In this document: positions 1 to 38,390 of the stretch, piece by piece | Layout of the letters: every line of letters begins with the position of its first letter | How positions within the stretch are numbered: the stretch's first letter is position 1 | Assembly: GCA_030640395.1 (NCBI GenBank) | Contig: DAOWJK010000011.1 | Location: 1 to 38,390, forward strand | DNA length: 38,390 nt | DNA from: Nanobdellota archaeon | GTDB lineage: Archaea > Nanobdellota > Nanobdellia > Pacearchaeales > GW2011-AR1 | Direction: 5' to 3' | Notes under the pieces: model-generated | Told to the model about the DNA's origin: nothing | Seen by the model: the letters and a program-made list of their open reading frames with translations, nothing else | The model's database searches: none | Position numbers and translations under genes: made by a program

Positions 1-443
1 TGGATATAAAAGTTTTCTTCTTGTTCTCTAAGATCTGAACCACTTAGATTAACAAATTTCCCAAGACTAATTTCTTTAGTCTGATTATCAAAGAGGACTT
101 TAACCATAGAATCAGCAGGATAGAACTCTCCTTCTGCATATTGTAGTATAAGTTTTCCATTAATCTCTTCGTTAATACTAAAAAATTCCTTATCTGGAGT
201 TAATCCTACTCTACCAGTGATTTGTTGAGGAAAAAAATATAATAATGTTATTATACCACAAATAAGGAGAAAAAATATTACTGGTATTATCTTTGATCTT
301 ATCTTGCTGTCTCTTGTTTCTTCTTCTGGCGGTTCTTTCCCTAGATATTTACTTACAACTCTGCCATCCTTATCTCTAAAACTCGTGTAAGAATAGGGAC
401 CATAAAATTTATCACCTATTTTTATATAACGTTTATAAGCCAT
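1..443 (-). CDS. hypothetical membrane-anchored protein, N-terminal part (ORF runs off the left edge)
   Basis: Not in the supplied track. Reverse-strand ATG at 443..441 opens a stop-free frame to position 1 (hand translated): MAYKRYIKIGDKFYGPYSYTSFRDKDGRVVSKYLGKEPPEEETRDSKIRSK, then a hydrophobic helix IIPVIFFLLICGIITLLYFF, then a hydrophilic part. Confidence 0.6.
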   Translation of the reverse strand, partial: MAYKRYIKIGDKFYGPYSYTSFRDKDGRVVSKYLGKEPPEEETRDSKIRSKIIPVIFFLLICGIITLLYFFPQQITGRVGLTPDKEFFSINEEINGKLILQYAEGEFYPADSMVKVLFDNQTKEISLGKFVNLSGSDLREQEENFYI

Positions 444-673
444 GTTTGGATTCTAGGCTCTTAACTTTATTCTTTTTTAGATTTTTTACACCCAAAACTT
501 GTAGCGTAAAAATTATTTTTCTAAAACCTTTTTTTATGATTTATGATGTACTGTAAAAGATACAAATAGCCTTTAAATATTTTTCATTTTTATCATGAAT
601 CCAATTTTAGAAAGCTAAAAGGCGACTCAATTCTTACTTAAATCTAAAAGTATTTAAAATAAGTTTCTTTTGA

Positions 674-1105
674 GTGATTATGGCAGAAAAACAAGAAAAA
701 GAAAAGTATAAAGAAATGCTTGATCAGCTTTATGAACATGTAAAGCAGGTTAAGATAACTGAAAGGTTTGAGATCCCAAAAGTCCAGGGATTTGTTGAAG
801 GTAATAAGACAATCATAACAAACTTTTCACAAATATGCTCAGCCTTAAGAAGAAAACCAGAACATTTAGGTAAGTTCTTGTCTAGAGAACTTGCAGTCCA
901 AACTACCATAGAAGCTGAAAGACTAATCTTCAACAGAAAATTAAGTTCAGGTATAATTAATGAAAAAATTCAGAAATATGTTAATGAGTTTGTGATATGT
1001 CCTGAATGCAAAAAGCCAGATACAGAGTTAATTAAAGAAGACAGGTTATCTTTTGTTAGGTGCCTGGCTTGCGGAGCAAAGCACTCAGTTAGAAGTAAAA
1101 TTTAA
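674..1105 (+). CDS. eif2b: translation initiation factor aIF2 subunit beta
   Basis: 143-aa ORF. Has RFEIPKV..GNKTIITNF..LRRKPEHLGKFLSRELA and a C-terminal zinc ribbon CPECKKPDTELIKEDRLSFVRCLACGA, typical of the aIF2-beta/eIF2-beta family. The track starts at GTG 674; ATG at 680 is equally plausible. Confidence 0.9.
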   Translation: MIMAEKQEKEKYKEMLDQLYEHVKQVKITERFEIPKVQGFVEGNKTIITNFSQICSALRRKPEHLGKFLSRELAVQTTIEAERLIFNRKLSSGIINEKIQKYVNEFVICPECKKPDTELIKEDRLSFVRCLACGAKHSVRSKI

Positions 1106-1191
1106 AATCCCAAACTTTATAAAACAAAATTCCCTTAGAGTTTTAAGAGATTCATTGAATCTATAATTAAATTGGAGGTAATAAAATAAAA

Positions 1192-1344
1192 ATGGCAACA
1201 AAAGGATATTGTGTAAAATGTAAGAAAATGGTTGAAATGAAGAACCCTGTAGAAAGCAAGACAAAAAGAGGCACAAAAATAGCAAAAGGAAAATGCCCCA
1301 ACTGCGGAACAACTGTTTGCAGAATGGGTGGAATAACAAAATAA
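1192..1344 (+). CDS. small zinc-ribbon protein (DUF5679-like)
   Basis: Missing from the track because it is under 60 aa. GGAGGT lies 10 nt upstream of the ATG. Hand translation: MATKGYCVKCKKMVEMKNPVESKTKRGTKIAKGKCPNCGTTVCRMGGITK. Two CxxC pairs; resembles the small CxxC..KNG/RG..CxxCG ribbon family as I recall it. Confidence 0.6.
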   Translation: MATKGYCVKCKKMVEMKNPVESKTKRGTKIAKGKCPNCGTTVCRMGGITK

Positions 1345-1401
1345 CTAAGTTTATTAACTAATTCTTTTTTTTATTTTCTATAAACTTTATAGAAGTTTTA
1401 T

Positions 1402-1585
1402 GCGATTTCCCTCGGAGGCTCTTAAAGAAATCGCTTCACGGAACAGGAAGGGAAGGAGTGTGCGAGCGATTTCGAGGCTCAACAAAGTTGAGTCATCCCA
1501 GTGGGATGGTAGGAAGTAAAATTTAAAATCAATAACCCGTGCGAAGTCGGGAGTTTGGGAAACCGCTTAGGTTTCTTTCATTTTT
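1402..1585 (+). ncRNA. structured GC-rich RNA / 5-prime leader candidate, copy A (paralog of 29474..29643)
   Basis: GC-rich island in AT-rich DNA. Shares blocks with copy B: TGCGATTTCC..CTCGGAGG, TTAAAGAAATCGC..CAC..GAACA..AAGGGAA, GAGCGATTTCG.GG, AATAACCCGTGCGAAGTC, GGGAGTTT. Hairpins: GGCTCAAC/GTTGAGTC (1476-1494), ATCCC/GGGAT (1495-1507), CCCG/CGGG (1536-1551). The terminal AAACC-GCTTA-GGTTT hairpin (1560-1574) is followed by CTTTCATTTTT. A TATA-like CTATAAAC lies about 25 nt upstream of 1402. Ends 1 nt before the ATG of the next ORF. Confidence 0.55.
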
Positions 1586-1900
1586 ATGAACATAAAAATA
1601 CATAAAACATACAGAAATGTAGTTGCTATTTGTGATTCTGATTTAATCGGGAAAAAATTTGTGTCGCAAGAACGCACAGATTTAGGAAACTTTCAGTTGG
1701 ATATTAAAGAATCTTTTTACAAGGGCGAGGAAAAAACAAAGCAGGAGATAATCTCAATAATGCGGAATATGTCAAGGGAAGATTCCACATTCAATATTGT
1801 CGGAGAAGAATCAGTAAATTGTGCCTTAGAAGCAGGAATTATTTCTAAAGACGGAATTAAAAAAATTCAGGGAGTTGTGTTTGCTTTAGTTCTCATGTAA
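1586..1900 (+). CDS. DUF424 family protein
   Basis: 104 aa. The pattern IKIHKTY..VVAICDSDLIGKKF...L.I.ESFYKGEE....NIVGEESV..ALEAGII....I..IQGV matches the archaeal DUF424 family as I recall it. Confidence 0.6.
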   Translation: MNIKIHKTYRNVVAICDSDLIGKKFVSQERTDLGNFQLDIKESFYKGEEKTKQEIISIMRNMSREDSTFNIVGEESVNCALEAGIISKDGIKKIQGVVFALVLM

Positions 1901-1947
1901 GTGAGAACTAGTGAAAATCTTTGATTTGCTCTGGTTTTGATGTGAAA

Positions 1948-2250
1948 TTAAAAAGAACCTCTTTCAGTATTTATTTGTAAGAAAGTTTTATGTAACTCAT
2001 CTGCAATAAAAGAATCCAATGTAAAAGCAGGACATTTTTTTGCGTCTTTAGCAGAATATTCTATTTCTCCTGTTCCTGCAATAAAAGACGATCTCTCTAC
2101 CGCCAGACAAGAACTCTCTTCAGGATCTCTAATATATCTTAAGATACAATAAGAATCTTTTAATTCAGTACCACGGAGACAAGCACAATATTCATTTCCC
2201 ATATAAATTTGAAATAAGTAGAGAATATAAAGATTATTATAGTGAAACAT
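1948..2250 (-). CDS. hypothetical Cys-containing protein (start uncertain; internal Met at MGNEYCACL plausible)
   Basis: ORF only; fills the gap between flanking genes. No recognisable motif. Confidence 0.3.
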   Translation of the reverse strand: MFHYNNLYILYLFQIYMGNEYCACLRGTELKDSYCILRYIRDPEESSCLAVERSSFIAGTGEIEYSAKDAKKCPAFTLDSFIADELHKTFLQINTERGSF

Positions 2251-2295
2251 ATATTTTCTCCAAAACTTTATAAAACAATTTCATCTTAAACAAAT

Positions 2296-2622
2296 ATGGG
2301 TTATTATAATAAAAACCAAAATCAGGAAGAGCCGAAAATTATACGGGCGCCGCTTCCAAAGGGCAGGGAAGTTATTGGAATAATTGAACAGCGGCTTGGG
2401 GGAAACAAGATGATGGTTAATTGTCTTGACGGCAAACAGCGAAACTGCAGGGTTCCCGGAAGATTGAAAAGAAGACTCTGGCTCCGTCCTGAAGATATTG
2501 TAATTGTAGAGCCATGGGAGCTTGACGACACAAAAGCCGACATACTTCTCAAATACCGCTCAAATCAAATAGCATGGCTGAAAAAAAATAACTATTTGAA
2601 AACAGAAAAAGAGGAGTTTTGA
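2296..2622 (+). CDS. eif1a: translation initiation factor aIF1A
   Basis: 108 aa. S1/OB-like core GIIEQRLGGNKMMVNCLDGKQRNCRVPGRLKRRLWLRPEDIVIVEPWE is the classic eIF1A/aIF1A signature. Confidence 0.9.
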   Translation: MGYYNKNQNQEEPKIIRAPLPKGREVIGIIEQRLGGNKMMVNCLDGKQRNCRVPGRLKRRLWLRPEDIVIVEPWELDDTKADILLKYRSNQIAWLKKNNYLKTEKEEF

Positions 2623-2675
2623 AATATATTTTAAAGAACACAAATAAATAAAAAAGCTTCCAGAGTAAAATAATT

Positions 2676-2939
2676 ATGGAATCTGATGAAAAATCAAGAT
2701 TGGTTAATCAAATAAAAGAAGATGCAAAAACTTCTTTGAGACATATGTCTGATAAAAGACAAGACTTTTATAGTAGAGTTATTGGAAAAATAGAAAGTTT
2801 TGAAACAAAGACATCAGAACATGAAGGGACTAGATTAAAATTAAGAGCCTTGCAAAAAGAGATTATGCATAGCATAGACGATTTAAGGGAATATTGGGAT
2901 AGTAAAGATGTTACTTCTTATCTTAATGCATTAAAATAA
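2676..2939 (+). CDS. hypothetical protein
   Basis: 87-aa charged, probably helical ORF in an otherwise empty interval. No motif recognised. Confidence 0.35.
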   Translation: MESDEKSRLVNQIKEDAKTSLRHMSDKRQDFYSRVIGKIESFETKTSEHEGTRLKLRALQKEIMHSIDDLREYWDSKDVTSYLNALK

Positions 2940-2977
2940 ATCAAAAACCTTAAAACCTTTTCTATACTCAATCATAT

Positions 2978-3478
2978 ATGAAAAAAATCCTTTGTGAAAA
3001 ACTTCCAAGAATAATAAAAAACAAAAAGCAACTTGAAAAGCTTTTAAATGTGAAAATAAAAAACAGAGGCAAAGAAGTTTCTATTGAGGGAAAGCCAGAA
3101 GATGAATACACTGCGGAAAAAGTAATTGATGCTTTGAATTTTGGATTTGCTTTTTCCAGTGCAATCCAGATAAAAGAACAAGACTGCACTTTTGAAATTC
3201 TAAACATAAAAGACCACACAAAAAGAAAAGACCTTGAAACAGTCAGGGCAAGAATAATCGGAACAAAAGGAAAAACCCTGCAAACCCTGCATCAATTAAC
3301 AAAGTGTTATTTTGAATTAAAAGACAACTTCGTGGGAATTATCGGCGAACCAGAATGCATCAAAAATGCACAAGACGCAATTATTTTAATAATTAAAGGT
3401 TCAAAGCAATCAAATGTTTACAATCTCTTAGAAAGACATCAGGTGAAAGAACCTGTTGATTTGGGGTTAAGAAAGTAA
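2978..3478 (+). CDS. KH-domain RNA-binding protein (Krr1/Pno1-like RNA-processing protein)
   Basis: 166 aa. KH GxxG-type motif in ARIIGTKGKTLQTLHQLT, with a second KH-like half upstream. The position next to translation factor genes is typical. Confidence 0.65.
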   Translation: MKKILCEKLPRIIKNKKQLEKLLNVKIKNRGKEVSIEGKPEDEYTAEKVIDALNFGFAFSSAIQIKEQDCTFEILNIKDHTKRKDLETVRARIIGTKGKTLQTLHQLTKCYFELKDNFVGIIGEPECIKNAQDAIILIIKGSKQSNVYNLLERHQVKEPVDLGLRK

Positions 3479-3498
3479 AGTTCTCGTCCAAATTAAAA

Positions 3499-3571
3499 CG
3501 TCTCGGGAAGGACTCGAACCTTCGACCTATCGGTTAACAGCCGATCGCTCTACCAACTGAGCCACCGAGAC
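3499..3571 (-). tRNA. tRNA-Asn: tRNA-Asn (anticodon GTT)
   Basis: Hand-folded 73-nt cloverleaf on the reverse strand. Acceptor GTCTCGG/CCGAGAC, D arm GCTC..GAGC, anticodon stem ATCGG/CCGAT with loop CTGTTAA, T arm GAAGG-TTCGAGT-CCTTC. No encoded CCA, no intron. Confidence 0.9.
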
Positions 3572-3668
3572 CTAAAACAATTAAAAGATTTTTACTTTTA
3601 AAGTTTGCTAATCAAAATCTTCCCCCTCTCTCCACTAATTTTATAAACATCTTTCTCTTTCTCTAATC

Positions 3669-4223
3669 ATGAATTTAAACAAGGCAATTCAAAACAGGCA
3701 CAGCGTCAGAAGATTCACTTCTAAAAAACCAGACTGGCGGGATATTATTGAATGCATTGATTCTGCAAGATATGCCCCAATGGCAGGAAACATATTCAGC
3801 TTGAAATTCATCGTTGTCAGCGACAGGGAAAAAATCCAAAAACTCGCAGACGCAGCACAACAGCATTTTATTGCCCAGGCACACTATGTTGTTGTCGTGT
3901 GCACAAATCCTTCAAGGACAATTAACTCTTATGAAGAAAGAGGGGGGAAATTCTGCAGGCAGCAAGCAGGCGCAGCAATCCAAAATTTTCTTTTAAAAAT
4001 TCAGGAAGCAAAACTCGCAACCTGCTGGATAGGGCATTTTATTGAAGAACAAGTAAAAGAAGCTTTGCAAATTCCAGAAGACATCCAGGTTGAAGCAATA
4101 TTCCCAATAGGACATGAACTTGGAAAAACAGAAAAAAGAAGAAAAATAGATTTTAACCAAATTCTTTATTTTGACAAATATGGAAATAAGAAGATGAAAA
4201 ATCCAAGGAAGCTGGATGTTTAA
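3669..4223 (+). CDS. nitroreductase family protein
   Basis: 184 aa. N-terminal AIQNRHSVRRFTSK plus AP.AGN and QNFLL..A..GL..CWIG motifs are typical of the NAD(P)H nitroreductase fold. Confidence 0.75.
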   Translation: MNLNKAIQNRHSVRRFTSKKPDWRDIIECIDSARYAPMAGNIFSLKFIVVSDREKIQKLADAAQQHFIAQAHYVVVVCTNPSRTINSYEERGGKFCRQQAGAAIQNFLLKIQEAKLATCWIGHFIEEQVKEALQIPEDIQVEAIFPIGHELGKTEKRRKIDFNQILYFDKYGNKKMKNPRKLDV

Positions 4224-4257
4224 GCTTTGTGGATAAAATATCTTCTGTGTAAAAAGT

Positions 4258-4584
4258 CTAAATAAACTTAATATCTTTTTTACCAAGCAAAAAAACTTCG
4301 CAGAACATTACTTTCCCATTAATCACTTCTTTCTCACTTAATAATTTCTTTATTTTTTTAGAAGGAATAGCCTTCTCCCATGAACAATGATTAGAATTAA
4401 GATAATACTTACAATGATTACATAAACCATCAGGATATTTTTCTTTTAAAGCTTCTTTTGTTATTTTTTCTGAATCTCTTTGAAATTTTAAATCATATTT
4501 TTCAGATTTCCTAAGTTCTCTATATTGTTTTGCACCTTCTTTTAATTTTGGAATAGTTTGTTCTTGTAGGTAAGTTTTAACCAT
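4258..4584 (-). CDS. hypothetical protein with Cys cluster (CNHCKYYLNSNHC)
   Basis: 108-aa ORF with GGAGGTG just upstream of the start on the reverse strand. No family recognised. Confidence 0.4.
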   Translation of the reverse strand: MVKTYLQEQTIPKLKEGAKQYRELRKSEKYDLKFQRDSEKITKEALKEKYPDGLCNHCKYYLNSNHCSWEKAIPSKKIKKLLSEKEVINGKVMFCEVFLLGKKDIKFI

Positions 4585-4681
4585 TTTTATTCACCTCCAT
4601 TTAAAGAATAATACTCCAAGTTATTTAAACATTCCTAAAAAAAACAAAACCCTGAGTTTCCTCAGGGCATTAATAAAAAAA

Positions 4682-5761
4682 CTATCTTATAAATTCTATG
4701 CCTAAATCAGATATTTCCTTTGCCATAGGAAGTGATTGCTCTTCAGCAGTTCTTCCCAGGACATAAGGTGACTTGACTCCTGTCATGATAGTTATCACCC
4801 GCACTTTGCCGACAAAGTCCTTGCTGATTCTCGCACCAATAATAACCTGCGCCTCAGGACTCAGGTTCTCAGAAACCACTCGCCCAATCAAATCAAATTC
4901 CTCAAGCTTCAGGTCCTGACCGCATGTCACATGTATCAAAGCTCCGGTAGCACCCTGATAATCCACATCAAGTAGAGGATGAGTCAAGGCTTGCTTTACA
5001 GCTTCTGTTACACGACCTTCAGTATCTGATTCACCAATTCCAATCACAGCAACACCACCACCTTTCATAATAGCCGAAACATCTGCGTAGTCCAGATTAA
5101 TCAAACTCGGTAAAGTAATTGTCTCAACAATTCCCTTAATCATTGTGCTGGTTAATTCATTGGCAACAGCAAACGCCTGTTCAATAGGCAACTGCCCGGC
5201 AATATCAACAAGCCTGTTATTATCAAGAACTATGCACGTGTCTGTCACGTCTCTCAGTTCCTGCAAACCAAACTCTGCCTTGTCAATTCTCGCTTTCTCT
5301 GCTTCAAACGGCATTGTCACAACAGCAATCACAACTGCGCCAGTCTCTTTTGCCAACTGCGCAATTACCGGCGCTGCACCAGTACCGGTTCCACCACCCA
5401 TACCAGCGACGACAAATACCATGTCTGCCTGTCCAACAGCTTTCTTAATATCCACAATCGCTTCTTTAGCTGCTTCTCTTCCTCTTCTGGCATCTCCGCC
5501 TGCACCCAAGCCTCTTGTCAATTCCTTGCCAATAAGAAGTTTCTCATCAGACTTTGTAACACTTAAATGAAGCGCGTCAGTATTTGCTGCATAAATTGTT
5601 GCTCCACTAACACCTTTGTTGAAAAGCCATGTTACCATATTTGAGCCGCATCCTCCAACACCAAGAACCTTTATGTTCGCCTTCCCTGCTCTTAACTCAT
5701 CAAAATTAATGCTGTGCGAATTTGTATTGTCGATTGCTTCTTTTGCAAAATCTAACACCAT
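4682..5761 (-). CDS. ftsZ: cell division protein FtsZ
   Basis: 359 aa. Tubulin signature GGGTGTGAAPVIA, GVGGCGSN and NTD..L motifs. AAGGAGGT lies upstream of the ATG. Confidence 0.95.
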   Translation of the reverse strand: MVLDFAKEAIDNTNSHSINFDELRAGKANIKVLGVGGCGSNMVTWLFNKGVSGATIYAANTDALHLSVTKSDEKLLIGKELTRGLGAGGDARRGREAAKEAIVDIKKAVGQADMVFVVAGMGGGTGTGAAPVIAQLAKETGAVVIAVVTMPFEAEKARIDKAEFGLQELRDVTDTCIVLDNNRLVDIAGQLPIEQAFAVANELTSTMIKGIVETITLPSLINLDYADVSAIMKGGGVAVIGIGESDTEGRVTEAVKQALTHPLLDVDYQGATGALIHVTCGQDLKLEEFDLIGRVVSENLSPEAQVIIGARISKDFVGKVRVITIMTGVKSPYVLGRTAEEQSLPMAKEISDLGIEFIR

Positions 5762-5790
5762 ATTTTTTTTTACCTCCTTGTAATTTTATG

Positions 5791-5811
5791 AAACTTTTCT
5801 ACGAAAAGTTT
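5791..5811. promoter_or_regulatory. perfect 9-bp inverted repeat between a TATA-like box and the ftsZ ribosome-binding site
   Basis: AAACTTTTC-TAC-GAAAAGTTT at 5791-5811. In ftsZ sense it directly follows CTATTTAAAC and precedes AAGGAGGT. Confidence 0.35.
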
Positions 5812-5967
5812 AAATAGTTGACAAACTTCCAACTATTATTAAAAGAAAAAGAGGAAGAAATCACCTCTGCATACAGAAATATTAATTAAACCGCCAAGTT
5901 AAAATTAATATAATAAAAAATTAAGAATTCTCTTATTTAAATATATTTTGGTGATAAAACACAATAA

Positions 5968-8562
5968 TTAATCTTTTGTTTTTGCTAATGATTTTCTTTT
6001 TCTCAAGGTTACAAATGTCCCTACCCCCACTAATCCAAGAATAAATATACCTACTATTAAAGATAATCTTTCTTTAATTGTTCCTATTACTGCACCAGTA
6101 ATTCCTACTGAATTTGTTTTAGGGATGTCCTCTGTTGTTGGGGTACTTGTTTCATTTGTATCAAGCCCTATTTTTGTTTGATTTTGATTTAGAGTTTCAT
6201 TTGTTTGACTATTATTTATAGTCTCCTTCGGAGTATAGCTTCCGCCGCCTCCTCCAGAACTTCCGCCAGTATCAGAAGGCGGTACCGGACATACTCCACA
6301 ATCTTTTGTGCAAGAAGAACAAGTTTCTCCACCATTACAATTTCCATCCCCGCAATATGTTTCCTGCTCTTTTATTCCAGAATGTTTTAATCCAGAAATT
6401 TTATATTGAGTATTGTTGTTTACTAATTCACAAACATAATTTGTATTTGAACTGGGACAACTTAACCATGTTTCATTTTCGCCTGTGCATGTTTCAGAAA
6501 TTTCACTAATATTTAAAATTTCAGCGTCTTTAATGCAAATTCCTGTCCCATTAAGCACTTTATTAAAGTAAATTGTTTTTGTTTGATTTTGAGAAGTTAA
6601 ATCCAATCCTTTAATTATTAAATAAGAAAAAGTGCTTTCATTGTTTTGTTTTTCTATAAATAAATCAGCGAGGTTTATTTTTCCTTCTGTTAAATTAAAA
6701 TCAAACTCTAACAAAGTTTCATTATTTTCTTTAAACTTAATTGTGTTATTTTCTTTTTCTAAAGTTAAATTTGTTAAGGTAGTATTGATATTAGTTTCAT
6801 TTCCCATAATTCCGTCCTTATTATAATCGCATAGTTCATACTGAAATTCAAAATATGTATTGTTATTCCATAAATCTAACTCGAGATTGGTTAAGGCATA
6901 ACAAATATTAAAATCATATTCTATTTTGGTTCTGTTTTGTAATTGGGAATCATTTTCTAAGCAAATTCCTTGATTTTGCCATCCACTCCAAGAAGAGTTT
7001 GTTATGTTAGGTAGACAATAATCACATACCCCAACATTTCTATATTCAATAATTGTTTTGTTATTTATTTCCCCACAATAATTGTTATCATATTGAATTA
7101 AATTTCTTGTTTGATTCATTGTATCATTTAATGAACAAGAAATATTATTCCAAGAGTCCCAAGAAGTATTAACTAAATTTGGTGTGCAAAAGTCACAAAA
7201 TTGTGGCTCAAATTCTAAGTAATTCCCCTCGTATAAATCAGAATTTAAACTTGTTTGAGCAAAACAATTATTTTTATCGTAAGTTTGGTTGCAATATTTA
7301 AAATCCTCTTCTTGACAATTTCCATAATCAACACATGTCCAGTTTGGTAAACAATAATCACAACTTTCATATGTTCCGTTATCAACAGGCAAACTATATG
7401 TTTTATTACAATCATTAACATCTGTGTAAGTTATTAAAACTAAATCATCTTGCTGACAAGAGTTTTCATTGTTTATCCAATTTGGCATGCAATCACAAAC
7501 ATCTCCAATCCCATTATTATCTAAATCTTCTTGACTTGGATTTTGATTATAAGGACAATTATCTATGGCATCATCAATCCCATCATTATCTATATCTGTA
7601 TTTGTAACAACATAACTCTCATCTAAGAAGAATTCTCCAATTAAAGTTGGGTCCCAATTCCAATAATCTAAAACATTCTCACTATAATCTATTCTAAAAA
7701 ATCCTGACTCCCCCCAACCAGTACCCCAACTATTTTTACAAATCCAATATTGGTTATTGTCATCATAACCTATGATAGAAACAGCGTGGAGACCTAAGTA
7801 ATCTCCATAAGCCCATTGATATATCCCAATAGAATAATCATAAAAATCTTCATAAACAGCCATATAAATAGTTACAGGTCCATAATCATTTATTGCTTGT
7901 TTTATTGTAGAGGGTGAACTCACTAGATTATAGTCAAGGATTTTTACTAATTCATTTTGCCAATTAACACATTTGTTTGAACACAATCCATCAGTTCCAG
8001 AATAAGGAAAACAAGATTCTTTTACTACACCATTTGTTTTAATATAGTCAAAAGTATCATCAGACCACCCCCCATTACAATCTCCTGCCTCACTACAAGA
8101 AACTAAATCTTGCTCTGATAAATCTATATTATAATCAGGATTATTTAAAGCAATATTAATTCTTGATTCTACAACACCAACTGCTGAAAAAGCCCAACAA
8201 CTTCCACAACTACCTTGAGATTTTATGGGGGTAGTCCAATCGCCACCATCTTTATTTCTCCAATCTATTGTAGAAGGATAACTTCCGATAAAATTAGTTT
8301 TTAAAAGTTTAGTTTCTTCACTTGACTTAGATCTTGTTTGTAATAATAATGCTTTTTTCTCTTCTAAAGATAAATAAGACATACTTGTTTCTCCAGCAGT
8401 CCACTCTTTACTTTCAGATTTTATTATCTTATTAATGTTGTTTATTCTATCTTCTACAAACAAGTTTGACGACTTAATAGAATCTTTTTTTATATCAAAA
8501 GTATTTGCTGAAATAATTGAGACAATAACTATGATTAAAACAAGGGAAATTAATTTTTTCAT
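5968..8562 (-). CDS. secreted, C-terminally membrane-anchored papain-like (C1 family) cysteine protease with Cys-rich repeat stalk
   Basis: 864 aa. Signal peptide, then catalytic motifs QGSCGSCWAFSAVG (Cys), HAVSIIGYD (His), NSWGTGWGESG (Asn/Trp). Calcium-binding thrombospondin-type-3-like DIDNDGIDDAIDNCPYNQNPSQEDLDNNGIGDVCD. Four CD[YFC]C.PN modules, many N-x-S/T sequons, a GGSSGGGGGS linker and a C-terminal TM helix plus RKRK. Confidence 0.8.
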   Translation of the reverse strand: MKKLISLVLIIVIVSIISANTFDIKKDSIKSSNLFVEDRINNINKIIKSESKEWTAGETSMSYLSLEEKKALLLQTRSKSSEETKLLKTNFIGSYPSTIDWRNKDGGDWTTPIKSQGSCGSCWAFSAVGVVESRINIALNNPDYNIDLSEQDLVSCSEAGDCNGGWSDDTFDYIKTNGVVKESCFPYSGTDGLCSNKCVNWQNELVKILDYNLVSSPSTIKQAINDYGPVTIYMAVYEDFYDYSIGIYQWAYGDYLGLHAVSIIGYDDNNQYWICKNSWGTGWGESGFFRIDYSENVLDYWNWDPTLIGEFFLDESYVVTNTDIDNDGIDDAIDNCPYNQNPSQEDLDNNGIGDVCDCMPNWINNENSCQQDDLVLITYTDVNDCNKTYSLPVDNGTYESCDYCLPNWTCVDYGNCQEEDFKYCNQTYDKNNCFAQTSLNSDLYEGNYLEFEPQFCDFCTPNLVNTSWDSWNNISCSLNDTMNQTRNLIQYDNNYCGEINNKTIIEYRNVGVCDYCLPNITNSSWSGWQNQGICLENDSQLQNRTKIEYDFNICYALTNLELDLWNNNTYFEFQYELCDYNKDGIMGNETNINTTLTNLTLEKENNTIKFKENNETLLEFDFNLTEGKINLADLFIEKQNNESTFSYLIIKGLDLTSQNQTKTIYFNKVLNGTGICIKDAEILNISEISETCTGENETWLSCPSSNTNYVCELVNNNTQYKISGLKHSGIKEQETYCGDGNCNGGETCSSCTKDCGVCPVPPSDTGGSSGGGGGSYTPKETINNSQTNETLNQNQTKIGLDTNETSTPTTEDIPKTNSVGITGAVIGTIKERLSLIVGIFILGLVGVGTFVTLRKRKSLAKTKD

Positions 8563-8588
8563 TTTTCACATTCCCCTCTATAAAAAGC

Positions 8589-8819
8589 CTATTCTTCACA
8601 TTCTGTTCCATCTGGAAAAATACAATATCCTGTTTGTGAACCATCAGGATTTGTTCTAATCTCTAATATCCCCCCCACATCCTCACAATAAACAGAAGCA
8701 GGATTTGCAATTTGAGAATTTTGAGAACTATTATTTTCTTTATTATGATTAATCATTAAAACAAAAACTAAAACAATTAATACAATAAAAATTAACATTA
8801 AAATATATCTGATTTTCAT
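8589..8819 (-). CDS. DUF333 domain protein (putative-hemolysin family), secreted
   Basis: 76 aa. Signal/TM segment, then NPASVYCEDVGG.LE......G...GYCIFPDGTECEE, which matches the DUF333 pattern as I recall it. Confidence 0.6.
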   Translation of the reverse strand: MKIRYILMLIFIVLIVLVFVLMINHNKENNSSQNSQIANPASVYCEDVGGILEIRTNPDGSQTGYCIFPDGTECEE

Positions 8820-8859
8820 TTTATTTCAAATATTTAACCCCTTAAAAGATTTTCTATTC

Positions 8860-8915
8860 TCATTTACCTGTGCGTGAAAAGAGATATATAAGTTTTTCAT
8901 TTACTTGTGAATGAA
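8860..8915 (+). promoter_or_regulatory. two 19-nt direct repeats flanking a TATA-like box upstream of the RHH gene
   Basis: TCATTTACCTGTGCGTGAA (8860-8878) and TCATTTACTTGTGAATGAA (8897-8915) bracket ATATATAAG (about 8884-8892). The start codon of the RHH ORF is at 8922. Confidence 0.45.
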
Positions 8916-8921
8916 GATAAA

Positions 8922-9083
8922 ATGAGGGTTCGTTATGTCAATATTTCAATAACAGAAGATTTAGCTAAAAAAATAGATGAGTATGTTAAAAAAGCAAAAC
9001 AGGGTTATCGCTCAAGAGCAGAATTTATTTCTGAATCTATTAGATTAAGATTGGGAATTATCAAGAGCAAAAAGAAATCTTAA
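8922..9083 (+). CDS. ribbon-helix-helix (CopG/Arc-type) DNA-binding protein
   Basis: Missing from the track (53 aa). Hand translation: MRVRYVNISITEDLAKKIDEYVKKAKQGYRSRAEFISESIRLRLGIIKSKKKS. The beta strand (V.ISI), helix, RS.AEFI..SIR pattern is classic RHH. Confidence 0.6.
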   Translation: MRVRYVNISITEDLAKKIDEYVKKAKQGYRSRAEFISESIRLRLGIIKSKKKS

Positions 9084-9697
9084 ATCTTCTCCTTCAACTT
9101 CCCAATCTTCCTCCAACTCTTCTTCAACTTCTTATTACTTTCTTTAACAATTATCTTCAAAAATTTATCATCAACTAGAATTTTATTTTTTTCAATAATT
9201 GGAAACTCTAATTTTTCTGTACTATTCAATTCAGCAACAAATCTATTTCTCGTCGCTATTATCCCGGACCTCTTCCAACCAGCCAACTTTGCTTTATTTA
9301 AAAAAGATTGAGCATCATCCAAACTATCACAAGCAACATGTAAAATACAAGGTTCAGATTTAAATTTTATGCCCTTAGTAAACATTTTCTGGGAAAATGT
9401 TTCGGGGTACACACGAAGTGTGTTTATTCTTTTTTCCTTTTTAACAATCTCATTCAAATCCTTTTTCAACTTATTAAAACTAATCATCTCATGATAAACT
9501 TTCAAAAACAAACCTTTTTCTTTTTTATCCTGATTAATCATTAAAACAATCCTTCCAGAACACGAAGAAGTCGTGTAAAAATTCTCAAGAGAATTTATCT
9601 TCTTACATAAAGAAATTATTTTTTCATCCCATTTCTTTTTAGAAGATTTATCTAATTTAGAAAGAATAGATTTTTTTCGTTGAAGGAAATTATTCAT
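9080..9697 (-). CDS. taw3: tRNA wybutosine/wyosine-synthesizing protein 3 (Taw3/TYW3 methyltransferase)
   Basis: 205 aa. N-terminal F..RK..IL..LD.S.K...DE.I..L...IN....FYTTSSCSGRI is the TYW3 signature. Carries an in-frame element copy. Confidence 0.75.
   Translation of the reverse strand: MNNFLQRKKSILSKLDKSSKKKWDEKIISLCKKINSLENFYTTSSCSGRIVLMINQDKKEKGLFLKVYHEMISFNKLKKDLNEIVKKEKRINTLRVYPETFSQKMFTKGIKFKSEPCILHVACDSLDDAQSFLNKAKLAGWKRSGIIATRNRFVAELNSTEKLEFPIIEKNKILVDDKFLKIIVKESNKKLKKSWRKIGKLKEKI
9370..9423 (-). repeat. in-frame two-hairpin element, copy 1 (in taw3)
   Basis: + strand: TGCCCTTAGT-AAACATTTT-ctggg-AAAATGTTT-CGGGGTAC-ACACAC-gaa-GTGTGT. Stems at 9380-9388/9394-9402 and 9409-9414/9418-9423. 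Translated as NTLRVYPETFSQKMFTKG. Confidence 0.75.
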
Positions 9698-9730
9698 AAG
9701 ATTTAAATAAATTCAAAACTATTAAAACTT

Positions 9731-10315
9731 ATGGAAAAACCAATAATTGCGACAAATATTGACGGACTTTTAATAGAACATTCTGCATTTATAGAACCAC
9801 ATAGAAAATGGTTTGAAAGAGCAATAGAAAAAACAGGAGATGAATCCTTAAGAAAATATATTGGAGCAGACCCTTATTTCCCGGGTGTGAATATTGCCAT
9901 GGAAAAAATTATGCCAGATGCTACACCAGAACAAAGAACAGCACAAGCAAGAACATGGTATCAGGAAGATGTTATTAAATATATAAAAGAACATCCGGAA
10001 ATAATTAAAAAAAATGTGGCAGAAAAATTAAAAGCATTAAAAGAAAAATACAAATTAATTCTTTTAACAACAAACACTCAAGATTATATAAACAAGATAA
10101 TTGAAGTTTCACATCTTCATGGAATTTACGACGACATAATTGCGAGCAATACAGAAAAAGAACCAGACAGAGAAGAATTAATAAAAGAACTAAAAGAACA
10201 ATACCAACAACCAAAATATTATTTTACTGGGAAAGAAGACCAAAAAACAATTACAAGATTTGAAAGTTTAGGAATAAAAATAATTACAAAAGAAAATATT
10301 GATGAGATAAAATAG
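9731..10315 (+). CDS. HAD-like hydrolase-fold protein (weak call)
   Basis: 194 aa. IATNIDGLL resembles HAD motif I but with Asn in place of the first Asp. LILLTTNT resembles motif II. Confidence 0.35.
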   Translation: MEKPIIATNIDGLLIEHSAFIEPHRKWFERAIEKTGDESLRKYIGADPYFPGVNIAMEKIMPDATPEQRTAQARTWYQEDVIKYIKEHPEIIKKNVAEKLKALKEKYKLILLTTNTQDYINKIIEVSHLHGIYDDIIASNTEKEPDREELIKELKEQYQQPKYYFTGKEDQKTITRFESLGIKIITKENIDEIK

Positions 10316-10352
10316 TTCTGTGAAGATAAATAGCAGGGGTTTTAGAAAATGA

Positions 10353-11072
10353 TTAATGGTAAAGTTCACCTAATGTACAATCCATATCCACAATTTTTTC
10401 TCCGTAAACCCATTTAAAATCCAATTCAGTTCTAACCACTTTTTCAATAATTTTTTCTGGAATTCCTTTAATTTGTTCTGCAACGAATTCGTCTAAAGGT
10501 GCTTTCTGAGTATGTTCAGGCCATTGATTATATTCACACAATAAATTAAGCCCATTAATAGCATACCGATTTTTTAAATCACATTGCTCTAAAGGATTAT
10601 CTTCTTGTAGCCACTCATAAGCTCTTTGAAGTTGTGTAACAAATACCTTATCCCAAAATTGCTGAAGGGTTTTCCCCCAAAATGGAGGGAAAAACAACTT
10701 TTCTAAAATCCCAAATTTCTTTTCCGGATGATTCTCGTAATATCTTGCTTGATTCCATGCTTTGAACATAAATGCTAATTTCTCCGCCCCAATACCTATT
10801 TTTGCAATCTGATAATCTGCCCTAAATAAAACTTTATTTATATTAATATTAGCTTTTGCTACAGGATAATCAGAAGGTTTGGAAAGTAATACTTTGGGGG
10901 CAAAAATCGGTTTATATTTGTCATCTAAAACCTCTCTTGAATAAAGAACTCTTTCAATAAGTTCCCGAGAAGGAGCTCTAACATAAAAATTAGTTCTGTC
11001 ACCATTACCAATAAAATTATCAATCCTTTCCCTTACTTTCTCTTTATCTATCTGAGTTTCTAATTTTTCCAT
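10353..11072 (-). CDS. hypothetical protein
   Basis: 239-aa ORF with normal-looking composition. No motif recognised. Confidence 0.45.
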   Translation of the reverse strand: MEKLETQIDKEKVRERIDNFIGNGDRTNFYVRAPSRELIERVLYSREVLDDKYKPIFAPKVLLSKPSDYPVAKANININKVLFRADYQIAKIGIGAEKLAFMFKAWNQARYYENHPEKKFGILEKLFFPPFWGKTLQQFWDKVFVTQLQRAYEWLQEDNPLEQCDLKNRYAINGLNLLCEYNQWPEHTQKAPLDEFVAEQIKGIPEKIIEKVVRTELDFKWVYGEKIVDMDCTLGELYH

Positions 11073-11167
11073 ATAATCTAATAAGAATAATAGTTTATAA
11101 TTATTAGTAGTCCATAAATGTCGACTAAATAGTTAAATTTATAAGAGAGATTATCAATTAAATAATT

Positions 11168-11950
11168 ATGGAAAATAAGATAACAACGCTCTTAGAAGAG
11201 TATGGTCTTGATAAAAAAGAAATTAAGATATATTTATTATTAGTTGAAAAAGGAGAACTAAATGCATATAGTTTAGCAAAAATCACAGGAATTCATAGAT
11301 CCACTACCTATGCCGTACTTGAGAGACTTCTCTCAAAAGGATTTATCAACAGAATTCAGAAAGATGAAAAAACATTTTACTCTGCTTTTGAAATCACTCA
11401 AACAATAACTAAAATAAAAGAAAAAGAATCAATACTTTTATCTCTTATCCCAGAATTTGAAAAAGTGCGAGAAGAAGGCATATCAAAAGTAAGAGTATTG
11501 GAAAGTAAAGAAAGTCAAAAACAATTTAATTTTAATTTATTTAATCAAATAAGTAAAGGAATAATTAAAGAATTGTATATTATTAGTGGGGGGTCTTCAG
11601 ATACAATAAATATTGGAAAAGAATCTTCAGAAAATTTAAGCTCAGAAATATTTTTAGAAAGTTTATTAAGAGAAATAAAAAGAAAAAAGATCCATAAGAA
11701 AATAAAATATAAAGGAATATGGAATGAAAAATTTAAAAGAAGTAAAATTTTAAAATTATTCTCGGAATTAGGGAAAAATAAATTTCTTGAAAAACTCCCA
11801 ACTTTAGCAACAACAGTTATTTTTGGGGAGTATCTTGTATACCTTTTCACAATGAATGGAGTTCCACAAGTAATAGAAATTCAAAATAAACTAATTGCAG
11901 AAGAAAATAAATTTTATTTTTCTTATCTATGGAAACAGGCTAAACCTTAA
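11168..11950 (+). CDS. TrmB family transcriptional regulator
   Basis: 260 aa. N-terminal winged helix L..YGL.KKEIKIYLLLVEKGELNAYSLAKITGIHRSTTYAVLERLLSKGFI is typical TrmB. Confidence 0.75.
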   Translation: MENKITTLLEEYGLDKKEIKIYLLLVEKGELNAYSLAKITGIHRSTTYAVLERLLSKGFINRIQKDEKTFYSAFEITQTITKIKEKESILLSLIPEFEKVREEGISKVRVLESKESQKQFNFNLFNQISKGIIKELYIISGGSSDTINIGKESSENLSSEIFLESLLREIKRKKIHKKIKYKGIWNEKFKRSKILKLFSELGKNKFLEKLPTLATTVIFGEYLVYLFTMNGVPQVIEIQNKLIAEENKFYFSYLWKQAKP

Positions 11951-11990
11951 AAAATTAGGAACAAAAATAATCATAAAAAAGATATTGACC

Positions 11991-12707
11991 CTATTCTTTC
12001 TCCAAAATTTTACAATTAATATTTTCTTCTTCACACAACTCACAAAATTCCCTGGCATCATCCTCGCTTCCAACAATACTCCCCCAGTGCATTGGAATCG
12101 CCAAATCAGGTTTAATCAACTTCGCAGCCTCAACAGCTTCCTCTGCACTCATTGTGAACCTGCCCCCAATAGGCAGCAAAGCAACCAATTTCCTGCCCTG
12201 CTGTTTATAACCTGTAAGCTTTTGCATCTCAGGAATAACATCTGTGTCCCCTGCATGATAAATAAGAACACTATTTATTTTTATGAGATATCCTACCCAA
12301 CCCTCTTCCTTAGGATGAAAATGCTTGTCAATATTATACGCCGGCAAAACAGAAATCTTCGTGTTCCCAAAAACCAACTCATGCCCTGGCTCAACAACCT
12401 CCAGCTTAATCAGCACATCAAACCGCACAATCTTGCTCTGGCAATCAGCAGTCAAAAAAATTTTTGTCCCTTCTTTAATAATTTTCTTAATGTCAGCAAC
12501 ACTGCAATGGTCATAATGGCTGTGAGTTATTAAAATCAAATCTGCCTTCTCAGAATCATCTTTGATATTATAAGGGTCAATATAAATCACCTTGCCCTTA
12601 GTAGAAATCTTCATAGAAGATTTATCGGGGTACGCCTGTGGTGTTGAATTCTTGATCAAAAATCCTGCATGCCCTAACCATTTAAGTTCAATATCATTTA
12701 TTTTCAT
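11991..12707 (-). CDS. metallo-beta-lactamase fold hydrolase (UPF0173-like)
   Basis: 238 aa. LKWLGHAGFLI, ITHSHYDH (HxHxDH) and IPMHWG motifs. Carries an in-frame element copy near the N-terminus. Confidence 0.8.
   Translation of the reverse strand: MKINDIELKWLGHAGFLIKNSTPQAYPDKSSMKISTKGKVIYIDPYNIKDDSEKADLILITHSHYDHCSVADIKKIIKEGTKIFLTADCQSKIVRFDVLIKLEVVEPGHELVFGNTKISVLPAYNIDKHFHPKEEGWVGYLIKINSVLIYHAGDTDVIPEMQKLTGYKQQGRKLVALLPIGGRFTMSAEEAVEAAKLIKPDLAIPMHWGSIVGSEDDAREFCELCEEENINCKILEKE
12592..12645 (-). repeat. in-frame two-hairpin element, copy 2 (in MBL hydrolase)
   Basis: + strand: TTGCCCTTAGTAG-AAATCTTC-atag-GAAGATTT-ATCGGGGTAC-GCC-tgt-GGTGT. Inner stem at 12605-12612/12617-12624. Translated as STPQAYPDKSSMKISTKG, inserted between LIKN and KVIYIDP. 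Confidence 0.7.
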
Positions 12708-12798
12708 AAAAAAGAAAATTTGAGGAAGTTTTTAAAGATTTTGGGGTTATTTATTTAATGACAATAATTCTTATAAATGAAAGAATATTACAATTGAT

Positions 12799-13083
12799 AT
12801 GAAATCACTTGAAGATTTTAAGATAGAGTGTCCAGCATCATGGAAAGGGTTTGGACCAGGATGGAGGACAGTAGCAGTTATTTATTTTTTTGATAATGAT
12901 GGGAGAGGTTTAAGTAAGAAAGAGTTAAGTGAAAAAATAGAATTAAATGACGATGAATTAAAGAGAGGATTAGGAGCGATGCAACAAACAAATGAAATAT
13001 TATTTAGAGAAAATGCCACTGGAAGAAGATATTATTTAGAACCTAAAACAAGAGAAGCATTTAAAGGACTTTATAATCTTTAA
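12799..13083 (+). CDS. hypothetical protein
   Basis: 94-aa ORF; possibly winged-helix-like. No firm motif. Confidence 0.35.
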   Translation: MKSLEDFKIECPASWKGFGPGWRTVAVIYFFDNDGRGLSKKELSEKIELNDDELKRGLGAMQQTNEILFRENATGRRYYLEPKTREAFKGLYNL

Positions 13084-13112
13084 TTATTCAAGACTATTTT
13101 TTTCCCACTCAG

Positions 13113-13778
13113 CTATTGACTAGACTTTGAAAGATTGTGGCACTGATTGGTAATTTTATTAAGAGTTAATTTTTCATCCATAAATATTTCGTATATTTTT
13201 TTTACATTTTGGAGTTTTTTATAAGTGTTTTCCATTCTTCTTTTCAGTAATAAAAATTCTTCTTTTAGGTTCTCTAAATATACTTCTTTGTTATCTTCTT
13301 TTATTTCTTGGTCATCTAAAATCCACAGAAAAACAGAGATTACACCTTTCCTGCTTTTCAAAATACTTAAATCACTCTCAGGAATTTGATTAGCAGAATA
13401 ATGACAAAATTCGCTAATATATCTATTAACTTCTTCACTTTTGGGAATTATTTTTTTGAACTTGTTTCTTGTAATTTGATAACTTCTACCGAACTCAATT
13501 ATTTCTTTTTCTAATTTATTTAGTAGCTGTGGTGCTTTGGGGGTTAAACCAACTTTTTTGAAATCCTCTGTATACATTATTAAATTATCCCTCATCCTAC
13601 TTGTTTCTCCTTTTCCAAATAATTCTACTATTGAATCTATGCTCTCTTCTAAATTATGTTTGTCCCACTCCTCTCCAAATCCTTTTTGTTGTGTTTCTTT
13701 TAGAGCTTTTTCTAAATTAATTAGAGACCCATAGCTTTCATGGATTACTTCACGATATTCTTCTTGCATTTTAATCAC
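13113..13778 (-). CDS. hypothetical protein
   Basis: 221-aa charged helical ORF. No motif recognised. Confidence 0.4.
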   Translation of the reverse strand: MIKMQEEYREVIHESYGSLINLEKALKETQQKGFGEEWDKHNLEESIDSIVELFGKGETSRMRDNLIMYTEDFKKVGLTPKAPQLLNKLEKEIIEFGRSYQITRNKFKKIIPKSEEVNRYISEFCHYSANQIPESDLSILKSRKGVISVFLWILDDQEIKEDNKEVYLENLKEEFLLLKRRMENTYKKLQNVKKIYEIFMDEKLTLNKITNQCHNLSKSSQ

Positions 13779-13927
13779 ATAAATTTTTAATTTATAAATC
13801 TTTTTACTCAGGGGCTCTGTTAAAAAAGTTCTTAGAGAAAAGTAAATAATCCCTGAAAACCACTCTTTAAAACTAAAAAAAGAAAAACTAAAAAAATCTT
13901 TGATAAAAAAACATTTATAATCTTTAA

Positions 13928-14428
13928 TTATTCAAAACTATTTTTTTCCCACTCCCCCATCTTCCCAGTTTTCAACTTTTTATCCAAAATCTCCAACTCT
14001 TCATAAATCCCTTCAATCAGCTCATAATTTTTTGCCTCTTCCAAACTAACCCATTTATATTCTGTTAAGGCGTGGCAAAGTTTAACATCTTCCCCAACTG
14101 GCTCTGCCCACAAACTAATTATTAACGAAGGAATATTATCTGAACGAATATAAACCAAACTCGTAACATAATTAAGATTTTTAATCTCCAATCCAACTTC
14201 TTCCATGACCTCTCTTTTGCTCAAATCCTCTAAAACATTATACCAGTGAGAAGAAGTGTCTTTTTCCCTTAAAGCATAATCCAAAACTTCCAACTTGCCC
14301 CCAGGCACAGTCCATTTTCCAGGAAATGCTTTTTCATAATCCGCCCTTTTCGCAATTAAAAATTTTCCGTCCTTAACTAAAATCACAGTAGAAGTAATAT
14401 AATGTGCTTGATTTTTATCGTATTTCAT
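13928..14428 (-). CDS. NUDIX hydrolase
   Basis: 166 aa. Nudix box elements GGKLE ... REVMEEVGLEI, with a longer than usual spacer between the GG and RE parts. Confidence 0.7.
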   Translation of the reverse strand: MKYDKNQAHYITSTVILVKDGKFLIAKRADYEKAFPGKWTVPGGKLEVLDYALREKDTSSHWYNVLEDLSKREVMEEVGLEIKNLNYVTSLVYIRSDNIPSLIISLWAEPVGEDVKLCHALTEYKWVSLEEAKNYELIEGIYEELEILDKKLKTGKMGEWEKNSFE

Positions 14429-14469
14429 ACAAACAAAAGATTAAATTATTTTATAAGGATTATTGTGAT

Positions 14470-15879
14470 TTACTGCAACTTCTCAACTGCCTTCGCAATC
14501 CTCAACATCTTTTCATCTTCAAACTTGTCACAAGCAACCTGCATCCCAACAGGAATTCCATCAATCTTTCCAATCGGCAAACTCAGCGCACAATTCCCAT
14601 ACAAATTATAAGGAATAGTTAAAGCATCATAAGCATACATATCCTCAACAGAAATACTCTCGCCAATCTTATGCGGCAGCTTCGGACAAACAGGAGAAAT
14701 AATGCAATCAACCTTTTCAAAAGCTTTTGCCAACTCTTTAGAAAAAAACTCCTTTGCAATCAAAGACTTATGATAATATCTTCCATGATGCTCTGCCTTG
14801 GAAATTTCACTCCCTCCTAAAATTCTTCTCATAACTTCTGGACCGCAAGCATCCTCAATTTTCTTCCCATACCTCCTGCCATCCAGTCTCCGGGTTGCAG
14901 AAAAAAACTCAACATAAACCAAAGGATAATAAGTCGCAACAGCCAACTCAAAATTAGAAATCTTTATCTTCCTAATCTCCCACCCATATTTTTCGCTGGC
15001 TTTTTTAATTCTCTCCCCAATCAAATCATCAATTCTCTTATCCCGAGACTCAAAATCCAAAACACCAACAACTAACTTCCTAGGAACTTTATTCAAGTTC
15101 TTCAAATCAATTTTCTTGCCCCGTAATGCAGCCTCGTCAGAGGTTCTCGTGCCCTCTTTGGGTATACTTTGGGGTACACCAGGCGGTGTGCTTTCCTGAG
15201 AAATAGAATCTTTCTCATCTTTGCCATAAATCACACTTAACAACAAACCAGCATCTAAAACATTTTTTGCAATAGGTCCAATCTGATCTAAACTCATAGA
15301 AAGATCAATTAAACCATAACGAGAAACAGATGAATAAGTTGGCTTCACTCCAACAACTCCGCAGTGCGACGCAGGATTTCTTATGCTCCCTCCAGTGTCA
15401 GAACCCAAAGCCATGTCGCAAAAACCCGCAGCCACAGCAGCCACACTACCCGACGACGAACCTCCAGGAACAAAACCAAAAGCAGCAGGATTTTTCGTCG
15501 CACCAAAAGCACTTGTCTCACCAGAACTCCCGCACGCAAACTCATCACAATTTGCCATTCCCAAAATAATCCCTCCCTGGTCTTTAATCTTCTTAATCAC
15601 AGTTGCATCATAACCTGCCTTATAATTCTCCAAAACTTTAGAACCACACGAAGCATGCAAACCCTTAACATTAATATTTGCCTTCACAGCAATAACTTTC
15701 CCGGCAAGTTTTGCCCCAGCATTCAGTACTTTGGGGTACACCGAGCGGTGCCCAGATTTATTTTTTTTCGCTTCTTGCAAAGCATTTGGATTCATTTCTA
15801 AAATCGCATTTATTTTTTTCCCTTTTTTATTATTTGCTTCAATTTCTTTCAAGTAGTTTTTTAGTTTTTCTGTGTTCAT
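14470..15879 (-). CDS. gatA: Asp-tRNA(Asn)/Glu-tRNA(Gln) amidotransferase subunit A
   Basis: 469 aa. Amidase signature GGSSSGSVAAVAAG...GSDTGGSIRNPASHCGVVGVKPTY..VSRYGLI...SLDQIGP. Carries two in-frame element copies. Confidence 0.9.
   Translation of the reverse strand: MNTEKLKNYLKEIEANNKKGKKINAILEMNPNALQEAKKNKSGHRSVYPKVLNAGAKLAGKVIAVKANINVKGLHASCGSKVLENYKAGYDATVIKKIKDQGGIILGMANCDEFACGSSGETSAFGATKNPAAFGFVPGGSSSGSVAAVAAGFCDMALGSDTGGSIRNPASHCGVVGVKPTYSSVSRYGLIDLSMSLDQIGPIAKNVLDAGLLLSVIYGKDEKDSISQESTPPGVPQSIPKEGTRTSDEAALRGKKIDLKNLNKVPRKLVVGVLDFESRDKRIDDLIGERIKKASEKYGWEIRKIKISNFELAVATYYPLVYVEFFSATRRLDGRRYGKKIEDACGPEVMRRILGGSEISKAEHHGRYYHKSLIAKEFFSKELAKAFEKVDCIISPVCPKLPHKIGESISVEDMYAYDALTIPYNLYGNCALSLPIGKIDGIPVGMQVACDKFEDEKMLRIAKAVEKLQ
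15116..15191 (-). repeat. in-frame two-hairpin element, copy 3 (gatA, long variant with nested extra hairpin)
   Basis: + strand: TTGCCCCGTAAT-[GCAGCCTCGTCAGAGGTTCTCGTGCCCTCTTTGGGTA]-TACTTTGGGGTACACC-aggc-GGTGTGC. The ends match copy 7 exactly; the bracketed stretch of about 36 nt is extra. Translated as STPPGVPQSIPKEGTRTSDEAALRGK. Confidence 0.75.
15711..15752 (-). repeat. in-frame two-hairpin element, copy 4 (gatA N-terminal region)
   Basis: + strand: TTGCCCCAGCATTCAGTACTTTGGGGTACACC-gagc-GGTGCC. 22/24 identity to the 24-mer core of copies 3 and 7. Read in a different frame: GHRSVYPKVLNAG. Confidence 0.7.
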
Positions 15880-16298
15880 TTTCTTATTTTTTGGAGAGGA
15901 AGTAATTTCCTCTTATTATTCTCTCTGATTTTTCTTGCTTCCAAAGCTTTAATCCAATCTGCTTCATTTTCTAAAAATTTAACCATAGAATCTCTTGTTT
16001 TTGTTCTGACAACAATAATTATTTTTAATTTCCCAAAAAATATATCAACATCAAATTTCCCGTTTTGGTAATGTCTTATACAATCTTCAAAATCCGCAAC
16101 CTTTAACTCTACCTGAATAAAATTTCCTTTTTTGTCTTCACACTCCTCAAAAAAAATACTCTTAACTTTCTCAGGATTAAATCCCAAATGCCCCATAAAC
16201 TTTACAAAACTCTCTTTAAAGCCTTCATTTTTTTTCACACTATATCTATGCCTAAATCCATCATTATCTGTTCCAGTTAAAATTAATTTCTTTTTCAT
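15876..16298 (-). CDS. hypothetical protein
   Basis: 140-aa ORF. Its stop overlaps the gatA start and its start overlaps the upstream ORF stop (4-nt ATGA-type overlaps), implying an operon. Confidence 0.5.
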   Translation of the reverse strand: MKKKLILTGTDNDGFRHRYSVKKNEGFKESFVKFMGHLGFNPEKVKSIFFEECEDKKGNFIQVELKVADFEDCIRHYQNGKFDVDIFFGKLKIIIVVRTKTRDSMVKFLENEADWIKALEARKIRENNKRKLLPLQKIRK

Positions 16299-17140
16299 TT
16301 TAACTCCCCAACAAATTTATTTATCCAATCAAAACTTCCATCATCAGTAATCACAACATCAAAATTCTTTTTGTATCGCTCTAAATTCTCCTCAACACTT
16401 TCATTCAAAAAACCAACTGAAACTAAATTATCATAATCAAAACCCTCAATCATCCCCAAATCTCCTAAACTATCCCCAATCAACAAAACATTTTTCCTTT
16501 TCAAAAGCTCACCATAAATAGGGAGATTTTTTACAGAAATTTCAGATTTGTTCATCACATGAATTATCGGTTCGTGAACCCCAATCGCATTCTCCTCTCC
16601 ATCCCATTTATATAAATTAGAAATTATATGAATATTATTATACAAAATTCCCTCTTTTTCAAGATACATCGGAATTGTATCCCCAACACCACTAGAAGAA
16701 AGAATAACCAACAAAATATTTTTTTCCTTTAAAAATTTAAGAAACTCAACAACACCTTCCCTAAATTCAAGAGACTCGTCATTGACAACTTTTTCCAAAT
16801 CAGATTTATTCAAACCAGATTTAATCAGCAAATCAAAATGTGCATTCCACCATTCATTCATTTTTTTAGATTTCTCCTCATCCTTAACATCAGTAGCAAT
16901 TTCAATTGGGTGATATTTATCAAAAAGTTCATGAGCTTTTTTTGCATAACCTTCAGTTAAATAATTTCCATTACGCAAATGTGAAATAATTGTATTCGCT
17001 TTCTTCTCATTAAAAAACGCCTTTGTTAAAGTCCTATCAAAATCAGCAAGAACATGAAATTTATCTGCTCCATCTTCTAAAATCTTTTTCTTTTTTTCTT
17101 CTAAACTTTCTTCATTAGCAATAATAACTTCATTTACCAT
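16295..17140 (-). CDS. HAD-superfamily 5-prime-nucleotidase-like protein (UMPH-1-like)
   Basis: 281 aa. HAD motif I in VLADFDRTLTK, motif II in ILSSSG, motif IV in LIGDSLGD. Overall length and pattern recall pyrimidine 5-prime-nucleotidases. Confidence 0.5.
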   Translation of the reverse strand: MVNEVIIANEESLEEKKKKILEDGADKFHVLADFDRTLTKAFFNEKKANTIISHLRNGNYLTEGYAKKAHELFDKYHPIEIATDVKDEEKSKKMNEWWNAHFDLLIKSGLNKSDLEKVVNDESLEFREGVVEFLKFLKEKNILLVILSSSGVGDTIPMYLEKEGILYNNIHIISNLYKWDGEENAIGVHEPIIHVMNKSEISVKNLPIYGELLKRKNVLLIGDSLGDLGMIEGFDYDNLVSVGFLNESVEENLERYKKNFDVVITDDGSFDWINKFVGELK

Positions 17141-17176
17141 TTTTTCTTTCTGTCAAATTTATTTGATAGCAAAAAA

Positions 17177-17440
17177 TCATTGCCATGACTTCCTCTCCCC
17201 AATAATAAAATCTTTATTTTTATTCGGTGCATTCTCAAACATAATTTTCCTAAACTCATTATCACACTTTTCTCCCTCACCTTCTTCTCTTTCTCCTTTG
17301 TCTCTCTCAATCAAAGGCTCTGCCATTTTCTTATCAATCTTAGAAAGCTTTTTAGAAAAACTATCCATTATTTTTTTTGCCTGCTCTTTAATTTCTTGTT
17401 TTTCTTTTTCAGAAACCTTGTGCCATAAAAAATCTGCCAT
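17177..17440 (-). CDS. gatC: GatC-like amidotransferase subunit C (tentative)
   Basis: 87 aa. Size, an acidic central loop and the C-terminal ..F..ENAP.....F....K pattern resemble GatC. Lies in the same co-directional string as aspS and gatA. Confidence 0.45.
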   Translation of the reverse strand: MADFLWHKVSEKEKQEIKEQAKKIMDSFSKKLSKIDKKMAEPLIERDKGEREEGEGEKCDNEFRKIMFENAPNKNKDFIIGERKSWQ

Positions 17441-17470
17441 AAAAACTAATAGAATAAGAAGTTTATAAGA

Positions 17471-18310
17471 TTATTTAATGAACCTAACATCAATTTTCTT
17501 TTTCTCATCAATCTCAATTATCACTGCCTTGCCTTCATAAGCAGGACCAATCGCGACTATTTTTGTCTTCCCGAGTTTTTTCATTCCCTGATATTCATGC
17601 ATATGTCCGCATAAAAATAATTTTGGTTGGTATTTTTTTATATATTTTGTAAAATATTTATCTCCAATATGTTTTTCATTTAAAGGACTTTGTTTATTAT
17701 TAATTTTATCAAAATAACCATAAGGAACATCATGTCCAATAAAAATAACACCATTATAATTTTTTAATCTATAAAAAATTTTTTTCAATCTATTATCCCA
17801 TTTTTTATTTAAAGTTTTTATTTTTTTATTTTTATTTTTATCAAGTTTAATAAAACCTTTTGCACTTGCTCCACGATAACCTGAAAACCCTGCTAAAACA
17901 AAATTATTAATTTTTTTAAAATTAGTTTTTAATAGTCTTATATTCAAAATCCTACATTGATATTCTAACCCTTTTAACCCAAATTCTTTCATTTCATTAT
18001 CTAAACTATCAGCATTACCATAAATTGCAATTATTGGTTTACCTAACAATGTCAATTCTTTTAAAATTTTAAACTGGGATTTAATCGCTTTTCTTTCAAG
18101 TTCTTTATATTTCTTTTTTCCAATAATCTCAATCAAACTTTTATTCTTAATCTCATTCCAATATTTAAAATTAAGATTTCTCATTTTAGAAGTATCTGCA
18201 TAATCCCCCAATCCAACAATCAAATCAACATCCTCTTTTTTTATTTTATTTTTCAACTTCTCAGTAAACTTTCCATGAAAATCTCCTATTGCTAATATTC
18301 TCATAACCAT
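17471..18310 (-). CDS. metallophosphoesterase
   Basis: 279 aa. ILAIGDFHG, GLGDY, GNAD, GHDVP and CGHMHE motifs of the calcineurin-like phosphoesterase fold. Confidence 0.75.
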   Translation of the reverse strand: MVMRILAIGDFHGKFTEKLKNKIKKEDVDLIVGLGDYADTSKMRNLNFKYWNEIKNKSLIEIIGKKKYKELERKAIKSQFKILKELTLLGKPIIAIYGNADSLDNEMKEFGLKGLEYQCRILNIRLLKTNFKKINNFVLAGFSGYRGASAKGFIKLDKNKNKKIKTLNKKWDNRLKKIFYRLKNYNGVIFIGHDVPYGYFDKINNKQSPLNEKHIGDKYFTKYIKKYQPKLFLCGHMHEYQGMKKLGKTKIVAIGPAYEGKAVIIEIDEKKKIDVRFIK

Positions 18311-18328
18311 TCCAAGAAATCTTAATTT

Positions 18329-18377
18329 AAAAACTTAAGGTGTTAATCTATCCCTGCGTCAAGTTACGCCTTGATGC
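18329..18377 (-). terminator. hairpin plus U5 tract just downstream of aspS (weak terminator or processing candidate)
   Basis: GCGTCAAG (18356-18363) / CTTGATGC (18370-18377) form an 8-bp stem with one G:T on the + strand. A5 at 18329-18333 gives U5 in the reverse-strand transcript. The stem starts about 10 nt past the aspS stop codon. Confidence 0.3.
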
Positions 18378-18386
18378 AATGACGAC

Positions 18387-19742
18387 TCAGGGAGTGAGTC
18401 GGTCTTTATCCCTCGGAAACAAAACAGCTTCTCTAATATTTGGTAAACCCAAAAGAGCTTGTGTAAATCTTTCGATTCCAATACTCCATCCTGCATGAGG
18501 CGGAGCACCAAATTTAAAACTATCAATATAATTTTTGAAATCCTTTGGATTCAAACCATTTGCCTTCAACCTCTTTTCCAAAAGTTCAGGAATATGAATC
18601 CTCTGCCCCCCTGAACTAATCTCCATTCCTTTGTAAATAGCATCAAAACCTTCGCTCAATTCTGCATCTGCTTTTTCCGCTTTACTTTGACCACGCTTGG
18701 ACGAAGTACGTAAGGATTCCTGTCCTTGCTTTGGCATAATATAAAACGGCTTTCCTTTCATAGGCCAATCATAAACAAAAACAAGCGTGTCTGAAAACAA
18801 CTCATCAAGTTTTCTCTCTGCCTCACCAGTTAAATCATCATCCCCAATTTTAACCTTATGTTTTTTCATCAGCTCAGCAACTTCCTTAAATGTCATATAC
18901 TTTGTCTTCGGCACTTTCAACTTAACCCCCAGCAAATCCAACTCTGCCTTATTCTTTTTAATAACTTCCCCGACAATATATTTCACAACACCTTCCATTT
19001 CCTTTAAAACAATTTTCGCATCTGCAAAAGCCATCTCAATATCCATCTGCCGACACTCATTCAAATGCCGAACAGTGTTGTGCTTTTCTGCTCTCCAAAC
19101 AGGAGTAATAGTCACAATATTCTCCATGGCACACGCAAGCATCTGCTTATACAACTGCGGACTCTGTGCAAGATAAATTTTCTTCTCAAAATACTTCACC
19201 TCAAACAACTCAGTCCCGCCTTCAGAACTCGCACTAATCAGCGAAGGCAACTGCACATCAATAAAACCCTTATCCACAAAATAATTCTTAAAAGCCGAAC
19301 CAATCGTGGACTGAATTTTAAAAATCGCCTGAGTCCTGGTCCTGTGCAAATCCAAACATCTCCAGTCCAGTCTCTTCGGCAACTCTGTCTTTGAATGTTC
19401 AGAAACATCAATCACCAGCTCCTCTGCAAAACTCAAAACTTCAAATTCCTCCGGAACAATTTCCCTGCCTCCGGGCGCCTGCTTTGAATCTTTCACAAAA
19501 CCCTTAACATAAACAACAGACTCTCGCGAAACATTATCCATGCTCTTAAAAATTTTATCATCAACTTTTCCTTTCACAGCAGTAATCTGAATAATTCCGG
19601 AAACATCCCTTAACAAAAGAAACCTAATCTTCCCAAGCCCCCGAGTATTATGCACCCAGCCAGCAACCTCAACTCTTTTAGATTTCAAATTAAAAACATC
19701 TTTGACAAGAACTCTTTTCTCATTTAATTTTTTTAAATTCAT
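18387..19742 (-). CDS. aspS: aspartyl-tRNA synthetase, archaeal type (probably non-discriminating, given GatCAB and no AsnRS seen here)
   Basis: 451 aa. OB-fold N-terminus V.GWVH..R..GK..FL.LRD. Class II motifs FRAEKHNT-like (WRAEKHNTVRHLNE), GMEISSGGQRIH and GAPPHAGWSIGIERF, with C-terminal FPRDKDRLTP. Confidence 0.9.
   Translation of the reverse strand: MNLKKLNEKRVLVKDVFNLKSKRVEVAGWVHNTRGLGKIRFLLLRDVSGIIQITAVKGKVDDKIFKSMDNVSRESVVYVKGFVKDSKQAPGGREIVPEEFEVLSFAEELVIDVSEHSKTELPKRLDWRCLDLHRTRTQAIFKIQSTIGSAFKNYFVDKGFIDVQLPSLISASSEGGTELFEVKYFEKKIYLAQSPQLYKQMLACAMENIVTITPVWRAEKHNTVRHLNECRQMDIEMAFADAKIVLKEMEGVVKYIVGEVIKKNKAELDLLGVKLKVPKTKYMTFKEVAELMKKHKVKIGDDDLTGEAERKLDELFSDTLVFVYDWPMKGKPFYIMPKQGQESLRTSSKRGQSKAEKADAELSEGFDAIYKGMEISSGGQRIHIPELLEKRLKANGLNPKDFKNYIDSFKFGAPPHAGWSIGIERFTQALLGLPNIREAVLFPRDKDRLTP
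18675..18729 (-). repeat. possible degenerate relative of the in-frame element (in aspS)
   Basis: + strand: TTCCGCTTTACTTTGACCACGCTTGGACGAAGTAC-GT-AAGGA-ttcctg-TCCTT-GC. Shares TTCCG.TACTTTG and GTAC-plus-hairpin with the family. Coincides with about 20 extra residues (GQESLRTSSKRGQSKAEKADA) between PFYIMP and the SEGFD..Y.G.EISSG motif. Confidence 0.3.
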
Positions 19743-19759
19743 AATTATAAGAAAAATCT

Positions 19760-20080
19760 TTAATATTTAAATCTTCGTTCATAGGTTTTGTGGTCCATCC
19801 ATTCAAGAATAATCGAAAACACAATTAAATTTTTTCCTTCAACACTATAAAGCAATCTCCATGCTCCAGGAAGATTATATTTCCACACATTTCGAATATT
19901 AAATCTTTGGATATATTCCTTAGGAATTAATCTTTTAGGAACCTGAATTCCACAAAACACATTCTCTTCAATATCTTCAAAAGCCCTGCAAATAAAAGAA
20001 TACAATTTTTCATCGCTATTTTTCAATCTTTCAAACGACTTTTTTATTTTATCAGTAGCAAATTGTATTTCACTATTCAT
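19760..20080 (-). CDS. RelE/ParE-superfamily toxin
   Basis: 106 aa. C-terminal VWKYNLPGAWRLLYSVEGKNLIVFSIILEWMDHKTYERRF parallels the RelE pattern (K.KL...GYRL.Y.V.....V......H..Y). Confidence 0.6.
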   Translation of the reverse strand: MNSEIQFATDKIKKSFERLKNSDEKLYSFICRAFEDIEENVFCGIQVPKRLIPKEYIQRFNIRNVWKYNLPGAWRLLYSVEGKNLIVFSIILEWMDHKTYERRFKY

Positions 20081-20367
20081 CTTTTTCTCCAGAATAAATG
20101 TGTTTCTTTTAATCTTTTTTCAACATCATCCGGATAAAAAATCCACCCTATTTTTCCTTCTGCATCTACAGAAATCTTTCTAGATAAAATCAAATAATCT
20201 ATAATCACACTAAATGTTTGATACATCATTTTTTTTTGTAAATGCAACCAAAGCTGTTTCTTTCTAAATTCTCCGTCATATTTTTTTATATATTCTTCAA
20301 CAAAAAGCACAGTGTCAAGACGGGGAAATCTTGCAGAAGGATTTTCTTTTCTAAGTAGTTTTAACAT
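20077..20367 (-). CDS. putative cognate antitoxin (unclassified, possibly winged-helix)
   Basis: 96-aa ORF immediately upstream of the toxin with a 4-nt start/stop overlap. No family recognised. Confidence 0.4.
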   Translation of the reverse strand: MLKLLRKENPSARFPRLDTVLFVEEYIKKYDGEFRKKQLWLHLQKKMMYQTFSVIIDYLILSRKISVDAEGKIGWIFYPDDVEKRLKETHLFWRKR

Positions 20368-20463
20368 AGTTATATCAATTGATACACCTTTATAAATTTT
20401 ACTAAAAAAATTATTTATTAACTTATTTGAAATTACACTCTATACAAAGTGTTCATTTTATCC

Positions 20464-21525
20464 TCAACCAAACAATTTTCTAAACCAATTAAGAATCTTT
20501 TTTATCAAACCCTCGCTGATACATTCGTTAGAAATACACACATTGCTTTTGCATTCAAAATTATTATGGCATGTTTCTTTTTTATCCTCTTGCTCAACAA
20601 AATTACCATCAGGAGCACAATATCTCTTTGAAGTTCTATAACCAATTGGATAGCATTTATCATCTAACTCACAACCACCACAAAAATGCACAACTTCCCC
20701 TTCTTCTTCAAACTCCCCATCACAGTTAGGTTTATCTTTCCAAATTCCACCCTGACTTTCACATAAAAATTGAGAAATACCTTCAATACAACTTTCTTCT
20801 TGTCTGCACACTCCCCTGCAATATGAAGCTAATTTACAAAATGTTAAAGATTTCCGATAATTAGAATCGCAATTTGATTCAATAGTATCCTGACACCAAT
20901 TCCCTATTTTTGTTTTCTCACAACAATAAGTTTCTATTTCCTTTGATTCAGATTCTCCAACAATTACTCTTATACAAGCACCGTCTTTACAACCGTCTGG
21001 ACAATAATAATTATCATAATTATGCTCTGGATATCTGGAATCACAAAATTTTTCTTGTAAAAAATAATCATCTAAACAAAAATCAACTTCAGTAGTTCCA
21101 TCAACAGTTATCATACCTTTAACATAATAATCTAATCCTCCATCAGAATCTATACATTGATTATTTTCAACCTTTTCTGTTTCATCTTTGAGGTACATAC
21201 AAAAATCTATGTGGGTCGGGACAACATGCGTTCCAGTATCCTGACCCAATTTCATAATTGTCCTTCCATCGTCAAGTGTAAATTCCCCATTAGTTTGGCT
21301 TTCATAACTTACCCCATTAATAGTTATGTTTAACAAATCTATATTGGGAGAAATTCCACCAACCTTTCTTCCAAAAATTTCGTAATCTTCTCCATTAAAA
21401 GCATAAATAAAATTTTCCATATGATCCAATAATGGAATCACCTCCTTAGGTTCACAAGTAGCACTAACAACCCCTCCAACAATCAACACAAAAATCAATC
21501 CAATTAACAAAATAAATTTTTTCAT
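20464..21525 (-). CDS. secreted Cys-rich protein
   Basis: 353 aa. Signal peptide MKKFILLIGLIFVLIVGGVVSA, about 30 Cys, and a CIDSDGGLDYYVKG motif common in archaeal surface proteins. Confidence 0.6.
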   Translation of the reverse strand: MKKFILLIGLIFVLIVGGVVSATCEPKEVIPLLDHMENFIYAFNGEDYEIFGRKVGGISPNIDLLNITINGVSYESQTNGEFTLDDGRTIMKLGQDTGTHVVPTHIDFCMYLKDETEKVENNQCIDSDGGLDYYVKGMITVDGTTEVDFCLDDYFLQEKFCDSRYPEHNYDNYYCPDGCKDGACIRVIVGESESKEIETYCCEKTKIGNWCQDTIESNCDSNYRKSLTFCKLASYCRGVCRQEESCIEGISQFLCESQGGIWKDKPNCDGEFEEEGEVVHFCGGCELDDKCYPIGYRTSKRYCAPDGNFVEQEDKKETCHNNFECKSNVCISNECISEGLIKKILNWFRKLFG

Positions 21526-21560
21526 AACCCTCTTAATAAAACATTATTTAAAAAACTTTC

Positions 21561-23036
21561 TCATTCCAAAAACCTCTTTATAATCCCCATCGCCTCTCTC
21601 CCATCAACTTTCCCGGCAAACTTCTTCATTACCAATCCCATGTAAGCTTTCTCAGAAAGCCCGGGCTTGCCCTTGATAATTTTCATGATTTTTTCCTCAA
21701 CATTTCCTAAATCTGCTTTTTCAAACTTGACCGCACTGCTAACATCAACTCCCCTGGCAATTCTCTCTAAACTTTCCTTTATCTGCCTCTCGCTAATTTT
21801 CCCTTTTTTATATTTCTCCAAAACAAATGCAAGAATATCTTTGTTGCCCTCTATGTTTATATCTCCTTTCATAGAGGGTACACCCTTGGGTGCTGAAATA
21901 TTTTTAATCTTCCGCGCAATCTCTTTCGGAAATATCAAAACCACTTTCGCAATTAATTTTGGGTTGCTCACAATCTCCAGCAACTCCCTAAACTCCCCAA
22001 GTTTATTCATTTTGAAAATCAACTTTATCATCTCATGATTTAATCCCTTGCTGCTCAGTTCCTCTTCAATATCTTTTCTCAATCTGGGAAGATTCTTCTT
22101 AACTTTATTAATTAAATCTCTGGAAATCCTCAGCATCGGTAAATCAGTTTCAGGATACATCCTCGCTGAACCAGGCAGAGGTCTCAAAAAACTCGTGGTT
22201 GTGTCAGGATTTCCTCTCCGAACTTCTGCAACAGACTTTTTCTTTTTAACTAAATCAACCTGCCTTTCAATTTCGTTATTAATCGTAGGAACAATTAATT
22301 TTAAATTCTGAACACCTTTCATCTCAATTCTCTTCCCATTCTTAATAGAAATACTAACATCCTGCCGAATCGTGCCAATTCCCCGACGAACTCTGCAACT
22401 TCTCAAAATCTCCCCAATCTTCAGGCTGACATTCCTGGCCTGTTCAGGAGTTTTAATATCCGGAGCAGTCACAATTTCAACAAGAGGAATCCCCAACCTG
22501 TCCAGCCGATAAATTGTTTCGTCATCTTTTCGCTCCACAATCCTCGCAGCATCTTCCTCAAGAATCACGGCATTAATTCCAACTCTTCCTTCATCTGTCT
22601 CAACATAGCCATCCTGCGCAATTAAAACAGTCCTCTGAAAACCCGAAGTATTTGAACCATCAATAACAGTTTTTCTCATAATTTGTGTTATCGGAACAAT
22701 CTTGCAATTCAGCAAAAGCGAAATCTGCAAGGCAATCTCCAGCGCATCCTTATTTATCTCATGCGGCGGCTCCTCATCCAACTCAACAAGACAAGTTGTA
22801 TCATACCCCTGATAAACAAATTGCTTATCTTTTCCCATCTCATGTTTCGCCGCAACATCAACCTCTCCAGACTCTCCTGCAACAGCATGAAGTTTTCTCC
22901 TCACAATAAAATCAGGCTCGTCTTTCCTTAACAGCGACAGACAATTACAAAATAATTTTTTAGTGTCAAGTTGCTGATGAATCTCAAGCCCGCATTTAAA
23001 TCCTAATTTTTCGTAATCTAATTTTTCTTTTGACAT
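21561..23036 (-). CDS. gatE: Glu-tRNA(Gln) amidotransferase subunit E
   Basis: 491 aa. N-terminus LGFKCGLEIHQQLDTKKLFCNC, plus VDGSNTSGFQRT and RQDVSISI motifs of GatE. Shorter than typical GatE. Carries an in-frame element copy. Confidence 0.85.
   Translation of the reverse strand: MSKEKLDYEKLGFKCGLEIHQQLDTKKLFCNCLSLLRKDEPDFIVRRKLHAVAGESGEVDVAAKHEMGKDKQFVYQGYDTTCLVELDEEPPHEINKDALEIALQISLLLNCKIVPITQIMRKTVIDGSNTSGFQRTVLIAQDGYVETDEGRVGINAVILEEDAARIVERKDDETIYRLDRLGIPLVEIVTAPDIKTPEQARNVSLKIGEILRSCRVRRGIGTIRQDVSISIKNGKRIEMKGVQNLKLIVPTINNEIERQVDLVKKKKSVAEVRRGNPDTTTSFLRPLPGSARMYPETDLPMLRISRDLINKVKKNLPRLRKDIEEELSSKGLNHEMIKLIFKMNKLGEFRELLEIVSNPKLIAKVVLIFPKEIARKIKNISAPKGVPSMKGDINIEGNKDILAFVLEKYKKGKISERQIKESLERIARGVDVSSAVKFEKADLGNVEEKIMKIIKGKPGLSEKAYMGLVMKKFAGKVDGREAMGIIKRFLE
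21844..21893 (-). repeat. in-frame two-hairpin element, copy 5 (in gatE)
   Basis: + strand: TTG-CCCTCTATG-tttatatctccttt-CATAGAGGG-TACACCC-tt-GGGTGC. 9-bp stem at 21847-21855/21870-21878. 48/50 identical to copy 6. Translated as APKGVPSMKGDINIEGN. Confidence 0.8.
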
Positions 23037-23122
23037 AAGAAGAAGAAAGAAAAAGGATTAATAAAAGTTTAGGATTACTCAAGTGCTATCCATATAGTAA
23101 ATAAAAAAAATAGTTATTAAAA

Positions 23123-23932
23123 TTAATGCATAGTCTCCTCAATTCTGGCGATGTTTTCTTCATAACGATCTTTTTCAAAAGAGCCCATATCATCAGAAAT
23201 AAGCCTTGATGCTAAACAAAGGTCATAAATATCTTTACTTAATTTGTAGGTACTAAATCTCTCTCTTGTATAAGGTTCTTTCTCCTCAAGTTTCCTCTGC
23301 ATTCTTAAAAGGCCCTTTCCCATTTCTGTAAGAGGCATAGAAGCCAAAGTTCCCCAATTTCCTTTTTTAGCATTCTCAATTAAAGAGGAATAAATAGGAC
23401 CAACAAGCTCTTCTCTATCAGTTCCGTAGATAGTTGCTCTTCTAATCTTTAAAGGAAGAATTTCTTCAAGAGAAGCAGTTTTTACAGGAAGATTTTGAGA
23501 ATTATATTCAATATCTTTAGAAAAATTTATTTGTTTTTTAATATAATCCATAAAAGCATCATAATACTTTGGATTAAATTTAGTCCAGTGCATAAGAAAA
23601 ATTTGTTGATCCTTCTTATTCATATTTTTAATAATTTTTGCAGCATGATTCCCTCTCCCTCTTTTTGGAAAAAGGTGATATCCTTGTCCCTTAATAAAAG
23701 GATATACTTCTTGAAAAGCACCTTGTCTAAAATCATCGAAGCTTAAATCAGAAAGAACAAGAAGATCTACATCAGATGTTTTTCTTAGTATTTTTTCTCT
23801 TTCAGAACCATGAAGTTGGATAGCTAAACCTCCTACAACAACAGGCTTCTCACTAACAACATGCAAACTATCTAAACAATCTCTCACAATTTTATCATTT
23901 ATTCCAAAATAACATTCTCCGCGTTTTACCAT
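23123..23932 (-). CDS. putative nucleotidyltransferase (AbiEii/DUF1814-like fold, tentative)
   Basis: 269 aa. VVGGLAIQLHGSEREKILRKTSDVDLLV fits the minimal NTase G[GS]..D.D pattern seen in AbiEii-type toxins. No partner gene is evident. Confidence 0.4.
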   Translation of the reverse strand: MVKRGECYFGINDKIVRDCLDSLHVVSEKPVVVGGLAIQLHGSEREKILRKTSDVDLLVLSDLSFDDFRQGAFQEVYPFIKGQGYHLFPKRGRGNHAAKIIKNMNKKDQQIFLMHWTKFNPKYYDAFMDYIKKQINFSKDIEYNSQNLPVKTASLEEILPLKIRRATIYGTDREELVGPIYSSLIENAKKGNWGTLASMPLTEMGKGLLRMQRKLEEKEPYTRERFSTYKLSKDIYDLCLASRLISDDMGSFEKDRYEENIARIEETMH

Positions 23933-24048
23933 ACAAATTTAATCTTCTCCTTATATAAAAATCTTTCTATTTCTCACCCCTTCTCAGTTACAACACATTA
24001 CTCCTCAAAACCAATAACATTTAAAACTGCCTAATACAATTAAATCAT

Positions 24049-24450
24049 ATGAAAAAAGAGGCAAAACATCGCAAAGACCTTCCGCATATTTTTAGAGTTC
24101 CAAAAACACTCGGGCAAAAAGCAGCAGACTGGATTGCAAAATGGGCAGGAAGCTGGACATTCATAATTCTCTTTTTTATTTTTATCGGCGTATGGATGAC
24201 AACAAATGGATACTTTTTATTAAAATATGTCAAAGAGGGCGTGATAGACCCTTATCCATTTATCTTATTAAATCTGGCACTATCTTGTTTAGCAGCAATC
24301 CAGGCTCCAGTTATTTTAATGTCCCAAAACAGGCAGGCACAAAGAGACAGAATAAAAATAGATTATGATTACCATATAAACAAAAAAGCAGAAAAAGAAA
24401 TTAGAGAAATTAAAAATTTGTTATTAAATCAAAGAAGAAGGAAGAAGTGA
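24049..24450 (+). CDS. DUF1003 membrane protein
   Basis: 133 aa. Two TM helices and DPYPFILLNL.LS..AAIQAP.ILMSQNRQ..RDR, typical of DUF1003. Confidence 0.7.
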   Translation: MKKEAKHRKDLPHIFRVPKTLGQKAADWIAKWAGSWTFIILFFIFIGVWMTTNGYFLLKYVKEGVIDPYPFILLNLALSCLAAIQAPVILMSQNRQAQRDRIKIDYDYHINKKAEKEIREIKNLLLNQRRRKK

Positions 24451-24459
24451 AAAAATTAA

Positions 24460-24897
24460 TTAAATGTATTTCCCTCTGGATTGGCTCTCAAAATTTTCAA
24501 AAAACTTTTTCATCCTTTGATATGTTTTGAATTCATTTTCATTTGTTGGTATAACTTCTCTTTCTGAAATTTGCCTAAGAATTCTTTCATACTCTTTTAA
24601 TTCTGTGGCTAAATCCTTAGTATTGTCAACAAAAACAATCCCTTCCAAAGATTTTCTTCCTAATATAAAAAAACCATAAGCTAAATTTATATCTATAATT
24701 CCCTTAGATTCATCTTCTACAGCAAAATCTCCTGCACCAAATCTTATTTTATGAAGGATATCAATTGGAGACCCAAGAAGAGATTTATATTCTTGTTTTA
24801 AAACATCATTCTTTTCAATATCTTGAAAAAGAATGGAAGTATAATAAGCGACGCTGTTTGAAGGTCCATCAGTGTTCCCAGGCATTGAAAATCCCAT
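24460..24897 (-). CDS. hypothetical protein
   Basis: 145-aa ORF. No motif recognised. Confidence 0.4.
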   Translation of the reverse strand: MGFSMPGNTDGPSNSVAYYTSILFQDIEKNDVLKQEYKSLLGSPIDILHKIRFGAGDFAVEDESKGIIDINLAYGFFILGRKSLEGIVFVDNTKDLATELKEYERILRQISEREVIPTNENEFKTYQRMKKFFENFESQSRGKYI

Positions 24898-24943
24898 GCC
24901 CTAAAAAGTCTTTGTAAGTTAATAAATATTTATATACTCTAAT

Positions 24944-26221
24944 TCACATCTCCAACCTATCACTCAACTCTCCAGCAAAATTTTCTAACATTTTTTCTCT
25001 AACAATTTTTTTATCCTTTGCCCAGTCTGCGTGACCCAAAACCCAGCCAAGTTTTATCAAGGCTGTTTCACTTAACATATCCTCTAAATAAATAATTCCT
25101 GTTTTCATCAGCTCTCTTCCATTAGAATAAACCAACGGGTCAAGCCGCCCATAAATTGTCTGGGCAGCAGCGCAAACAACCAAACCTTTTTCCTGAACCT
25201 GTTTAAGTTTTTTTATCCAGCTATTTCTTGCACGTTTTGTCGGAGCATGTCCAAGACCACTCATCTCCAAAACAATGCCCCTGTATTTTTTCTTCAAATA
25301 AAAATCCAAAATATCCGGCTCTTGCCCGGGATAAATCTTAACCAAAGCAACTTTCTCCTCAAACTTTAAATCCAGCTTAACTTTCTTGCCTTTAGTTGTA
25401 CGAATATTATAATCTGAAATTTTATCAATTCTTTCAGGAAAAATTTTAGCAAAAGGTTTTGCATTTACAACTTTAAAAGCGTCTCTTTTTGAAGTATGCA
25501 TTTTCCTGACTTTTGTTCCGGGCATTGCATAACAAAAATCATCATTTGAAGACCCATGCCCAACAAGCATGACTTCTGCAATATCTGAAATCGCGGCCAA
25601 CGCAGCACACTGCAAATTCAAATTCGCGTCGCTGCTTGCCCTGTCAATACTTCTCTGAGAATAAGTCAAAACAACCGGCTTGTTCAAATTCTCCAAAAAA
25701 AAACTCAACGCCGCAGAAGTATAATGCAAAAAATCAGTTCCATGCGTGACAATCACTCCTTTAATGCTCGGCTCATTCAAAAGTTTCTTAGCACTTCGGG
25801 CAAGTTTCTGCCAGTCCTTGAAATCCATGTCCTCTGACGCTTTCATAAACGGCACCTCAACTTTCACAATATTAACTTTGCCAAAAACACCTGGATAAAA
25901 CTTAAACAAACTCTCAGGAGTATCAAGCCAGTCAACACCTCCTTTCTTCGGATTCAGCCGGGCAGCAATTGTCCCCCCAGTAATAATCATCGCAACATTC
26001 GGTTTATTTTTATCTTTTTTTATCTCAATTTCTTCTTTCTTCTCTAAACCTTTTTCAACAACCTTAATCTCCAAAACATCTTTTTTATTAAATCCAATAT
26101 TATAACCAGAATCCAGTTTAAGCAAAATAATTCCGGGTTCAGGGTTTTCTAAAAGAACTCCCTCATAAATCTGCCTTGTTAAATGAACTCCAACATAATC
26201 CCCGGCAACAGCATTTTTCAT
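24944..26221 (-). CDS. gatD: Glu-tRNA(Gln) amidotransferase subunit D
   Basis: 425 aa. N-terminal AD domain, then asparaginase-type motifs ITGGTIA and VTHGTD. Confidence 0.9.
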   Translation of the reverse strand: MKNAVAGDYVGVHLTRQIYEGVLLENPEPGIILLKLDSGYNIGFNKKDVLEIKVVEKGLEKKEEIEIKKDKNKPNVAMIITGGTIAARLNPKKGGVDWLDTPESLFKFYPGVFGKVNIVKVEVPFMKASEDMDFKDWQKLARSAKKLLNEPSIKGVIVTHGTDFLHYTSAALSFFLENLNKPVVLTYSQRSIDRASSDANLNLQCAALAAISDIAEVMLVGHGSSNDDFCYAMPGTKVRKMHTSKRDAFKVVNAKPFAKIFPERIDKISDYNIRTTKGKKVKLDLKFEEKVALVKIYPGQEPDILDFYLKKKYRGIVLEMSGLGHAPTKRARNSWIKKLKQVQEKGLVVCAAAQTIYGRLDPLVYSNGRELMKTGIIYLEDMLSETALIKLGWVLGHADWAKDKKIVREKMLENFAGELSDRLEM

Positions 26222-26328
26222 AACAACACAAAAATAATGCAGTATAAAAATATAGTGATGAAAAGCATTATAACTTAATAGTAGTGATAAATAGAAAGAT
26301 TTATAAATAGTTTATTTCTAAAAAGAAT

Positions 26329-26718
26329 ATGAAATACCAAAGCCCAATAATAAAAAAATTAGAACAAGAAAAAAACGAAAAAAATTCCTTAATAAAAAGT
26401 GTTGCTATAGCCGTTACAGTCCCTTTAATTGTTGGAGGGGTTATTGCATGGGAAGTAAATAAATATTTAGAAAAACAAGAACAAGAAGTCACAAATGCTT
26501 TTGCAAAAAATTGCGGTTATAGAATTGTAGATCTTTATAATTATGGAGATTATGAAGGGCAACCAAATGCTATTGCAAGAGAACAATTTAAACAACTAAA
26601 AGAACAATTCCCAGAAAGATTTGCAAAAATCACTGATGATGAAGGTGTTTCTTGGTTAATTGATAATTATAATACAAAACAAGAAGAATTTAACATTCCA
26701 AAATATGACTGTGAATAA
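26329..26718 (+). CDS. hypothetical membrane-anchored protein
   Basis: 129 aa with one N-terminal TM helix (VAIAVTVPLIVGGVIAW). No motif. Confidence 0.4.
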   Translation: MKYQSPIIKKLEQEKNEKNSLIKSVAIAVTVPLIVGGVIAWEVNKYLEKQEQEVTNAFAKNCGYRIVDLYNYGDYEGQPNAIAREQFKQLKEQFPERFAKITDDEGVSWLIDNYNTKQEEFNIPKYDCE

Positions 26719-26757
26719 TTACGCTATCTTTAAAAATCTCTTTCTCTTTAATTATTT

Positions 26758-28113
26758 ATGACAAAAATTGGATTAGAAATTCATGGTTATCTTTTAACAA
26801 ATGAAAAACTCTTCTGTGCTTGCAAATCAGAACACGGGCTAAAACATTCAAAACCGAACACAAATATCTGTGCTATTTGCACAGCCCAGCCAGGGGCAAA
26901 GCCAATGCTCCCAAATAAAACAGCCGTAAATAAAGTAATCCAAATTGCGTTAATTCTTGGATGCAAAATAAACGAAAAACTTGTATGGGCCAGGAAACAT
27001 TATGACTGGCCTGACCTGCCAAAAGGATATCAAAACACAATTTCTGGAGCTTATGCAATTCCTGTCGGAGAAAAAGGAAAATTTTTAGGAATACGAATTA
27101 CCGAGGCGCATCTTGAAGAAGACCCTGCAGCATGGAACCCAAAAACAGGGGAAATAGATTACAATCGTTCCGGAAGCCCTTTAATAGAAATTGTAACAGA
27201 ACCAGATTTTAAAAATTCCGAACAAGTAATTTCATGGCTAAAACAATTGCTCACAACTCTAAGTTACATAAAAGCCATTGACAAAAATCTGGGAATAAAA
27301 GCAGATGTAAATGTCTCTGTTTCAGGAGGAGCAAGAATTGAGATTAAAAACATAAACAGTCTGAAAAACATCAAAACAGCAATTGAATATGAGCTCCAAA
27401 AACAAAAAAAACAGCTTCCTAAAGTTCAGGAAACAAAAATGTTTGATGAAAGCAAAGCCATTACAATAAAAATGCGTTCAAAAGAACAAGCCCAGGATTA
27501 CAGATTTATTTCAGACCCGGACTTGCCGATAATAAAAATTGAAAAATCAAGAGTAGAAAAAATAAAATCTGCTTTGCCCGAAACTCCGTCAGAAAAACTA
27601 AAAAAGATTGTTAAAAAATATAAAATAGAAAAAACTTCAGCAGAAACTTTAACAAAAAAATTAGAAATTGTGGAGTTCTTTGAAAAAATAATTGAAAAAG
27701 CAAATCCAAAACTTGCAGTTCGTTGGGTAACTGAAGAACTTCTTAGTGTCCTGAATTACAACAAAAAAGAATTAGAAGATGTTGAAATAAAACCAGAACA
27801 TTTTATTGAATTGCTCAAACTTATAGAAGATAAAACAATTACAGAACTAAAAGCAAAAGATATTTTACGAAGCTGGAAAGAGAAATCACTTTCCCCAAAA
27901 CAAGAAATAAAAAAATTTTCTCAAATTTCAGACAAAAAAGAAATTCAAAAACTTGCTCAAAAAGTTATTAAAGAAAATTCAAAAGCAGTTGAAGATTACA
28001 AGTCAGGGAAAAAACAATCTTTGAATTTCTTAATTGGACAGGTAATGAGAGCAAGTGATAAGAGGGCTGATTTTGAAATGGCGAGAGATGTTTTGGTTAA
28101 AGAATTGGAATAA
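26758..28113 (+). CDS. gatB: Asp-tRNA(Asn)/Glu-tRNA(Gln) amidotransferase subunit B
   Basis: 451 aa. GLEIHGYL, PNTNICAICTAQPGAKP, EAHLEEDP and NRSG.PLIEIVTEPD motifs of GatB. C-terminal YqeY-like tail (LIGQVM). Confidence 0.9.
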   Translation: MTKIGLEIHGYLLTNEKLFCACKSEHGLKHSKPNTNICAICTAQPGAKPMLPNKTAVNKVIQIALILGCKINEKLVWARKHYDWPDLPKGYQNTISGAYAIPVGEKGKFLGIRITEAHLEEDPAAWNPKTGEIDYNRSGSPLIEIVTEPDFKNSEQVISWLKQLLTTLSYIKAIDKNLGIKADVNVSVSGGARIEIKNINSLKNIKTAIEYELQKQKKQLPKVQETKMFDESKAITIKMRSKEQAQDYRFISDPDLPIIKIEKSRVEKIKSALPETPSEKLKKIVKKYKIEKTSAETLTKKLEIVEFFEKIIEKANPKLAVRWVTEELLSVLNYNKKELEDVEIKPEHFIELLKLIEDKTITELKAKDILRSWKEKSLSPKQEIKKFSQISDKKEIQKLAQKVIKENSKAVEDYKSGKKQSLNFLIGQVMRASDKRADFEMARDVLVKELE

Positions 28114-28268
28114 ATTATTTTTTTGATTTTTACATATTTTTCTTTTTACTGCTATTATTATTAAAAAGTTTTTAAGAAAAATTTTATGATAAAAACTCGA
28201 AAAAAATGTAAGAATAAATTAGTAATGGTTTTTTAATGAATAAATTAAAATGTTAAAATACAGAAACT

Positions 28269-29252
28269 TTAATTAGCAGTGCATTGACAATCTTGATAAC
28301 TATCAGACTTGGCTGATCCAATTAGCCCTGCAGGGCCCATACTCGCAGTACCGCAAATCAGAGATTCTTCGCACGAATTTACATATTTTGTAAAATGTTG
28401 TGTTTTAAAACAAATTACACCATATTCATTCCAAATAGTACGATATTGCCCGCCCGGAGATGTAAATTCGCCAAATGGTCCTGACATAGAATACCAATCA
28501 GTGCTACAAGCACCATAATGATGTGATACATAATTTATTCTCGCGTAGTATTGTCCATTTTCAAATTTTCCACTAAATGATCCTGACACAGGATATGAAC
28601 CCGCTCCTATACAAGAACAACTTATTATGCATGGTTGAATATTACAACTCTGCGACTCTGTAGAAGAGCCAGAGCAAGTTGCTCCCCCGCATTCTGGAGC
28701 AGGATTTGTACAGGTTCTTGTTCTTGTTTGAGTTCCACCGCCACACGAAACAGAACAAGCACTCCAGCCAGACCATGCACTCCATCCTCCATCTACAGGA
28801 ACACAACCAAACTCCCCTCCATTAATTGCATCTTGTAAACTCATTTCAGAACCGTCTACAGAAATTAAAATCTCGTCTGCACTATGCCCAAAAACTATAT
28901 TAGAATTATATGAGGATGAAACACTTCCGTATAACGAAGAATCAATTGCCTGTTGCAAATTCATCTCATTGCCATTAACAGAAACATAAATATCATTTCC
29001 AGTATGATAAGCTCCTGAAATTTCTGTTGTGTAGTCCTGTGTTGGAGATGGAGCACCCTCAACAAGAAAACCATTATCTATTGCCTCCTGCAAAGTCATT
29101 GTAAAACCATCTACAGAAACCAAAACAGCGTCGCATCCATGCCCGGGATTTGGAATTTGTTGAGTATATTCATATGCAATAATAATGCCCACTATTAACA
29201 AAACTACCGCTATTGAAATAAAAATTATTTTATTAGAAAATTTATTCACCAT
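28269..29252 (-). CDS. secreted protein with three short tandem repeats and one thrombospondin type 1 (TSP1/TSR) repeat
   Basis: 327 aa. N-terminal TM/signal segment. Three VS(V)DG.(E)M.LQ.AI repeats. Then [52 protein letters not shown], the canonical WSxW...CSxxCGxGxxxRxRxC TSR pattern. Visibly higher G+C than its neighbours. Confidence 0.7.
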
Positions 29253-29300
29253 TTTTATATTATTCTATTAAAAAAACAGGATTTATAAATTTTACTTAAA

Positions 29301-29372
29301 TGAACTCGCGAGGATTCGAACCTCGATCAACAGGGCCGAAACCTGTTATTCTATCCATTGAACTACGAGTCC
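29301..29372 (-). tRNA. tRNA-Arg: tRNA-Arg (anticodon TCG)
   Basis: Hand-folded 72-nt cloverleaf on the reverse strand. Acceptor GGACTCG/CGAGTTC (one G:U), D arm GTTC..GAAT, anticodon stem ACAGG/CCTGT with loop TTTCGGC, T arm CGAGG-TTCGAAT-CCTCG. No CCA, no intron. Confidence 0.88.
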
Positions 29373-29473
29373 TGATACAACAAGAAAAAAAAGGTTTTTA
29401 TAGTTTAGGATTTTAATTAAAATATAAAAAAGAAGATGAAACAATCAATTAAATTAAACAGGATTGCCCTTGT

Positions 29474-29643
29474 GCGATTTCCATCTCGGAGGTCGAGCGA
29501 TTTCGTGGTAGGGACAAATTTGAAAATGAACAATAACCCGTGCGAAGTCCCATGGCTGATTGCCATTAGGCAATGCGGGAGTTTTAAAGAAATCGCCCAC
29601 CTGAACAAAAAGGGAAATCCCAAAAAACCGCTTAGGTTTTTTT
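29474..29643 (+). ncRNA. structured GC-rich RNA / 5-prime leader candidate, copy B (paralog of 1402..1585)
   Basis: Shares the blocks listed for copy A, but the TTAAAGAAATCGC..GAACA..AAGGGAA block sits near the 3-prime end (29584-29616). The CCCG/CGGG stem (29537-29540/29576-29579) encloses an extra TTGCC-atta-GGCAA hairpin (29560-29573). Terminal AAACC-GCTTA-GGTTT (29625-29639) plus a T7 tract ends 3 nt before the ATG at 29647. Confidence 0.55.
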
Positions 29644-29646
29644 GAA

Positions 29647-30507
29647 ATGGCACTCAGAAAACACCACAAAATAATAATTGGTGGACTTAGTACATTTCTT
29701 CTAGTCTTATTAATAGCAAACAGCGTGTTTATTTATTTTCTCTATGGGCAGTTGCAATTAAGTTACAATAAAATAGAATCAGATATAACAGAATTAAAAA
29801 CAGACACCCAAAGTAAATTCAATGAACTAACCACAAGCATCCTCCAGGCACAGGAAGAATTAAATTCACTTGGCTCTCAAATTGGCTCAATGGGACAGGA
29901 AATGGATTTGCTCAAAGCCTCGGCAAGTGCGGATTTTTCAGGAATCATCGAAGACGCAATCAAGTCTGTTGTAACAATAAGAACAGACATTAGCCAGGGA
30001 ACAGGATTCATCATAGACCAGGAAGGATATATTGTAACAAACTACCATGTAATGGAAAACGCAAAATCAGCGGGAATTTTTACATATGACAGCGAAACAT
30101 ATTCAGTAAATTTAATCGGGTACAACAGCAATTTTGATATTGCATTATTAAAAATTTCCGGAGATTTTGAAAAGCTAAAACTTGCAGATTCCGACGACAT
30201 TCAAATAGGAGAAAAAGTAATTGCAATAGGAAATCCATTAGGATTGCAATTCTCTGTTTCAGAAGGAATTGTCTCGGCAGTTCACAGGCCAGGACCAAGC
30301 GGGGTCAACGCATACATCCAAACCGACGCAGCACTAAATCCTGGAAATTCAGGAGGCCCTTTAATCAACAAAAAAGGAAAAGTAATCGGAATTAATAATT
30401 TCAAAATTGGAGGAGGAGAAAGTCTTGGCTTTGCATTAGAATCAAATTACATAGAAAGTATTGTAAATGAAATCGCACTGGAAAAATTAAACCAGACATT
30501 AATTTAA
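29647..30507 (+). CDS. membrane-anchored trypsin-like serine protease (HtrA/DegP-like S1C, no obvious PDZ)
   Basis: 286 aa. N-terminal TM helix and coiled-coil-like segment. Catalytic triad contexts TNYHV (His), DIALLK (Asp), GNSGGPL (Ser). Confidence 0.8.
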   Translation: MALRKHHKIIIGGLSTFLLVLLIANSVFIYFLYGQLQLSYNKIESDITELKTDTQSKFNELTTSILQAQEELNSLGSQIGSMGQEMDLLKASASADFSGIIEDAIKSVVTIRTDISQGTGFIIDQEGYIVTNYHVMENAKSAGIFTYDSETYSVNLIGYNSNFDIALLKISGDFEKLKLADSDDIQIGEKVIAIGNPLGLQFSVSEGIVSAVHRPGPSGVNAYIQTDAALNPGNSGGPLINKKGKVIGINNFKIGGGESLGFALESNYIESIVNEIALEKLNQTLI

Positions 30508-30584
30508 TAAGAGCAAGATTTTACAAATCTTCCACTACAACTTTTTCTAAAAAAAGTTATAAACCCTTTTTCCTTTAAACAATT

Positions 30585-32030
30585 ATGACAAAAAAAAATC
30601 AAGAGGGTATTACAGTTAAAAAAAATGAGAATTTTAGTGAATGGTTCACACAAGTTATTCAAAAATGCGAACTCGCAGATTTAAGATATAATGTAAAAGG
30701 ATTTTTGGTTTTCCAGCCTTGGTCTGTTTTGGCAATGGAAAAAATGTACAAACATCTTGAGGATGTTTTGCAAAAAAAATCACACAAGCCATACTGGTTT
30801 CCAACTGTAATTCCTAAGAGCAATCTCCAAAAAGAAGCATCTCATATTAAAGGATTCACTCCGGAAGTTTTTTGGGTCACGCATGGAGGAACAAAAAAAC
30901 TCGAAGAACCTCTTGCCCTGCGACCAACTTCTGAAACTGCATTTTACCAGATGTTCAACTTATGGATAAGAAGTTACAAGGACCTGCCTTTCAAAACATA
31001 CCAAAGAGCACAAGTCTTTAGGCACGAAACAAAAGCAACACGACCTTTTCTAAGAAGCAGGGAGTTCCACTGGATAGAAACTCACTGCGCACATGCAACA
31101 GAACAAGATGCAATAAAACAAATCCAGGAAGACATGGAAACAACAGAAGAAGTTTTGCACAAAATATTTGGCTTGCCGTTTATGTTCTTTGAAAGACCAG
31201 CATGGGACAAGTTCGCAGGAGCACACAGAACCTTTGCATCAGATGTGCTAAACCCCGACGGCAAAGTCATACAGCAACCATCAACACATATAATCTCCCC
31301 GAGTTTTTCAAAAGCATTTAACATAACTTACAAAGACAGAGATGGGAAAGAAAAACCCTGTTACACAACTTGCTATGGTCCTTCAATCTCAAGAATATTC
31401 GCAAGCATAATTATAACTCACGGAGACGACAAAGGATTAAAATTCCCCTGGGAAATCGCACCATTGCAAATAATAATAATCCCAATAGATAAGAAAGTAA
31501 ACAAAAAAGCAGAAATACTCAAAAAAGAAATTGAAAAATCTTATTCTGTGGAAATAGATTATTCTGATAAAAGACCTGGTGAAAAATTCAATTACTGGGA
31601 AATGAAAGGGGTTCCAATAAGAATAGATTTAGGATTAAAAGATTTGGAAAAAAAGCAGATAACAATTTTTAGAAGAGACTTGAATAAAAAAATTGTTGTC
31701 CCGGAAAAAGATGTTCTCAAAACAATTGAAAAAATATCAAAAGAATTCACAAAAAATTTAATAAAAGAAGCAGACAAAATTTTTAAAGGAAAAATAAAAG
31801 ACGCCAGGAACATTAACGAAGTAAAAAAAATAATAAAAGATGGTGCAATTGCCAGATGTAATTTCTGCTCAGTTGACAAAGATGGTGAAAAATGTGCAGA
31901 AAAAATTATCAAAGAAATTTCAGCAGAAGTCAGAGGAACAAAATTAGATGAAAAAATAAAACCATTTGGAAAATGTGTAGTCTGCGGAAAAAAAGCAAAA
32001 GAGATTGTTTACATTGCCAAGTCATACTAA
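30585..32030 (+). CDS. proS: prolyl-tRNA synthetase, archaeal/eukaryotic type
   Basis: 481 aa. F.EW......KCELAD.RY.VKG, LRPTSET, FR.E..ATRPFLR.REF motifs and a C-terminal zinc-binding tail ending in Y. Confidence 0.9.
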   Translation: MTKKNQEGITVKKNENFSEWFTQVIQKCELADLRYNVKGFLVFQPWSVLAMEKMYKHLEDVLQKKSHKPYWFPTVIPKSNLQKEASHIKGFTPEVFWVTHGGTKKLEEPLALRPTSETAFYQMFNLWIRSYKDLPFKTYQRAQVFRHETKATRPFLRSREFHWIETHCAHATEQDAIKQIQEDMETTEEVLHKIFGLPFMFFERPAWDKFAGAHRTFASDVLNPDGKVIQQPSTHIISPSFSKAFNITYKDRDGKEKPCYTTCYGPSISRIFASIIITHGDDKGLKFPWEIAPLQIIIIPIDKKVNKKAEILKKEIEKSYSVEIDYSDKRPGEKFNYWEMKGVPIRIDLGLKDLEKKQITIFRRDLNKKIVVPEKDVLKTIEKISKEFTKNLIKEADKIFKGKIKDARNINEVKKIIKDGAIARCNFCSVDKDGEKCAEKIIKEISAEVRGTKLDEKIKPFGKCVVCGKKAKEIVYIAKSY

Positions 32031-32407
32031 CAAAAACCTCTTCTTCTTTATATTAAACTATTCATTACTAATAATTGAATTAAGCTCGTCTTCTAATCTA
32101 AAAGTGATTTCCATCAAACGACTTAATTCTTCTTCTACAAATTTTTTCTCTGCCATGTTGTCTTCCATTTTTGGAATTTCCAATAAAAACAGAAATCTTC
32201 TCTAACCTAAATTAATTTAGAAATTATTCAACTTAATTCAGGCAAAAAAGAAAATCTGAATTAAATTGAAACAGGTTTAATTGTAGCATAGACTAAGCCA
32301 AATATGCAATTCTTCCAACTTGCAAATCTTAGTCTATCACTCATAACCTCCTTAAGAAAATAAGGTTTATAATATTTGTGTTAAAAAATAAGTTCTCCTT
32401 ATATCTT

Positions 32408-33541
32408 TCATAATCCCTTTTTGCCCTCTATGTTTATATCTCCTCTCATAGAGGGTACATCCTTGGGTGCCCTCTTCCCAACCAACTCAACAAACCTCTC
32501 CTTAAATTTCTCCAAATCCTTAACCTTGACTCTAACACCAACAGCCCTCTCATGCCCCCCGCCAGTCGCCCCTTCCAAATCCTTAATCACTTCCAAAACA
32601 ATTTCCCTGACATTATCTCCTCTGACAGAAATATTCACCTTGTCTCCTGAAACATAAATCACAACAATAATCTTCCCAGGAAATTCATACCTCAGCCCAT
32701 TTGACAAATCAGAACTAATGCTCAGCTCTCCTCCATACTGAAAAAACAAAACCCCCCCCTCATTTTTCTGGGACTTCGCCTTCTCCAGCAATTTTTCATA
32801 TTTCTCATTTATCTCTTTAAATTTTTTATACATAGTCTGGTTATATTTGCTCTCTTCCAAAACCTCATAAGGCGTCCTGACCTTCATCAAAAACTTCAAC
32901 ATATTTACCACATTAGTTGTTCTGTCTTTTAATCCCGCATTAAAAATTCTCCCAATCTTCCCTATCTGAGATTTAAAATAAATCTCTTTAACATTTTTAG
33001 AATCAATAATCAAGTCAGGATATTTTTCTTTAAACTCAAAATAAAAATCAGGAACAAAATGATCAGAAATGCACCCAACAACTGCTATCCACAAATCCTG
33101 TTTTCTGTTAGTTATCTGATAACACAAAGCTGTAACAGGTTCATTTGTTTTCTCTTTATTTAACAGAGGATTATAATAATTAACAAAATCAGGAATATCG
33201 CTATTCTCATGATGGTCAATCCACACCACCGGAAGATTAACCTGCCGAACCTCTTTCAAAAATTCCTCAGAAACAACATGCCTGTCCAAAATAAAAATAT
33301 AATCTGCATTTAGTTCCATGACTTTTTTAAAATAATTTCCCGCGTCCGCAGACTTCATCGCAACACCTTTTCCCCTTCCAATATATCTCTGCAGCAAAAG
33401 AAAACTACAAAGCCCGTCCCCGTCATTATCAAAAAAGAAAATCGGATTCTGTGCTTTTTCCAAATGCTCCTGAACTTCTAAAATTTGTTTTTGAGTTAGC
33501 ATTTTAATTAAAAGCAAATGTGATTTAAAAACCTTCAACAA
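32408..33541 (-). CDS. DHH/DHHA1 family phosphoesterase (RecJ-like)
   Basis: 377 aa. DNDGDG, IFILD, WIDHH and GGGHERAVG motifs. The last 20 or so residues are encoded by an element copy. Confidence 0.75.
   Translation of the reverse strand: MLKVFKSHLLLIKMLTQKQILEVQEHLEKAQNPIFFFDNDGDGLCSFLLLQRYIGRGKGVAMKSADAGNYFKKVMELNADYIFILDRHVVSEEFLKEVRQVNLPVVWIDHHENSDIPDFVNYYNPLLNKEKTNEPVTALCYQITNRKQDLWIAVVGCISDHFVPDFYFEFKEKYPDLIIDSKNVKEIYFKSQIGKIGRIFNAGLKDRTTNVVNMLKFLMKVRTPYEVLEESKYNQTMYKKFKEINEKYEKLLEKAKSQKNEGGVLFFQYGGELSISSDLSNGLRYEFPGKIIVVIYVSGDKVNISVRGDNVREIVLEVIKDLEGATGGGHERAVGVRVKVKDLEKFKERFVELVGKRAPKDVPSMRGDINIEGKKGL
32421..32470 (-). repeat. in-frame two-hairpin element, copy 6 (forms the C-terminus of the DHH protein)
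   Basis: + strand: TTG-CCCTCTATG-tttatatctcctct-CATAGAGGG-TACATCC-tt-GGGTGC. Stem at 32424-32432/32447-32455. Translated as APKDVPSMRGDINIEGK, followed only by KGL and the stop codon. Confidence 0.8.
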
Positions 33542-34616
33542 CTTCAGTTCCTAATTTCTTATATCCAAAAAAATCAGTTGTATAATTATAAGCCCCGGCA
33601 TTTAAAAAAACAATTTTATCCCCAACTTTTGGATTTTGCAATTTCACCTTATATCTAAAAATATCATCCCGCGTCGGGGAGTTTCCTTTAATTAAATAAA
33701 ATTTCCTGCCCCGTAATTCCGTACTTTGGGGTACACCAGGCGGTGCTGATTCATCATCCTCAAACTCTCCTTCAATAAGCATTTTTGTGCCAGTTAAAAT
33801 AGTGTCCAACGCACAATTATAAATCGTGGTATTAATCACAATATTGTTTTCCTGAATCTGAATAATTTCTGTCTTAAGTTTTATGCAAGGTGCAGCAAAA
33901 AATCTCCCTGGTTCAATATATGTTTCAATATTATATTCCTTTAAAAATTCTTTTGCATTTGTTATTTTTTTAAAAATATAAACCAGCACTTCTGAAACAT
34001 AACTCCGATATTTCGTCGGAAGCCCACCACCAATATTCAAAAAATCAATCCTCTCCAAACTTTCTTTTGTCAAAGAATCTTCTAACTCTTCTTTAATTTC
34101 CCACTCACTCGTATTTTGCGACTTTCTATGAATATGAACTCCAAGCTTTTCAATAAAAACATTATCTTTAATCCTCGCTATTATCTCGTTTATTTTTTTT
34201 GAAGCCATACCATAAACAAAATATTTCCCAGAACCAATCCTATGCTCCTGAAATTTCATTCTCAAAGAAAGATTAATTTTTATTTTTTCTTCTTCAATCA
34301 CATTCAAAACTCTCTCCAAATCAACTTCATTATCAACAACAAAATTTTTTATTCCCTTTTTTAAAATTTCTTTTAATTCTTCTTCTGGCTCTGCCTGAGT
34401 AAAAAACCAAATCCTTGACTTATCCTTAATCATATCTATTTCCTCTTTGGCATGAATTGAAAAATCACAATCAGAAATTTCCTGCAAAACATTTCCAACT
34501 TCCCTGTTGGTTTTATAAGAGTAAGAAATTTTTAATCCAAGATTTTTTAGAGTTTTTACTTGTTCTAAGAGTTTGGATTTTGAGAGGATGAATTTAGCTT
34601 CCATAACAAAAAACAA
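33525..34616 (-). CDS. type III PLP-dependent decarboxylase (Orn/DAP/Arg decarboxylase family 2)
   Basis: 363 aa. The PLP-lysine context SYSYKTN (compare YA.KAN) and NIGGGLP motifs. Overlaps the DHH gene start by 17 nt. Carries an in-frame element copy. Confidence 0.7.
   Translation of the reverse strand: MFFVMEAKFILSKSKLLEQVKTLKNLGLKISYSYKTNREVGNVLQEISDCDFSIHAKEEIDMIKDKSRIWFFTQAEPEEELKEILKKGIKNFVVDNEVDLERVLNVIEEEKIKINLSLRMKFQEHRIGSGKYFVYGMASKKINEIIARIKDNVFIEKLGVHIHRKSQNTSEWEIKEELEDSLTKESLERIDFLNIGGGLPTKYRSYVSEVLVYIFKKITNAKEFLKEYNIETYIEPGRFFAAPCIKLKTEIIQIQENNIVINTTIYNCALDTILTGTKMLIEGEFEDDESAPPGVPQSTELRGRKFYLIKGNSPTRDDIFRYKVKLQNPKVGDKIVFLNAGAYNYTTDFFGYKKLGTEVVEGF
33707..33746 (-). repeat. in-frame two-hairpin element, copy 7 (in PLP decarboxylase)
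   Basis: + strand: TGCCCC-GTA-attccg-TAC-ttt-GGGG-TACACC-aggc-GGTGC. The 24-mer at 33722-33745 is identical to 15165-15188. Translated as APPGVPQSTELRG. Confidence 0.8.
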
Positions 34617-34672
34617 GATAGAGTGTATTTAAGGTTTTTGTGTGGGGGAATTTTAGGGTTTAGAAAAACAAA

Positions 34673-35821
34673 TTAAATCCAAAATCCATCTAAGGTTAGT
34701 TTCCTTACTCTTTCCCCAAAATTCTCGTCTTTAAATTTTAAGGCAGTTATCTCTTTATTATTCATTACAAAACCATCAACATTTTTTGCTTCAATTTCTT
34801 TTAATACACTTTCTTTTGTCCAATATTTTCCATTTGCATCAGAAGATAATCTTTCACATTTTCCAAGATTTATGTAAAAATTTGCTTCTTCTTTTATATT
34901 TTCAAAAGATAATTTTTTATCATGATAATAATTCCAAACATTACCTCTTTTAATTAAAGAAAGATCTTTGTTTTCTGCATAACCCAAAACACAGTTTCTA
35001 ATTTCATCTTCAGAATATACAAGATGGTACAAACTTCCCCCCGATTGTTTCTCATAAATTTTATCGTAGTTAATTTTTCCAACCAACATATTTTTATTTT
35101 TTCTTCTGAATTTCACTTTATCTAATTCATAAAAATTTGTTTCTGGCAAATCCTGGATAAATTTGTCTTCTCTTTCCCCAAACATTAACCCTGCTCTCCA
35201 ATTTTTCTTATTTAAAACTTCAATATTACAACTTGAAACAAATTCTATAAGTTTTTTCCCCTTTTTCTTTTTATCGAATTCAACTTTACACCACCACGGA
35301 TTTTCATATATCCCTGGCTTTTTTCCTTCTTTATTAGGATATCTTGGCTGGGCATAAGTATCAAATCCAATAATCGTTCCTTTCCAACCATAAGTATCCC
35401 AATTATTCTCACTTATTACTTTAATTCTATCTCTTATCTCAAGAGATTCAACTTCTATTTTTTTATCAAATACTTTTATTAGCTTTCTTTCTTTCTGTTT
35501 ATCATTCACTAACAACTTTTTATTTATGTCTTTTTCTTCTATTACATTTCCAAAGCAATCACTTACATATGTTTTGATAGGACTACTATAAGCATCAGAA
35601 TTAGCAGAATCCATTTTATGAAAATTTCTTTTAAGAGGTACAATTGAAGCACCATAAAACCTTTCCTCTTTACCCCATGTTTTATGCTCTACCCAATCGG
35701 TGGCTTTTTTCGTTGCCCCTTTTATGCTATCAAATGATTCGATCTCTCCCCCACCATGCACTAATCCATCAGAGTCTCCATTCTTATACCTAAGTAATAT
35801 GCCATACTTTTTCCCTTTCAT
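34673..35821 (-). CDS. hypothetical protein
   Basis: 382-aa ORF, Lys/Asn/Trp-rich. No motif recognised. Confidence 0.45.
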   Translation of the reverse strand: MKGKKYGILLRYKNGDSDGLVHGGGEIESFDSIKGATKKATDWVEHKTWGKEERFYGASIVPLKRNFHKMDSANSDAYSSPIKTYVSDCFGNVIEEKDINKKLLVNDKQKERKLIKVFDKKIEVESLEIRDRIKVISENNWDTYGWKGTIIGFDTYAQPRYPNKEGKKPGIYENPWWCKVEFDKKKKGKKLIEFVSSCNIEVLNKKNWRAGLMFGEREDKFIQDLPETNFYELDKVKFRRKNKNMLVGKINYDKIYEKQSGGSLYHLVYSEDEIRNCVLGYAENKDLSLIKRGNVWNYYHDKKLSFENIKEEANFYINLGKCERLSSDANGKYWTKESVLKEIEAKNVDGFVMNNKEITALKFKDENFGERVRKLTLDGFWI

Positions 35822-35966
35822 TTTTTCTTACCACTATTTAGTTAATACTCTTAAGTAACTCATCTTAATATAACTTTCTACCAATTTTTACACAATCCAT
35901 TAAAATCTTTTGTCTTATTTCACTTAAATTAGTAAGATTTAAAAACATCTTATTATTTATCAAAAT

Positions 35967-36932
35967 ATGAAAAAATTAAAATTAGATAAAATAGATAGGA
36001 AATTGCTCAGTTATATTTTCCATAATTTTAGAACACCTATAACACAGATTGCGAAAAAATGCAGAATTTCAAGAGAACAGGCAGAATACAGAATTAAAAA
36101 ATACGAGAAATCTGGATTAATTAATAAATATCTTGCTGGAATTAATTTGCACGCACTTGGTTATGACAAAAATTATATTATTAAATTAAGGGTGAAAAAT
36201 CCCCAGATAAAAAAATTAGCAGAAATAGATAATCTAAAAAACATTTTAATATTCACGCGGGTGTCTTGTTATGGGCAATGGGATTACATGGTGTCGGTTT
36301 TTGCGAAAGATAAAACAAGTATTTTAGAATTTATTTCTTATCTTTATGAATTATGGAAACATGAATTATCAGACTATGAAATTCTTGAGCCAATTGAAAT
36401 CCATTATTTCCCGTTAAAAATTTTTGGAAAAACAGAACATGATAAAACTTTAAGTTATACAGAAAGCAGACAAATTGTTTTAGATGATTTAGATAAAAAA
36501 ATATTATCTATCCTTGCAGAAAATGCAAACATAAAAATTGTTGAATTAGCGCACAAAGTTAACTCAAAAATTGAAACAATAAATTATCGTCTAAAGCGTA
36601 TTGAAAAAAATATGATTCTTGGTTACAGAATTTTTCTTAATCTTGATGTAATTGGATATAATTTAACTTTAATGAATATTAAGATGAATAATTTGTCCAA
36701 GTCCTTTCAAAATAAACTTCTAACTTATGCTAAACAAAGAGACAGAGTTCATGCTTTTTCTTTAAGCGTTGGAAAATTCAGCACCGCATTTCAGATAATT
36801 TATAAAAATTCTGAAGAACTTAAAAAAGAAATTAATAAAATAAAAGAAACTTTTGCAGAGAATTTAATTGAATATGAATTAATTAATATTGAAAAAGAGT
36901 TAAATCCCAAGATGTTGCCTGATATTTTTTAG
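35967..36932 (+). CDS. tandem-duplicated Lrp/AsnC-type transcriptional regulator
   Basis: 321 aa with two HTH_AsnC-like N-terminal modules: LDKIDRKLLSYIFHNFRTPITQIAKKCRISREQAEYRIKKYEKSGLI and LDDLDKKILSILAENANIKIVELAHKVNSKIETINYRLKRIEKNMIL. Confidence 0.6.
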   Translation: MKKLKLDKIDRKLLSYIFHNFRTPITQIAKKCRISREQAEYRIKKYEKSGLINKYLAGINLHALGYDKNYIIKLRVKNPQIKKLAEIDNLKNILIFTRVSCYGQWDYMVSVFAKDKTSILEFISYLYELWKHELSDYEILEPIEIHYFPLKIFGKTEHDKTLSYTESRQIVLDDLDKKILSILAENANIKIVELAHKVNSKIETINYRLKRIEKNMILGYRIFLNLDVIGYNLTLMNIKMNNLSKSFQNKLLTYAKQRDRVHAFSLSVGKFSTAFQIIYKNSEELKKEINKIKETFAENLIEYELINIEKELNPKMLPDIF

Positions 36933-37900
36933 TCAGCTTTCAACAACCCCTCCTCCTTCATTTTATCCAAAACACTGCACATCATTAAAGGAAAAGTTAT
37001 GCAAACATCCCCATTAACTGTCGCTGCTTCTGCGTCGTCTTTTAATTTTCCCCATGACTTTGCTTCTTGTGTTGTTGCTCCACTTAAACTTCCTGACGAA
37101 GCGTGCGAAGTTGTCATATAAACAGCATAATCAAAACCTCCGCTTAACAAAGCTGCAAAAATTGCATAATGTTTTGAAGTGCTTCCTCCAAGAGAAATCA
37201 AGGCTTTTTTCTCATCAAAACTTAAATCAGTCACAACTCTCTGCATGTCCTGAATAGTATCTACAATAAAATCATCATGCTTTTGTTGAAACATAAATAA
37301 TTGAAACCCAAAACTTGAGTCAGCAATGCCCGGGCAATAAATTGGGATATTATTTTTCGCTGCCTGATACAGAATTGAATTTTCATCTTCAATTAATAGT
37401 CCAATTTCTTTTAATAATTCAGAAGTGGAAATTCGTTTTTGTTTTTTATAAATCTTTGATAAAAATTCGTTCATTTTATCTTCAAACTTCATATAACTTT
37501 CATTTCTTATTAACAAATTTCCAACTCTATTTTCTCCTCGTTCGTGCATTGCGGTATCATCTGCATAAAAATTCGAAAGTTCAAAATCTTCTCCAAAAGA
37601 TTTCATGATGTCTTCTTCAATTGCCCCTGAAGTTGTTACCAAAATATTTGAAATTTTGAGTTTGCATAATTGCGCGAAGAAACCCCGAAGTCCGGAAGTA
37701 ACCATATTAGAAGTAAATGTTAAAAAAACTTTAGCCCCTGCTCTTTTCATTTTTAAAACAACCTTCACAGCCTCATTTAATTCAATTGCCTGATACCCAA
37801 GAGAACCAAAACTATCCACACATTCTTTCACACTCATATTCGGCTTCCACAAAAAATCCTTTACTTTTTTCATTTTTGGTTCCTCCAAAAAGGAAAACAT
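36929..37900 (-). CDS. dys: deoxyhypusine synthase
   Basis: 323 aa. Patterns LTFTSNMVTSGLRG, GAIEEDI, IPIYCPGI.DS and GGS.SKH are typical of DHS. 4-nt overlap with the convergent Lrp-like ORF end. Confidence 0.85.
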   Translation of the reverse strand: MFSFLEEPKMKKVKDFLWKPNMSVKECVDSFGSLGYQAIELNEAVKVVLKMKRAGAKVFLTFTSNMVTSGLRGFFAQLCKLKISNILVTTSGAIEEDIMKSFGEDFELSNFYADDTAMHERGENRVGNLLIRNESYMKFEDKMNEFLSKIYKKQKRISTSELLKEIGLLIEDENSILYQAAKNNIPIYCPGIADSSFGFQLFMFQQKHDDFIVDTIQDMQRVVTDLSFDEKKALISLGGSTSKHYAIFAALLSGGFDYAVYMTTSHASSGSLSGATTQEAKSWGKLKDDAEAATVNGDVCITFPLMMCSVLDKMKEEGLLKAD

Positions 37901-38152
37901 GAAAATCTTTTGTTCGAAACTGAAATTTCGGACAAATGAAAATTCTTGAATTTACTTTGATTTTCTTTTTTCATATTATTAATCTAAAATTTAATAAGGC
38001 AGAACTATTTTTATAAAATCGGTATTGCCAAACTCTCGCTAAACCATTGAATATTCATATTTTTTAAAAAATAAATTAGTTTTTAAGACTTTCTAAAAGT
38101 TATATTCCAGTATCAAAATCTTTTTAAACAAAAATCCCCAAGAAATATTACA

Positions 38153-38356
38153 ATGAATAAATGGATTGAACTCTTGGTTGGATTAATCTTAGTAAACGCC
38201 GTGATATTCTTTGCATGGTTTTCAGGTGAATGGTTCGGAGCATTCTGGAACTTCAAGCACGCCACATGGGAATTTCTCAAAGGCGGAGTAGTCTGGCTCT
38301 TATTAATGATAGGTTTTCTTTTGATTGTTTTGGGAATTAGCGATTTGAAAGATTAA
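38153..38356 (+). CDS. small two-TM membrane protein
   Basis: 67 aa with two hydrophobic helices. No family recognised. Confidence 0.4.
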   Translation: MNKWIELLVGLILVNAVIFFAWFSGEWFGAFWNFKHATWEFLKGGVVWLLLMIGFLLIVLGISDLKD

Positions 38357-38390
38357 TTTTAATTCTAAAGTATCCACTATGAATTAAAAA

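Follow-up and report, generated by a model that had tools for sequence, protein, structure and literature searches.

Rickettsia palindromic elements (RPEs) are short hairpin-forming repeats of a reduced genome, often found in frame within unrelated genes (PMC10969869). They are the closest known system to the family of elements described here. The likeness lies in a high-copy hairpin repeat residing in reduced genomes, in intergenic positions as well as beside or inside RNA genes (PMC10969869), and in repeated, stop-free, in-frame insertion into unrelated protein genes, each of which thereby gains a peptide segment. Both features are found in the DPANN family, with 72 unique copies of a hairpin repeat and in-frame insertions in several unrelated genes. 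However, the DPANN element is archaeal, bears no sequence relation to RPEs and has a shorter core of ~80 nt. Most of its copies also share one orientation and immediately precede a start codon or the 5' end of a tRNA, many of its upstream frames stop at the ATG of the gene, and it is modular, carrying nested expansions such as the module termed X below.

MITEs, ERIC/RU and Correia elements are likewise small, non-autonomous and multi-copy, are co-transcribed with their neighbours, and in some cases contain open frames or lie in genes (PMC2759123; PMC10969869). Unlike MITEs, the DPANN element has neither terminal inverted repeats nor target-site duplications and its orientation is strictly fixed, and unlike Correia elements it has no internal promoter. 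The PATE elements, which are derived from IS200/IS605, and the REP/REPIN sequences share with it conserved hairpins in place of inverted ends, along with a strand-specific structure, but no GTAG or CGTC tag was seen in the DPANN element and its copies are not paired inverted REPs.

The window, by which is meant the whole stretch of DNA analysed here (38,390 nucleotides), encodes eIF2-beta, DUF424 and GatE proteins. The nearest named homolog is from Candidatus Pacearchaeota, and the source of the window is a Pacearchaeota-like DPANN archaeon. Two loci within it, copies A and B, are two expanded copies of an undescribed, interspersed, high-copy repeat of Pacearchaeota/Woesearchaeota (DPANN) genomes. 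The parts of the two copies and the genes that follow them are these:

1400-1519, + strand: open frame of copy A, from the ATG at 1400 (MRFPSEALKEIASRNRKG...) into module X, ending at TAA 1517-1519, 66 nt before the DUF424 ATG
1402-1434, + strand: P1 (5' hairpin) of copy A, arms GCGATTTC at 1402-1409 and GAAATCGC at 1427-1434, with a 17-nt loop containing GGAGG
1435-1454, + strand: purine-rich linker of copy A, TTCACGGAACAGGAAGGGAA, part of the 33-nt block reported earlier as shared
1455-1556, + strand: module X of copy A, between linker and P3 (X profile match 1463-1556)
1468-1473 with 1543-1548, + strand: Px1 of copy A (pair counts)
1509-1514 with 1536-1542, + strand: Px2 of copy A (pair counts)
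1478-1492 and 1494-1508, + strand: two extra hairpins in module X of copy A
1557-1577, + strand: P3 (3' hairpin) of copy A, GGGAAACC at 1557-1564, loop GCTTA, GGTTTCTT at 1570-1577
1586-1900, + strand: DUF424 gene, directly 3' of copy A (Pfam PF04242, E=3e-18)
29436-29645, + strand: 69-codon open frame through the whole of copy B (MKQSIKLNRIALVRFPS...KKPLRFF*), ending at TGA 29643-29645, 1 nt before the protease ATG
29474-29596, + strand: P1 of copy B, arms at 29474-29481 and 29589-29596
29495-29581, + strand: module X of copy B, in the P1 loop (X profile match 29486-29549)
29499-29504 with 29544-29549, + strand: Px1 of copy B (pair counts)
29508-29513 with 29537-29543, + strand: Px2 of copy B (pair counts)
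29550-29575, + strand: extra hairpin in module X of copy B
29597-29616, + strand: purine-rich linker of copy B, CCACCTGAACAAAAAGGGAA
29620-29644, + strand: P3 of copy B, CCAAAAAACC at 29620-29629, loop GCTTA, GGTTTTTTTG at 29635-29644
29647-30507, + strand: trypsin-like (HtrA-like) protease gene, directly 3' of copy B (Pfam Trypsin_2, E=1e-35)

All of the blocks that a preliminary description of this DNA had reported as common to the two loci are present where it placed them. The 18-mer AATAACCCGTGCGAAGTC is identical at 1531-1548 and 29532-29549, and its 13-nt core CCCGTGCGAAGTC has only two sites in the window, both within AATAACCCGTGCGAAGTC, against 0.03 expected. A further block, AAACCGCTTAGGTTT, is identical at 1560-1574 and 29625-29639, while GCGATTTC or its complement occurs nine times in the window (0.64 expected), with six of the nine falling within the two copies. 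The rearranged order of these blocks is equally real, the 33-nt block being 5' in copy A (1422-1454) and 3' in copy B (29584-29616). The terminal hairpin is the same in the two copies, and each adjoins an ATG, at 1586 in copy A, where TCATTTTT follows P3, and at 29647 in copy B. The preliminary description had read this arrangement as the same hairpin plus a T tract abutting the ATG; the hairpin and the ATG are as it stated, but the T run is the 3' strand of the hairpin itself and no tract comes after it. A global alignment of copy A against copy B was uninformative because of the nesting of module X.

The core of the element is ~80 nt long (typically 78-83 nt, mode 80), with the consensus TRY-GCGAUUUCC-AUCGGAGGCUCUUAAA-GAAAUCGC-(6 nt)-GAACARRAAGGGARAUUCC-AAAAAACC-GCUUA-GGUUUUUUUG. 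Its parts are P1, an 8-bp hairpin on the 5' side (GCGAUUUC/GAAAUCGC), then a linker rich in purines, and P3, a 3' hairpin of 10 bp rich in A/U. P1 is paired in 99.7% of cells, with two compensatory double changes and 10 single changes that give G.U. In one copy (L018, at 2306), a C>U change turns the second codon into TGA, and the 3' arm of P1 carries the compensating change. Among the unpaired stretches, the GAACA..AAGGGA of the linker shows the strongest conservation across the family. P3 has the loop GCUUA or a GNRA-like loop (GCGA, GCAA, GCCA) and is paired in 87.7% of cells, compared with 33-70% when the partner strand is slid. Its double-change cells number 25 versus 6.2 ± 2.0 in shuffles, none of 500 shuffles reaching 25, and its closing pair takes four forms (CG 17, GC 6, AU 3, UA 1). 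Of 21 single-sided changes, 17 result in G.U and not in A.C, and it is therefore the sense strand that folds, in the form of RNA or of single-stranded DNA with the same sequence. The structured character of these loci is thus supported, by hairpins of the sense strand and their covariation.

Since the T run is the 3' strand of P3, a covarying stem, there is no terminator tail, and in most variants the run is interrupted to ≤4 Ts. An element resembling an intrinsic terminator, with a G+C-rich hairpin followed by an unpaired T tract, was rejected on the same grounds, the T run being paired inside the A/U-rich P3. In Rfam at the gathering score, the window yielded tRNAs only (two); at E<=10 the two copy regions gave nothing meaningful, and 10 related loci gave tRNA and rRNA matches only. 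The scan that the preliminary description had proposed accordingly agrees with its failure to recognise any known RNA family. Inspection by eye found no fit to RNase P (CR-I/CR-V-like GAAGUC, CGCUUA), SRP RNA, C/D or H/ACA RNAs, K-turns or hammerhead-like cores. The template and variable repeats of DGRs do not fit either, and the mismatches that separate copy A from copy B lack adenine specificity.

The blocks GAGCGATTTCG(a/t)GG ... AATAACCCGTGCGAAGTC ... GGGAG are parts of a second module, X. This module forms an irregular hairpin consisting of Px1 (GAUUUC/GAAGUC), a 3-nt bulge, Px2 (GUAGGG/CCC(G)UGC) and an A/U-rich closing loop; 92.9% of its cells are paired versus 29-48% in slid controls, and two of its pairs covary. 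X is nested in the P1 loop of copy B, which it expands from 17 to 107 nt, and in the P1 loops of L016, L020 and L015; in copy A it is situated between the linker and P3. It also exists alone, without a core, at six loci (L005, L011, L017, L064, L083, L091), and four of these six lone copies follow a tRNA of the same strand at a distance of 36-230 nt. Other copies of the core carry expansions of 18, 30, 54 or 57 nt. At the orthologous tRNA-Arg/protease site, the relative L030 has a plain 80-nt core with a 17-nt P1 loop and no X, and at the orthologous DUF424 site the relative L003 has a plain 75-nt core, also without X. Copies A and B are therefore two cores in which X is nested at different points, and not the partly permuted versions of a single RNA that the preliminary description had taken them to be.

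The extent of the family was assessed with the pattern GAAATCGC-N6-GAACA-NN-AAGGGA, drawn from the part common to A, B and L003. It recovered ~55 true copies in public Pacearchaeota/Woesearchaeota DNA. Its matches fall on five contigs of one Pacearchaeota MAG, in three Woesearchaeota MAGs and at 73 metagenome loci, and two of the metagenome contigs, 173-195 kb long, hold five copies apiece. A few matches in G+C-rich bacterial coding regions are attributable to chance. A profile built from family copies gave ~100 matches, 72 of them unique, in 649 kb of retrieved DNA, with a maximum of five on a single contig of 195 kb. The structured repeat has a density of about one per 20-35 kb, and the element also forms tandem arrays (L039, L053). 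In the window itself the profile search found no copy beyond A and B. The viral contigs searched contained no core copy and a single chance match to X inside a coding region. Within the limits of the collection searched, the literature holds no description of this repeat family. A search of related metagenomes, as earlier suggested, does then recover many relatives, and the reading of the loci as a two-copy paralogous RNA fails for that reason, as they are two members of an interspersed family with dozens of copies. Because family copies are related by descent, the p-values given below overstate independence and are indicative only.

Gain or loss of the element can be followed in the spacer between the DUF5679 and DUF424 genes, which is 241 nt long in the window and 129 nt in L003, a close relative (DUF424 86% identical) whose spacer holds a 75-nt core. 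The more distant relatives L005 and L008 have no element there, and their spacers measure 34 and 10 nt, respectively. Across about 67 contexts, the element ends 0-12 nt from a co-oriented ATG in ~38 and lies 0-4 nt before a tRNA in seven, with most copies ending 0-7 nt before a co-oriented ATG or tRNA. One tRNA-adjacent copy is located in a 16S-23S spacer (L032; SSU end 226, element 318-401, tRNA 404-517, LSU from 882), and a few copies adjoin convergent gene ends. The genes that follow the element encode S3Ae, L24e, L10e, L11, S4e, S10, Spt5, aIF1A, aEF-1beta and PheT, as well as SMC, DUF424, protease and membrane proteins.

Other copies are intragenic, in frame and free of stops, as in the genes for a topoisomerase (L069), an ERCC4/XPF nuclease (L027), a nucleotidyltransferase (L022) and the N-terminus of an MFS transporter (L029); the topoisomerase and ERCC4 Pfam domains extend across the insertion. 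The Bud32 kinase has two insertions, one between HGDLTTSN and DFG in L083 and one after the first codons in L055, and these orthologs are ~85% identical apart from the element, the position of which differs between them. No terminal inverted repeats were detected, the 5' end (TRYGCGATTTCC) and the 3' end (GGTTnTTTTG) not being inverted copies, and no consistent direct repeat marks the junctions of intragenic or intergenic copies as a target-site duplication. Nor is there a clear target motif, as only T-R-Y precedes P1.

In 17 of 33 genes in the window, exactly 21 nt separate the end of a TTTAWAAA box from the ATG, a fixed distance from which it follows that the mRNAs are leaderless. A promoter PWM was trained on these window promoters and then applied to the copies of other organisms. 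It scores 10-17 bits on real promoters, while at the same offset within the element the median is -9.8 bits, and even if the best score within ±3 nt is taken, the median is -0.5 bits, under the 99th percentile of background. On these scores it was rejected that P3, with its A-rich 5' strand, supplies a TATA box at 21 nt from the gene, and the PWM finds no promoter-like box inside the element by which it could act as a mobile promoter for the downstream gene. The earlier argument that there is no TATA/BRE promoter before the downstream ATG consequently holds at the spacing used by this organism, and so does the conclusion drawn from it: with no promoter-like box inside the element, the downstream genes must be read through. 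Strong promoter matches lie instead in front of P1, at a distance of 2-50 nt, in 22 of 63 copies, those upstream of tRNAs among them. In L059, L064, L042, L076 and L077, the start predicted by the PWM is the ATG of the frame that is open through the element, and a simple 8-mer search adds L043 and L062, also with a predicted start on the ATG of an element-spanning frame. Copies A and B have no strong promoter match upstream, and copy A may be co-transcribed with the DUF5679 gene.

The core contains a conserved open frame, CGA UUU CCn UCG GAG GCU (RFPSEA...), which copy A has in common with the family. Among the 38 copies before coding genes, the frame remains open to ≤22 nt from the gene ATG in 33, and in 16 coding-upstream copies its stop lies at -1 to +1 (TGATG, TGA-ATG, TAATG). 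Early stops occur in four of seven tRNA-upstream versus four of 38 coding-upstream copies (p=0.013, for copies related by descent). Frame openness, rather than the peptide sequence, seems to be what is kept where a protein gene follows, and pairing is kept everywhere. By exact measurement, expansion lengths keep the frame in five of seven independent modules, a proportion that makes expansion in multiples of three suggestive and not strong evidence of coding.

These features recall the upstream frames of termination-reinitiation, in which a short frame similarly ends at, overlaps or stops 1-3 nt from the main start, and the Shine-Dalgarno-like GAGGU or UAGGU of P3, 7-10 nt before the gene start, adds to the resemblance. 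The DPANN case differs in that the upstream frame is itself a structured repeat, recurring ahead of dozens of unrelated genes, and in that its translation is predicted. The frame adjoins the gene start in copy B, with its stop 1 nt before the ATG, and does not in copy A, where the stop falls inside X; with this stop 66 nt off and no strong promoter upstream, coupling is doubtful at copy A. As a candidate leader, the element is read through and probably translated.

The explanation that we favour, and judge fairly probable, is a mobile repeat akin to the Rickettsia palindromic elements, persisting where it does little harm, either as a read-through, translated leader coupled to a gene start or as an in-frame peptide insertion. 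We infer its mobility, its translation and coupling, and its selfish or tolerated rather than useful status. On this explanation, a core of ~80 nt, transcribed on the sense strand and keeping a stop-free frame, would have spread to many sites, with the survivors being those where harm is small. One tolerated site would be between the promoter or leaderless start and the ATG, or just before a tRNA 5' end, where the element would become a 5' leader transcribed from the upstream promoter; many such leaders would be translated as a short upstream frame stopping at or beside the gene start, an arrangement suited to termination-reinitiation. The other would be in frame inside coding sequences, adding ~28 residues. 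Module X, which exists also on its own, would have become nested at different points in the two window copies, generating their apparent permutation.

Against a mobile repeat stands the placement of the element, in a single orientation with ends exactly at start codons, which is tighter than random insertion and selection easily explain; such precision could reflect a function or a targeting mechanism. The enrichment of downstream genes for translation factors and ribosomal proteins would also fit a regulon, though such genes dominate these small genomes. A functional, common cis-regulatory leader would make sense of copies that keep so strictly to one orientation and to one place before start codons and tRNA 5' ends. 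Through its hairpins and purine tract it would interact with some protein or ligand, or else make the 5' end more stable, thereby co-regulating translation-apparatus genes and tRNAs, and the intragenic copies would be accidental by-products. The conservation of both hairpins with sense-strand covariation, the predicted promoters that make the elements transcribed 5' leaders, and the many downstream genes for ribosomal proteins (S3Ae, L24e, L10e, L11, S4e, S10) or translation factors (aIF1A, aEF-1beta) all speak for it, and riboswitches and ribosomal-protein leaders are likewise structured RNAs in the 5' leaders of translation-related genes. Unlike these, however, the DPANN element matches no Rfam family, is present or absent at orthologous intergenic sites even between close relatives, and occurs in tandem. 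It precedes unrelated genes too (SMC, protease, membrane proteins), and the stability of the whole-sequence fold is modest (z = -2.3 for copy A, -1.8 for copy B). A riboswitch or other dedicated regulator, as the preliminary description had envisaged for the two loci, is hard to reconcile with copies in the frames of topoisomerase, XPF and Bud32, to which those in the nucleotidyltransferase and MFS transporter genes may be added, with copies before tRNAs and in the rRNA spacer, and with absence from the same site in relatives. A cis-regulatory role, the main rival, is considered unlikely. Equally unlikely is a mobile "translated leader" cassette that homes to the transcription or translation starts of leaderless archaeal genes and to tRNA 5' ends, perhaps targeted by the single-stranded promoter bubble or an RNA intermediate. 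Such a cassette would make the transcripts of leaderless genes two-frame and coupled, with structure at their 5' end, and may have been recruited to co-regulate or stabilise translation-apparatus transcripts, with X as a second, independently mobile structured RNA that nests in the first.

How a mobile repeat would move is a narrower matter. One specific proposal derives the repeat, as a non-autonomous form, from an element of the IS200/IS605 type (single-strand, HUH transposase) or from another hairpin-recognising system, and draws on the hairpin near each end, the lack of terminal inverted repeats and target duplication, the strand-specific structure and the fixed orientation. The hairpins of IS608 are subterminal, whereas those of the DPANN element reach nearly to its ends, and no conserved target tetranucleotide was found, with only T-R-Y before P1. 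This derivation appears improbable. Small non-coding RNA genes that are independent of the genes they happen to precede, each having a promoter and a terminator of its own, would account for the promoters just upstream of many copies, the 3'-end hairpin with its T run and the lone X modules downstream of tRNAs. Yet the downstream gene begins 0-7 nt later, with no room or promoter-like box of its own, the T run is paired in P3 and mostly interrupted, and copies lie in frame inside coding sequences; we regard this reading as very improbable. Genes for a functional protein of ~40 aa (M-K-x-Q-x-I-K-L-...-RFPSEALKEIA-..-KG-.SKKPLRFF), for instance a truncated, ribbon-helix-helix-like DNA- or RNA-binding peptide, would explain the in-frame ATG starts of many copies, some of them exactly at a predicted leaderless start. 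The third-position variation (CCA/CCC/CCG/CCT, GCA/GCT/GCC) and the lengths of the spacers between the head (M-K-x-Q-x-I-K-L...) and the core also favour a protein, these being multiples of three; 10 of 12 distinct cases have a spacer of either 15 or 18 nt (p=5e-4, again for copies related by descent). Nevertheless, several copies with a stop at codon 2 keep the hairpin pairing, and a loop variant shorter by 1 nt (L076, L077, L069) opens another frame with a wholly different peptide, which in L076 and L077 still ends at TAATG. Nucleotide conservation exceeds any coding need (CGA TTT and GAA ATC are fixed), the frame of module X differs between copy A and L015 and carries stops, the element peptides have no Pfam match, and a protein search with the consensus peptide found three small database proteins only. 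A gene for a small protein likewise seems very improbable.

DPANN genomes are tiny and gene-dense, and are thought to be poor in repetitive DNA. Against this background, a structured repeat forms part of 5' leaders, both of ribosomal-protein genes and of tRNAs, and is present in an rRNA spacer and, in frame, inside essential enzymes of such compact genomes. The mobile repeat, if it is one, would be an archaeal counterpart of the in-frame palindromic elements of Rickettsia, and would suggest that parasites of one kind are tolerated by reduced symbiont genomes of both domains. It has a bearing, too, on the way in which leaderless genes handle insertions at their start, and the exact 21-nt promoter geometry, together with stops beside the ATG, makes translational coupling directly testable in uncultured archaea. 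For annotation, the element is a source of spurious small proteins, such as that of the 69-aa frame at 29436-29645, and of extended N-termini introduced by gene callers, and the repeat may also break assemblies.

The repeat family to which the two elements of the window belong is assembled from more parts than the approximately 80-nt core and its nested second hairpin, module X, since a third repeat module, resembling GGCGAGGAAGGGTTTCAAAGGGAAACCTCGGTTAATGGCGGTTACCCTTTG, lies immediately 5′ of the core at several of the related loci, namely at the 1951 copy in L058, the 4727 copy in L025 and the 4761 copy in L020.

Module X is itself also encountered alone. Solitary copies are located 36–230 nt 3′ of tRNA genes and on the same strand as these, an arrangement that, judged from position, is as if they formed parts of tRNA trailers:

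L083, 183–300
L011, 7865–7960
L064, 394–332, minus strand
L017, 6645–6570, minus strand

Tandem arrays of the element are found at L039 (100–810; three copies within approximately 700 nt) and at L053 (1078–1271; two copies). At L032, a copy (318–401) is situated in the rRNA operon spacer, flanked by the 3′ end of the 16S gene and an intron-containing spacer tRNA; rRNA-spacer elements were also noted for L021 and L078, the copies of which carry TGA as codon 2. A short frame resembling the N-terminus of Bud32 (MLQKLIAPSPA...YQGAEAKTL*; L083, oriented coordinates 11438–11570) is split by an expanded copy and lies approximately 500 nt away from an intact Bud32 gene, which has an element copy inside it as well. 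At L005 (2104–5502), an intein that carries a LAGLIDADG endonuclease splits an MCM helicase gene.

The frame at window 29436–29645, which runs through copy B, the element upstream of the HtrA-like protease gene, is listed in public gene calls as a hypothetical protein of 69 amino acids (L002, 2790–2999). Throughout the repeat family, gene calls of this type probably represent either leader frames or artefacts of annotation.

The promoters of the window follow an extremely regular geometry: in 17 of the 33 genes, a TTTAWAAA box ends exactly 21 nt 5′ of the ATG, and an AGWAAG motif, A/G-rich and BRE-like, stands in front of the box. This geometry implies that the mRNAs of the organism are almost universally leaderless. 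Such promoters stand upstream of most genes, for example those at:

2296, 3669, 11991, 26758, 30585 and 35967

Domain matches were obtained for several of the encoded proteins:

28269–29252, minus strand, 327-amino acid protein with a thrombospondin type-1 repeat
5968–8562, minus strand, 864-amino acid papain-family peptidase with a thrombospondin type-3 repeat
26758–28113, plus strand, GatB_N catalytic domain protein
21561–23036, minus strand, GatB_N catalytic domain protein

The two GatB_N proteins are likely GatB and GatE. The thrombospondin type-1 and type-3 repeats are adhesion repeats of a eukaryote-like kind, present here in a DPANN archaeon.

Follow-up and report, generated by a model that had tools for sequence, protein, structure and literature searches.

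A 38,390-nt stretch of a Nanobdellota archaeal genome, here called the window, raises the question of why seven similar GC-rich, two-hairpin sequences lie in six unrelated housekeeping genes. An earlier note made from the sequence alone proposed that they are nucleotide elements inserted in frame, like the Rickettsia palindromic elements (RPEs). The seven-copy observation was confirmed as real, and this lead interpretation is supported. The family is probably a non-autonomous, translated, selfish mobile DNA element of Pacearchaeota/Woesearchaeota-type (DPANN) archaea, best read by analogy as an archaeal, much smaller counterpart of RPEs and mitochondrial GC clusters.

A covariance model (R1), whose training alignment included six of the seven copies but not gatA site a, was run over the window with filters off. 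It recovered exactly seven copies, all on the minus strand, scoring 29-51 bits with E-values from 7e-13 to 9e-7; the best match beyond them had an E-value of about 2. Because the search finds exactly these seven, the intergenic DNA and plus-strand genes of the window contain no copy, as the earlier note had reported. GGGTACRC is present 6 times where 0.23 occurrences are expected, and GCACCNNNNGGTGTACCC with at most 3 mismatches 6 times where 0.20 are expected; neither observed count was reached in any of 100 shuffles. The common layout exists at all seven sites. The 24-mer at 15165-15188 is indeed identical to that at 33722-33745 and matches 15727-15750 at 22/24 positions, and 48 of 50 positions agree between the gatE and DHH copies. 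The description of GC-rich islands in AT-rich DNA also holds (43-60% GC in the elements, 26-40% in the flanks).

Table 1. Element copies in the window, with boundaries refined by comparing filled sites with empty orthologous sites
Host gene	Position	Strand	Length and type	Coding	Score (bits)
TYW3/taw3	9371..9424	-	54 nt, type C-like	encodes NTLRVYPETFSQKMFTKG	37.2
MBL-fold hydrolase	12594..12644	-	51 nt, subfamily C'	encodes TPQAYPDKSSMKISTKG	40
gatA site a	15118..15189	-	72 nt, composite	encodes TPPGVPQSIPKEGTRTSDEAALRG	29
gatA site b	15713..15751	-	39 nt, type A	read as HRSVYPKVLNAG	45.5
gatE	21846..21893	-	48 nt, type B	encodes APKGVPSMKGDINIEG	50.7
DHH/DHHA1	32423..32470	-	48 nt, type B	gene 3' end	46
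PLP-dependent decarboxylase	33708..33746	-	39 nt, type A	encodes APPGVPQSTELRG	42

In mRNA sense, the element reads GCACC-N4-GGTGT-A-CCC(C), then a variable hairpin or module, then GGG(G)C. The conserved 5' module consists of the 5-bp hairpin GCACC-N4-GGTGT and the ACCC after it; the second module is variable, usually palindromic and closed by GGG(G)C. Types A, B, C, C' and D were distinguished, with a family size range of 30-72 nt and no terminal inverted repeats. The 5' module of the C' copy in the MBL gene is ACACCACAGGCGTACCCC, and the gatA site-a copy consists of a type A element with a 33-nt internal module at 15132-15164. The taw3 copy has ACACAC/GTGTGT as hairpin 1 and AAACATTTTC/GAAAATGTTT as hairpin 2; the gatE copy has z = -4.1. 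The stems are maintained through compensatory changes. In hairpin 2 these affect 7 of 14 pairs, a number reached in 0 of 500 shuffles, and hairpin 1 shows the variants GCTCC/GGAGT, CGCC/GGCG, GCCCC/GGGGT, GCACT/AGTGT and ACACAC/GTGTGT. The 28 long stems are near-perfect palindromes, with one mismatch in total.

Each of the seven window copies has a length divisible by three and a sense frame free of stops; the predicted frame-0 peptide is Pro/Gly-rich and hydrophilic, typically of the form A-P-x-G-V-P...G. The six host identities were confirmed as TYW3/Taw3, an MBL-fold hydrolase, GatA, GatE (above the NCBIfam cut-off), a DHH/DHHA1 protein and an Orn/DAP-type PLP decarboxylase. The copies lie inside genes as had been claimed, but the DHH copy forms a C-terminal extension, APKDVPSMRGDINIEG KKGL*, and its orthologues end about 20 codons earlier. 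The second reading frame described in the earlier note stands in part: gatA site b is a true phase-1 insertion, within a GGA codon, but in the MBL and apparently the taw3 variants the core is shifted internally and both ends are in phase 0. In a predicted GatA model, both inserts (residues 44-53 and 228-254) lack secondary structure and score below 50 in pLDDT; the model is only moderate overall (mean pLDDT 75.9) and has further low-confidence segments.

The earlier note had suggested aligning the host proteins with orthologues, and in related Pacearchaeota/Woesearchaeota genomes the inserts are missing from orthologues and have sharp boundaries. The taw3 copy is absent from L132, L113 and L129, and the gatE orthologues have no copy. 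The MBL site is empty in most orthologues (AAT TCT/AAG, the slash marking the insertion point); where the window has a C' copy, L129, L083, L113 and L057 have a 30-nt type D copy, and L130 carries a double copy, one nested in the other. At gatA site a, the relative P0002/L173 (84% by BLASTP, 88% in the alignment) has a plain 39-nt element, and orthologues at 78-80% identity are empty (CAG GAA AGT/GAA AAA). Site b holds a 33-nt version in L129 and no copy in other orthologues. For gatA, type A is found in the window and P0002 and C' in five other homologues, and 30 of 50 are empty. At the decarboxylase position, L052 (69% identical) lacks the insertion and L025 carries an element of type C. Insertion is precise, with copies lying directly 5' of an A-rich triplet (AAR), and the termini are identical across unrelated sites. 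The empty/filled pairs compared showed neither target-site duplication nor microhomology of element ends with empty sites. One GCCT-loop variant occurs at gatA site a and in the decarboxylase gene of the window as well as in the gatA copy of the close relative P0002, and is absent from the metagenome copies among the matches listed. This sharing, the 48/50 identity across unrelated genes, the nesting in L130 and the internal module of the gatA site-a copy are signs of recent activity. In-situ decay is also seen, as GTATCC in L129 and GATGTACCA in L143. That several lineages use exactly the same codon boundary could go back to old insertions, later lost precisely or exchanged for another type, rather than to independent hits. 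The window encodes no transposase, integrase or reverse transcriptase, so it is from such comparative patterns that the element appears to be mobile.

The family is widely distributed. A metagenome scan gave at least 120 loci; about 100 of the matches listed lie on contigs with 26-38% GC that come from dozens of datasets, and 108 non-redundant copies in AT-rich contigs are among those listed. The hosts among these matches are core archaeal genes, including rpS3, P0, ThrRS, LeuRS, MetRS, Cbf5, DHS, GatD, TYW1 and RadB. The search pattern was strict, fixing hairpin 1 and the 3' GGGCA, so the conservation of both in this set is uninformative. Reference genomes gave 5-6 copies in 638 kb from 44 genomes; the distribution is therefore patchy. 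Positions within host proteins are not conserved, and tails and intergenic DNA are included. The RPE-like reading thus gains from orthologues without inserts, abundance of the family elsewhere and covarying stems. The suggestion that such elements were undescribed in archaea is also borne out: literature searches found no published description of the family, and an Rfam search returned zero matching families.

Among the matches listed, 87 of 99 unique elements have lengths divisible by three, and 84 of 108 copies sit, in sense, within open frames 100 codons long or longer. Called genes contain 83 sense and 5 antisense copies of the 108 (p = 4e-11), against a baseline of 64.5% co-oriented neighbouring genes, which argues against the earlier suggestion that orientation might track replication. 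Stops are not the cause of this bias, because the antisense frames are equally open; nor is the AAR target, which favours sense over antisense by only 2:1 and is evenly spread over the codon phases. Most copies begin at a codon boundary, and 67 of the 84 coding copies listed (80%) share one reading frame, where openness alone predicts about 43%. Both the sense bias (17:1) and the phase-0 bias (80%) exceed the prediction for a neutral selfish element, and a role at the RNA or peptide level could be involved.

Host maintenance of some REP/BIME elements, with secondary spread, has been proposed. A similar explanation would make the present copies cis-acting hairpins in mRNA or DNA, maintained by the host as a protein-binding site, a mark for mRNA stability or processing, or a translational pause, and spread secondarily. 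The sense bias left unexplained by stops or target motif, the covariation of stems among distant copies, the retention of the 5' module across many environments and the enrichment of translation-related housekeeping genes as hosts are consistent with it. However, close orthologues lack copies with no visible compensation, copies decay in situ in L129 and L143, insertion points fall at non-conserved protein positions, in tails and in intergenic DNA, copy density differs greatly between related genomes, and Rfam has no matching family. Host function is therefore considered unlikely.

Spread without an element-specific enzyme, by template switching, short-patch gene conversion or repair synthesis at A-tract breaks, is considered very unlikely. 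It would fit the lack of target-site duplication in the pairs compared, of terminal inverted repeats and of an enzyme in the window, as well as the near-perfect palindromic stems and the shuffled and nested modules, as in yeast mitochondrial GC clusters (PMC4478555). Against it, the element ends share no microhomology with the empty sites, and the precise, identical termini and conserved 5' module suggest specific recognition. Selection of the peptide APxGVP...G as a linker, modification site or interaction motif, with nucleotide similarity as a by-product, could account for the shared frame and the Pro/Gly-rich, hydrophilic composition. Yet identical nucleotides are read in three frames to give unrelated peptides, some copies are intergenic, the rare codon CCC and synonymous positions in the hairpin-1 loop follow the subfamily, double substitutions preserve base pairing rather than the residue, and orthologues function without the insert, all of which make this highly improbable. 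Excision from RNA as mini-introns, for instance by the archaeal splicing endonuclease at a motif resembling a bulge-helix-bulge (BHB), leaving the protein unchanged, would require the observed sense orientation, and the decarboxylase copy can be drawn with a 3-nt bulge beside a 3-bp helix; this alternative from the earlier note is barely credible, since that feature occurs in only 1 of 41 type-A copies, coding copies keep lengths divisible by three and stop-free used frames, neither of which excision requires, copies of other lengths lie mostly outside long ORFs (those checked are intergenic and interrupt no gene), hairpin 1 pairs within itself, and the ends (GCACC..., ...GGGGC) form no BHB with each other or the flanks.

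The preferred reading, a selfish mobile element, can be compared with known systems. RPEs, as summarized in PMC10969869 from Ogata et al. (2000, 2002), are palindromic repeats of about 100-150 nt in frame in many housekeeping ORFs. They resemble the present family in occupying unrelated ORFs, in being apparently translated and tolerated at surface positions, in occurring also in non-coding DNA and in having no known transposase. A sequence relationship is not expected. The host here is a DPANN archaeon rather than an alphaproteobacterium, and the elements are shorter (30-72 nt) and modular, with a conserved hairpin and a swappable second one, a 17:1 sense bias among the matches listed and insertion 5' of AAR. 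Yeast GC clusters such as GC42 (PMC4478555) are likewise tiny (~26-80 nt) GC-rich hairpins of AT-rich compact genomes, with constrained stems, free loops and palindromic modules that merge and shuffle; the double-hairpin elements of Allomyces mtDNA (Paquin et al. 2000, as cited there) are listed alongside them. GC42 lies mostly between genes and has a duplicated AG target at its flanks (PMC4478555), whereas the present elements are mostly intragenic, of lengths divisible by three and sense-oriented, with no duplication in the pairs compared. MITEs (Sulfolobus SM, Correia, ERIC; PMC10969869) are also short, non-autonomous and multicopy, with occasional in-frame fusions, but the present elements are several times smaller than typical MITEs, lack terminal inverted repeats and a parent IS, and showed no target-site duplication in the pairs compared. 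They also reside in a cellular archaeal chromosome, unlike the organellar GC clusters.

REP/BIME elements and the palindrome-associated elements (PATEs) derived from IS200/IS605 are mobilized by Y1/HUH transposases. Like them, the present elements are based on hairpins rather than terminal inverted repeats, show no target-site duplication in the pairs compared, are strand-specific and insert beside a short motif, which on the complementary strand places insertion 3' of YTT. Neither tnpA nor RAYT was found among the genes of the window. In contrast to the extragenic REPs, the present elements are mostly intragenic; they also have two unlike hairpins, of which one alone is conserved, and an orientation that follows the gene rather than the replication fork.

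A course of events may be proposed in which element copies colonize the gene-dense, AT-rich genomes of DPANN archaea. The hairpins would be required for propagation, probably because a trans-acting enzyme recognizes them in single-stranded or extruded DNA; a tentative guess is that this activity is of the HUH/Y1 type, or similar, and works on the non-template strand of transcribed genes. Host mRNA would be translated straight through the insert, yielding junction peptides such as APPGVPQSTELR and GDINIEG. Copies would afterwards decay, nest in each other and shuffle modules. For the host, the result would be a short Pro/Gly-rich loop at a surface loop, linker or terminus, by which the protein is not destroyed.

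The seven sites described in the earlier note were each confirmed in the sequence, and its identity figures between copies proved exact; near-identical copies lie in unrelated genes. Read in mRNA sense, the copies of this repeat family share the layout (G)CACC-N4-GGTG-TA-CCC(C)-[variable part]-GGG(G)C-A, in which the CAC, GTACCC and GGGCA columns are invariant. The element core occurs 6 times in the window versus 0.2 times expected by shuffle comparison, and in a repeat finder the copies form three groups of two or three members (D5, D12 and D13). An earlier exact-motif census was replaced by a covariance model of the element (R1), since the exact motif missed decayed copies. Run on the window without filters, the model recovered the seven copies only, all on the minus strand, with nothing else below E ~2; six of the seven had been in its training alignment, the gatA site-a copy having been left out. 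The 30-nt type D copies were also left out of the model alignment; MAFFT misaligned them when all subfamilies were aligned together.

The window has a GC content of 32% and encodes aIF2-beta, aIF1A, FtsZ, TYW3, GatCAB, GatDE, AspRS, ProRS and deoxyhypusine synthase. It is a segment of an archaeal chromosome, and the MAGs closest to it bear the labels Pacearchaeota, Woesearchaeota or Nanoarchaeota. The contig and its close relative occur in the ZHAN22-2 metagenomes SAMN18200499 and SAMN18200500. Genes for both tRNA-dependent amidotransferases, GatCAB and GatDE, lie inside 14 kb, and GatE is unusually short (491 aa versus a model of ~620-630 positions, matched in two stretches). Two window proteins of this DPANN-type genome carry eukaryote-like, adhesive thrombospondin domains. 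An AT-rich repeat flanking an uncharacterised ORF might have arisen by duplication of an intergenic or promoter-terminator segment; alternatively, its two copies might mark the ends of a small inserted unit.

Element copies, Gat genes and other features of the window, and related features of other contigs (L-numbers); lengths of the window's element copies follow from empty-site boundaries
Feature	Coordinates	Length	Remarks
Element in taw3		54 nt	Absent from orthologues
Element in MBL hydrolase gene		51 nt	Empty site AAT TCT/AAG in most orthologues
Element in gatA, site a		72 nt	Absent from all orthologues at <=80% identity (CAG GAA AGT/GAA AAA)
Module within gatA site-a copy	15132-15164	33 nt	Hairpin AGAGG-GCACGAGAA-CCTCT
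Element in gatA, site b		39 nt	Inside GGA codon; shared only with L129 (closest reference genome), there 33 nt
Element in gatE		48 nt	Absent from orthologues
Element in DHH gene		48 nt	C-terminal tail; absent from orthologues
Element in PLP decarboxylase gene		39 nt	Type A; no insertion there in L052, type C copy there in L025
GatA	14470-15879		
GatC	17177-17440		
GatE	21561-23036		
GatD	24944-26221		
GatB	26758-28113		
Papain-family protease	5968-8562	864 aa	Thrombospondin type 3 repeat
Thrombospondin protein	28269-29252	327 aa	Thrombospondin type 1 domain
AT-rich repeat TTTATAATCTTTAATTATTCAAGACTATTTTTTTCCCACTC	13070-13110 and 13914-13954	41 nt	98% identity between copies
Uncharacterised ORF	13113-13778		Flanked by the AT-rich repeat
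MBL gene of L130	3552-4301		Nested C' elements
Element copies of L093	789-845 (-) and 1905-1962 (+)		Opposite orientations
Unrelated taw3 inserts	L139 16986-17091; L137 10137-10314		Example CCCACCCAACTCGYGAC...CGCTCGCCCACCCAAA, in two genomes
Unrelated gatA inserts	L131 10654-10744; L143 2685-2748; L152 10657-10777		

Each host gene was aligned with its orthologues from reference genomes and metagenomes, and these alignments display empty sites, bearing out the proposal that the sequences are in-frame inserts absent from orthologues. Presence varies even among close relatives. The relative P0002 (84% identity by BLASTP, 88% in the alignment) carries a plain 39-nt type A copy at exactly gatA site a, and the window copy corresponds to such an element with a 33-nt module inside it. 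The MBL junction AAT TCT/AAG is filled by a 30-nt copy in four lineages; in another two, a copy of 30 nt is located three codons upstream. In L130, a C' element sits in the hairpin-2 loop of another C' in the MBL gene, directly 5' of AAG, which shows self-nesting with unchanged target preference. No target-site duplication was found in any comparable pair of empty and filled sites; for example, AAT TCT/AAG became AAT TCT[GCACC...GGGGC]AAG with nothing duplicated. Terminal inverted repeats are likewise absent: the termini GCACC... and ...GGGGC are not mutual inverted repeats, and their pairing is internal. Among 50 close GatA homologues, the boundary after SQ(E/D)S (window ~15189/15190) is occupied in about 20 and empty in 30, the occupants being type A, type C' or composite elements, or unrelated inserts. 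Either insertions favour this boundary as a hotspot, or it is an old site that has seen repeated loss and replacement.

The module nested in the type A element at gatA site a is GC-rich (...TACCCAAAGAGG-GCACGAGAACC-TCTGACGAGG). Its AGAGG/CCTCT hairpin recurs in metagenome contigs L059, L066 and L088/L119, adjoining (G)TACCC units, and this recurrence points to a second family of elements, one that shuffles. In other lineages of Pacearchaeota and Woesearchaeota the same protein loops hold GC-rich inserts that are in frame but unrelated, so that there may be several families of such elements.

A scan of public metagenome contigs with one strict pattern yielded at least 120 loci. Among the matches listed, about 100 come from contigs with 26-38% GC, spread over dozens of datasets, a wide distribution. 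Overall the elements measure 30-72 nt, and recurring subfamilies have typical lengths of 39 nt (A), 48 nt (B), 51 nt (C), 30 nt (D) and 51 nt (C', which has a shifted core read TPQAYP...). Metagenome hosts identified by Pfam are the ribosomal proteins S3 and P0, LeuRS, MetRS, ThrRS (archaea-specific editing domain), Cbf5, deoxyhypusine synthase, GatD, TYW1 and RadB. The distribution is nevertheless patchy: across 44 reference genomes, with 638 kb surrounding gatA, R1 found only 5-6 copies, most of them in the nearest relatives of the window, compared with 7 in the 38 kb of the window itself. L176, a syntenic contig of 20 kb from another metagenome, carries five copies, part of them at the window's sites and part elsewhere. 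Seven hits in viral contigs, with no recurrent subfamily, were treated as probable chance; two near-identical viral contigs, L004 and L007, do carry the two-hairpin layout.

Of the two hairpins, only one is conserved. The metagenome search pattern fixed hairpin 1; copies independent of that pattern have the compensatory variants GCTCC/GGAGT, CGCC/GGCG, GCCCC/GGGGT and GCACT/AGTGT, and the taw3 copy of the window has another, ACACAC/GTGTGT. In hairpin 2 of twelve type C copies, 7 of 14 pairs show two-sided changes and 94.7% of cells are paired; this covariation was matched by none of 500 shuffles, and slid controls were 34-56% paired. The long stems are almost perfectly Watson-Crick and therefore distinguish neither the folding strand nor DNA from RNA. 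Use of G·U versus A·C pairs as a strand indicator favoured antisense for the whole element, but is confounded by base composition. Rfam gave no match at any element, even at E <= 5, and only two tRNAs reached the gathering score.

The elements are compatible with coding. Among the matches listed, 84 of the 108 non-redundant metagenome copies fall within sense frames that stay open for 100 codons or more, divided 67, 11 and 6 among the three frames; another 7 occupy antisense frames, and 17 are outside any long ORF. Length is a multiple of three in 87 of the 99 unique elements listed. Type C copies of other lengths (50, 52 and 53 nt) are mostly outside long ORFs, and those examined are intergenic and interrupt no gene. 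Such a pattern is predicted by translation through the element and not by RNA excision, which had been offered as an alternative and which the open host frames of the coding copies argue against. The bulge with a 3-bp helix on which that suggestion drew occurs in 1 of 41 type A copies, and a 4-bp helix in none of the 41; a bulge-helix-bulge or mini-intron reading was rejected, as the two ends of the element form no pairs across the junctions. The elements would be translated, with predicted junction peptides such as APPGVPQSTELR, GVPSMK and GDINIEGNK. In the AlphaFold model of the window GatA (mean pLDDT 75.9, built from an alignment of 50 sequences), the two inserted segments score below pLDDT 50 and form no secondary structure; other segments of the model are weak too. 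Insertion positions lean towards protein termini.

By a simple gene call, 83 copies among the matches listed are sense and 5 antisense. The remaining genes of these contigs share the element's orientation in only 64.5% of cases (binomial p = 4e-11), so orientation follows the host gene and not the direction of contig replication, contrary to a possibility raised earlier. One contig, L093, is the only one seen with copies in opposite orientations; one of its pair is sense inside a gene, and the other is 50 nt, not a multiple of three, and apparently intergenic. Stop codons were rejected as the cause of the sense bias, because antisense frames are open as often (68, 80 and 53 stop-free versus 74, 64 and 36 in sense, n = 87). 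In 79% of copies among the matches listed, AAR forms the 3' flank; the +1 A was fixed by the search pattern, yet A is also found in 7 of 7 window copies. Since it is present in empty sites, the triplet belongs to the target; it is a short motif, common in AT-rich coding DNA. As a cause of the orientation and phase biases it is insufficient alone, for AARR is only twice as frequent on the sense strand as on the antisense and is even across codon phases. The 17:1 sense bias and the 80% phase-0 bias therefore call for an extra cause. A strand-specific, transcription-linked insertion step might be responsible, or else selection for the peptide that the element encodes.

In-frame selfish DNA is known classically from Rickettsia. 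The palindromic elements of that genus are in-frame, palindromic and found in unrelated housekeeping genes (PMC10969869). The present elements share with them a repeated palindromic family (7 window copies, over 100 in metagenomes) whose hairpins fold and covary, and in-frame location in unrelated ORFs with absence from orthologues. The Rickettsia elements are ~100-150 nt long, whereas these are 30-72 nt and reside in a Pacearchaeota-like archaeon; on this comparison of features they are an analogue and not a member. Yeast mitochondrial GC clusters show 'merger and shuffling' of modules (PMC4478555). These clusters and the double-hairpin elements share GC-rich hairpins in an AT-rich genome, constrained stems and module shuffling, but GC42 has a flanking AG target duplication and an organellar host, whereas here no duplication was seen in the pairs compared and the host is an archaeal chromosome. 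The Rickettsia elements are the closest functional match and the mitochondrial GC clusters and double-hairpin elements the closest physical one; the element belongs to neither family. Hairpin elements of the IS200/IS605 type or mobilised by RAYT (PATE/REP) likewise have hairpins near the ends and no terminal inverted repeats or target-site duplication. They insert next to a fixed tetra- or pentanucleotide, to which the short AAR flank may or may not correspond. Classical MITEs have both terminal inverted repeats and target-site duplication, and neither is seen in the window elements. Archaeal bulge-helix-bulge introns have a BHB/BHL motif across their junctions, and their length and stop codons are unconstrained, neither of which holds here. 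No published description of the family turned up in non-exhaustive literature searches based on concepts and on sequence strings, in agreement with the earlier note, which knew of no archaeal equivalent.

The best-supported reading is that the family consists of non-autonomous, selfish, hairpin-dependent mini-elements that insert into genes. They would persist there through lengths in multiples of three, lack of stops and short flexible encoded loops, and they probably confer no benefit. No transposase, integrase or reverse transcriptase is encoded in the window, and no cognate Y1/HUH transposase gene is among its ORFs. As a low-confidence guess, a trans-acting, hairpin-specific (HUH/Y1-like) activity might act on single-stranded DNA exposed by transcription; insertion may instead pass through an RNA intermediate, or the elements may spread by template switching. 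The way these mini-elements are adapted to genes and confined almost wholly to the sense strand has a real chance of marking something more distinctive. Tentatively, they might represent a new class of ORF-dwelling mini-transposons adapted to the genes of reduced, gene-dense archaeal genomes, built as units of 3n length whose stop-free sense frames encode benign Pro/Gly loops, and inserted by a transcription-coupled or RNA-mediated step. Such insertion would explain why 94% of copies are sense despite equally open antisense frames, and the sense-strand bias makes it directly testable. The conserved 19-nt hairpin module offers a concrete target for finding the mobilising enzyme.

These findings place a Rickettsia-like in-frame strategy in archaea, where the elements are modular and much smaller and occupy essential genes from many environments, such as those for ribosomal proteins, aminoacyl-tRNA synthetases and amidotransferases. 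They bear on protein length variation in DPANN archaea and are a warning for indel-based phylogenetic markers of universal proteins, as well as a caution for gene callers and aligners. If the class of ORF-dwelling elements is real, it would be a major overlooked source of indels in DPANN universal proteins. The elements also suggest how genomes with almost no intergenic space still host mobile DNA.

Follow-up and report, generated by a model that had tools for sequence, protein, structure and literature searches.

A short hairpin whose stem changes in sequence from copy to copy while staying self-complementary recurs in six genes of the stretch of archaeal DNA analysed here (38,390 nucleotides of a Nanobdellota contig, referred to as the window). 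The question it raises is what keeps the two arms paired: the folded nucleic acid, the encoded peptide or the way in which the copies spread. A sequence-only reading of the window had listed seven copies and had attributed the pairing to selection on a folded nucleic acid, be it RNA, single-stranded DNA or cruciform DNA.

Seven copies in six genes

All seven copies are present where they had been reported and have the described architecture. On the + strand each consists of a variable hairpin closed by CCC/GGG, then GTAC, then a short hairpin, and the host genes lie on the minus strand. Read in the sense of the host gene, the anatomy is [short hairpin]-GTA-[CCC(C) ... variable stem-loop ... 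GGG(G)]-CA. Within the window GGGTACNC occurs six times against 0.35 expected, and the pattern GCCC-N10-40-GGGTA nine times against 1.2. Since these counts are far above expectation and the copies resemble one another, they form a repeat family and are not due to chance.

Copy 1 (9371..9423, minus strand) is of the A-type and lies in the Taw3/TYW3 gene (ORF 9080-9697). In the sense direction it reads ACACAC-ttc-GTGTGT-A-CCCC-G-AAACATTTT-cccag-AAAATGTTT-ACTAA-GGGC and encodes the peptide ..NTLRVYPETFSQKMFTKG... The arms AAACATTTT and AAAATGTTT map exactly to 9380-9388 and 9394-9402, as proposed, and the short hairpin ACACAC-gaa-GTGTGT to 9409-9423; the covariance-model score is 72 bits. The closest Taw3 homologue (P0004) lacks the copy, leaving a gap of 19 amino acids, and the insert is absent from most of 1,346 Taw3 homologues. 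In an AlphaFold model of Taw3 it forms an unstructured loop between helix H74-93 and strand E110-115, with pLDDT below 50 at residues 94-106.

The second A-type copy (copy 2, 51 nt, 12594..12644, minus strand) sits in a gene for a metallo-beta-lactamase-fold (MBL) protein (ORF 11991-12707). Its upper stem is GAAGATTT/AAATCTTC; AAATCTTC is at 12605-12612, as the sequence-only reading had it, and its partner GAAGATTT at 12616-12623, one nucleotide from the position given there, with ATA as the loop. The short hairpin ACGCC-tgt-GGTGT, including its G:T pair on the + strand, was located at 12632-12644, and the copy scores 77 bits. Its ortholog in locus L001 is 94 % identical at the nucleotide level, compared with 81 % for the remainder of the MBL gene, and L100 has a clean 51-nt empty site at the same place.

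Two copies share the GatA gene (ORF 14470-15879). Copy 3 (15118..15192, minus strand, aa 230-254) is a composite of 75 nt. Its outer element is of the C-type, both ends matching copy 7 upon alignment, and its loop holds a nested insert of 33-36 nt, TACCCAAAGAGGGCACGAGAACCTCTGACGAGG, which is found again in L079, L109, L120 and L135. The GTA/TAC stem that had been assigned to this copy is in fact a loopless GTATAC; the short hairpin ACACC-aggc-GGTGT does exist, at 15176-15189. GatA has here about 25 residues more than the solved GatA structures. Copy 4 (C-type, 39 nt, 15713..15751, minus strand) covers aa 43-56 in the ..VYP.. frame and has an orthologous counterpart in L038. The inserts in GatA lie outside the blocks that can be aligned to solved structures; in the two host proteins covered, the Taw3 model and GatA, the inserts are thus at structurally permissive surface positions.

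The B-type is represented by copy 5 (48 nt, 21846..21893, minus strand) in GatE (ORF 21561-23036) and by copy 6 (48 nt, 32423..32470, minus strand) at the C-terminus of a DHH/DHHA1 protein (ORF 32408-33541), which are 94 % identical despite their unrelated host genes. The arms CCCTCTATG/CATAGAGGG are at 21847/21870 and 32424/32447, respectively; in copy 5 they enclose a 14-nt loop and the folding z-score is -4.1. The site of copy 5 is not clean, the window's 21 codons there corresponding to 7 in GatE of L001. Copy 7 (C-type, 39 nt, 33708..33746, minus strand) lies in a gene for a PLP-dependent decarboxylase (ORF 33525-34616). The short hairpin that had been written CACCC-tt-GGGTG would require a 2-nt loop and folds more realistically as CACC-cttg-GGTG. 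A covariance-model scan of the window gave no convincing further copy.

Conservation of base pairing

The copies do not share a reading frame. GTACCC is read as ..YP.. in 24 copies, as ..VP.. in 16 and as ..TP.. in 10, all three frames occurring even within the A-type, and the resulting peptides (..AYPDKSS..TKG, ..GVPRDIS..TKG and ..CTPKDFKKKSLLRA) are unrelated. The ORF stays open through every clearly genic copy, in any of the three frames, from which we infer that translation turns the elements into disordered, hydrophilic loops on the protein surface, which the proteins tolerate; a predicted read-through peptide is, for example, ..AYPDKSSMKISTKG... In an orthologous pair, third-codon positions are identical at 17 of 17 sites inside the element and at 136 of 222 outside it, and orthologous copies accept non-synonymous changes in their loops. 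One could imagine that the repeated segment is a peptide motif, selected as a flexible linker or binding epitope common to many proteins, given the hydrophilic character of the peptides, their high content of P, G and K and their position in loops. This idea deserves next to no credence: it is already refuted by the unrelated peptides from three frames, copies are also found in RNA genes and leaders, and synonymous sites are frozen while amino acids change.

The pairing itself was examined in two collections, A3, which comprises 34 related copies from DPANN genomes, and A4, which comprises 20 metagenome copies chosen solely by the other hairpin and is independent of A3. The upper helix is 95.5 % paired in A3 and the variable stem 97 % paired in A4, with double, compensatory changes at six pairs in each set (six of ten pairs in A4). 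Within A3, pair 30-46 occurs as AU18/CG8/GC5/UA1, pair 33-43 as CG16/UA16, pair 36-40 as CG16/UA7 and pair 29-47 as AU29/GC5, and slid controls are 31-55 % paired as against 90 %. The covariation score was reached by none of 500 shuffles in A3 and by none of 500 in A4; for each of two phylogeny-robust measures, the value observed in A4 was reached by 1 of 500. The stems are almost purely Watson-Crick. Base pairing, and not the encoded peptide, is the conserved feature. The claim that a folded nucleic acid is constrained rather than the amino acids is hence upheld by the three frames, the non-coding hosts, the frozen third-codon positions and the covariation in two sets, and in larger alignments the paired columns do covary by shuffle tests.

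Selection need not act on each resident copy, as other processes can keep stems paired. Mobilisation might require an intact hairpin, one arm could template the correction of the other within a strand, or gene conversion could act between copies. In a sister genome the Taw3 copy bears the stem of the same genome's MBL copy, which is a sign of such conversion.

As to the strand that folds, wobble pairs had been judged neutral between the two. This does not hold for 109 copies, where both wobble and folding energy are asymmetric: of the two strands, the one antisense to the gene gives the better fold in 78 copies and the sense one in 29. In the short hairpin, pairs that are A.C in sense, and therefore G.T in antisense, outnumber G.U in sense by 27 to 5, and the commonest version carries this A.C mismatch in sense and G.T in antisense. 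The long stem is about balanced (11 G.U and 19 A.C in sense, with 13 other mismatches), which looks like neutral decay of a DNA palindrome. Within the window, copies 1, 2, 3 and 6 fold clearly better in antisense. The preference previously assigned to copies 2 and 6 is in line with this, while copies 4 and 5, supposed to favour the mRNA sense, are tied, and copy 7, supposed to do likewise, is slightly better in antisense. Because antisense folds better and carries the excess of G.T, a sense-mRNA structure ranks last in likelihood among the three options originally offered, and the compensatory changes would rather reflect that a DNA strand, more probably the one antisense to the gene, is constrained to fold.

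The same asymmetry bears on the proposal that the hairpins fold in the sense-strand RNA, be it mRNA, RNase P RNA or the rRNA precursor, and are maintained there by host selection for protein binding, for stability or processing, or as a ribosome pause. Clearly genic, 16S-leader and RNase P copies are all sense to the transcript, host genes have diverged more than the orthologous copies within them and the stems covary, as expected under this proposal. It is nevertheless unlikely. Sense folds worse than antisense in those 78 of 109 copies, the commonest short hairpin is mismatched in sense, and G.U and A.C are about equally frequent in the long stem. The hosts are unrelated and have no common regulation, the positions track permissive protein loops, and close relatives dispense with the element. 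There is no Rfam match either: Rfam 15, in gathering and E-value modes, returned tRNAs and one chance match only (20 bits against a gathering threshold of 45, E = 0.09).

Distribution, insertion and orientation

Among 185,579 species genomes the A-type pattern was found at 45 loci, 42 of them from about 20 DPANN MAGs; the other three are structureless chance matches in bacteria. A metagenome scan yielded at least 120 loci, and about 105 of the matches listed are low-GC and DPANN-like. The host genomes are labelled Pacearchaeota, Woesearchaeota or Nanoarchaeota, and the family is restricted to DPANN archaea of the Pacearchaeota/Woesearchaeota type. A generic pattern run against IMG/VR gave 22 matches, all of them structureless chance hits in unrelated GC contexts. 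A literature search that omitted most subscription journals turned up no earlier account of elements like these in DPANN or other archaea, and they seemingly constitute an undescribed family of very short (18-51 bases) hairpin-forming mobile elements.

Units of 18, 30, 39, 48 and 51 nt are all multiples of three, so that the reading frame always survives insertion; variants with approximate borders, 50-53 nt long, occur as well. Elements nest in each other's apical loops and swap modules, nested copies being present in L033, L035, L109, L120, L135 and copy 3 of the window. The protein-coding hosts are unrelated essential genes. Non-coding hosts are RNase P RNA, where the element lies in a joining region between P2 and ACAGAA, and the 16S leader, with copies 10-12 nt upstream of the 16S rRNA; this leader site is filled in seven contigs and empty in four. 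Orthologous copies across species are known for Taw3, MBL, GatA, the 16S leader and RNase P.

Clean insertions of 51 nt (L047 compared with L052) and of 30 nt (L187 compared with L080) were observed, the site in L115 compared with L055 not being clean. One and the same loop of a gene was hit twice independently, in L047 and in L125, at sites 15 nt apart. The junctions between filled and empty sites are clean and lack a target-site duplication, and among 33 copies there was no direct-repeat signal above permuted partners. Conservation of the flanks is one-sided, with an A-rich stretch 3' of the element in sense, equivalent to YTT on the 5' side of the antisense strand. Filled/empty pairs come from relatives that are 70-88 % identical, no presence/absence polymorphism within a population having been found among them, so that precise loss and gain are indistinguishable in any single case. 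Between genomes that share about 63-85 % protein identity, orthologous copies have been retained and have diverged less than their host genes, which could reflect host function rather than concerted evolution.

It could also be argued that nothing moves at present, the copies being ancient insertions, or palindromes formed in place, that are homogenised by gene conversion and quasi-palindrome correction. Many copies are indeed orthologous across species, conversion between copies is evidenced and the stems contain hardly any pairs other than Watson-Crick ones. Filled and empty sites that are specific to lineages, independent insertions in one loop, nested elements and near-identical copies in unrelated genes make an absence of present mobility very unlikely.

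Archaeal introns of the bulge-helix-bulge (BHB) type are short structured inserts in RNA and protein genes for which transposition between sites has been proposed. The BHB motif consists of two 3-nt bulges separated by a 4-bp helix at the intron boundaries, and excision does not depend on the reading frame. The inserts discussed here are likewise short and structured, they occur in archaeal genes for tRNA modification, tRNA amidation, rRNA leaders and RNase P, and one 3-nt bulge (UAA) adjoins the CCC/GGG helix. However, the folds inspected show a single 3' bulge or an internal loop, with no second bulge 4 bp away and hence no BHB motif; the unit lengths are all divisible by three; and the host ORF runs through each clearly genic copy, in whichever frame, the frame being kept and read through. 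An insert that is spliced out has no need to keep the frame, so the open ORFs count against introns removed from RNA, an interpretation we regard as highly improbable, even more so than an absence of present mobility.

The orientation of the copies is strict. In the genome set 52 copies are sense and none antisense, and overall all 117 clearly genic copies, which lie inside long ORFs, are sense to the host transcript, two antisense calls being spurious. We know of no DNA transposition mechanism that predicts an absolute sense orientation. Stop codons were rejected as the cause, since about 1.9 of three antisense frames are open. Peptides from antisense frames are, however, more hydrophobic (+0.28 as against -0.85), so that selection alone could remove antisense coding copies. 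Replication direction is contradicted by L028/L029, a gene copy and a 16S-leader copy that lie on opposite strands of the same contig and are each sense to their own transcript. Counts of pairs with the same (35) and opposite (4) orientation come mostly from the window and do not decide the matter.

The orientation could be a by-product of RNA-mediated or transcription-coupled mobility, in which elements enter via transcripts or via the single-stranded DNA of the transcription bubble; this is a variant of the mobile-element explanation with a different mechanism. Orientation tracks the transcription unit even in non-coding hosts and also in the opposite-strand copies of L028/L029, and the targets include the loops of other elements and the RNase P RNA joining region. 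Yet neither a reverse transcriptase nor any other candidate for the machinery came to light, the fold asymmetry points to the template (antisense) strand and not to the strand exposed in the bubble, one intergenic variant (L001, about 16004) is antisense, and selection could purge antisense coding copies by their more hydrophobic peptides. Such a route is rather unlikely, if slightly less so than a host function in the transcript.

A probable family of hairpin-based mobile elements and similar systems

The stem is probably part of a miniature, non-autonomous family of hairpin-based mobile DNA elements that is specific to this DPANN clade. The elements would be mobilised in trans by an enzyme recognising a folded single strand through the invariant TA/CCC...GGG/CA feet, the stem sequence being free to vary. 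The arms would stay complementary because only intact hairpins propagate, assisted by templated correction and gene conversion. The leading, though putative, candidate for the enzyme is an HUH/Y1 transposase, similar to those of IS200/IS605 or to RAYTs. The better folding of the antisense strand is at most an indirect hint that such an enzyme would cleave and transfer one DNA strand. Y1 transposases are present in the clade; they were first detected with transposase probes, and the matches were then confirmed by Pfam. About 1 Mb of loci contained two IS copies bearing Y1_Tnp, whose ends are unlike the element save for the 7-nt TACCCCG, and no autonomous partner or mobilising enzyme linked to the elements was found among the loci examined. 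The IS605 in L105 was rejected as autonomous parent, as its ends are unrelated and it sits within a hicA gene. The IS200 family of the clade, which has ATACCCCGCAGCTTGCTGCG at both ends, was rejected too; it has only the TACCCCG foot in common with the element, and the three loci of 12-20 kb that carry it (L200-L202) are devoid of mini-elements.

REP elements, mobilised by RAYTs (Y1/HUH), and PATEs, derived from IS200/IS605, consist of a hairpin with conserved feet and an adjoining conserved tetranucleotide, and make no target-site duplication. The DPANN elements share with them a sub-terminal imperfect hairpin, conserved feet, an adjacent GTAC and a free, covarying stem, as well as the lack of target duplication, the one-sided flank conservation and the presence of Y1_Tnp genes in the clade. 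They differ in being overwhelmingly intragenic, REPs being extragenic, and in that the ends of the resident IS605 and IS200 are dissimilar beyond TACCCCG. No RAYT gene flanked by the elements was found in the loci examined.

More speculatively, and with the odds against it, the family could represent 'codon-quantised' mobile elements specialised for expressed sequence. These would combine units of 3n nucleotides, no target duplication and benign sense peptides with strand-specific entry in the direction of transcription, through a transcription, RNA or single-stranded intermediate, and with a preference for single-stranded loops such as those of their own kind or ribozyme joining regions. If so, they would be a continuing source of new protein surface loops and RNA expansion segments in ultra-small archaea. 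Strict sense orientation and the 3n rule make both the movement and the tolerance of in-frame palindromic elements testable.

MITEs are small, non-autonomous, multicopy elements with an inverted-repeat structure that occur occasionally in frame inside genes (PMC10969869). The DPANN elements resemble them in being small, non-autonomous and multicopy and in their inverted-repeat structure, but are far smaller, have codon-quantised lengths and lack target-site duplications; among the IS copies in about 1 Mb of loci, none had terminal inverted repeats matching theirs. PARCELs, tandem intragenic palindromic repeats that encode a defined amphipathic peptide (PMC2996958), are also palindromic coding repeats inside proteins of small-genome microbes, whereas the DPANN elements are dispersed single insertions with no conserved peptide.

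The closest analogue is the Rickettsia palindromic element (RPE). As summarised in PMC10969869, RPEs are short palindromic selfish repeats of a reduced genome, where they occupy in-frame positions in many housekeeping genes that are not related to one another; the proteins can fold with the translated repeat in place, the repeats fall into several families and they transpose by an unknown mechanism (Ogata et al. 2000). The same summary describes them as bacterial, about 100-150 bp long and each encoding a conserved peptide (PMC10969869). The DPANN elements are likewise multicopy, palindromic and in frame in unrelated genes of reduced genomes. Unlike RPEs, they are archaeal, only 18-51 nt long, modular and nested within one another's loops; their orientation is strictly sense, and they also inhabit RNase P RNA and the 16S leader; and, being read in three frames (24/16/10), they do not encode one peptide per family. 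The likeness is one of element properties, sequence similarity not being expected.

The family would thus be an archaeal counterpart of RPEs, much smaller, modular and more extreme, and would show that selfish DNA can settle in coding sequence and in core RNAs (RNase P, pre-rRNA) even where genomes are among the smallest known. It would provide a concrete source of lineage-specific insertions in universal DPANN proteins, and recurrent insertions in the same loop (L047/L125, the Taw3 hot spot) matter because such insertions serve as phylogenetic markers. Homology searches, alignments and structure predictions will contain inserts of 6-25 residues that are not features of the protein.

Paired stems in the window and in related genomes

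Seven copies of the element occur in the window, all on the + strand and each within a minus-strand ORF. The GC content is about 31 %, the genes are archaeal (GatD/E-type amidotransferase, Taw3, FtsZ, eIF-2 beta), and their nearest relatives carry the labels Pacearchaeota, Woesearchaeota or Nanoarchaeota. Copy 1, in Taw3 (9370-9423), reads TGCCC-ttagt-AAACATTTT-ctggg-AAAATGTTT-c-GGGG-TAC-ACACAC-gaa-GTGTGT. The same architecture is found in a metallo-beta-lactamase-fold (MBL) gene (copy 2, 12594-12644), GatA (the composite copy 3, 15118-15192, and copy 4, 15713-15751), GatE (copy 5, 21846-21893), a DHH phosphoesterase gene (copy 6, 32423-32470) and a PLP decarboxylase gene (copy 7, 33708-33746). 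The core motifs are far more frequent in the window than expected by chance, GGGTACNC occurring 6 times (0.35 expected) and GCCC-N10-40-GGGTA 9 times (1.2 expected). All the stems named in the sequence-only reading were found at their sites and the corrections are small: one coordinate was off by one, one proposed hairpin would need a 2-nt loop, which is impossible, and copy 3 in gatA, though present, is composite.

That reading had also held that the constraint does not bear on the encoded amino acids. An amino-acid motif is rejected here because each of the three frames occurs (24, 16 and 10 times among 50 copies in long ORFs of related genomes) and the peptides are unrelated between frames (..TPQAYPDKSSMKISTKG.., ..APKGVPRDISKEMSTKG.., ..TQGCTPKDFKKKSLLRA..). 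Of the seven window copies, four translate the invariant GTACCC as V-P and three as Y-P. The MBL gene aligns without gaps to its orthologue in the sister genome, L001, with 94 % identity in the element and 81 % in the remaining gene. Third-codon positions are identical at 17/17 sites in the element versus 136/222 outside, and the 3 differences within the element are non-synonymous and either lie in loops or mend a mismatch. Three-frame use and frozen third-codon positions together bear the earlier claim out.

A pattern fixing only the conserved feet (GCCCTTAGTA-N15-27-TCGGGGTAC) matched 45 loci among 185,579 species, each represented by one genome; 42 come from about 20 DPANN MAGs, and the remaining three are bacterial and have no stem at all. 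When 34 ungapped 61-nt copies of this genome set (alignment A3) were scored against the proposed structure, the upper helix was 95.5 % paired and 6 of 11 pairs had double-sided changes, one of them taking all four Watson-Crick forms (AU18, CG8, GC5, UA1). None of 500 shuffles reached the covariation score, and sliding the partner by 1-3 columns lowered pairing from 90 % to 31-55 %. An independent metagenome set, selected on the short hairpin's sequence alone, gave a stem that is 97 % paired with double changes in 6 of 10 pairs; 0/500 shuffles matched the covariation score and 1/500 reached each of two relatedness-robust measures. B-type stems, the subfamily of copies 5 and 6, are likewise compensated by eye (CCCTCTATG/CATAGAGGG, CCCTCTGTG/CACAGAGGG, CCCTTTGTA/TACAAAGGG, CCCTCGGTG/CACCGAGGG). 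The covariation test proposed by the sequence-only reading, run on both the genome and metagenome sets, shows pairing that covaries well beyond the window; what was noticed is real, and the main inference drawn from it, a constraint on nucleic-acid structure, was right.

Other hairpins and repeats were seen in the window. At 9551-9600, the codons of the invariant Taw3 motif YTTSSC make two hairpins (ACACGA-agaag-TCGTGT and AAATTCT-caag-AGAATTT) which match the element model weakly (E = 0.05); GTACCC and GGGCA feet are both missing, and the hairpins are probably a coincidence. A weak match (E = 0.5) at 26863-26900 (+) in a plus-strand gene, TGTGC-tatt-GCACA-G-CCC-agcca-GGG-GCA, may be a degenerate minimal copy, sense to that gene, or else chance. 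Two 41-nt stretches, 98 % identical (13070-13110 and 13914-13954; TTTATAATCTTTAATTATTCAAGACTATTTTTTTCCCACTC), have no relation to the hairpin family; they adjoin two minus-strand ORFs at their 3' ends. Three 65-nt repeats at 28825-29144 (66-72 % identical, spaced by 120 and 135 nt) within the ORF 28269-29252 are presumably an internal protein repeat.

Insertion sites, modules and nesting

The closest Taw3 homologue lacks the 19 inserted residues, and most of 1,346 homologues are about 185-190 aa long. At copy 3, GatA has about 25 extra residues relative to solved GatA structures. In the AlphaFold model of the window Taw3 (mean pLDDT 84.7), inserted residues 94-106 have pLDDT < 50 and no secondary structure, and join a helix to a strand. 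Comparison of filled and empty orthologous sites in related DPANN-like genomes and metagenomes (loci designated by L-numbers) reveals clean junctions: TTGG[51 nt]AAAAAC in L047 and TTGG/AAGAAT in L052, window copy 2 and empty L100 (51 nt), and L187 and empty L080 (a minimal 30-nt element). The gene hit in L047 has an independent insertion in L125 too, within the same loop and 15 nt further downstream. Element borders and filled/empty junctions showed no target-site duplication. Between conserved borders the window units measure 51, 48, 48, 39, 39 and 75 nt, the 75-nt copy 3 consisting of a 39-nt unit and a nested 33-36-nt insert; a unit of 18 nt, TACCCTRAAGGGCACGAG, is found repeatedly in nested position. 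All defined units are multiples of three and cause no target duplication, so the host frame is never broken.

The stem is one module within a family of codon-length hairpin elements that is widespread among DPANN archaea. The 5' module CACC-caag-GGTG-TA is common to long A-type stems (the type of copies 1 and 2), B-type stems and minimal hairpins (e.g., CCCTC-taaa-GAGGG), and an alternative, GCGAGAACCTGC-nnn-GCAGG, can substitute for it. Elements are nested in the apical loops of others in L033, L035, L079, L109, L120, L135 and window copy 3. In L001, the short hairpin of the Taw3 copy is still the Taw3-specific one, with one difference, and its long stem is that of the same genome's MBL copy, unlike the window Taw3 stem; at least some of the 'compensatory' differences that separate orthologues are therefore conversions and not stepwise double mutations.

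RNA genes are hosts as well. In at least seven contigs (L029, L033, L099, L116, L159, L179, L191), A-type copies with different compensated stems lie in sense 10-12 nt upstream of the mature 16S rRNA 5' end; the leader is empty in the related contigs L044, L048, L108 and L162, and the L033 copy holds a second element nested in its loop. RNase P RNA hosts A-type copies in the segment that joins the 3' strand of P2 to the conserved ACAGAA of P4, in sense and each with a different compensated stem, in three related contigs among the matches listed: L142 (2691-2743), L175 (~3325-3376, minus strand) and L063 (~6424-6479 of the oriented strand). Copies in the 16S leader, RNase P, Taw3, MBL and GatA have been conserved for a long time and may have gained a function.

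Further variants were observed. A (G)CGAGAACC-stem-loop module (e.g., CCTGC-aga-GCAGG) can replace the GTAC-side hairpin or nest (window 15128-15160, inside copy 3; L027, L040, L051, L074, L090, L101), and L074 resembles a head-to-head chimera in which one stem is common to an A-type half and a reversed (G)CGAGAACC-type half. A further candidate subfamily, [short hairpin]-GTACCCTCACAGATA...GGTTGGGGCA and then GGC(T/C)CTACCTCCTGCCCAG, occurs in L041 (three copies), L105/L163 (~3060-3112), L185 and L119. At apparent ORF starts in L051 (~5968), L082 (~706) and L185 (~6994), ATGGTACCCAAAGGGCA (M-V-P-K-G) is a minimal GTACCC-aaa-GGGCA hairpin directly after the start codon. In other lineages, the Taw3 loop in question (residues ~88-109 of the window protein) carries different, unrelated insertions 10-70 residues long (e.g., ..SLCSDIDDSDSG.. 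and ..HSRLKKSVNNKN.., columns 95-180 of the homologue alignment A1); it looks like a general insertion hot spot, perhaps for further element families.

Orientation and the folding strand

Within the genome set, 52 of 65 copies are within ORFs that are 100 codons or longer, and all 52 genes are on the strand opposite 'TGCCC...GGGGTAC'. In the combined census, among the matches listed, 117 of 170 distinct candidates are clearly in sense to an ORF and two appear antisense, namely one atypical sequence and a 16S-leader copy that a spurious ORF overlaps. Sense orientation also holds for copies at N-termini, for those between co-directional genes and for those in RNase P RNA and the 16S leader; in L028/L029, a genic and a 16S-leader copy are on opposite strands, each sense to its own transcript. 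Stop codons were rejected as the cause of this bias, about 1.9 of three frames being open in antisense and about 2 in sense. Peptides from open antisense frames are more hydrophobic (mean hydropathy +0.28, sense -0.85), and selection could therefore contribute. Counted as independent events, the non-coding cases number three or four, all sense; statistically weak as they are, they lean towards tying orientation to transcription.

An element variant at ~16004-16050 (+) in L001, between minus-strand DUF5679 and eIF-2 beta genes, has a fully symmetric stem (TACCCTAAA-ttt-TTAGGGTA) and is the only copy seen antisense to its neighbours. The candidate-subfamily copy in L119 is antisense to a 466-codon ORF.

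The long stem is nearly pure Watson-Crick (507 pairs), with 11 G.U and 19 A.C in sense and 13 other mismatches. A DNA palindrome in neutral decay should show this pattern; an RNA under selection in one sense should not. In ACACC-aca-GGCGT, the commonest form of the short hairpin, one pair is A.C in sense and G.T on the opposite strand; where this pair is altered, it becomes GC, AU or CG. The invariant TG...TA feet give extra T-A and G.T pairs on the antisense strand only. Antisense is the more stable strand in 78 and the less stable in 29 of 109 folded copies, by a mean of 1.4 kcal/mol with RNA parameters and in the same direction with DNA parameters; the copies are mutually related, which makes p-values optimistic while the direction is consistent.

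Known systems and candidate transposases

This family is apparently undescribed so far: the literature on DPANN and other archaea within the limited searchable library describes no such elements, and a 2024 review places archaeal MITEs in Sulfolobus, Halobacterium, Haloquadratum and Desulfurococcus only. Membership of the REP, PATE, MITE and BHB-intron classes was rejected, at least one defining feature of each being absent. Functionally, the closest known system is the Rickettsia palindromic element, a selfish palindromic DNA that sits in frame in the housekeeping genes of a reduced genome and has an unknown transposition mechanism (PMC10969869). The elements described here share the in-frame, palindromic, selfish character and the housekeeping hosts in reduced genomes. 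They also differ substantially: they are three to eight times shorter, use all three frames, are modular and nested, also occur in RNA genes, are strictly oriented and have archaeal hosts.

A mobile hairpin mini-element is probably the general explanation. The elements are observed to have spread to unrelated sites, to insert cleanly and to nest in loops; their feet are conserved and the stem is free, their lengths are 3n, and they lie in sense. A folded single strand would be mobilised in trans. IS200/IS605 and REP/RAYT systems resemble the element in having no target-site duplication, in being centred on a hairpin with a conserved tetranucleotide beside it, and in a one-sided flank preference (A-rich 3', in sense, for the element). 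Y1_Tnp genes are present in two DPANN-like contigs (Pfam-confirmed), and a large family of homologues is annotated in Pacearchaeota, Woesearchaeota and Nanoarchaeota. That the mobilising enzyme is specifically a Y1 transposase nevertheless seems doubtful. As parents, the only IS605 with mappable borders was rejected for ends unrelated to the element, and an IS200 family for its own conserved ends (ATACCCCGCAGCTTGCTGCG), with only TACCCCG in common; no mini-elements were found at loci with that family.

Two observations concern these transposons themselves. A 3.2-kb segment of L105 (minus strand, oriented coordinates 5140-8331), missing from the 99.95 %-identical contig L163, holds an IS605-type element (Y1 TnpA and TnpB) within a hicA toxin gene as well as an A-type mini-element right after an ATG. 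The tnpA-only IS200 family is widespread in Pacearchaeota/Woesearchaeota contigs (L106 6780-7300; L192, L200, L201, L202), with the hairpin ATACCCCGCAGC-ttg-GCTGCG conserved at both ends; many homologues are on very short contigs, and the L106 copy has H-V-Q in place of the usual HUH motif.

Follow-up and report, generated by a model that had tools for sequence, protein, structure and literature searches.

The gatA gene of a Nanobdellota archaeon carries two in-frame inserts that are probably copies of a non-autonomous, modular family of GC-rich hairpin elements mobile in Pacearchaeota-type DPANN archaea. The copies sit in their targets precisely and without duplication, in a near-constant orientation and beside an AAR flank; they nest as modules, and they have been copied recently. 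The DNA analyzed is a stretch of 38,390 nt (hereafter, the window; contig DAOWJK010000011.1) with a GC content of ~32%, and thus AT-rich, from an assembly of 536 kb in 56 contigs with a completeness of 68.6%.

Anatomy and history of the gatA inserts

The gene (14470..15879, minus strand) encodes a 469-aa amidase-signature subunit of tRNA-dependent amidotransferase. The product matches the Pfam Amidase family (E = 2.8e-107, 360 bits) and GatA chains in the PDB (E = 1e-84), the best solved relatives being GatA of GatCAB, and its nearest database proteins are GatA sequences with source labels of Pacearchaeota or Nanoarchaeota. The characters that define amidase signature enzymes (the fold, the catalytic Lys, a GGSS(G/S)GS motif, and the nucleophile Ser in DTGGS) are all present, as judged from the Pfam match, from the invariance of K66, G139-S145, and S165 across 120 GatA homologs, and from a TM score of 0.85 between the AlphaFold2 model described below and the GatA of GatCAB structures. 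A probable gatC (17177..17440, minus strand), identified by a weak PF02686 match of 20.7 bits that falls below the Pfam cut-off, lies 1.3 kb from gatA, and Pfam also places a GatB_N-family gene inside the window. No AsnRS was found above the cut-off in the 68.6%-complete assembly, in which the sole asnS-like match was the neighboring class-II synthetase, below the asnS cut-off. The weak GatC match, the GatB_N-family gene, and the lack of an AsnRS above the cut-off in this incomplete assembly would fit an indirect Asn/Gln-tRNA pathway, and GatA appears, from gene content, to be necessary in the host archaeon.

The insert nearer the start of the gene, at what we call site 1 (15713..15751, minus strand), is a 39-nt element running from GCACC to GGGGC; its sense strand reads GCACCGCTCGGTGTACCCCAAAGTACTGAATGCTGGGGC and it adds about residues H44-A56. 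The insert at site 2 (15118..15189, minus strand; sense strand ACACC-GCCT-GGTGT-A-CCCC...GGGGC) encodes T231-G254 and is a 72-nt composite of a 39-nt element and a 33-nt module (15132..15164). An earlier note on this DNA had described both copies, at 15711-15752 and 15116-15191; the copies are real, and comparison with relatives refines their limits to those given here. The window contains three occurrences of their 16-nt core, TACTTTGGGGTACACC, where 0.11 would be expected by chance. As the note had also observed, the composite has its ends in common with a 39-nt copy in a PLP-dependent decarboxylase gene (33707..33746, minus strand), our reference short copy, and the gatA reading frame stays open through both inserts, which are read in different phases (...STPPGVPQSIPKEGTRTSDEAALRGK... 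and ...GHRSVYPKVLNAGAK...).

The junctions were fixed by aligning the gatA DNA of nine relatives by codon. At site 1, the empty sequence in relatives L001 and L019 is ...GG^AAAACTTGC, and the 39 nt of the window lie exactly at the caret; across the relatives the site is either empty (GG^AAAAC) or occupied by 39 or 33 nt, the 33-nt variant being found at the same point in L002. The empty form of site 2 is a 15-nt loop, CAGGAAAGTGAAAAA, in L002, L003, and L019. The closest relative, L001 (88% identity), carries a plain 39-nt element there, and the window carries the same element with 33 nt more, placed within the hairpin-2 loop, after GTA. In L018, L021, and L022 the identical position is taken by a 51-nt element from a different subfamily, and in L017 and L020 by an element of that subfamily with at least one nested module; the fillings of site 2 are thus 39, 72, 51, or 111-114 nt, all at one position. 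No target duplication was found at the gatA insertion junctions in these exact comparisons of empty and filled sites. A third site in gatA, after KAFK, is filled in three other homologs.

Close relatives therefore display all the intermediates: both sites empty (L003), site 1 filled alone (L002), and site 2 filled alone with the plain 39-nt element (L001). This is the presence/absence polymorphism among related alleles that the earlier note had proposed looking for, and it bears out the claim that the two insertions are independent.

We followed the states of both sites across the 120 nearest GatA homologs (62-88% identity) on a tree built without the insert columns. Site 2 is empty in 106 of the 120 and filled in 14 that are scattered over the tree, requiring 13 changes of state, at least nine of them forced by well-supported branches; the filled proteins are no more clustered than under shuffled labels. 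Site 1 requires seven changes. The repeated use of a single nucleotide position can be understood because a permissive loop of five codons contains no more than one to three ^AAR targets; gene conversion between copies or precise loss could also account for the reuse attributed to repeated insertion. The extra residues might instead be ordinary lineage-specific loops of GatA rather than inserted DNA, given that both sites vary in length among homologs, yet we give this explanation almost no chance: the site-2 residues are missing from the great majority of homologs just counted, the same DNA recurs in unrelated genes in three reading phases, and without the insert the site-2 linker would be about 32 residues long, matching the linker of about 31 residues in Thermotoga maritima GatA.

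The nested segment of the composite reads CCTCGTCAGAGGTTCTCGTGCCCTCTTTGGGTA on the plus strand and TACCCAAAGAGGGCACGAGAACCTCTGACGAGG in the sense direction and adds about I239-E249. Its presence had been noted before with a size of ~36 nt; the gap against L001 is exactly 33 nt, the earlier figure being too high because GCAG belongs to the host loop. The core of the segment, GCACGAGAACCTCTNACGAGG, has ~10 copies in the host genome, always co-oriented with the host element. They include the same composite in an enolase gene and a related composite on contig C5, copies inside 48-nt host elements on contigs C26, C46, and C8, a copy inside a 51-type host element on C1, and a solitary copy on C3 (ATACCCAAGGAGGGCACGAGAACCTCTAACGAAGC) that lies in an ORF and encodes the same IPKEGTRTS.EA peptide. 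When species-representative genomes were scanned for exact matches, the core turned up on 19 contigs belonging to at least 12 other DPANN assemblies; there it stands alone in ORFs, nested in hosts, or in non-coding DNA beside tRNA-like sequence. Nested modules across the family add 33, 42, or about 30 nt. Since it occurs solo, nested, and in other genomes, the 33-nt segment is a module in its own right.

The composite had been read previously as an element enlarged through duplication within it or through a second insertion. Of these, a second insertion is favored on sequence grounds, because the closest relative holds a plain 39-nt element at the same position and the 33-nt piece recurs as a unit. 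Local growth, in which the neighboring CTTTGGGGTA region duplicated or slipped, draws on the fact that the near-repeat CTTTGGGTA / CTTTGGGGTA is real and immediately abuts the nested segment, and that no clean target duplication or terminal repeat marks that segment as a transposon. However, the flank-like part covers only about 9 of the 33 nt, and the remainder, GGCACGAGAACCTCTGACGAGG, recurs ~10 times in the genome, including alone on C3, and is also found, at different positions, in host elements of the 48-nt and 51-nt subfamilies, as well as in the 19 contigs of other DPANN genomes, so that we consider local duplication unlikely. The CCTC-GTCA-GAGG hairpin that had been proposed for the extra segment is likewise real. 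We take the 33-nt piece to be a distinct module of this system, one that landed after GTA inside the hairpin-2 loop.

A family of hairpin elements in coding sequence

On the sense strand the family unit is RCACC-N3/4-GGTG-TA-CCC(C)-(variable stem-loop)-GGG(G)C, usually followed by AAR. A GTAC(C) joint links its short CACC-N3/4-GGTG hairpin to a variable one, which CCC(C)/GGG(G) closes. About 31 copies are present in the 536-kb genome. In addition to those already described, the window holds 48-nt members in the gene of a GatB/GatE-family subunit (21844..21893) and at the 3' end of a DHH phosphoesterase gene (32421..32470), a 51-nt member in an MBL-fold hydrolase gene (12593..12644), and a member in a TYW3 methyltransferase gene (9370..9421), all on the minus strand. 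The gatA composite is identical at 71 of 72 positions to a copy in the enolase gene on contig C21, where the element adjoins the conserved GGGAHS motif. The 51-nt member in the hydrolase gene is identical at 50 of 51 positions to the site-2 element of L021, yet the GatA of L021 (P0012) is only 70% identical to that of the window. Judged from such pairs, the elements are far more conserved than their host genes.

About 29 of the 31 copies in the host genome lie in an ORF in sense orientation, and in four other genomes of the same family the longer ORF is the sense ORF for 37 of 39 copies. Reading phases 0, 2, and 1 are used 20, 8, and 3 times, respectively, in the host genome, and the encoded peptides differ by phase (APKGVP..., HRSVYP..., GTQGCTP...). 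Because all three phases are in use, the conserved entity is the nucleic acid and not the peptide. Subfamilies have different but perfectly paired stems, a pattern of compensatory variation (for example, GCCCTCTATG/CATAGAGGGT and AAAAATATTC/GAATATTTTT), and one copy has CACT/AGTG in place of CACC/GGTG.

The core pattern was found in 22 of 201 genomes of the order, all belonging to one family, with very uneven counts (30 in the host genome, then 14, 11, 7, 7, and so on); a reversed-pattern control gave about 0 in the same 201 genomes. This patchy and uneven distribution is that expected of a mobile element. Our search of the literature on DPANN, Pacearchaeota, and Woesearchaeota found no specific prior description.

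AAR forms the 3' flank of 25 of 31 copies in the host genome, against a background of 12%, and of 27 of 32 copies in four other genomes. AAR is also present in the empty sites and therefore belongs to the target. Between the fixed landmarks RCACC and GGGC, 28 of 31 copies here have a length divisible by three (33, 39, 48, 51, 54, 72, 81, and 90 nt). A strict multiple-of-three rule between these landmarks was rejected, as it holds for only 22 of 32 copies in the four other genomes; because the ORFs of the remaining copies stay open, the ends in some subfamilies must be shifted by 1-2 nt.

In 24 of 31 copies the more stable fold belongs to the gene's antisense strand (5'-GCCC...GGGTACACC...GGTGY), and mean folding energies for the antisense and sense strands are -19.8 and -17.0 kcal/mol, respectively (Wilcoxon P = 6e-5, a value that overstates the evidence because copies within subfamilies are not independent). 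Four other genomes gave the same direction, the antisense strand folding better in 22 copies and the sense strand in 9. The difference arises because the stems carry G.U/G.T wobbles on the antisense strand, as in CGCC/GGTG. For the gatA composite, a three-hairpin fold is predicted for the antisense strand (-29.5 kcal/mol, z = -2.2), and the sense strand has no fold of note (z = -0.5). Better folding of the antisense strand argues against a role at the mRNA level and for a strand-specific process at the DNA level. Avoidance of stop codons was considered as a cause of the orientation bias and rejected, open frames being about as frequent in sense (62 of 93) as in antisense (61 of 93) orientation.

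A function for the host exerted through the antisense strand (an antisense RNA, a protein-binding DNA motif, or a replication or transcription signal), with the genic location being incidental, would likewise be compatible with better-conserved antisense structure, strict orientation, and compensatory changes that preserve the stems. Such a function seems improbable to us, however, given the patchy, burst-like distribution among closely related genomes, the presence/absence polymorphism at orthologous sites, the near-identical copies in unrelated genes, and the absence of any conserved position relative to gene starts or ends.

Proposed read-through and mobility, and their significance

AlphaFold2 with a 120-sequence alignment modeled GatA with a mean pLDDT of 84.8 and a pTM of 0.88 (a 28-sequence alignment gave a pLDDT of 64). 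Segments below pLDDT 50 were 44-53, 245-248, and 331-335, and blocks within 231-250 averaged 50-56. In the model, site 1 (about 44-56) is predicted to be coil between helix 33-41 and strand 62-66, the strand that carries the invariant catalytic Lys66, and site 2 (231-254) is predicted to be coil following helix 207-217; site 2 is also the exact point at which HMMER alignments to T. maritima GatA are interrupted. Both inserts are, according to the prediction, low-confidence coil of a good model and lie outside the secondary structure of the core. Neither of the outcomes that the earlier note had named as contrary to its interpretation was found, in that the extra residues are not conserved in GatA and are modeled as coil, not as core secondary structure.

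The open frames suggest that the inserts are translated. Read-through would add 13 aa as loop residues before the Lys66 strand and 24 aa in the linker after helix 207-217. Survivorship could explain this arrangement: copies would persist in genes only when they add a whole number of codons, bring no stop into the frame being read, and occupy a permissive loop. The elements could alternatively be removed or skipped at the RNA level, as an intron or by translational bypass, leaving a GatA protein without the extra residues. Their GC-rich, structured character within AT-rich coding sequence, reminiscent of the bypass elements of yeast mitochondria, and their constant sense orientation would suit such a process, but excision does not require lengths in multiples of three or a stop-free frame, two hairpins side by side cannot form a bulge-helix-bulge (BHB) motif, the mRNA forms poorer stems than the antisense strand does, and an Rfam search with the element returned no match. 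We regard RNA-level removal as very unlikely and read-through as the better account.

Copies enter DNA precisely, and they sit directly 5' of AAR on the sense strand. As a mechanism of mobility, we suggest that the element may be active as single-stranded DNA, in the form of the gene's antisense strand, since it is there that the stems contain G.T wobbles. Mobilization in trans by an HUH/Y1 (IS200-type) transposase may occur. An IS200-type Y1 transposase gene with an HxH motif is present on contig C16 (93 bits), and a Y1 gene is found in 6 of 14 genomes with at least two element copies, compared with 46 of 201 overall. One genome of 89% completeness has 14 element copies and no Y1 gene, and none of 13 Y1 loci had an element core beside the gene. 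The Y1 transposase is thus a candidate driver whose co-distribution with the elements is weak.

Taken further, the elements might represent a distinct class of mobile DNA adapted to coding sequence, although we advance this only tentatively and think it somewhat doubtful. Members of such a class would be hairpin modules with a minimum of 33 nt that integrate before AAR in a strand-specific, duplication-free manner from template-strand single-stranded DNA, stack recursively, and hit the same permissive codon in independent lineages; they would supply ultra-small archaea with new protein loops, perhaps with an IS200-type Y1 transposase as the driver.

The genomes of DPANN archaea are among the smallest of any cells. 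The host genome described here, itself small, nonetheless appears to tolerate dozens of selfish inserts in genes of translation and central metabolism, among them GatA (with two inserts), a GatB/GatE-family subunit, TYW3, and enolase. The gatA locus provides a rare complete series, from an empty site to a simple element to an element with a nested module, with junctions fixed to the base, and the series shows that a module of only 33 nt can act as a unit of its own and suggests that selfish DNA can add loops to an enzyme. If the mechanism is confirmed, the phenomenon of Rickettsia palindromic elements (RPE) would extend to archaea, and the insertion sites would offer a natural map of permissive loops in conserved enzymes. 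Caution would also be advisable with indels in the DPANN marker proteins used in phylogeny, because some may be recurrent insertions of mobile elements and not signs of shared ancestry.

Relation to elements described elsewhere

In Magnusiomyces mitochondria the 'byp' elements, like the hop of phage T4 gene 60, interrupt the reading frame, and the ribosome passes over them. The elements of this study resemble them as short, GC-rich, structured inserts in AT-rich protein genes but differ in keeping the frame, with no stop in the frame that is used. Another likeness is to the BHB introns of archaeal protein genes such as cbf5 (PMC2738675), which are also short inserts in archaeal coding sequence, gained and lost among relatives; here, in contrast, element lengths are multiples of three, the frame is open, and the predicted folds, which consist of two adjacent hairpins, contain no BHB motif.

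Miniature inverted-repeat elements (MITEs) are similarly short, non-autonomous, multicopy, and patchy. A woesearchaeal genome is reported to be among the most MITE-dense archaeal genomes, and about 89% of archaeal MITEs are intergenic (PMC11602168), whereas the elements described here are overwhelmingly intragenic and fall below the usual MITE range of 50-800 bp. The gatA junctions display no target-site duplication, and RCACC and GGGGC, at the element ends, do not amount to a meaningful terminal inverted repeat.

The elements share several traits with REP/BIME sequences and their RAYT transposases and with hairpin elements derived from IS200/IS605 (PATE): a similar size (20-50 nt), hairpin form, lack of target duplication, strand-specific orientation, a short preferred flank, and a Y1/HUH gene in the genome. 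REPs are described in PMC3733652 as extragenic, with a GTAG or CGTC head; relative to that description, our elements are intragenic with an internal GTAC, and the Y1 gene is of the IS200 type and not flanked by elements. Likeness to the IS200/IS605 type, in mechanism only, would extend to hairpins at both ends, one putatively active strand, and a fixed short flank on one side without target duplication, with weak co-occurrence of Y1 genes, and the orientation bias does not obviously fit the lagging-strand rule of IS608.

By analogy, the closest counterparts appear to be the RPE. As described in PMC10969869, these selfish palindromic repeats (Ogata et al. 2000) lie in frame in unrelated housekeeping genes of a reduced, AT-rich genome; they are about 100-150 bp long, are read through, and encode a conserved peptide thought to form surface loops compatible with protein function. 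Shared with that description are a palindromic repeat in frame within unrelated ORFs and an AT-rich, reduced genome, together with probable read-through into putative surface loops that the protein can accommodate. The present elements differ from it in being archaeal, in measuring 33-54 nt per unit, and in being read in three phases, and they are set apart from the RPE, as there described, by their modularity and recursive nesting, by strict sense orientation with an AAR flank, and by better structure on the antisense strand.

Insertion sites in GatA and enolase

A third element site in GatA, located after KAFK at about residue 388 of the window protein, is occupied in the homologues P0023, P0025 and P0043 (locus L022:501-1895), where the inserts are short members of the mobile hairpin family that are read in another phase and yield the peptide ..GTQGCTPQGG... 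Outside the window, an enolase gene of the window's own genome assembly (G000 contig C21:5929-6000) carries an in-frame 72-nt composite that is identical at 71 of 72 positions to the composite at gatA site 2, an element with a nested module. This insert is flanked by GGGAHSNSE on one side and PDFQEFLLIP on the other and adjoins the conserved enolase active-site loop region; the gatA loops are more obviously permissive than this insertion place.

A putative cassette and a candidate transposase

In the window, a 221-aa ORF (13113-13778) separates the NUDIX gene from the MBL-hydrolase gene; in the relative L002 these two genes are neighbours. Bracketed by copies of a 41-nt direct repeat (13070-13110 and 13914-13954; 98% identity, spacing 844 nt), the ORF looks like an inserted cassette.

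A candidate for the enzyme mobilising the elements is an IS200-type Y1/HUH transposase of 135 aa, encoded on G000 contig C16:47-454 (locus L004). The GC-rich hairpin CCTCGCCCTTCAGGGCGGGG lies directly downstream of its gene, and no positional link between this gene and the elements was found.

Modular composition of the element family

Copies of the nested module also occur in non-coding DNA of other DPANN MAGs (loci L037 and L041), and the modules are therefore not confined to ORFs. At both loci, tRNA-like T-arm sequence (GGTTCGATCCC, GGTTCAAATCC) directly adjoins the module. Further module types, such as GGGATGACCTCTGAAGATGGAGGCC, near C5:18022 and C49:1848 in G000, substitute for standard hairpins or are added to them. 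Small hairpin cassettes, combined in different ways, appear to make up the element family.

Follow-up and report, generated by a model that had tools for sequence, protein, structure and literature searches.

In-frame, probably mobile hairpin elements inside housekeeping genes of a Pacearchaeota genome

Two nearly identical 50-base stretches in the gatE and DHH phosphoesterase genes of an ultra-small DPANN archaeon are best explained as copies of a tiny, hairpin-forming mobile DNA element that resides in frame within housekeeping genes and, as inferred from frame conservation alone, is translated, which makes it an archaeal counterpart of the "selfish DNA in protein-coding genes" of Rickettsia. 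The analyzed window is a stretch of 38,390 nucleotides (contig DAOWJK010000011.1, assembly GCA_030640395.1) of a 536-kb Pacearchaeota/Woesearchaeota genome, hereinafter G000, in which about 38 copies of the element were identified. A first-pass annotation of the window reported the pair, with similarity ending abruptly at unrelated flanks, and this observation is confirmed. Its interpretation, namely, recent copying by mobilization or gene conversion, with any mobilizing activity supplied in trans, is supported, subject to two qualifications detailed below.

The element pair and its relatives in the window

The 50-mer is found exactly at positions 21844-21893 and with two mismatches at 32421-32470, both on the + strand, whereas no match was detected in 100 dinucleotide-preserving shuffles, so that none is expected by chance. 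The similarity ends within 1-3 nt of both ends and the flanks are unrelated. The following features of the window are relevant here.

21845-21893 (-): A-type element copy in gatE, with the sense sequence GCACCCAAGGGTGTACCCTCTATGAAAGGAGATATAAACATAGAGGGCA, encoding A382-G397.
32422-32470 (-): A-type element copy at the 3' end of the DHH/DHHA1 gene, differing from the gatE copy by 2 nt and encoding residues 358-373 of 377, followed by KKGL-stop.
21561-23036 (-): the host gene gatE (491 aa; Pfam GatB_N, 2.7e-58; PDB GatE 1zq1, 9.6e-102).
32408-33541 (-): the host gene for a DHH/DHHA1 phosphoesterase (the gene call on record is 364 aa).
9370-9421 (-): C-type member in the TYW3 gene; filled in G001 and G003, with compensatory stem differences, and empty in G002.
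12593-12644 (-): C-type member in a metallo-beta-lactamase-fold (MBL) gene; the same site holds a 30-nt version in G002 and a roughly 190-nt composite in G001.
15117-15189 (-): composite B-type member in gatA, a 72-nt core with a second module nested in the hairpin loop; the site is empty in G002.
15712-15751 (-): B-type member in gatA, read in a different frame (GHRSVYPKVLNAGA); present at the same site in G002 with a 6-nt loop deletion.
33707-33746 (-): B-type member in a PLP-dependent decarboxylase gene; the site is empty in G003, and different composite versions are found there in G001 and G002.

Here, G001, G002 and G003 denote three congeneric genomes. The gatE and DHH copies both lie on the coding (minus) strand of their genes and encode APKGVPSMKGDINIEG and APKDVPSMRGDINIEG, respectively, with the junction region of gatE reading NISAPKGVPSMK. 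The gatE copy is predicted to fold into two adjacent hairpins, with an energy of -20 kcal/mol and a z-score of -3.95, whereas the energy of the DHH copy is -14.1 kcal/mol because one of its two differences breaks the small 5' hairpin. In the sense strand, the layout of the family is RCACC-N3/4-GGYGTACCC, followed by a variable hairpin and then GGGCA; in other words, each unit, 30-90 nt in length, consists of a small invariant hairpin (CACC-loop-GGTG), the linker TA, a GC-clamped hairpin of variable sequence (CCC...GGG) and the terminal bases CA.

Empty and filled sites support copying into new locations

The first-pass annotation had proposed a comparison with empty sites in related genomes. 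At the gatE site, all three congeneric genomes carry the ancestral 8-codon segment, which is replaced in G000 by the 16-codon element, and 48 of 53 orthologues carry a segment of the ancestral length. An AlphaFold2 model of GatE, the only protein examined in this manner, places the element in a low-confidence loop (residues 380-394 are coil with pLDDT below 50) between two confidently predicted helices, 359-378 and 399-410, which fits an insert that lies on the protein surface and is compatible with the fold. The DHH copy is a clean 48-nt insertion before the last four codons relative to G001 and G003, and is also absent from all 119 other closest homologues. Gene conversion between two old copies is therefore unlikely for this pair. 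However, the gatE copy is also present, identical in 49 of 49 nt, in a relative whose gatE is 90% identical, so that this insertion predates that split, and "recent" has to be understood as postdating the split from the next species. The second qualification concerns the mobilizing enzyme and is addressed in the next section.

In total, 38 true copies were detected in G000 and about 27 more in 20 sampled loci of G001-G003, all of them inside ORFs, in the sense orientation; the copies contain no stop codons in the host frame. Of 33 strictly defined copies, 29 have a length of 3n+1 from RCACC to GGGCA, that is, a 3n core. The B- and C-type units are read in two frames in different genes, indicating that the conserved unit is the nucleotide sequence rather than the peptide. 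In addition to the DHH insertion and the 72-nt insertion in gatA, clean insertions relative to the congeners were observed on other contigs of G000 (C with a number), namely, C23 (39 nt), C15 (54 nt), C41 (33 nt), C5 (48 nt), C19 (39 nt) and C3 (48 nt), none with a target-site duplication, and a 9-nt deletion footprint remains in G002 at the C32 site. Some junctions are nevertheless not clean, given that gatE lost 8 codons and that the two adjacent codons changed at the C41 site. The stems vary by compensatory changes: in 19 A-type copies, 95.9% of the stem cells pair and 5 pairs show double-sided changes, which was not reached in any of 500 shuffles. Among the genera sampled in this taxonomic family, the motif is present in 6 of 75 genomes in one survey and 15 of 150 in another, but in none of 45 genomes from other families of the order. 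The 14-base motif yielded 110 single hits in 2.9 million viral contigs, which, by our own estimate of database size, is at or below chance, so that a viral reservoir is not supported.

Nature and proposed mobilization of the element

On the basis of these data, we favor, with moderate confidence, the view that the pair are two copies of a non-autonomous, copy-and-paste selfish DNA element. The comparisons demonstrate that the element has entered many unrelated housekeeping genes, is retained only where it keeps the frame open, occupies different sites in different species and adds an exact number of codons without target duplication. In contrast, it is by inference only that the element is translated, as an 11-30-residue, Pro/Gly-rich, hydrophilic loop; that the hairpins are the feature required by the copying machinery, which would explain why pairing, rather than sequence or peptide, is conserved; that selection on the host protein removes copies in other frames, in antisense orientation or in structured protein regions; and that an unidentified enzyme acts in trans. 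The sense orientation of all copies and the absence of any intergenic copy among the 38 are unusual for a MITE or REP; about 82% of the genome lies in long ORFs. Stop codons do not account for this bias because antisense frames are open as often as sense frames (69 against 70 of 99), although selection at the peptide level remains possible as all 27 A-type copies use one of two open frames. Replication-strand bias is rejected as well, given that contigs C13 and C49 carry oppositely oriented copies 2-2.3 kb apart, each sense to its own gene.

No transposase is encoded next to either copy of the pair, so that any mobilizing activity would act in trans. The genome-wide search that the first-pass annotation had suggested revealed one intact IS200/IS605 TnpA (contig C16, positions 47-454) and no RAYT, TnpB or Cas1; reverse transcriptase is present only in G001 and G003, not in G000 or G002. 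The best fitting candidate mechanistically is a single-strand-DNA HUH/Y1 transposase such as this TnpA, but the link is weak, and neither a transposition intermediate nor a connection between the enzyme and the element was shown. A Y1 transposase does not co-occur convincingly with the family: it was found in 6 of 15 motif-positive genera against 41 of 135 motif-negative ones, and in 6 of 9 multi-copy genera against a background of about 29%, with counter-examples in both directions: three genera (G103, G204 and G211) carry 4-7 copies and no Y1 gene, and four genera with the same TnpA lineage have no element.

A more specific version of this scenario, which we consider unlikely on present evidence, is that the element is mobilized as single-stranded DNA by an IS200/IS605-type Y1 HUH transposase, in the manner of REP/RAYT or PATE elements, and integrates into the displaced non-template strand of transcribed genes, which would account for the sense-only, gene-only distribution. 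The anatomy fits the HUH logic (no target-site duplication, no terminal inverted repeat, subterminal hairpins, strand specificity and a conserved short tag, GTAC, at the foot of the main hairpin), each genome of the genus has one PF01797 hit, and the orientation follows the gene rather than the contig strand. However, there is no conserved target tetranucleotide 5' of the copies, the IS ends are unrelated to the element, and the G003 and G001 copies of the transposase carry in-frame stops. Furthermore, the frame bias cannot come from a DNA enzyme; selection is evidently strong and could also explain the orientation.

Somewhat more doubtful is the possibility that no dedicated transposase exists and that copies spread and are exchanged by ectopic gene conversion, or by templated break repair with other copies as donors. 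In agreement with this, at six or more orthologous sites (MBL, decarboxylase, C13, C23, C32 and C1:698) different species hold different subfamilies within identical boundaries, the 5' modules and hairpins re-assort (the CAAG-loop module occurs with C-type hairpins at C7, C32 and C23), and some junctions are imprecise. Nevertheless, de novo appearance at sites that are empty in all relatives, such as DHH, C15 and C41, requires an insertion step without flanking homology, and the shared ends are only about 17 nt and 5 nt long. Equally improbable, although it cannot be ruled out, is a mechanistic coupling of integration to gene expression, whereby the element would enter only the sense strand of transcribed DNA, either as ssDNA captured in the transcription bubble by a HUH-type enzyme or through an RNA intermediate, or else its sense-strand hairpins would have a function in the mRNA; either would make it a new class of transcript-targeted coding-sequence parasite in Archaea rather than a randomly inserting, selection-filtered repeat.

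There is still less support for the notion that the elements are kept because they act in place, as an mRNA hairpin signal for stability, pausing or protein binding, or as a useful surface loop. Copies at the TYW3 site in G000, G001 and G003 differ by compensatory stem changes, including a U-G intermediate on the sense strand, the orientation is sense-only, and hairpin pairing is conserved across four species; yet the DHH copy carries a stem-breaking change, many sites are empty in sister species with no sign of a replacement, the peptides differ by frame, deletion footprints show ready loss, and replacement by other copies could mimic in-place compensation. Finally, removal as archaeal endonuclease-spliced mini-introns or by ribosomal bypass, which would leave the proteins unaltered, although in agreement with the sense-only occurrence in transcribed DNA, the structured ends with a variable interior, and the turnover of sequence at a conserved position as in archaeal tRNA introns, is considered very unlikely on sequence evidence because the predicted folds show plain hairpins with at most one bulge (a single 3-nt bulge in the B-type) and no bulge-helix-bulge, which has two 3-nt bulges separated by a 4-bp helix at the splice sites, because the copies are frame-preserving and stop-free although about 30% of frames contain stops, which efficient removal would not require, and because a hop from the 5' RCA to the 3' GCA, a distance of 3n+1, would break the continuous downstream frame, whereas translational bypass of the byp or gene 60 type uses matched take-off and landing codons that restore the frame, usually with a stop after take-off.

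Comparison with known elements and implications

Among the known systems, the Rickettsia palindromic elements (RPE; Ogata et al. 2000, as summarised in PMC10969869) are likewise multi-copy palindromes inserted in frame into unrelated housekeeping genes of a reduced, AT-rich genome and translated, in the present case by inference, as extra peptide segments compatible with the protein fold, with no adjacent transposase and no known mechanism. The present elements, which we call RPE-like with respect to this organization and not to sequence homology with RPE-1 to RPE-10, are 30-90 nt rather than about 100-150 nt long, occur in an archaeon, are modular (a small invariant plus a variable hairpin), and are intragenic and sense in every copy found, whereas about half of RPEs are intergenic; RPE families encode a conserved peptide, whereas here the same unit is used in two or three frames (two for the B- and C-type units). 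The REP elements associated with RAYT transposases (PMC3733652) are also short GC-rich stem-loops with a conserved tetranucleotide at the foot of the stem and without terminal inverted repeats or target-site duplications, thought to be moved as ssDNA by a Y1 HUH enzyme, and some, including RPE-4 and RPE-6, lie inside genes and add 20-30 residues; the same paper reports a poor correlation between transposase genes and repeat families. However, REPs are 20-40-nt palindromes with a GTAG or CGTC tag, rather than the GTAC found here within GGYGTACCC, are mainly extragenic and often occur as inverted dimers, and a RAYT gene is usually flanked by REPs, whereas the only Y1 protein in G000 scores as IS200 (107 bits) and not as RAYT (23.5 bits against a cutoff of 80), and its flanks carry no element copies. 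The element does not qualify as a MITE, because its ends, RCACC and GGGCA, are not inverted and the clean empty/filled pairs show no duplication. With IS200/IS605 and their miniature derivatives (PATEs), it shares strand-specific insertion, the lack of a target-site duplication and terminal inverted repeats, and subterminal hairpins, but not the ends of the resident IS or a fixed 4-5-nt target, the 5' flanks not being conserved.

Coding palindromes of Nematomorpha mitochondria (PMC6649704) similarly are GC-rich hairpin elements that invade protein-coding genes of AT-rich compact genomes. The same holds for the mitochondrial GC clusters and byp elements of yeasts, but byps are skipped by the ribosome and carry stops, in contrast to the stop-free elements described here, which keep the downstream frame. 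Archaeal bulge-helix-bulge introns (tRNA/rRNA and cbf5 mRNA) are also short, structured, sense-only inserts that can occupy the same position with unrelated sequence, but the element has no such motif and always preserves the frame. Full-text literature searches found no description of such elements in DPANN archaea.

These observations imply that some of the smallest archaeal genomes tolerate, and keep acquiring, selfish DNA inside essential translation genes (gatE, gatA, TYW3 and cbf5), which is a route to lineage-specific loops and to rapid evolution of protein length in DPANN archaea. In practical terms, the inserts can confound orthologue alignments, indel-based phylogenetic markers and gene calling in DPANN genomes assembled from metagenomes. 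The family is tiny and has many empty/filled site pairs, which makes it suitable for working out how in-frame palindromic elements, such as RPEs and intragenic REPs, actually move. A further insert, about 50 extra nt, is present in the RNase P RNA of G003 but belongs to a different hairpin family (TCGTCCG...CGAACGA).

A near-identical sequence pair and the family to which it belongs

The 50-mer occurs exactly at 21844-21893 and, with two mismatches, at 32421-32470, and no match appeared in 100 dinucleotide-preserving shuffles. Similarity stops within 1-3 nt of both ends and the flanks are unrelated, so the observation made in the first-pass annotation, of two almost identical stretches with abrupt ends in otherwise unrelated coding sequence, holds. 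Both copies lie on the coding (minus) strand of their host genes and encode APKGVPSMKGDINIEG and APKDVPSMRGDINIEG, respectively. The two copies and their hosts are as follows:

21844-21893, minus strand, exact copy in gatE
21561-23036, minus strand, GatE (Pfam GatB_N, 2.7e-58)
32421-32470, minus strand, copy with two mismatches, forming residues 358-373 of the 377-residue DHH protein
32408-33541, minus strand, DHH/DHHA1 phosphoesterase

The sense strand is predicted to fold into a 5-bp hairpin (GCACC-CAAG-GGTGT) followed directly by a 9-bp hairpin, with an energy of -20 kcal/mol and a z of -3.95; one of the two differences in the DHH copy breaks the small hairpin, raising the energy to -14.1 kcal/mol.

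The pair is part of a family. A repeat scan of the window showed five further sites with the same layout and, in the whole 536-kb, 56-contig assembly (G000; its contigs are denoted C1, C3 and so on), a fuzzy search for the 5' module found 40 hits, 38 of them real. The sense-strand consensus is RCACC, a 3-4-nt loop, GGYGTACCC(C), a hairpin of variable sequence clamped by CCC/GGG, and then GGGCA. Subfamilies, which we call A, B, C and D, plus several singletons, differ in the loop of the first hairpin and in the whole second hairpin. Composites also occur, with one module nested in the loop of another, as in gatA, or placed between GTACC and GTACCC. Of 33 strictly delimited copies, 29 measure 3n+1 from RCACC to GGGCA, which is a 3n core.

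All 38 copies lie inside long sense ORFs and none is intergenic; ATG-to-stop ORFs of 100 aa or more cover about 82% of the genome. One apparent exception, the copy at C23:859, also falls in a 628-aa antisense frame, but it actually lies in the N-terminus of a cbf5-like gene, upstream of the true glmS start. Oppositely oriented copies 2-2.3 kb apart on contigs C13 and C49 are each sense to their own gene; orientation therefore follows the gene and not the replichore. Units of the B and C types are read in two frames in different genes, for example APPGVPQSTELRG against GHRSVYPKVLNAGA, and what is conserved is therefore DNA or RNA, not peptide. Nevertheless, all 27 A-type copies in four genomes use one of the two frames that are open, which shows a strong filter at the peptide level. 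Stops cannot explain the orientation bias, since 70 of 99 sense frames and 69 of 99 antisense frames are open, although antisense peptides are more hydrophobic, with a mean Kyte-Doolittle hydropathy of +0.07 against -0.76.

The GatE relatives come from genomes labelled Candidatus Pacearchaeota, Woesearchaeota or Nanoarchaeota. The 13-base motif CACC-N4-GGTGTACCC occurs 19 times in G000 and is present in 6 of 75 and, in a further sampling, 15 of 150 other sampled genomes of the same family, but is absent from all 45 genomes of other families of the order. The three congeneric genomes, G001-G003, hold many copies; about 27 were inspected in 20 loci, and all are sense and in frame.

Filled and empty sites, losses and conservation of structure

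At the gatE site, the three congeners, and 48 of 53 orthologues, carry a 24-25-residue segment (..SxEKxxxIL..), whereas G000 has 34 residues, and the 16-codon element replaces 8 codons (FEKIEKIL in G002). In the DHH gene, G001 ends ...EKR-EDGL* and G003 ends ...EKR-DN*, while G000 reads ...GKR-[16 aa]-KKGL*, a clean 48-nt insertion; none of the other 119 closest homologues in a 5.8-billion-protein collection has the element at the C-terminus. A third copy of the same sub-lineage, with stem TATG/CATA and 1 nt different from the gatE copy, lies at C1:2724, where it replaces a 12-21-nt variable loop found in the congeners. The gatE copy is also present, 49/49 nt identical, at the same site in a further relative (GCA_048634455.1), the gatE of which is 89.8% identical overall (window 21561-23036 against 210-1676 of L301, the sequence containing that gene). 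The insertion therefore postdates the split from G002 (84% nt identity) but predates this later split. A block of about 150 nt around the element is 100% identical between these two genes, and identity along the gene ranges from 0.73 to 1.0; this may be a recombination tract. The inference in the first-pass annotation that the pair results from recent copying is supported as copying into new sites, gene conversion between two old copies being unlikely for this pair, with the qualification that the gatE copy is older than this last split.

To examine how the family behaves, we joined the flanks of 29 other G000 copies and compared them with G001-G003. Many G000-specific insertions add exactly 33, 39, 48 or 54 nt, namely those at C41, C23:4108, C19, C5, C3 and C15, and C41 sits in flanks 96% identical to G002. 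None shows a target-site duplication (TSD) or a terminal inverted repeat (TIR). The unit starts with RCA and ends with GCA, so its boundaries are ambiguous by 3 nt, and some junctions are imprecise: at C41 both adjacent codons changed, and gatE lost 8 codons. Elements are also lost, as G002 keeps a 9-nt footprint (ACAAGGGGC) at the C32 site, consistent with deletion between two ACA repeats. At six or more sites, different species carry different subfamilies within identical boundaries (the MBL gene, the decarboxylase, C13:2831, C23:4108, C32 and C1:698), and 5' modules and hairpins re-assort between subfamilies. Unrelated GatE lineages carry a C-type unit in the same inter-helix loop. Among the other GatE lineages with family members (the G002 gatE, L092, and P0007, P0008, P0010 and P0013 in a GatE alignment, A3), members occur at other positions, with TPQAYPEKSSTKIFTKG after residue about 170 in G002 and in P0007, while P0008 and P0010 carry a C-type unit, read in another frame, in the same loop as the G000 element.

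The structure of the element is conserved. In 19 A-type copies from four genomes, 95.9% of stem cells pair and five pairs show double-sided changes, in 18 cells; none of 500 shuffles, and no slid control, comes close. Orthologous copies in the TYW3 gene differ by two compensated pairs, with a U-G intermediate in G001. To assess the effect on the protein, an AlphaFold2 model of GatE was built from 53 sequences (mean pLDDT 82.7), which places the element (A382-G397) in a coil with pLDDT below 50, between confident helices 359-378 and 399-410. This is consistent with a tolerated surface loop. Compared with the Pyrococcus GatE structure 1zq1, this 491-aa GatE aligns as residues 4-268 and 270-490 to chain positions 6-271 and 409-627, and it therefore lacks the roughly 135-residue inserted domain of that enzyme.

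Search for a mobilising enzyme and interpretation

Nothing transposase-like flanks either copy, in agreement with the first-pass annotation, which had suggested that any mobilising activity must act in trans and had proposed a genome-wide search for candidates. In that search, each of the four genomes has one PF01797 hit. G000 encodes an intact 135-aa IS200/IS605 TnpA with HUH and Tyr motifs at the start of contig C16, which scores 107 bits as an NCBIfam IS200 equivalog, whereas the RAYT model scores only 23.5 bits against a cutoff of 80. Its G003 orthologue has an in-frame TGA, the G001 hit is partial and carries an in-frame TAA stop, and G002 has a different lineage. The IS200-like element (C16:1-511, locus L055) is 88% identical over 512 nt to the copy in G003 but sits in different neighbourhoods in the two genomes, and its 3' hairpin, CCTCGCCC-TTCA-GGGCGGGG, is unrelated to the family. 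There is no TnpB and no Cas1, and reverse transcriptase occurs only in G001 and G003. Across 150 genera, Y1 genes occur in 6 of 15 motif-positive and 41 of 135 motif-negative genomes, and in 6 of 9 multi-copy genomes. Three sampled genomes (G103, G204 and G211) have 4-7 copies and no Y1 gene, whereas four others (G150, G153, G167 and G232) have the same TnpA lineage and no copies. The link is therefore not established.

The best-supported reading is that of a non-autonomous, copy-and-paste selfish element whose hairpins are needed for its propagation and which survives only as an in-frame, hydrophilic loop in tolerant parts of proteins. The insertions, the preservation of frame, the covariation, the loss footprints and the patchy distribution are demonstrated by the comparisons, whereas translation, the role of the hairpins and mobilisation in trans are inferred. 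The absolute sense bias could be mechanistic or due to selection. A HUH/ssDNA model fits the anatomy, with no TSD, no TIR, hairpins and strand specificity, but it is not supported by the tests that were run, the IS ends being unlike the element and counter-examples to co-occurrence existing in both directions. Alternatively, conversion or templated repair explains site re-use and module shuffling, but not first arrival at empty sites. Removal at the RNA level is unlikely given the universal 3n, stop-free copies and the lack of a BHB.

The closest analogues are Rickettsia palindromic elements (PMC10969869) and intragenic GTAG/CGTC REPs (PMC3733652). The present family differs in that the host domain is Archaea, the size is 30-90 nt, the architecture has two modular hairpins, several reading frames are used, the tag is GTAC, no RAYT is present, and the location is exclusively intragenic and sense. 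Full-text literature searches found no description of such elements in DPANN archaea.

Other repeats and genes in the window and related genomes

A second in-frame hairpin family, with core TCGTCCG(N)...CGAACGA, was recognised in the flanks of copies on G000 contigs C3, C26, C46 and C53, and encodes, for example, TSTSSAKDAERK or TSTSPAENVEQEK. The roughly 50-nt extra segment in the G003 RNase P RNA relative to G002 (locus L070, about 1650-1710) carries the same core in the RNA-sense orientation and belongs to this second family. Further features of the window are:

13070-13110 and 13914-13954, a 41-nt AT-rich direct repeat (TTTATAATCTTTAATTATTCAAGACTATTTTTTTCCCACTC) occurring twice, 844 nt apart, at 98% identity and unrelated to the hairpin family
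14470-15879, 21561-23036, 24944-26221 and 26758-28113, one 14-kb stretch encoding GatA-like amidase, GatE, GatD and GatB homologues, so that parts of both tRNA amidotransferase systems are present; AspRS and ProRS genes lie in the same window
28269-29252, a 327-aa protein with a thrombospondin type 1 repeat (PF00090, 1.7e-12, residues 158-208), which is unusual for an archaeon
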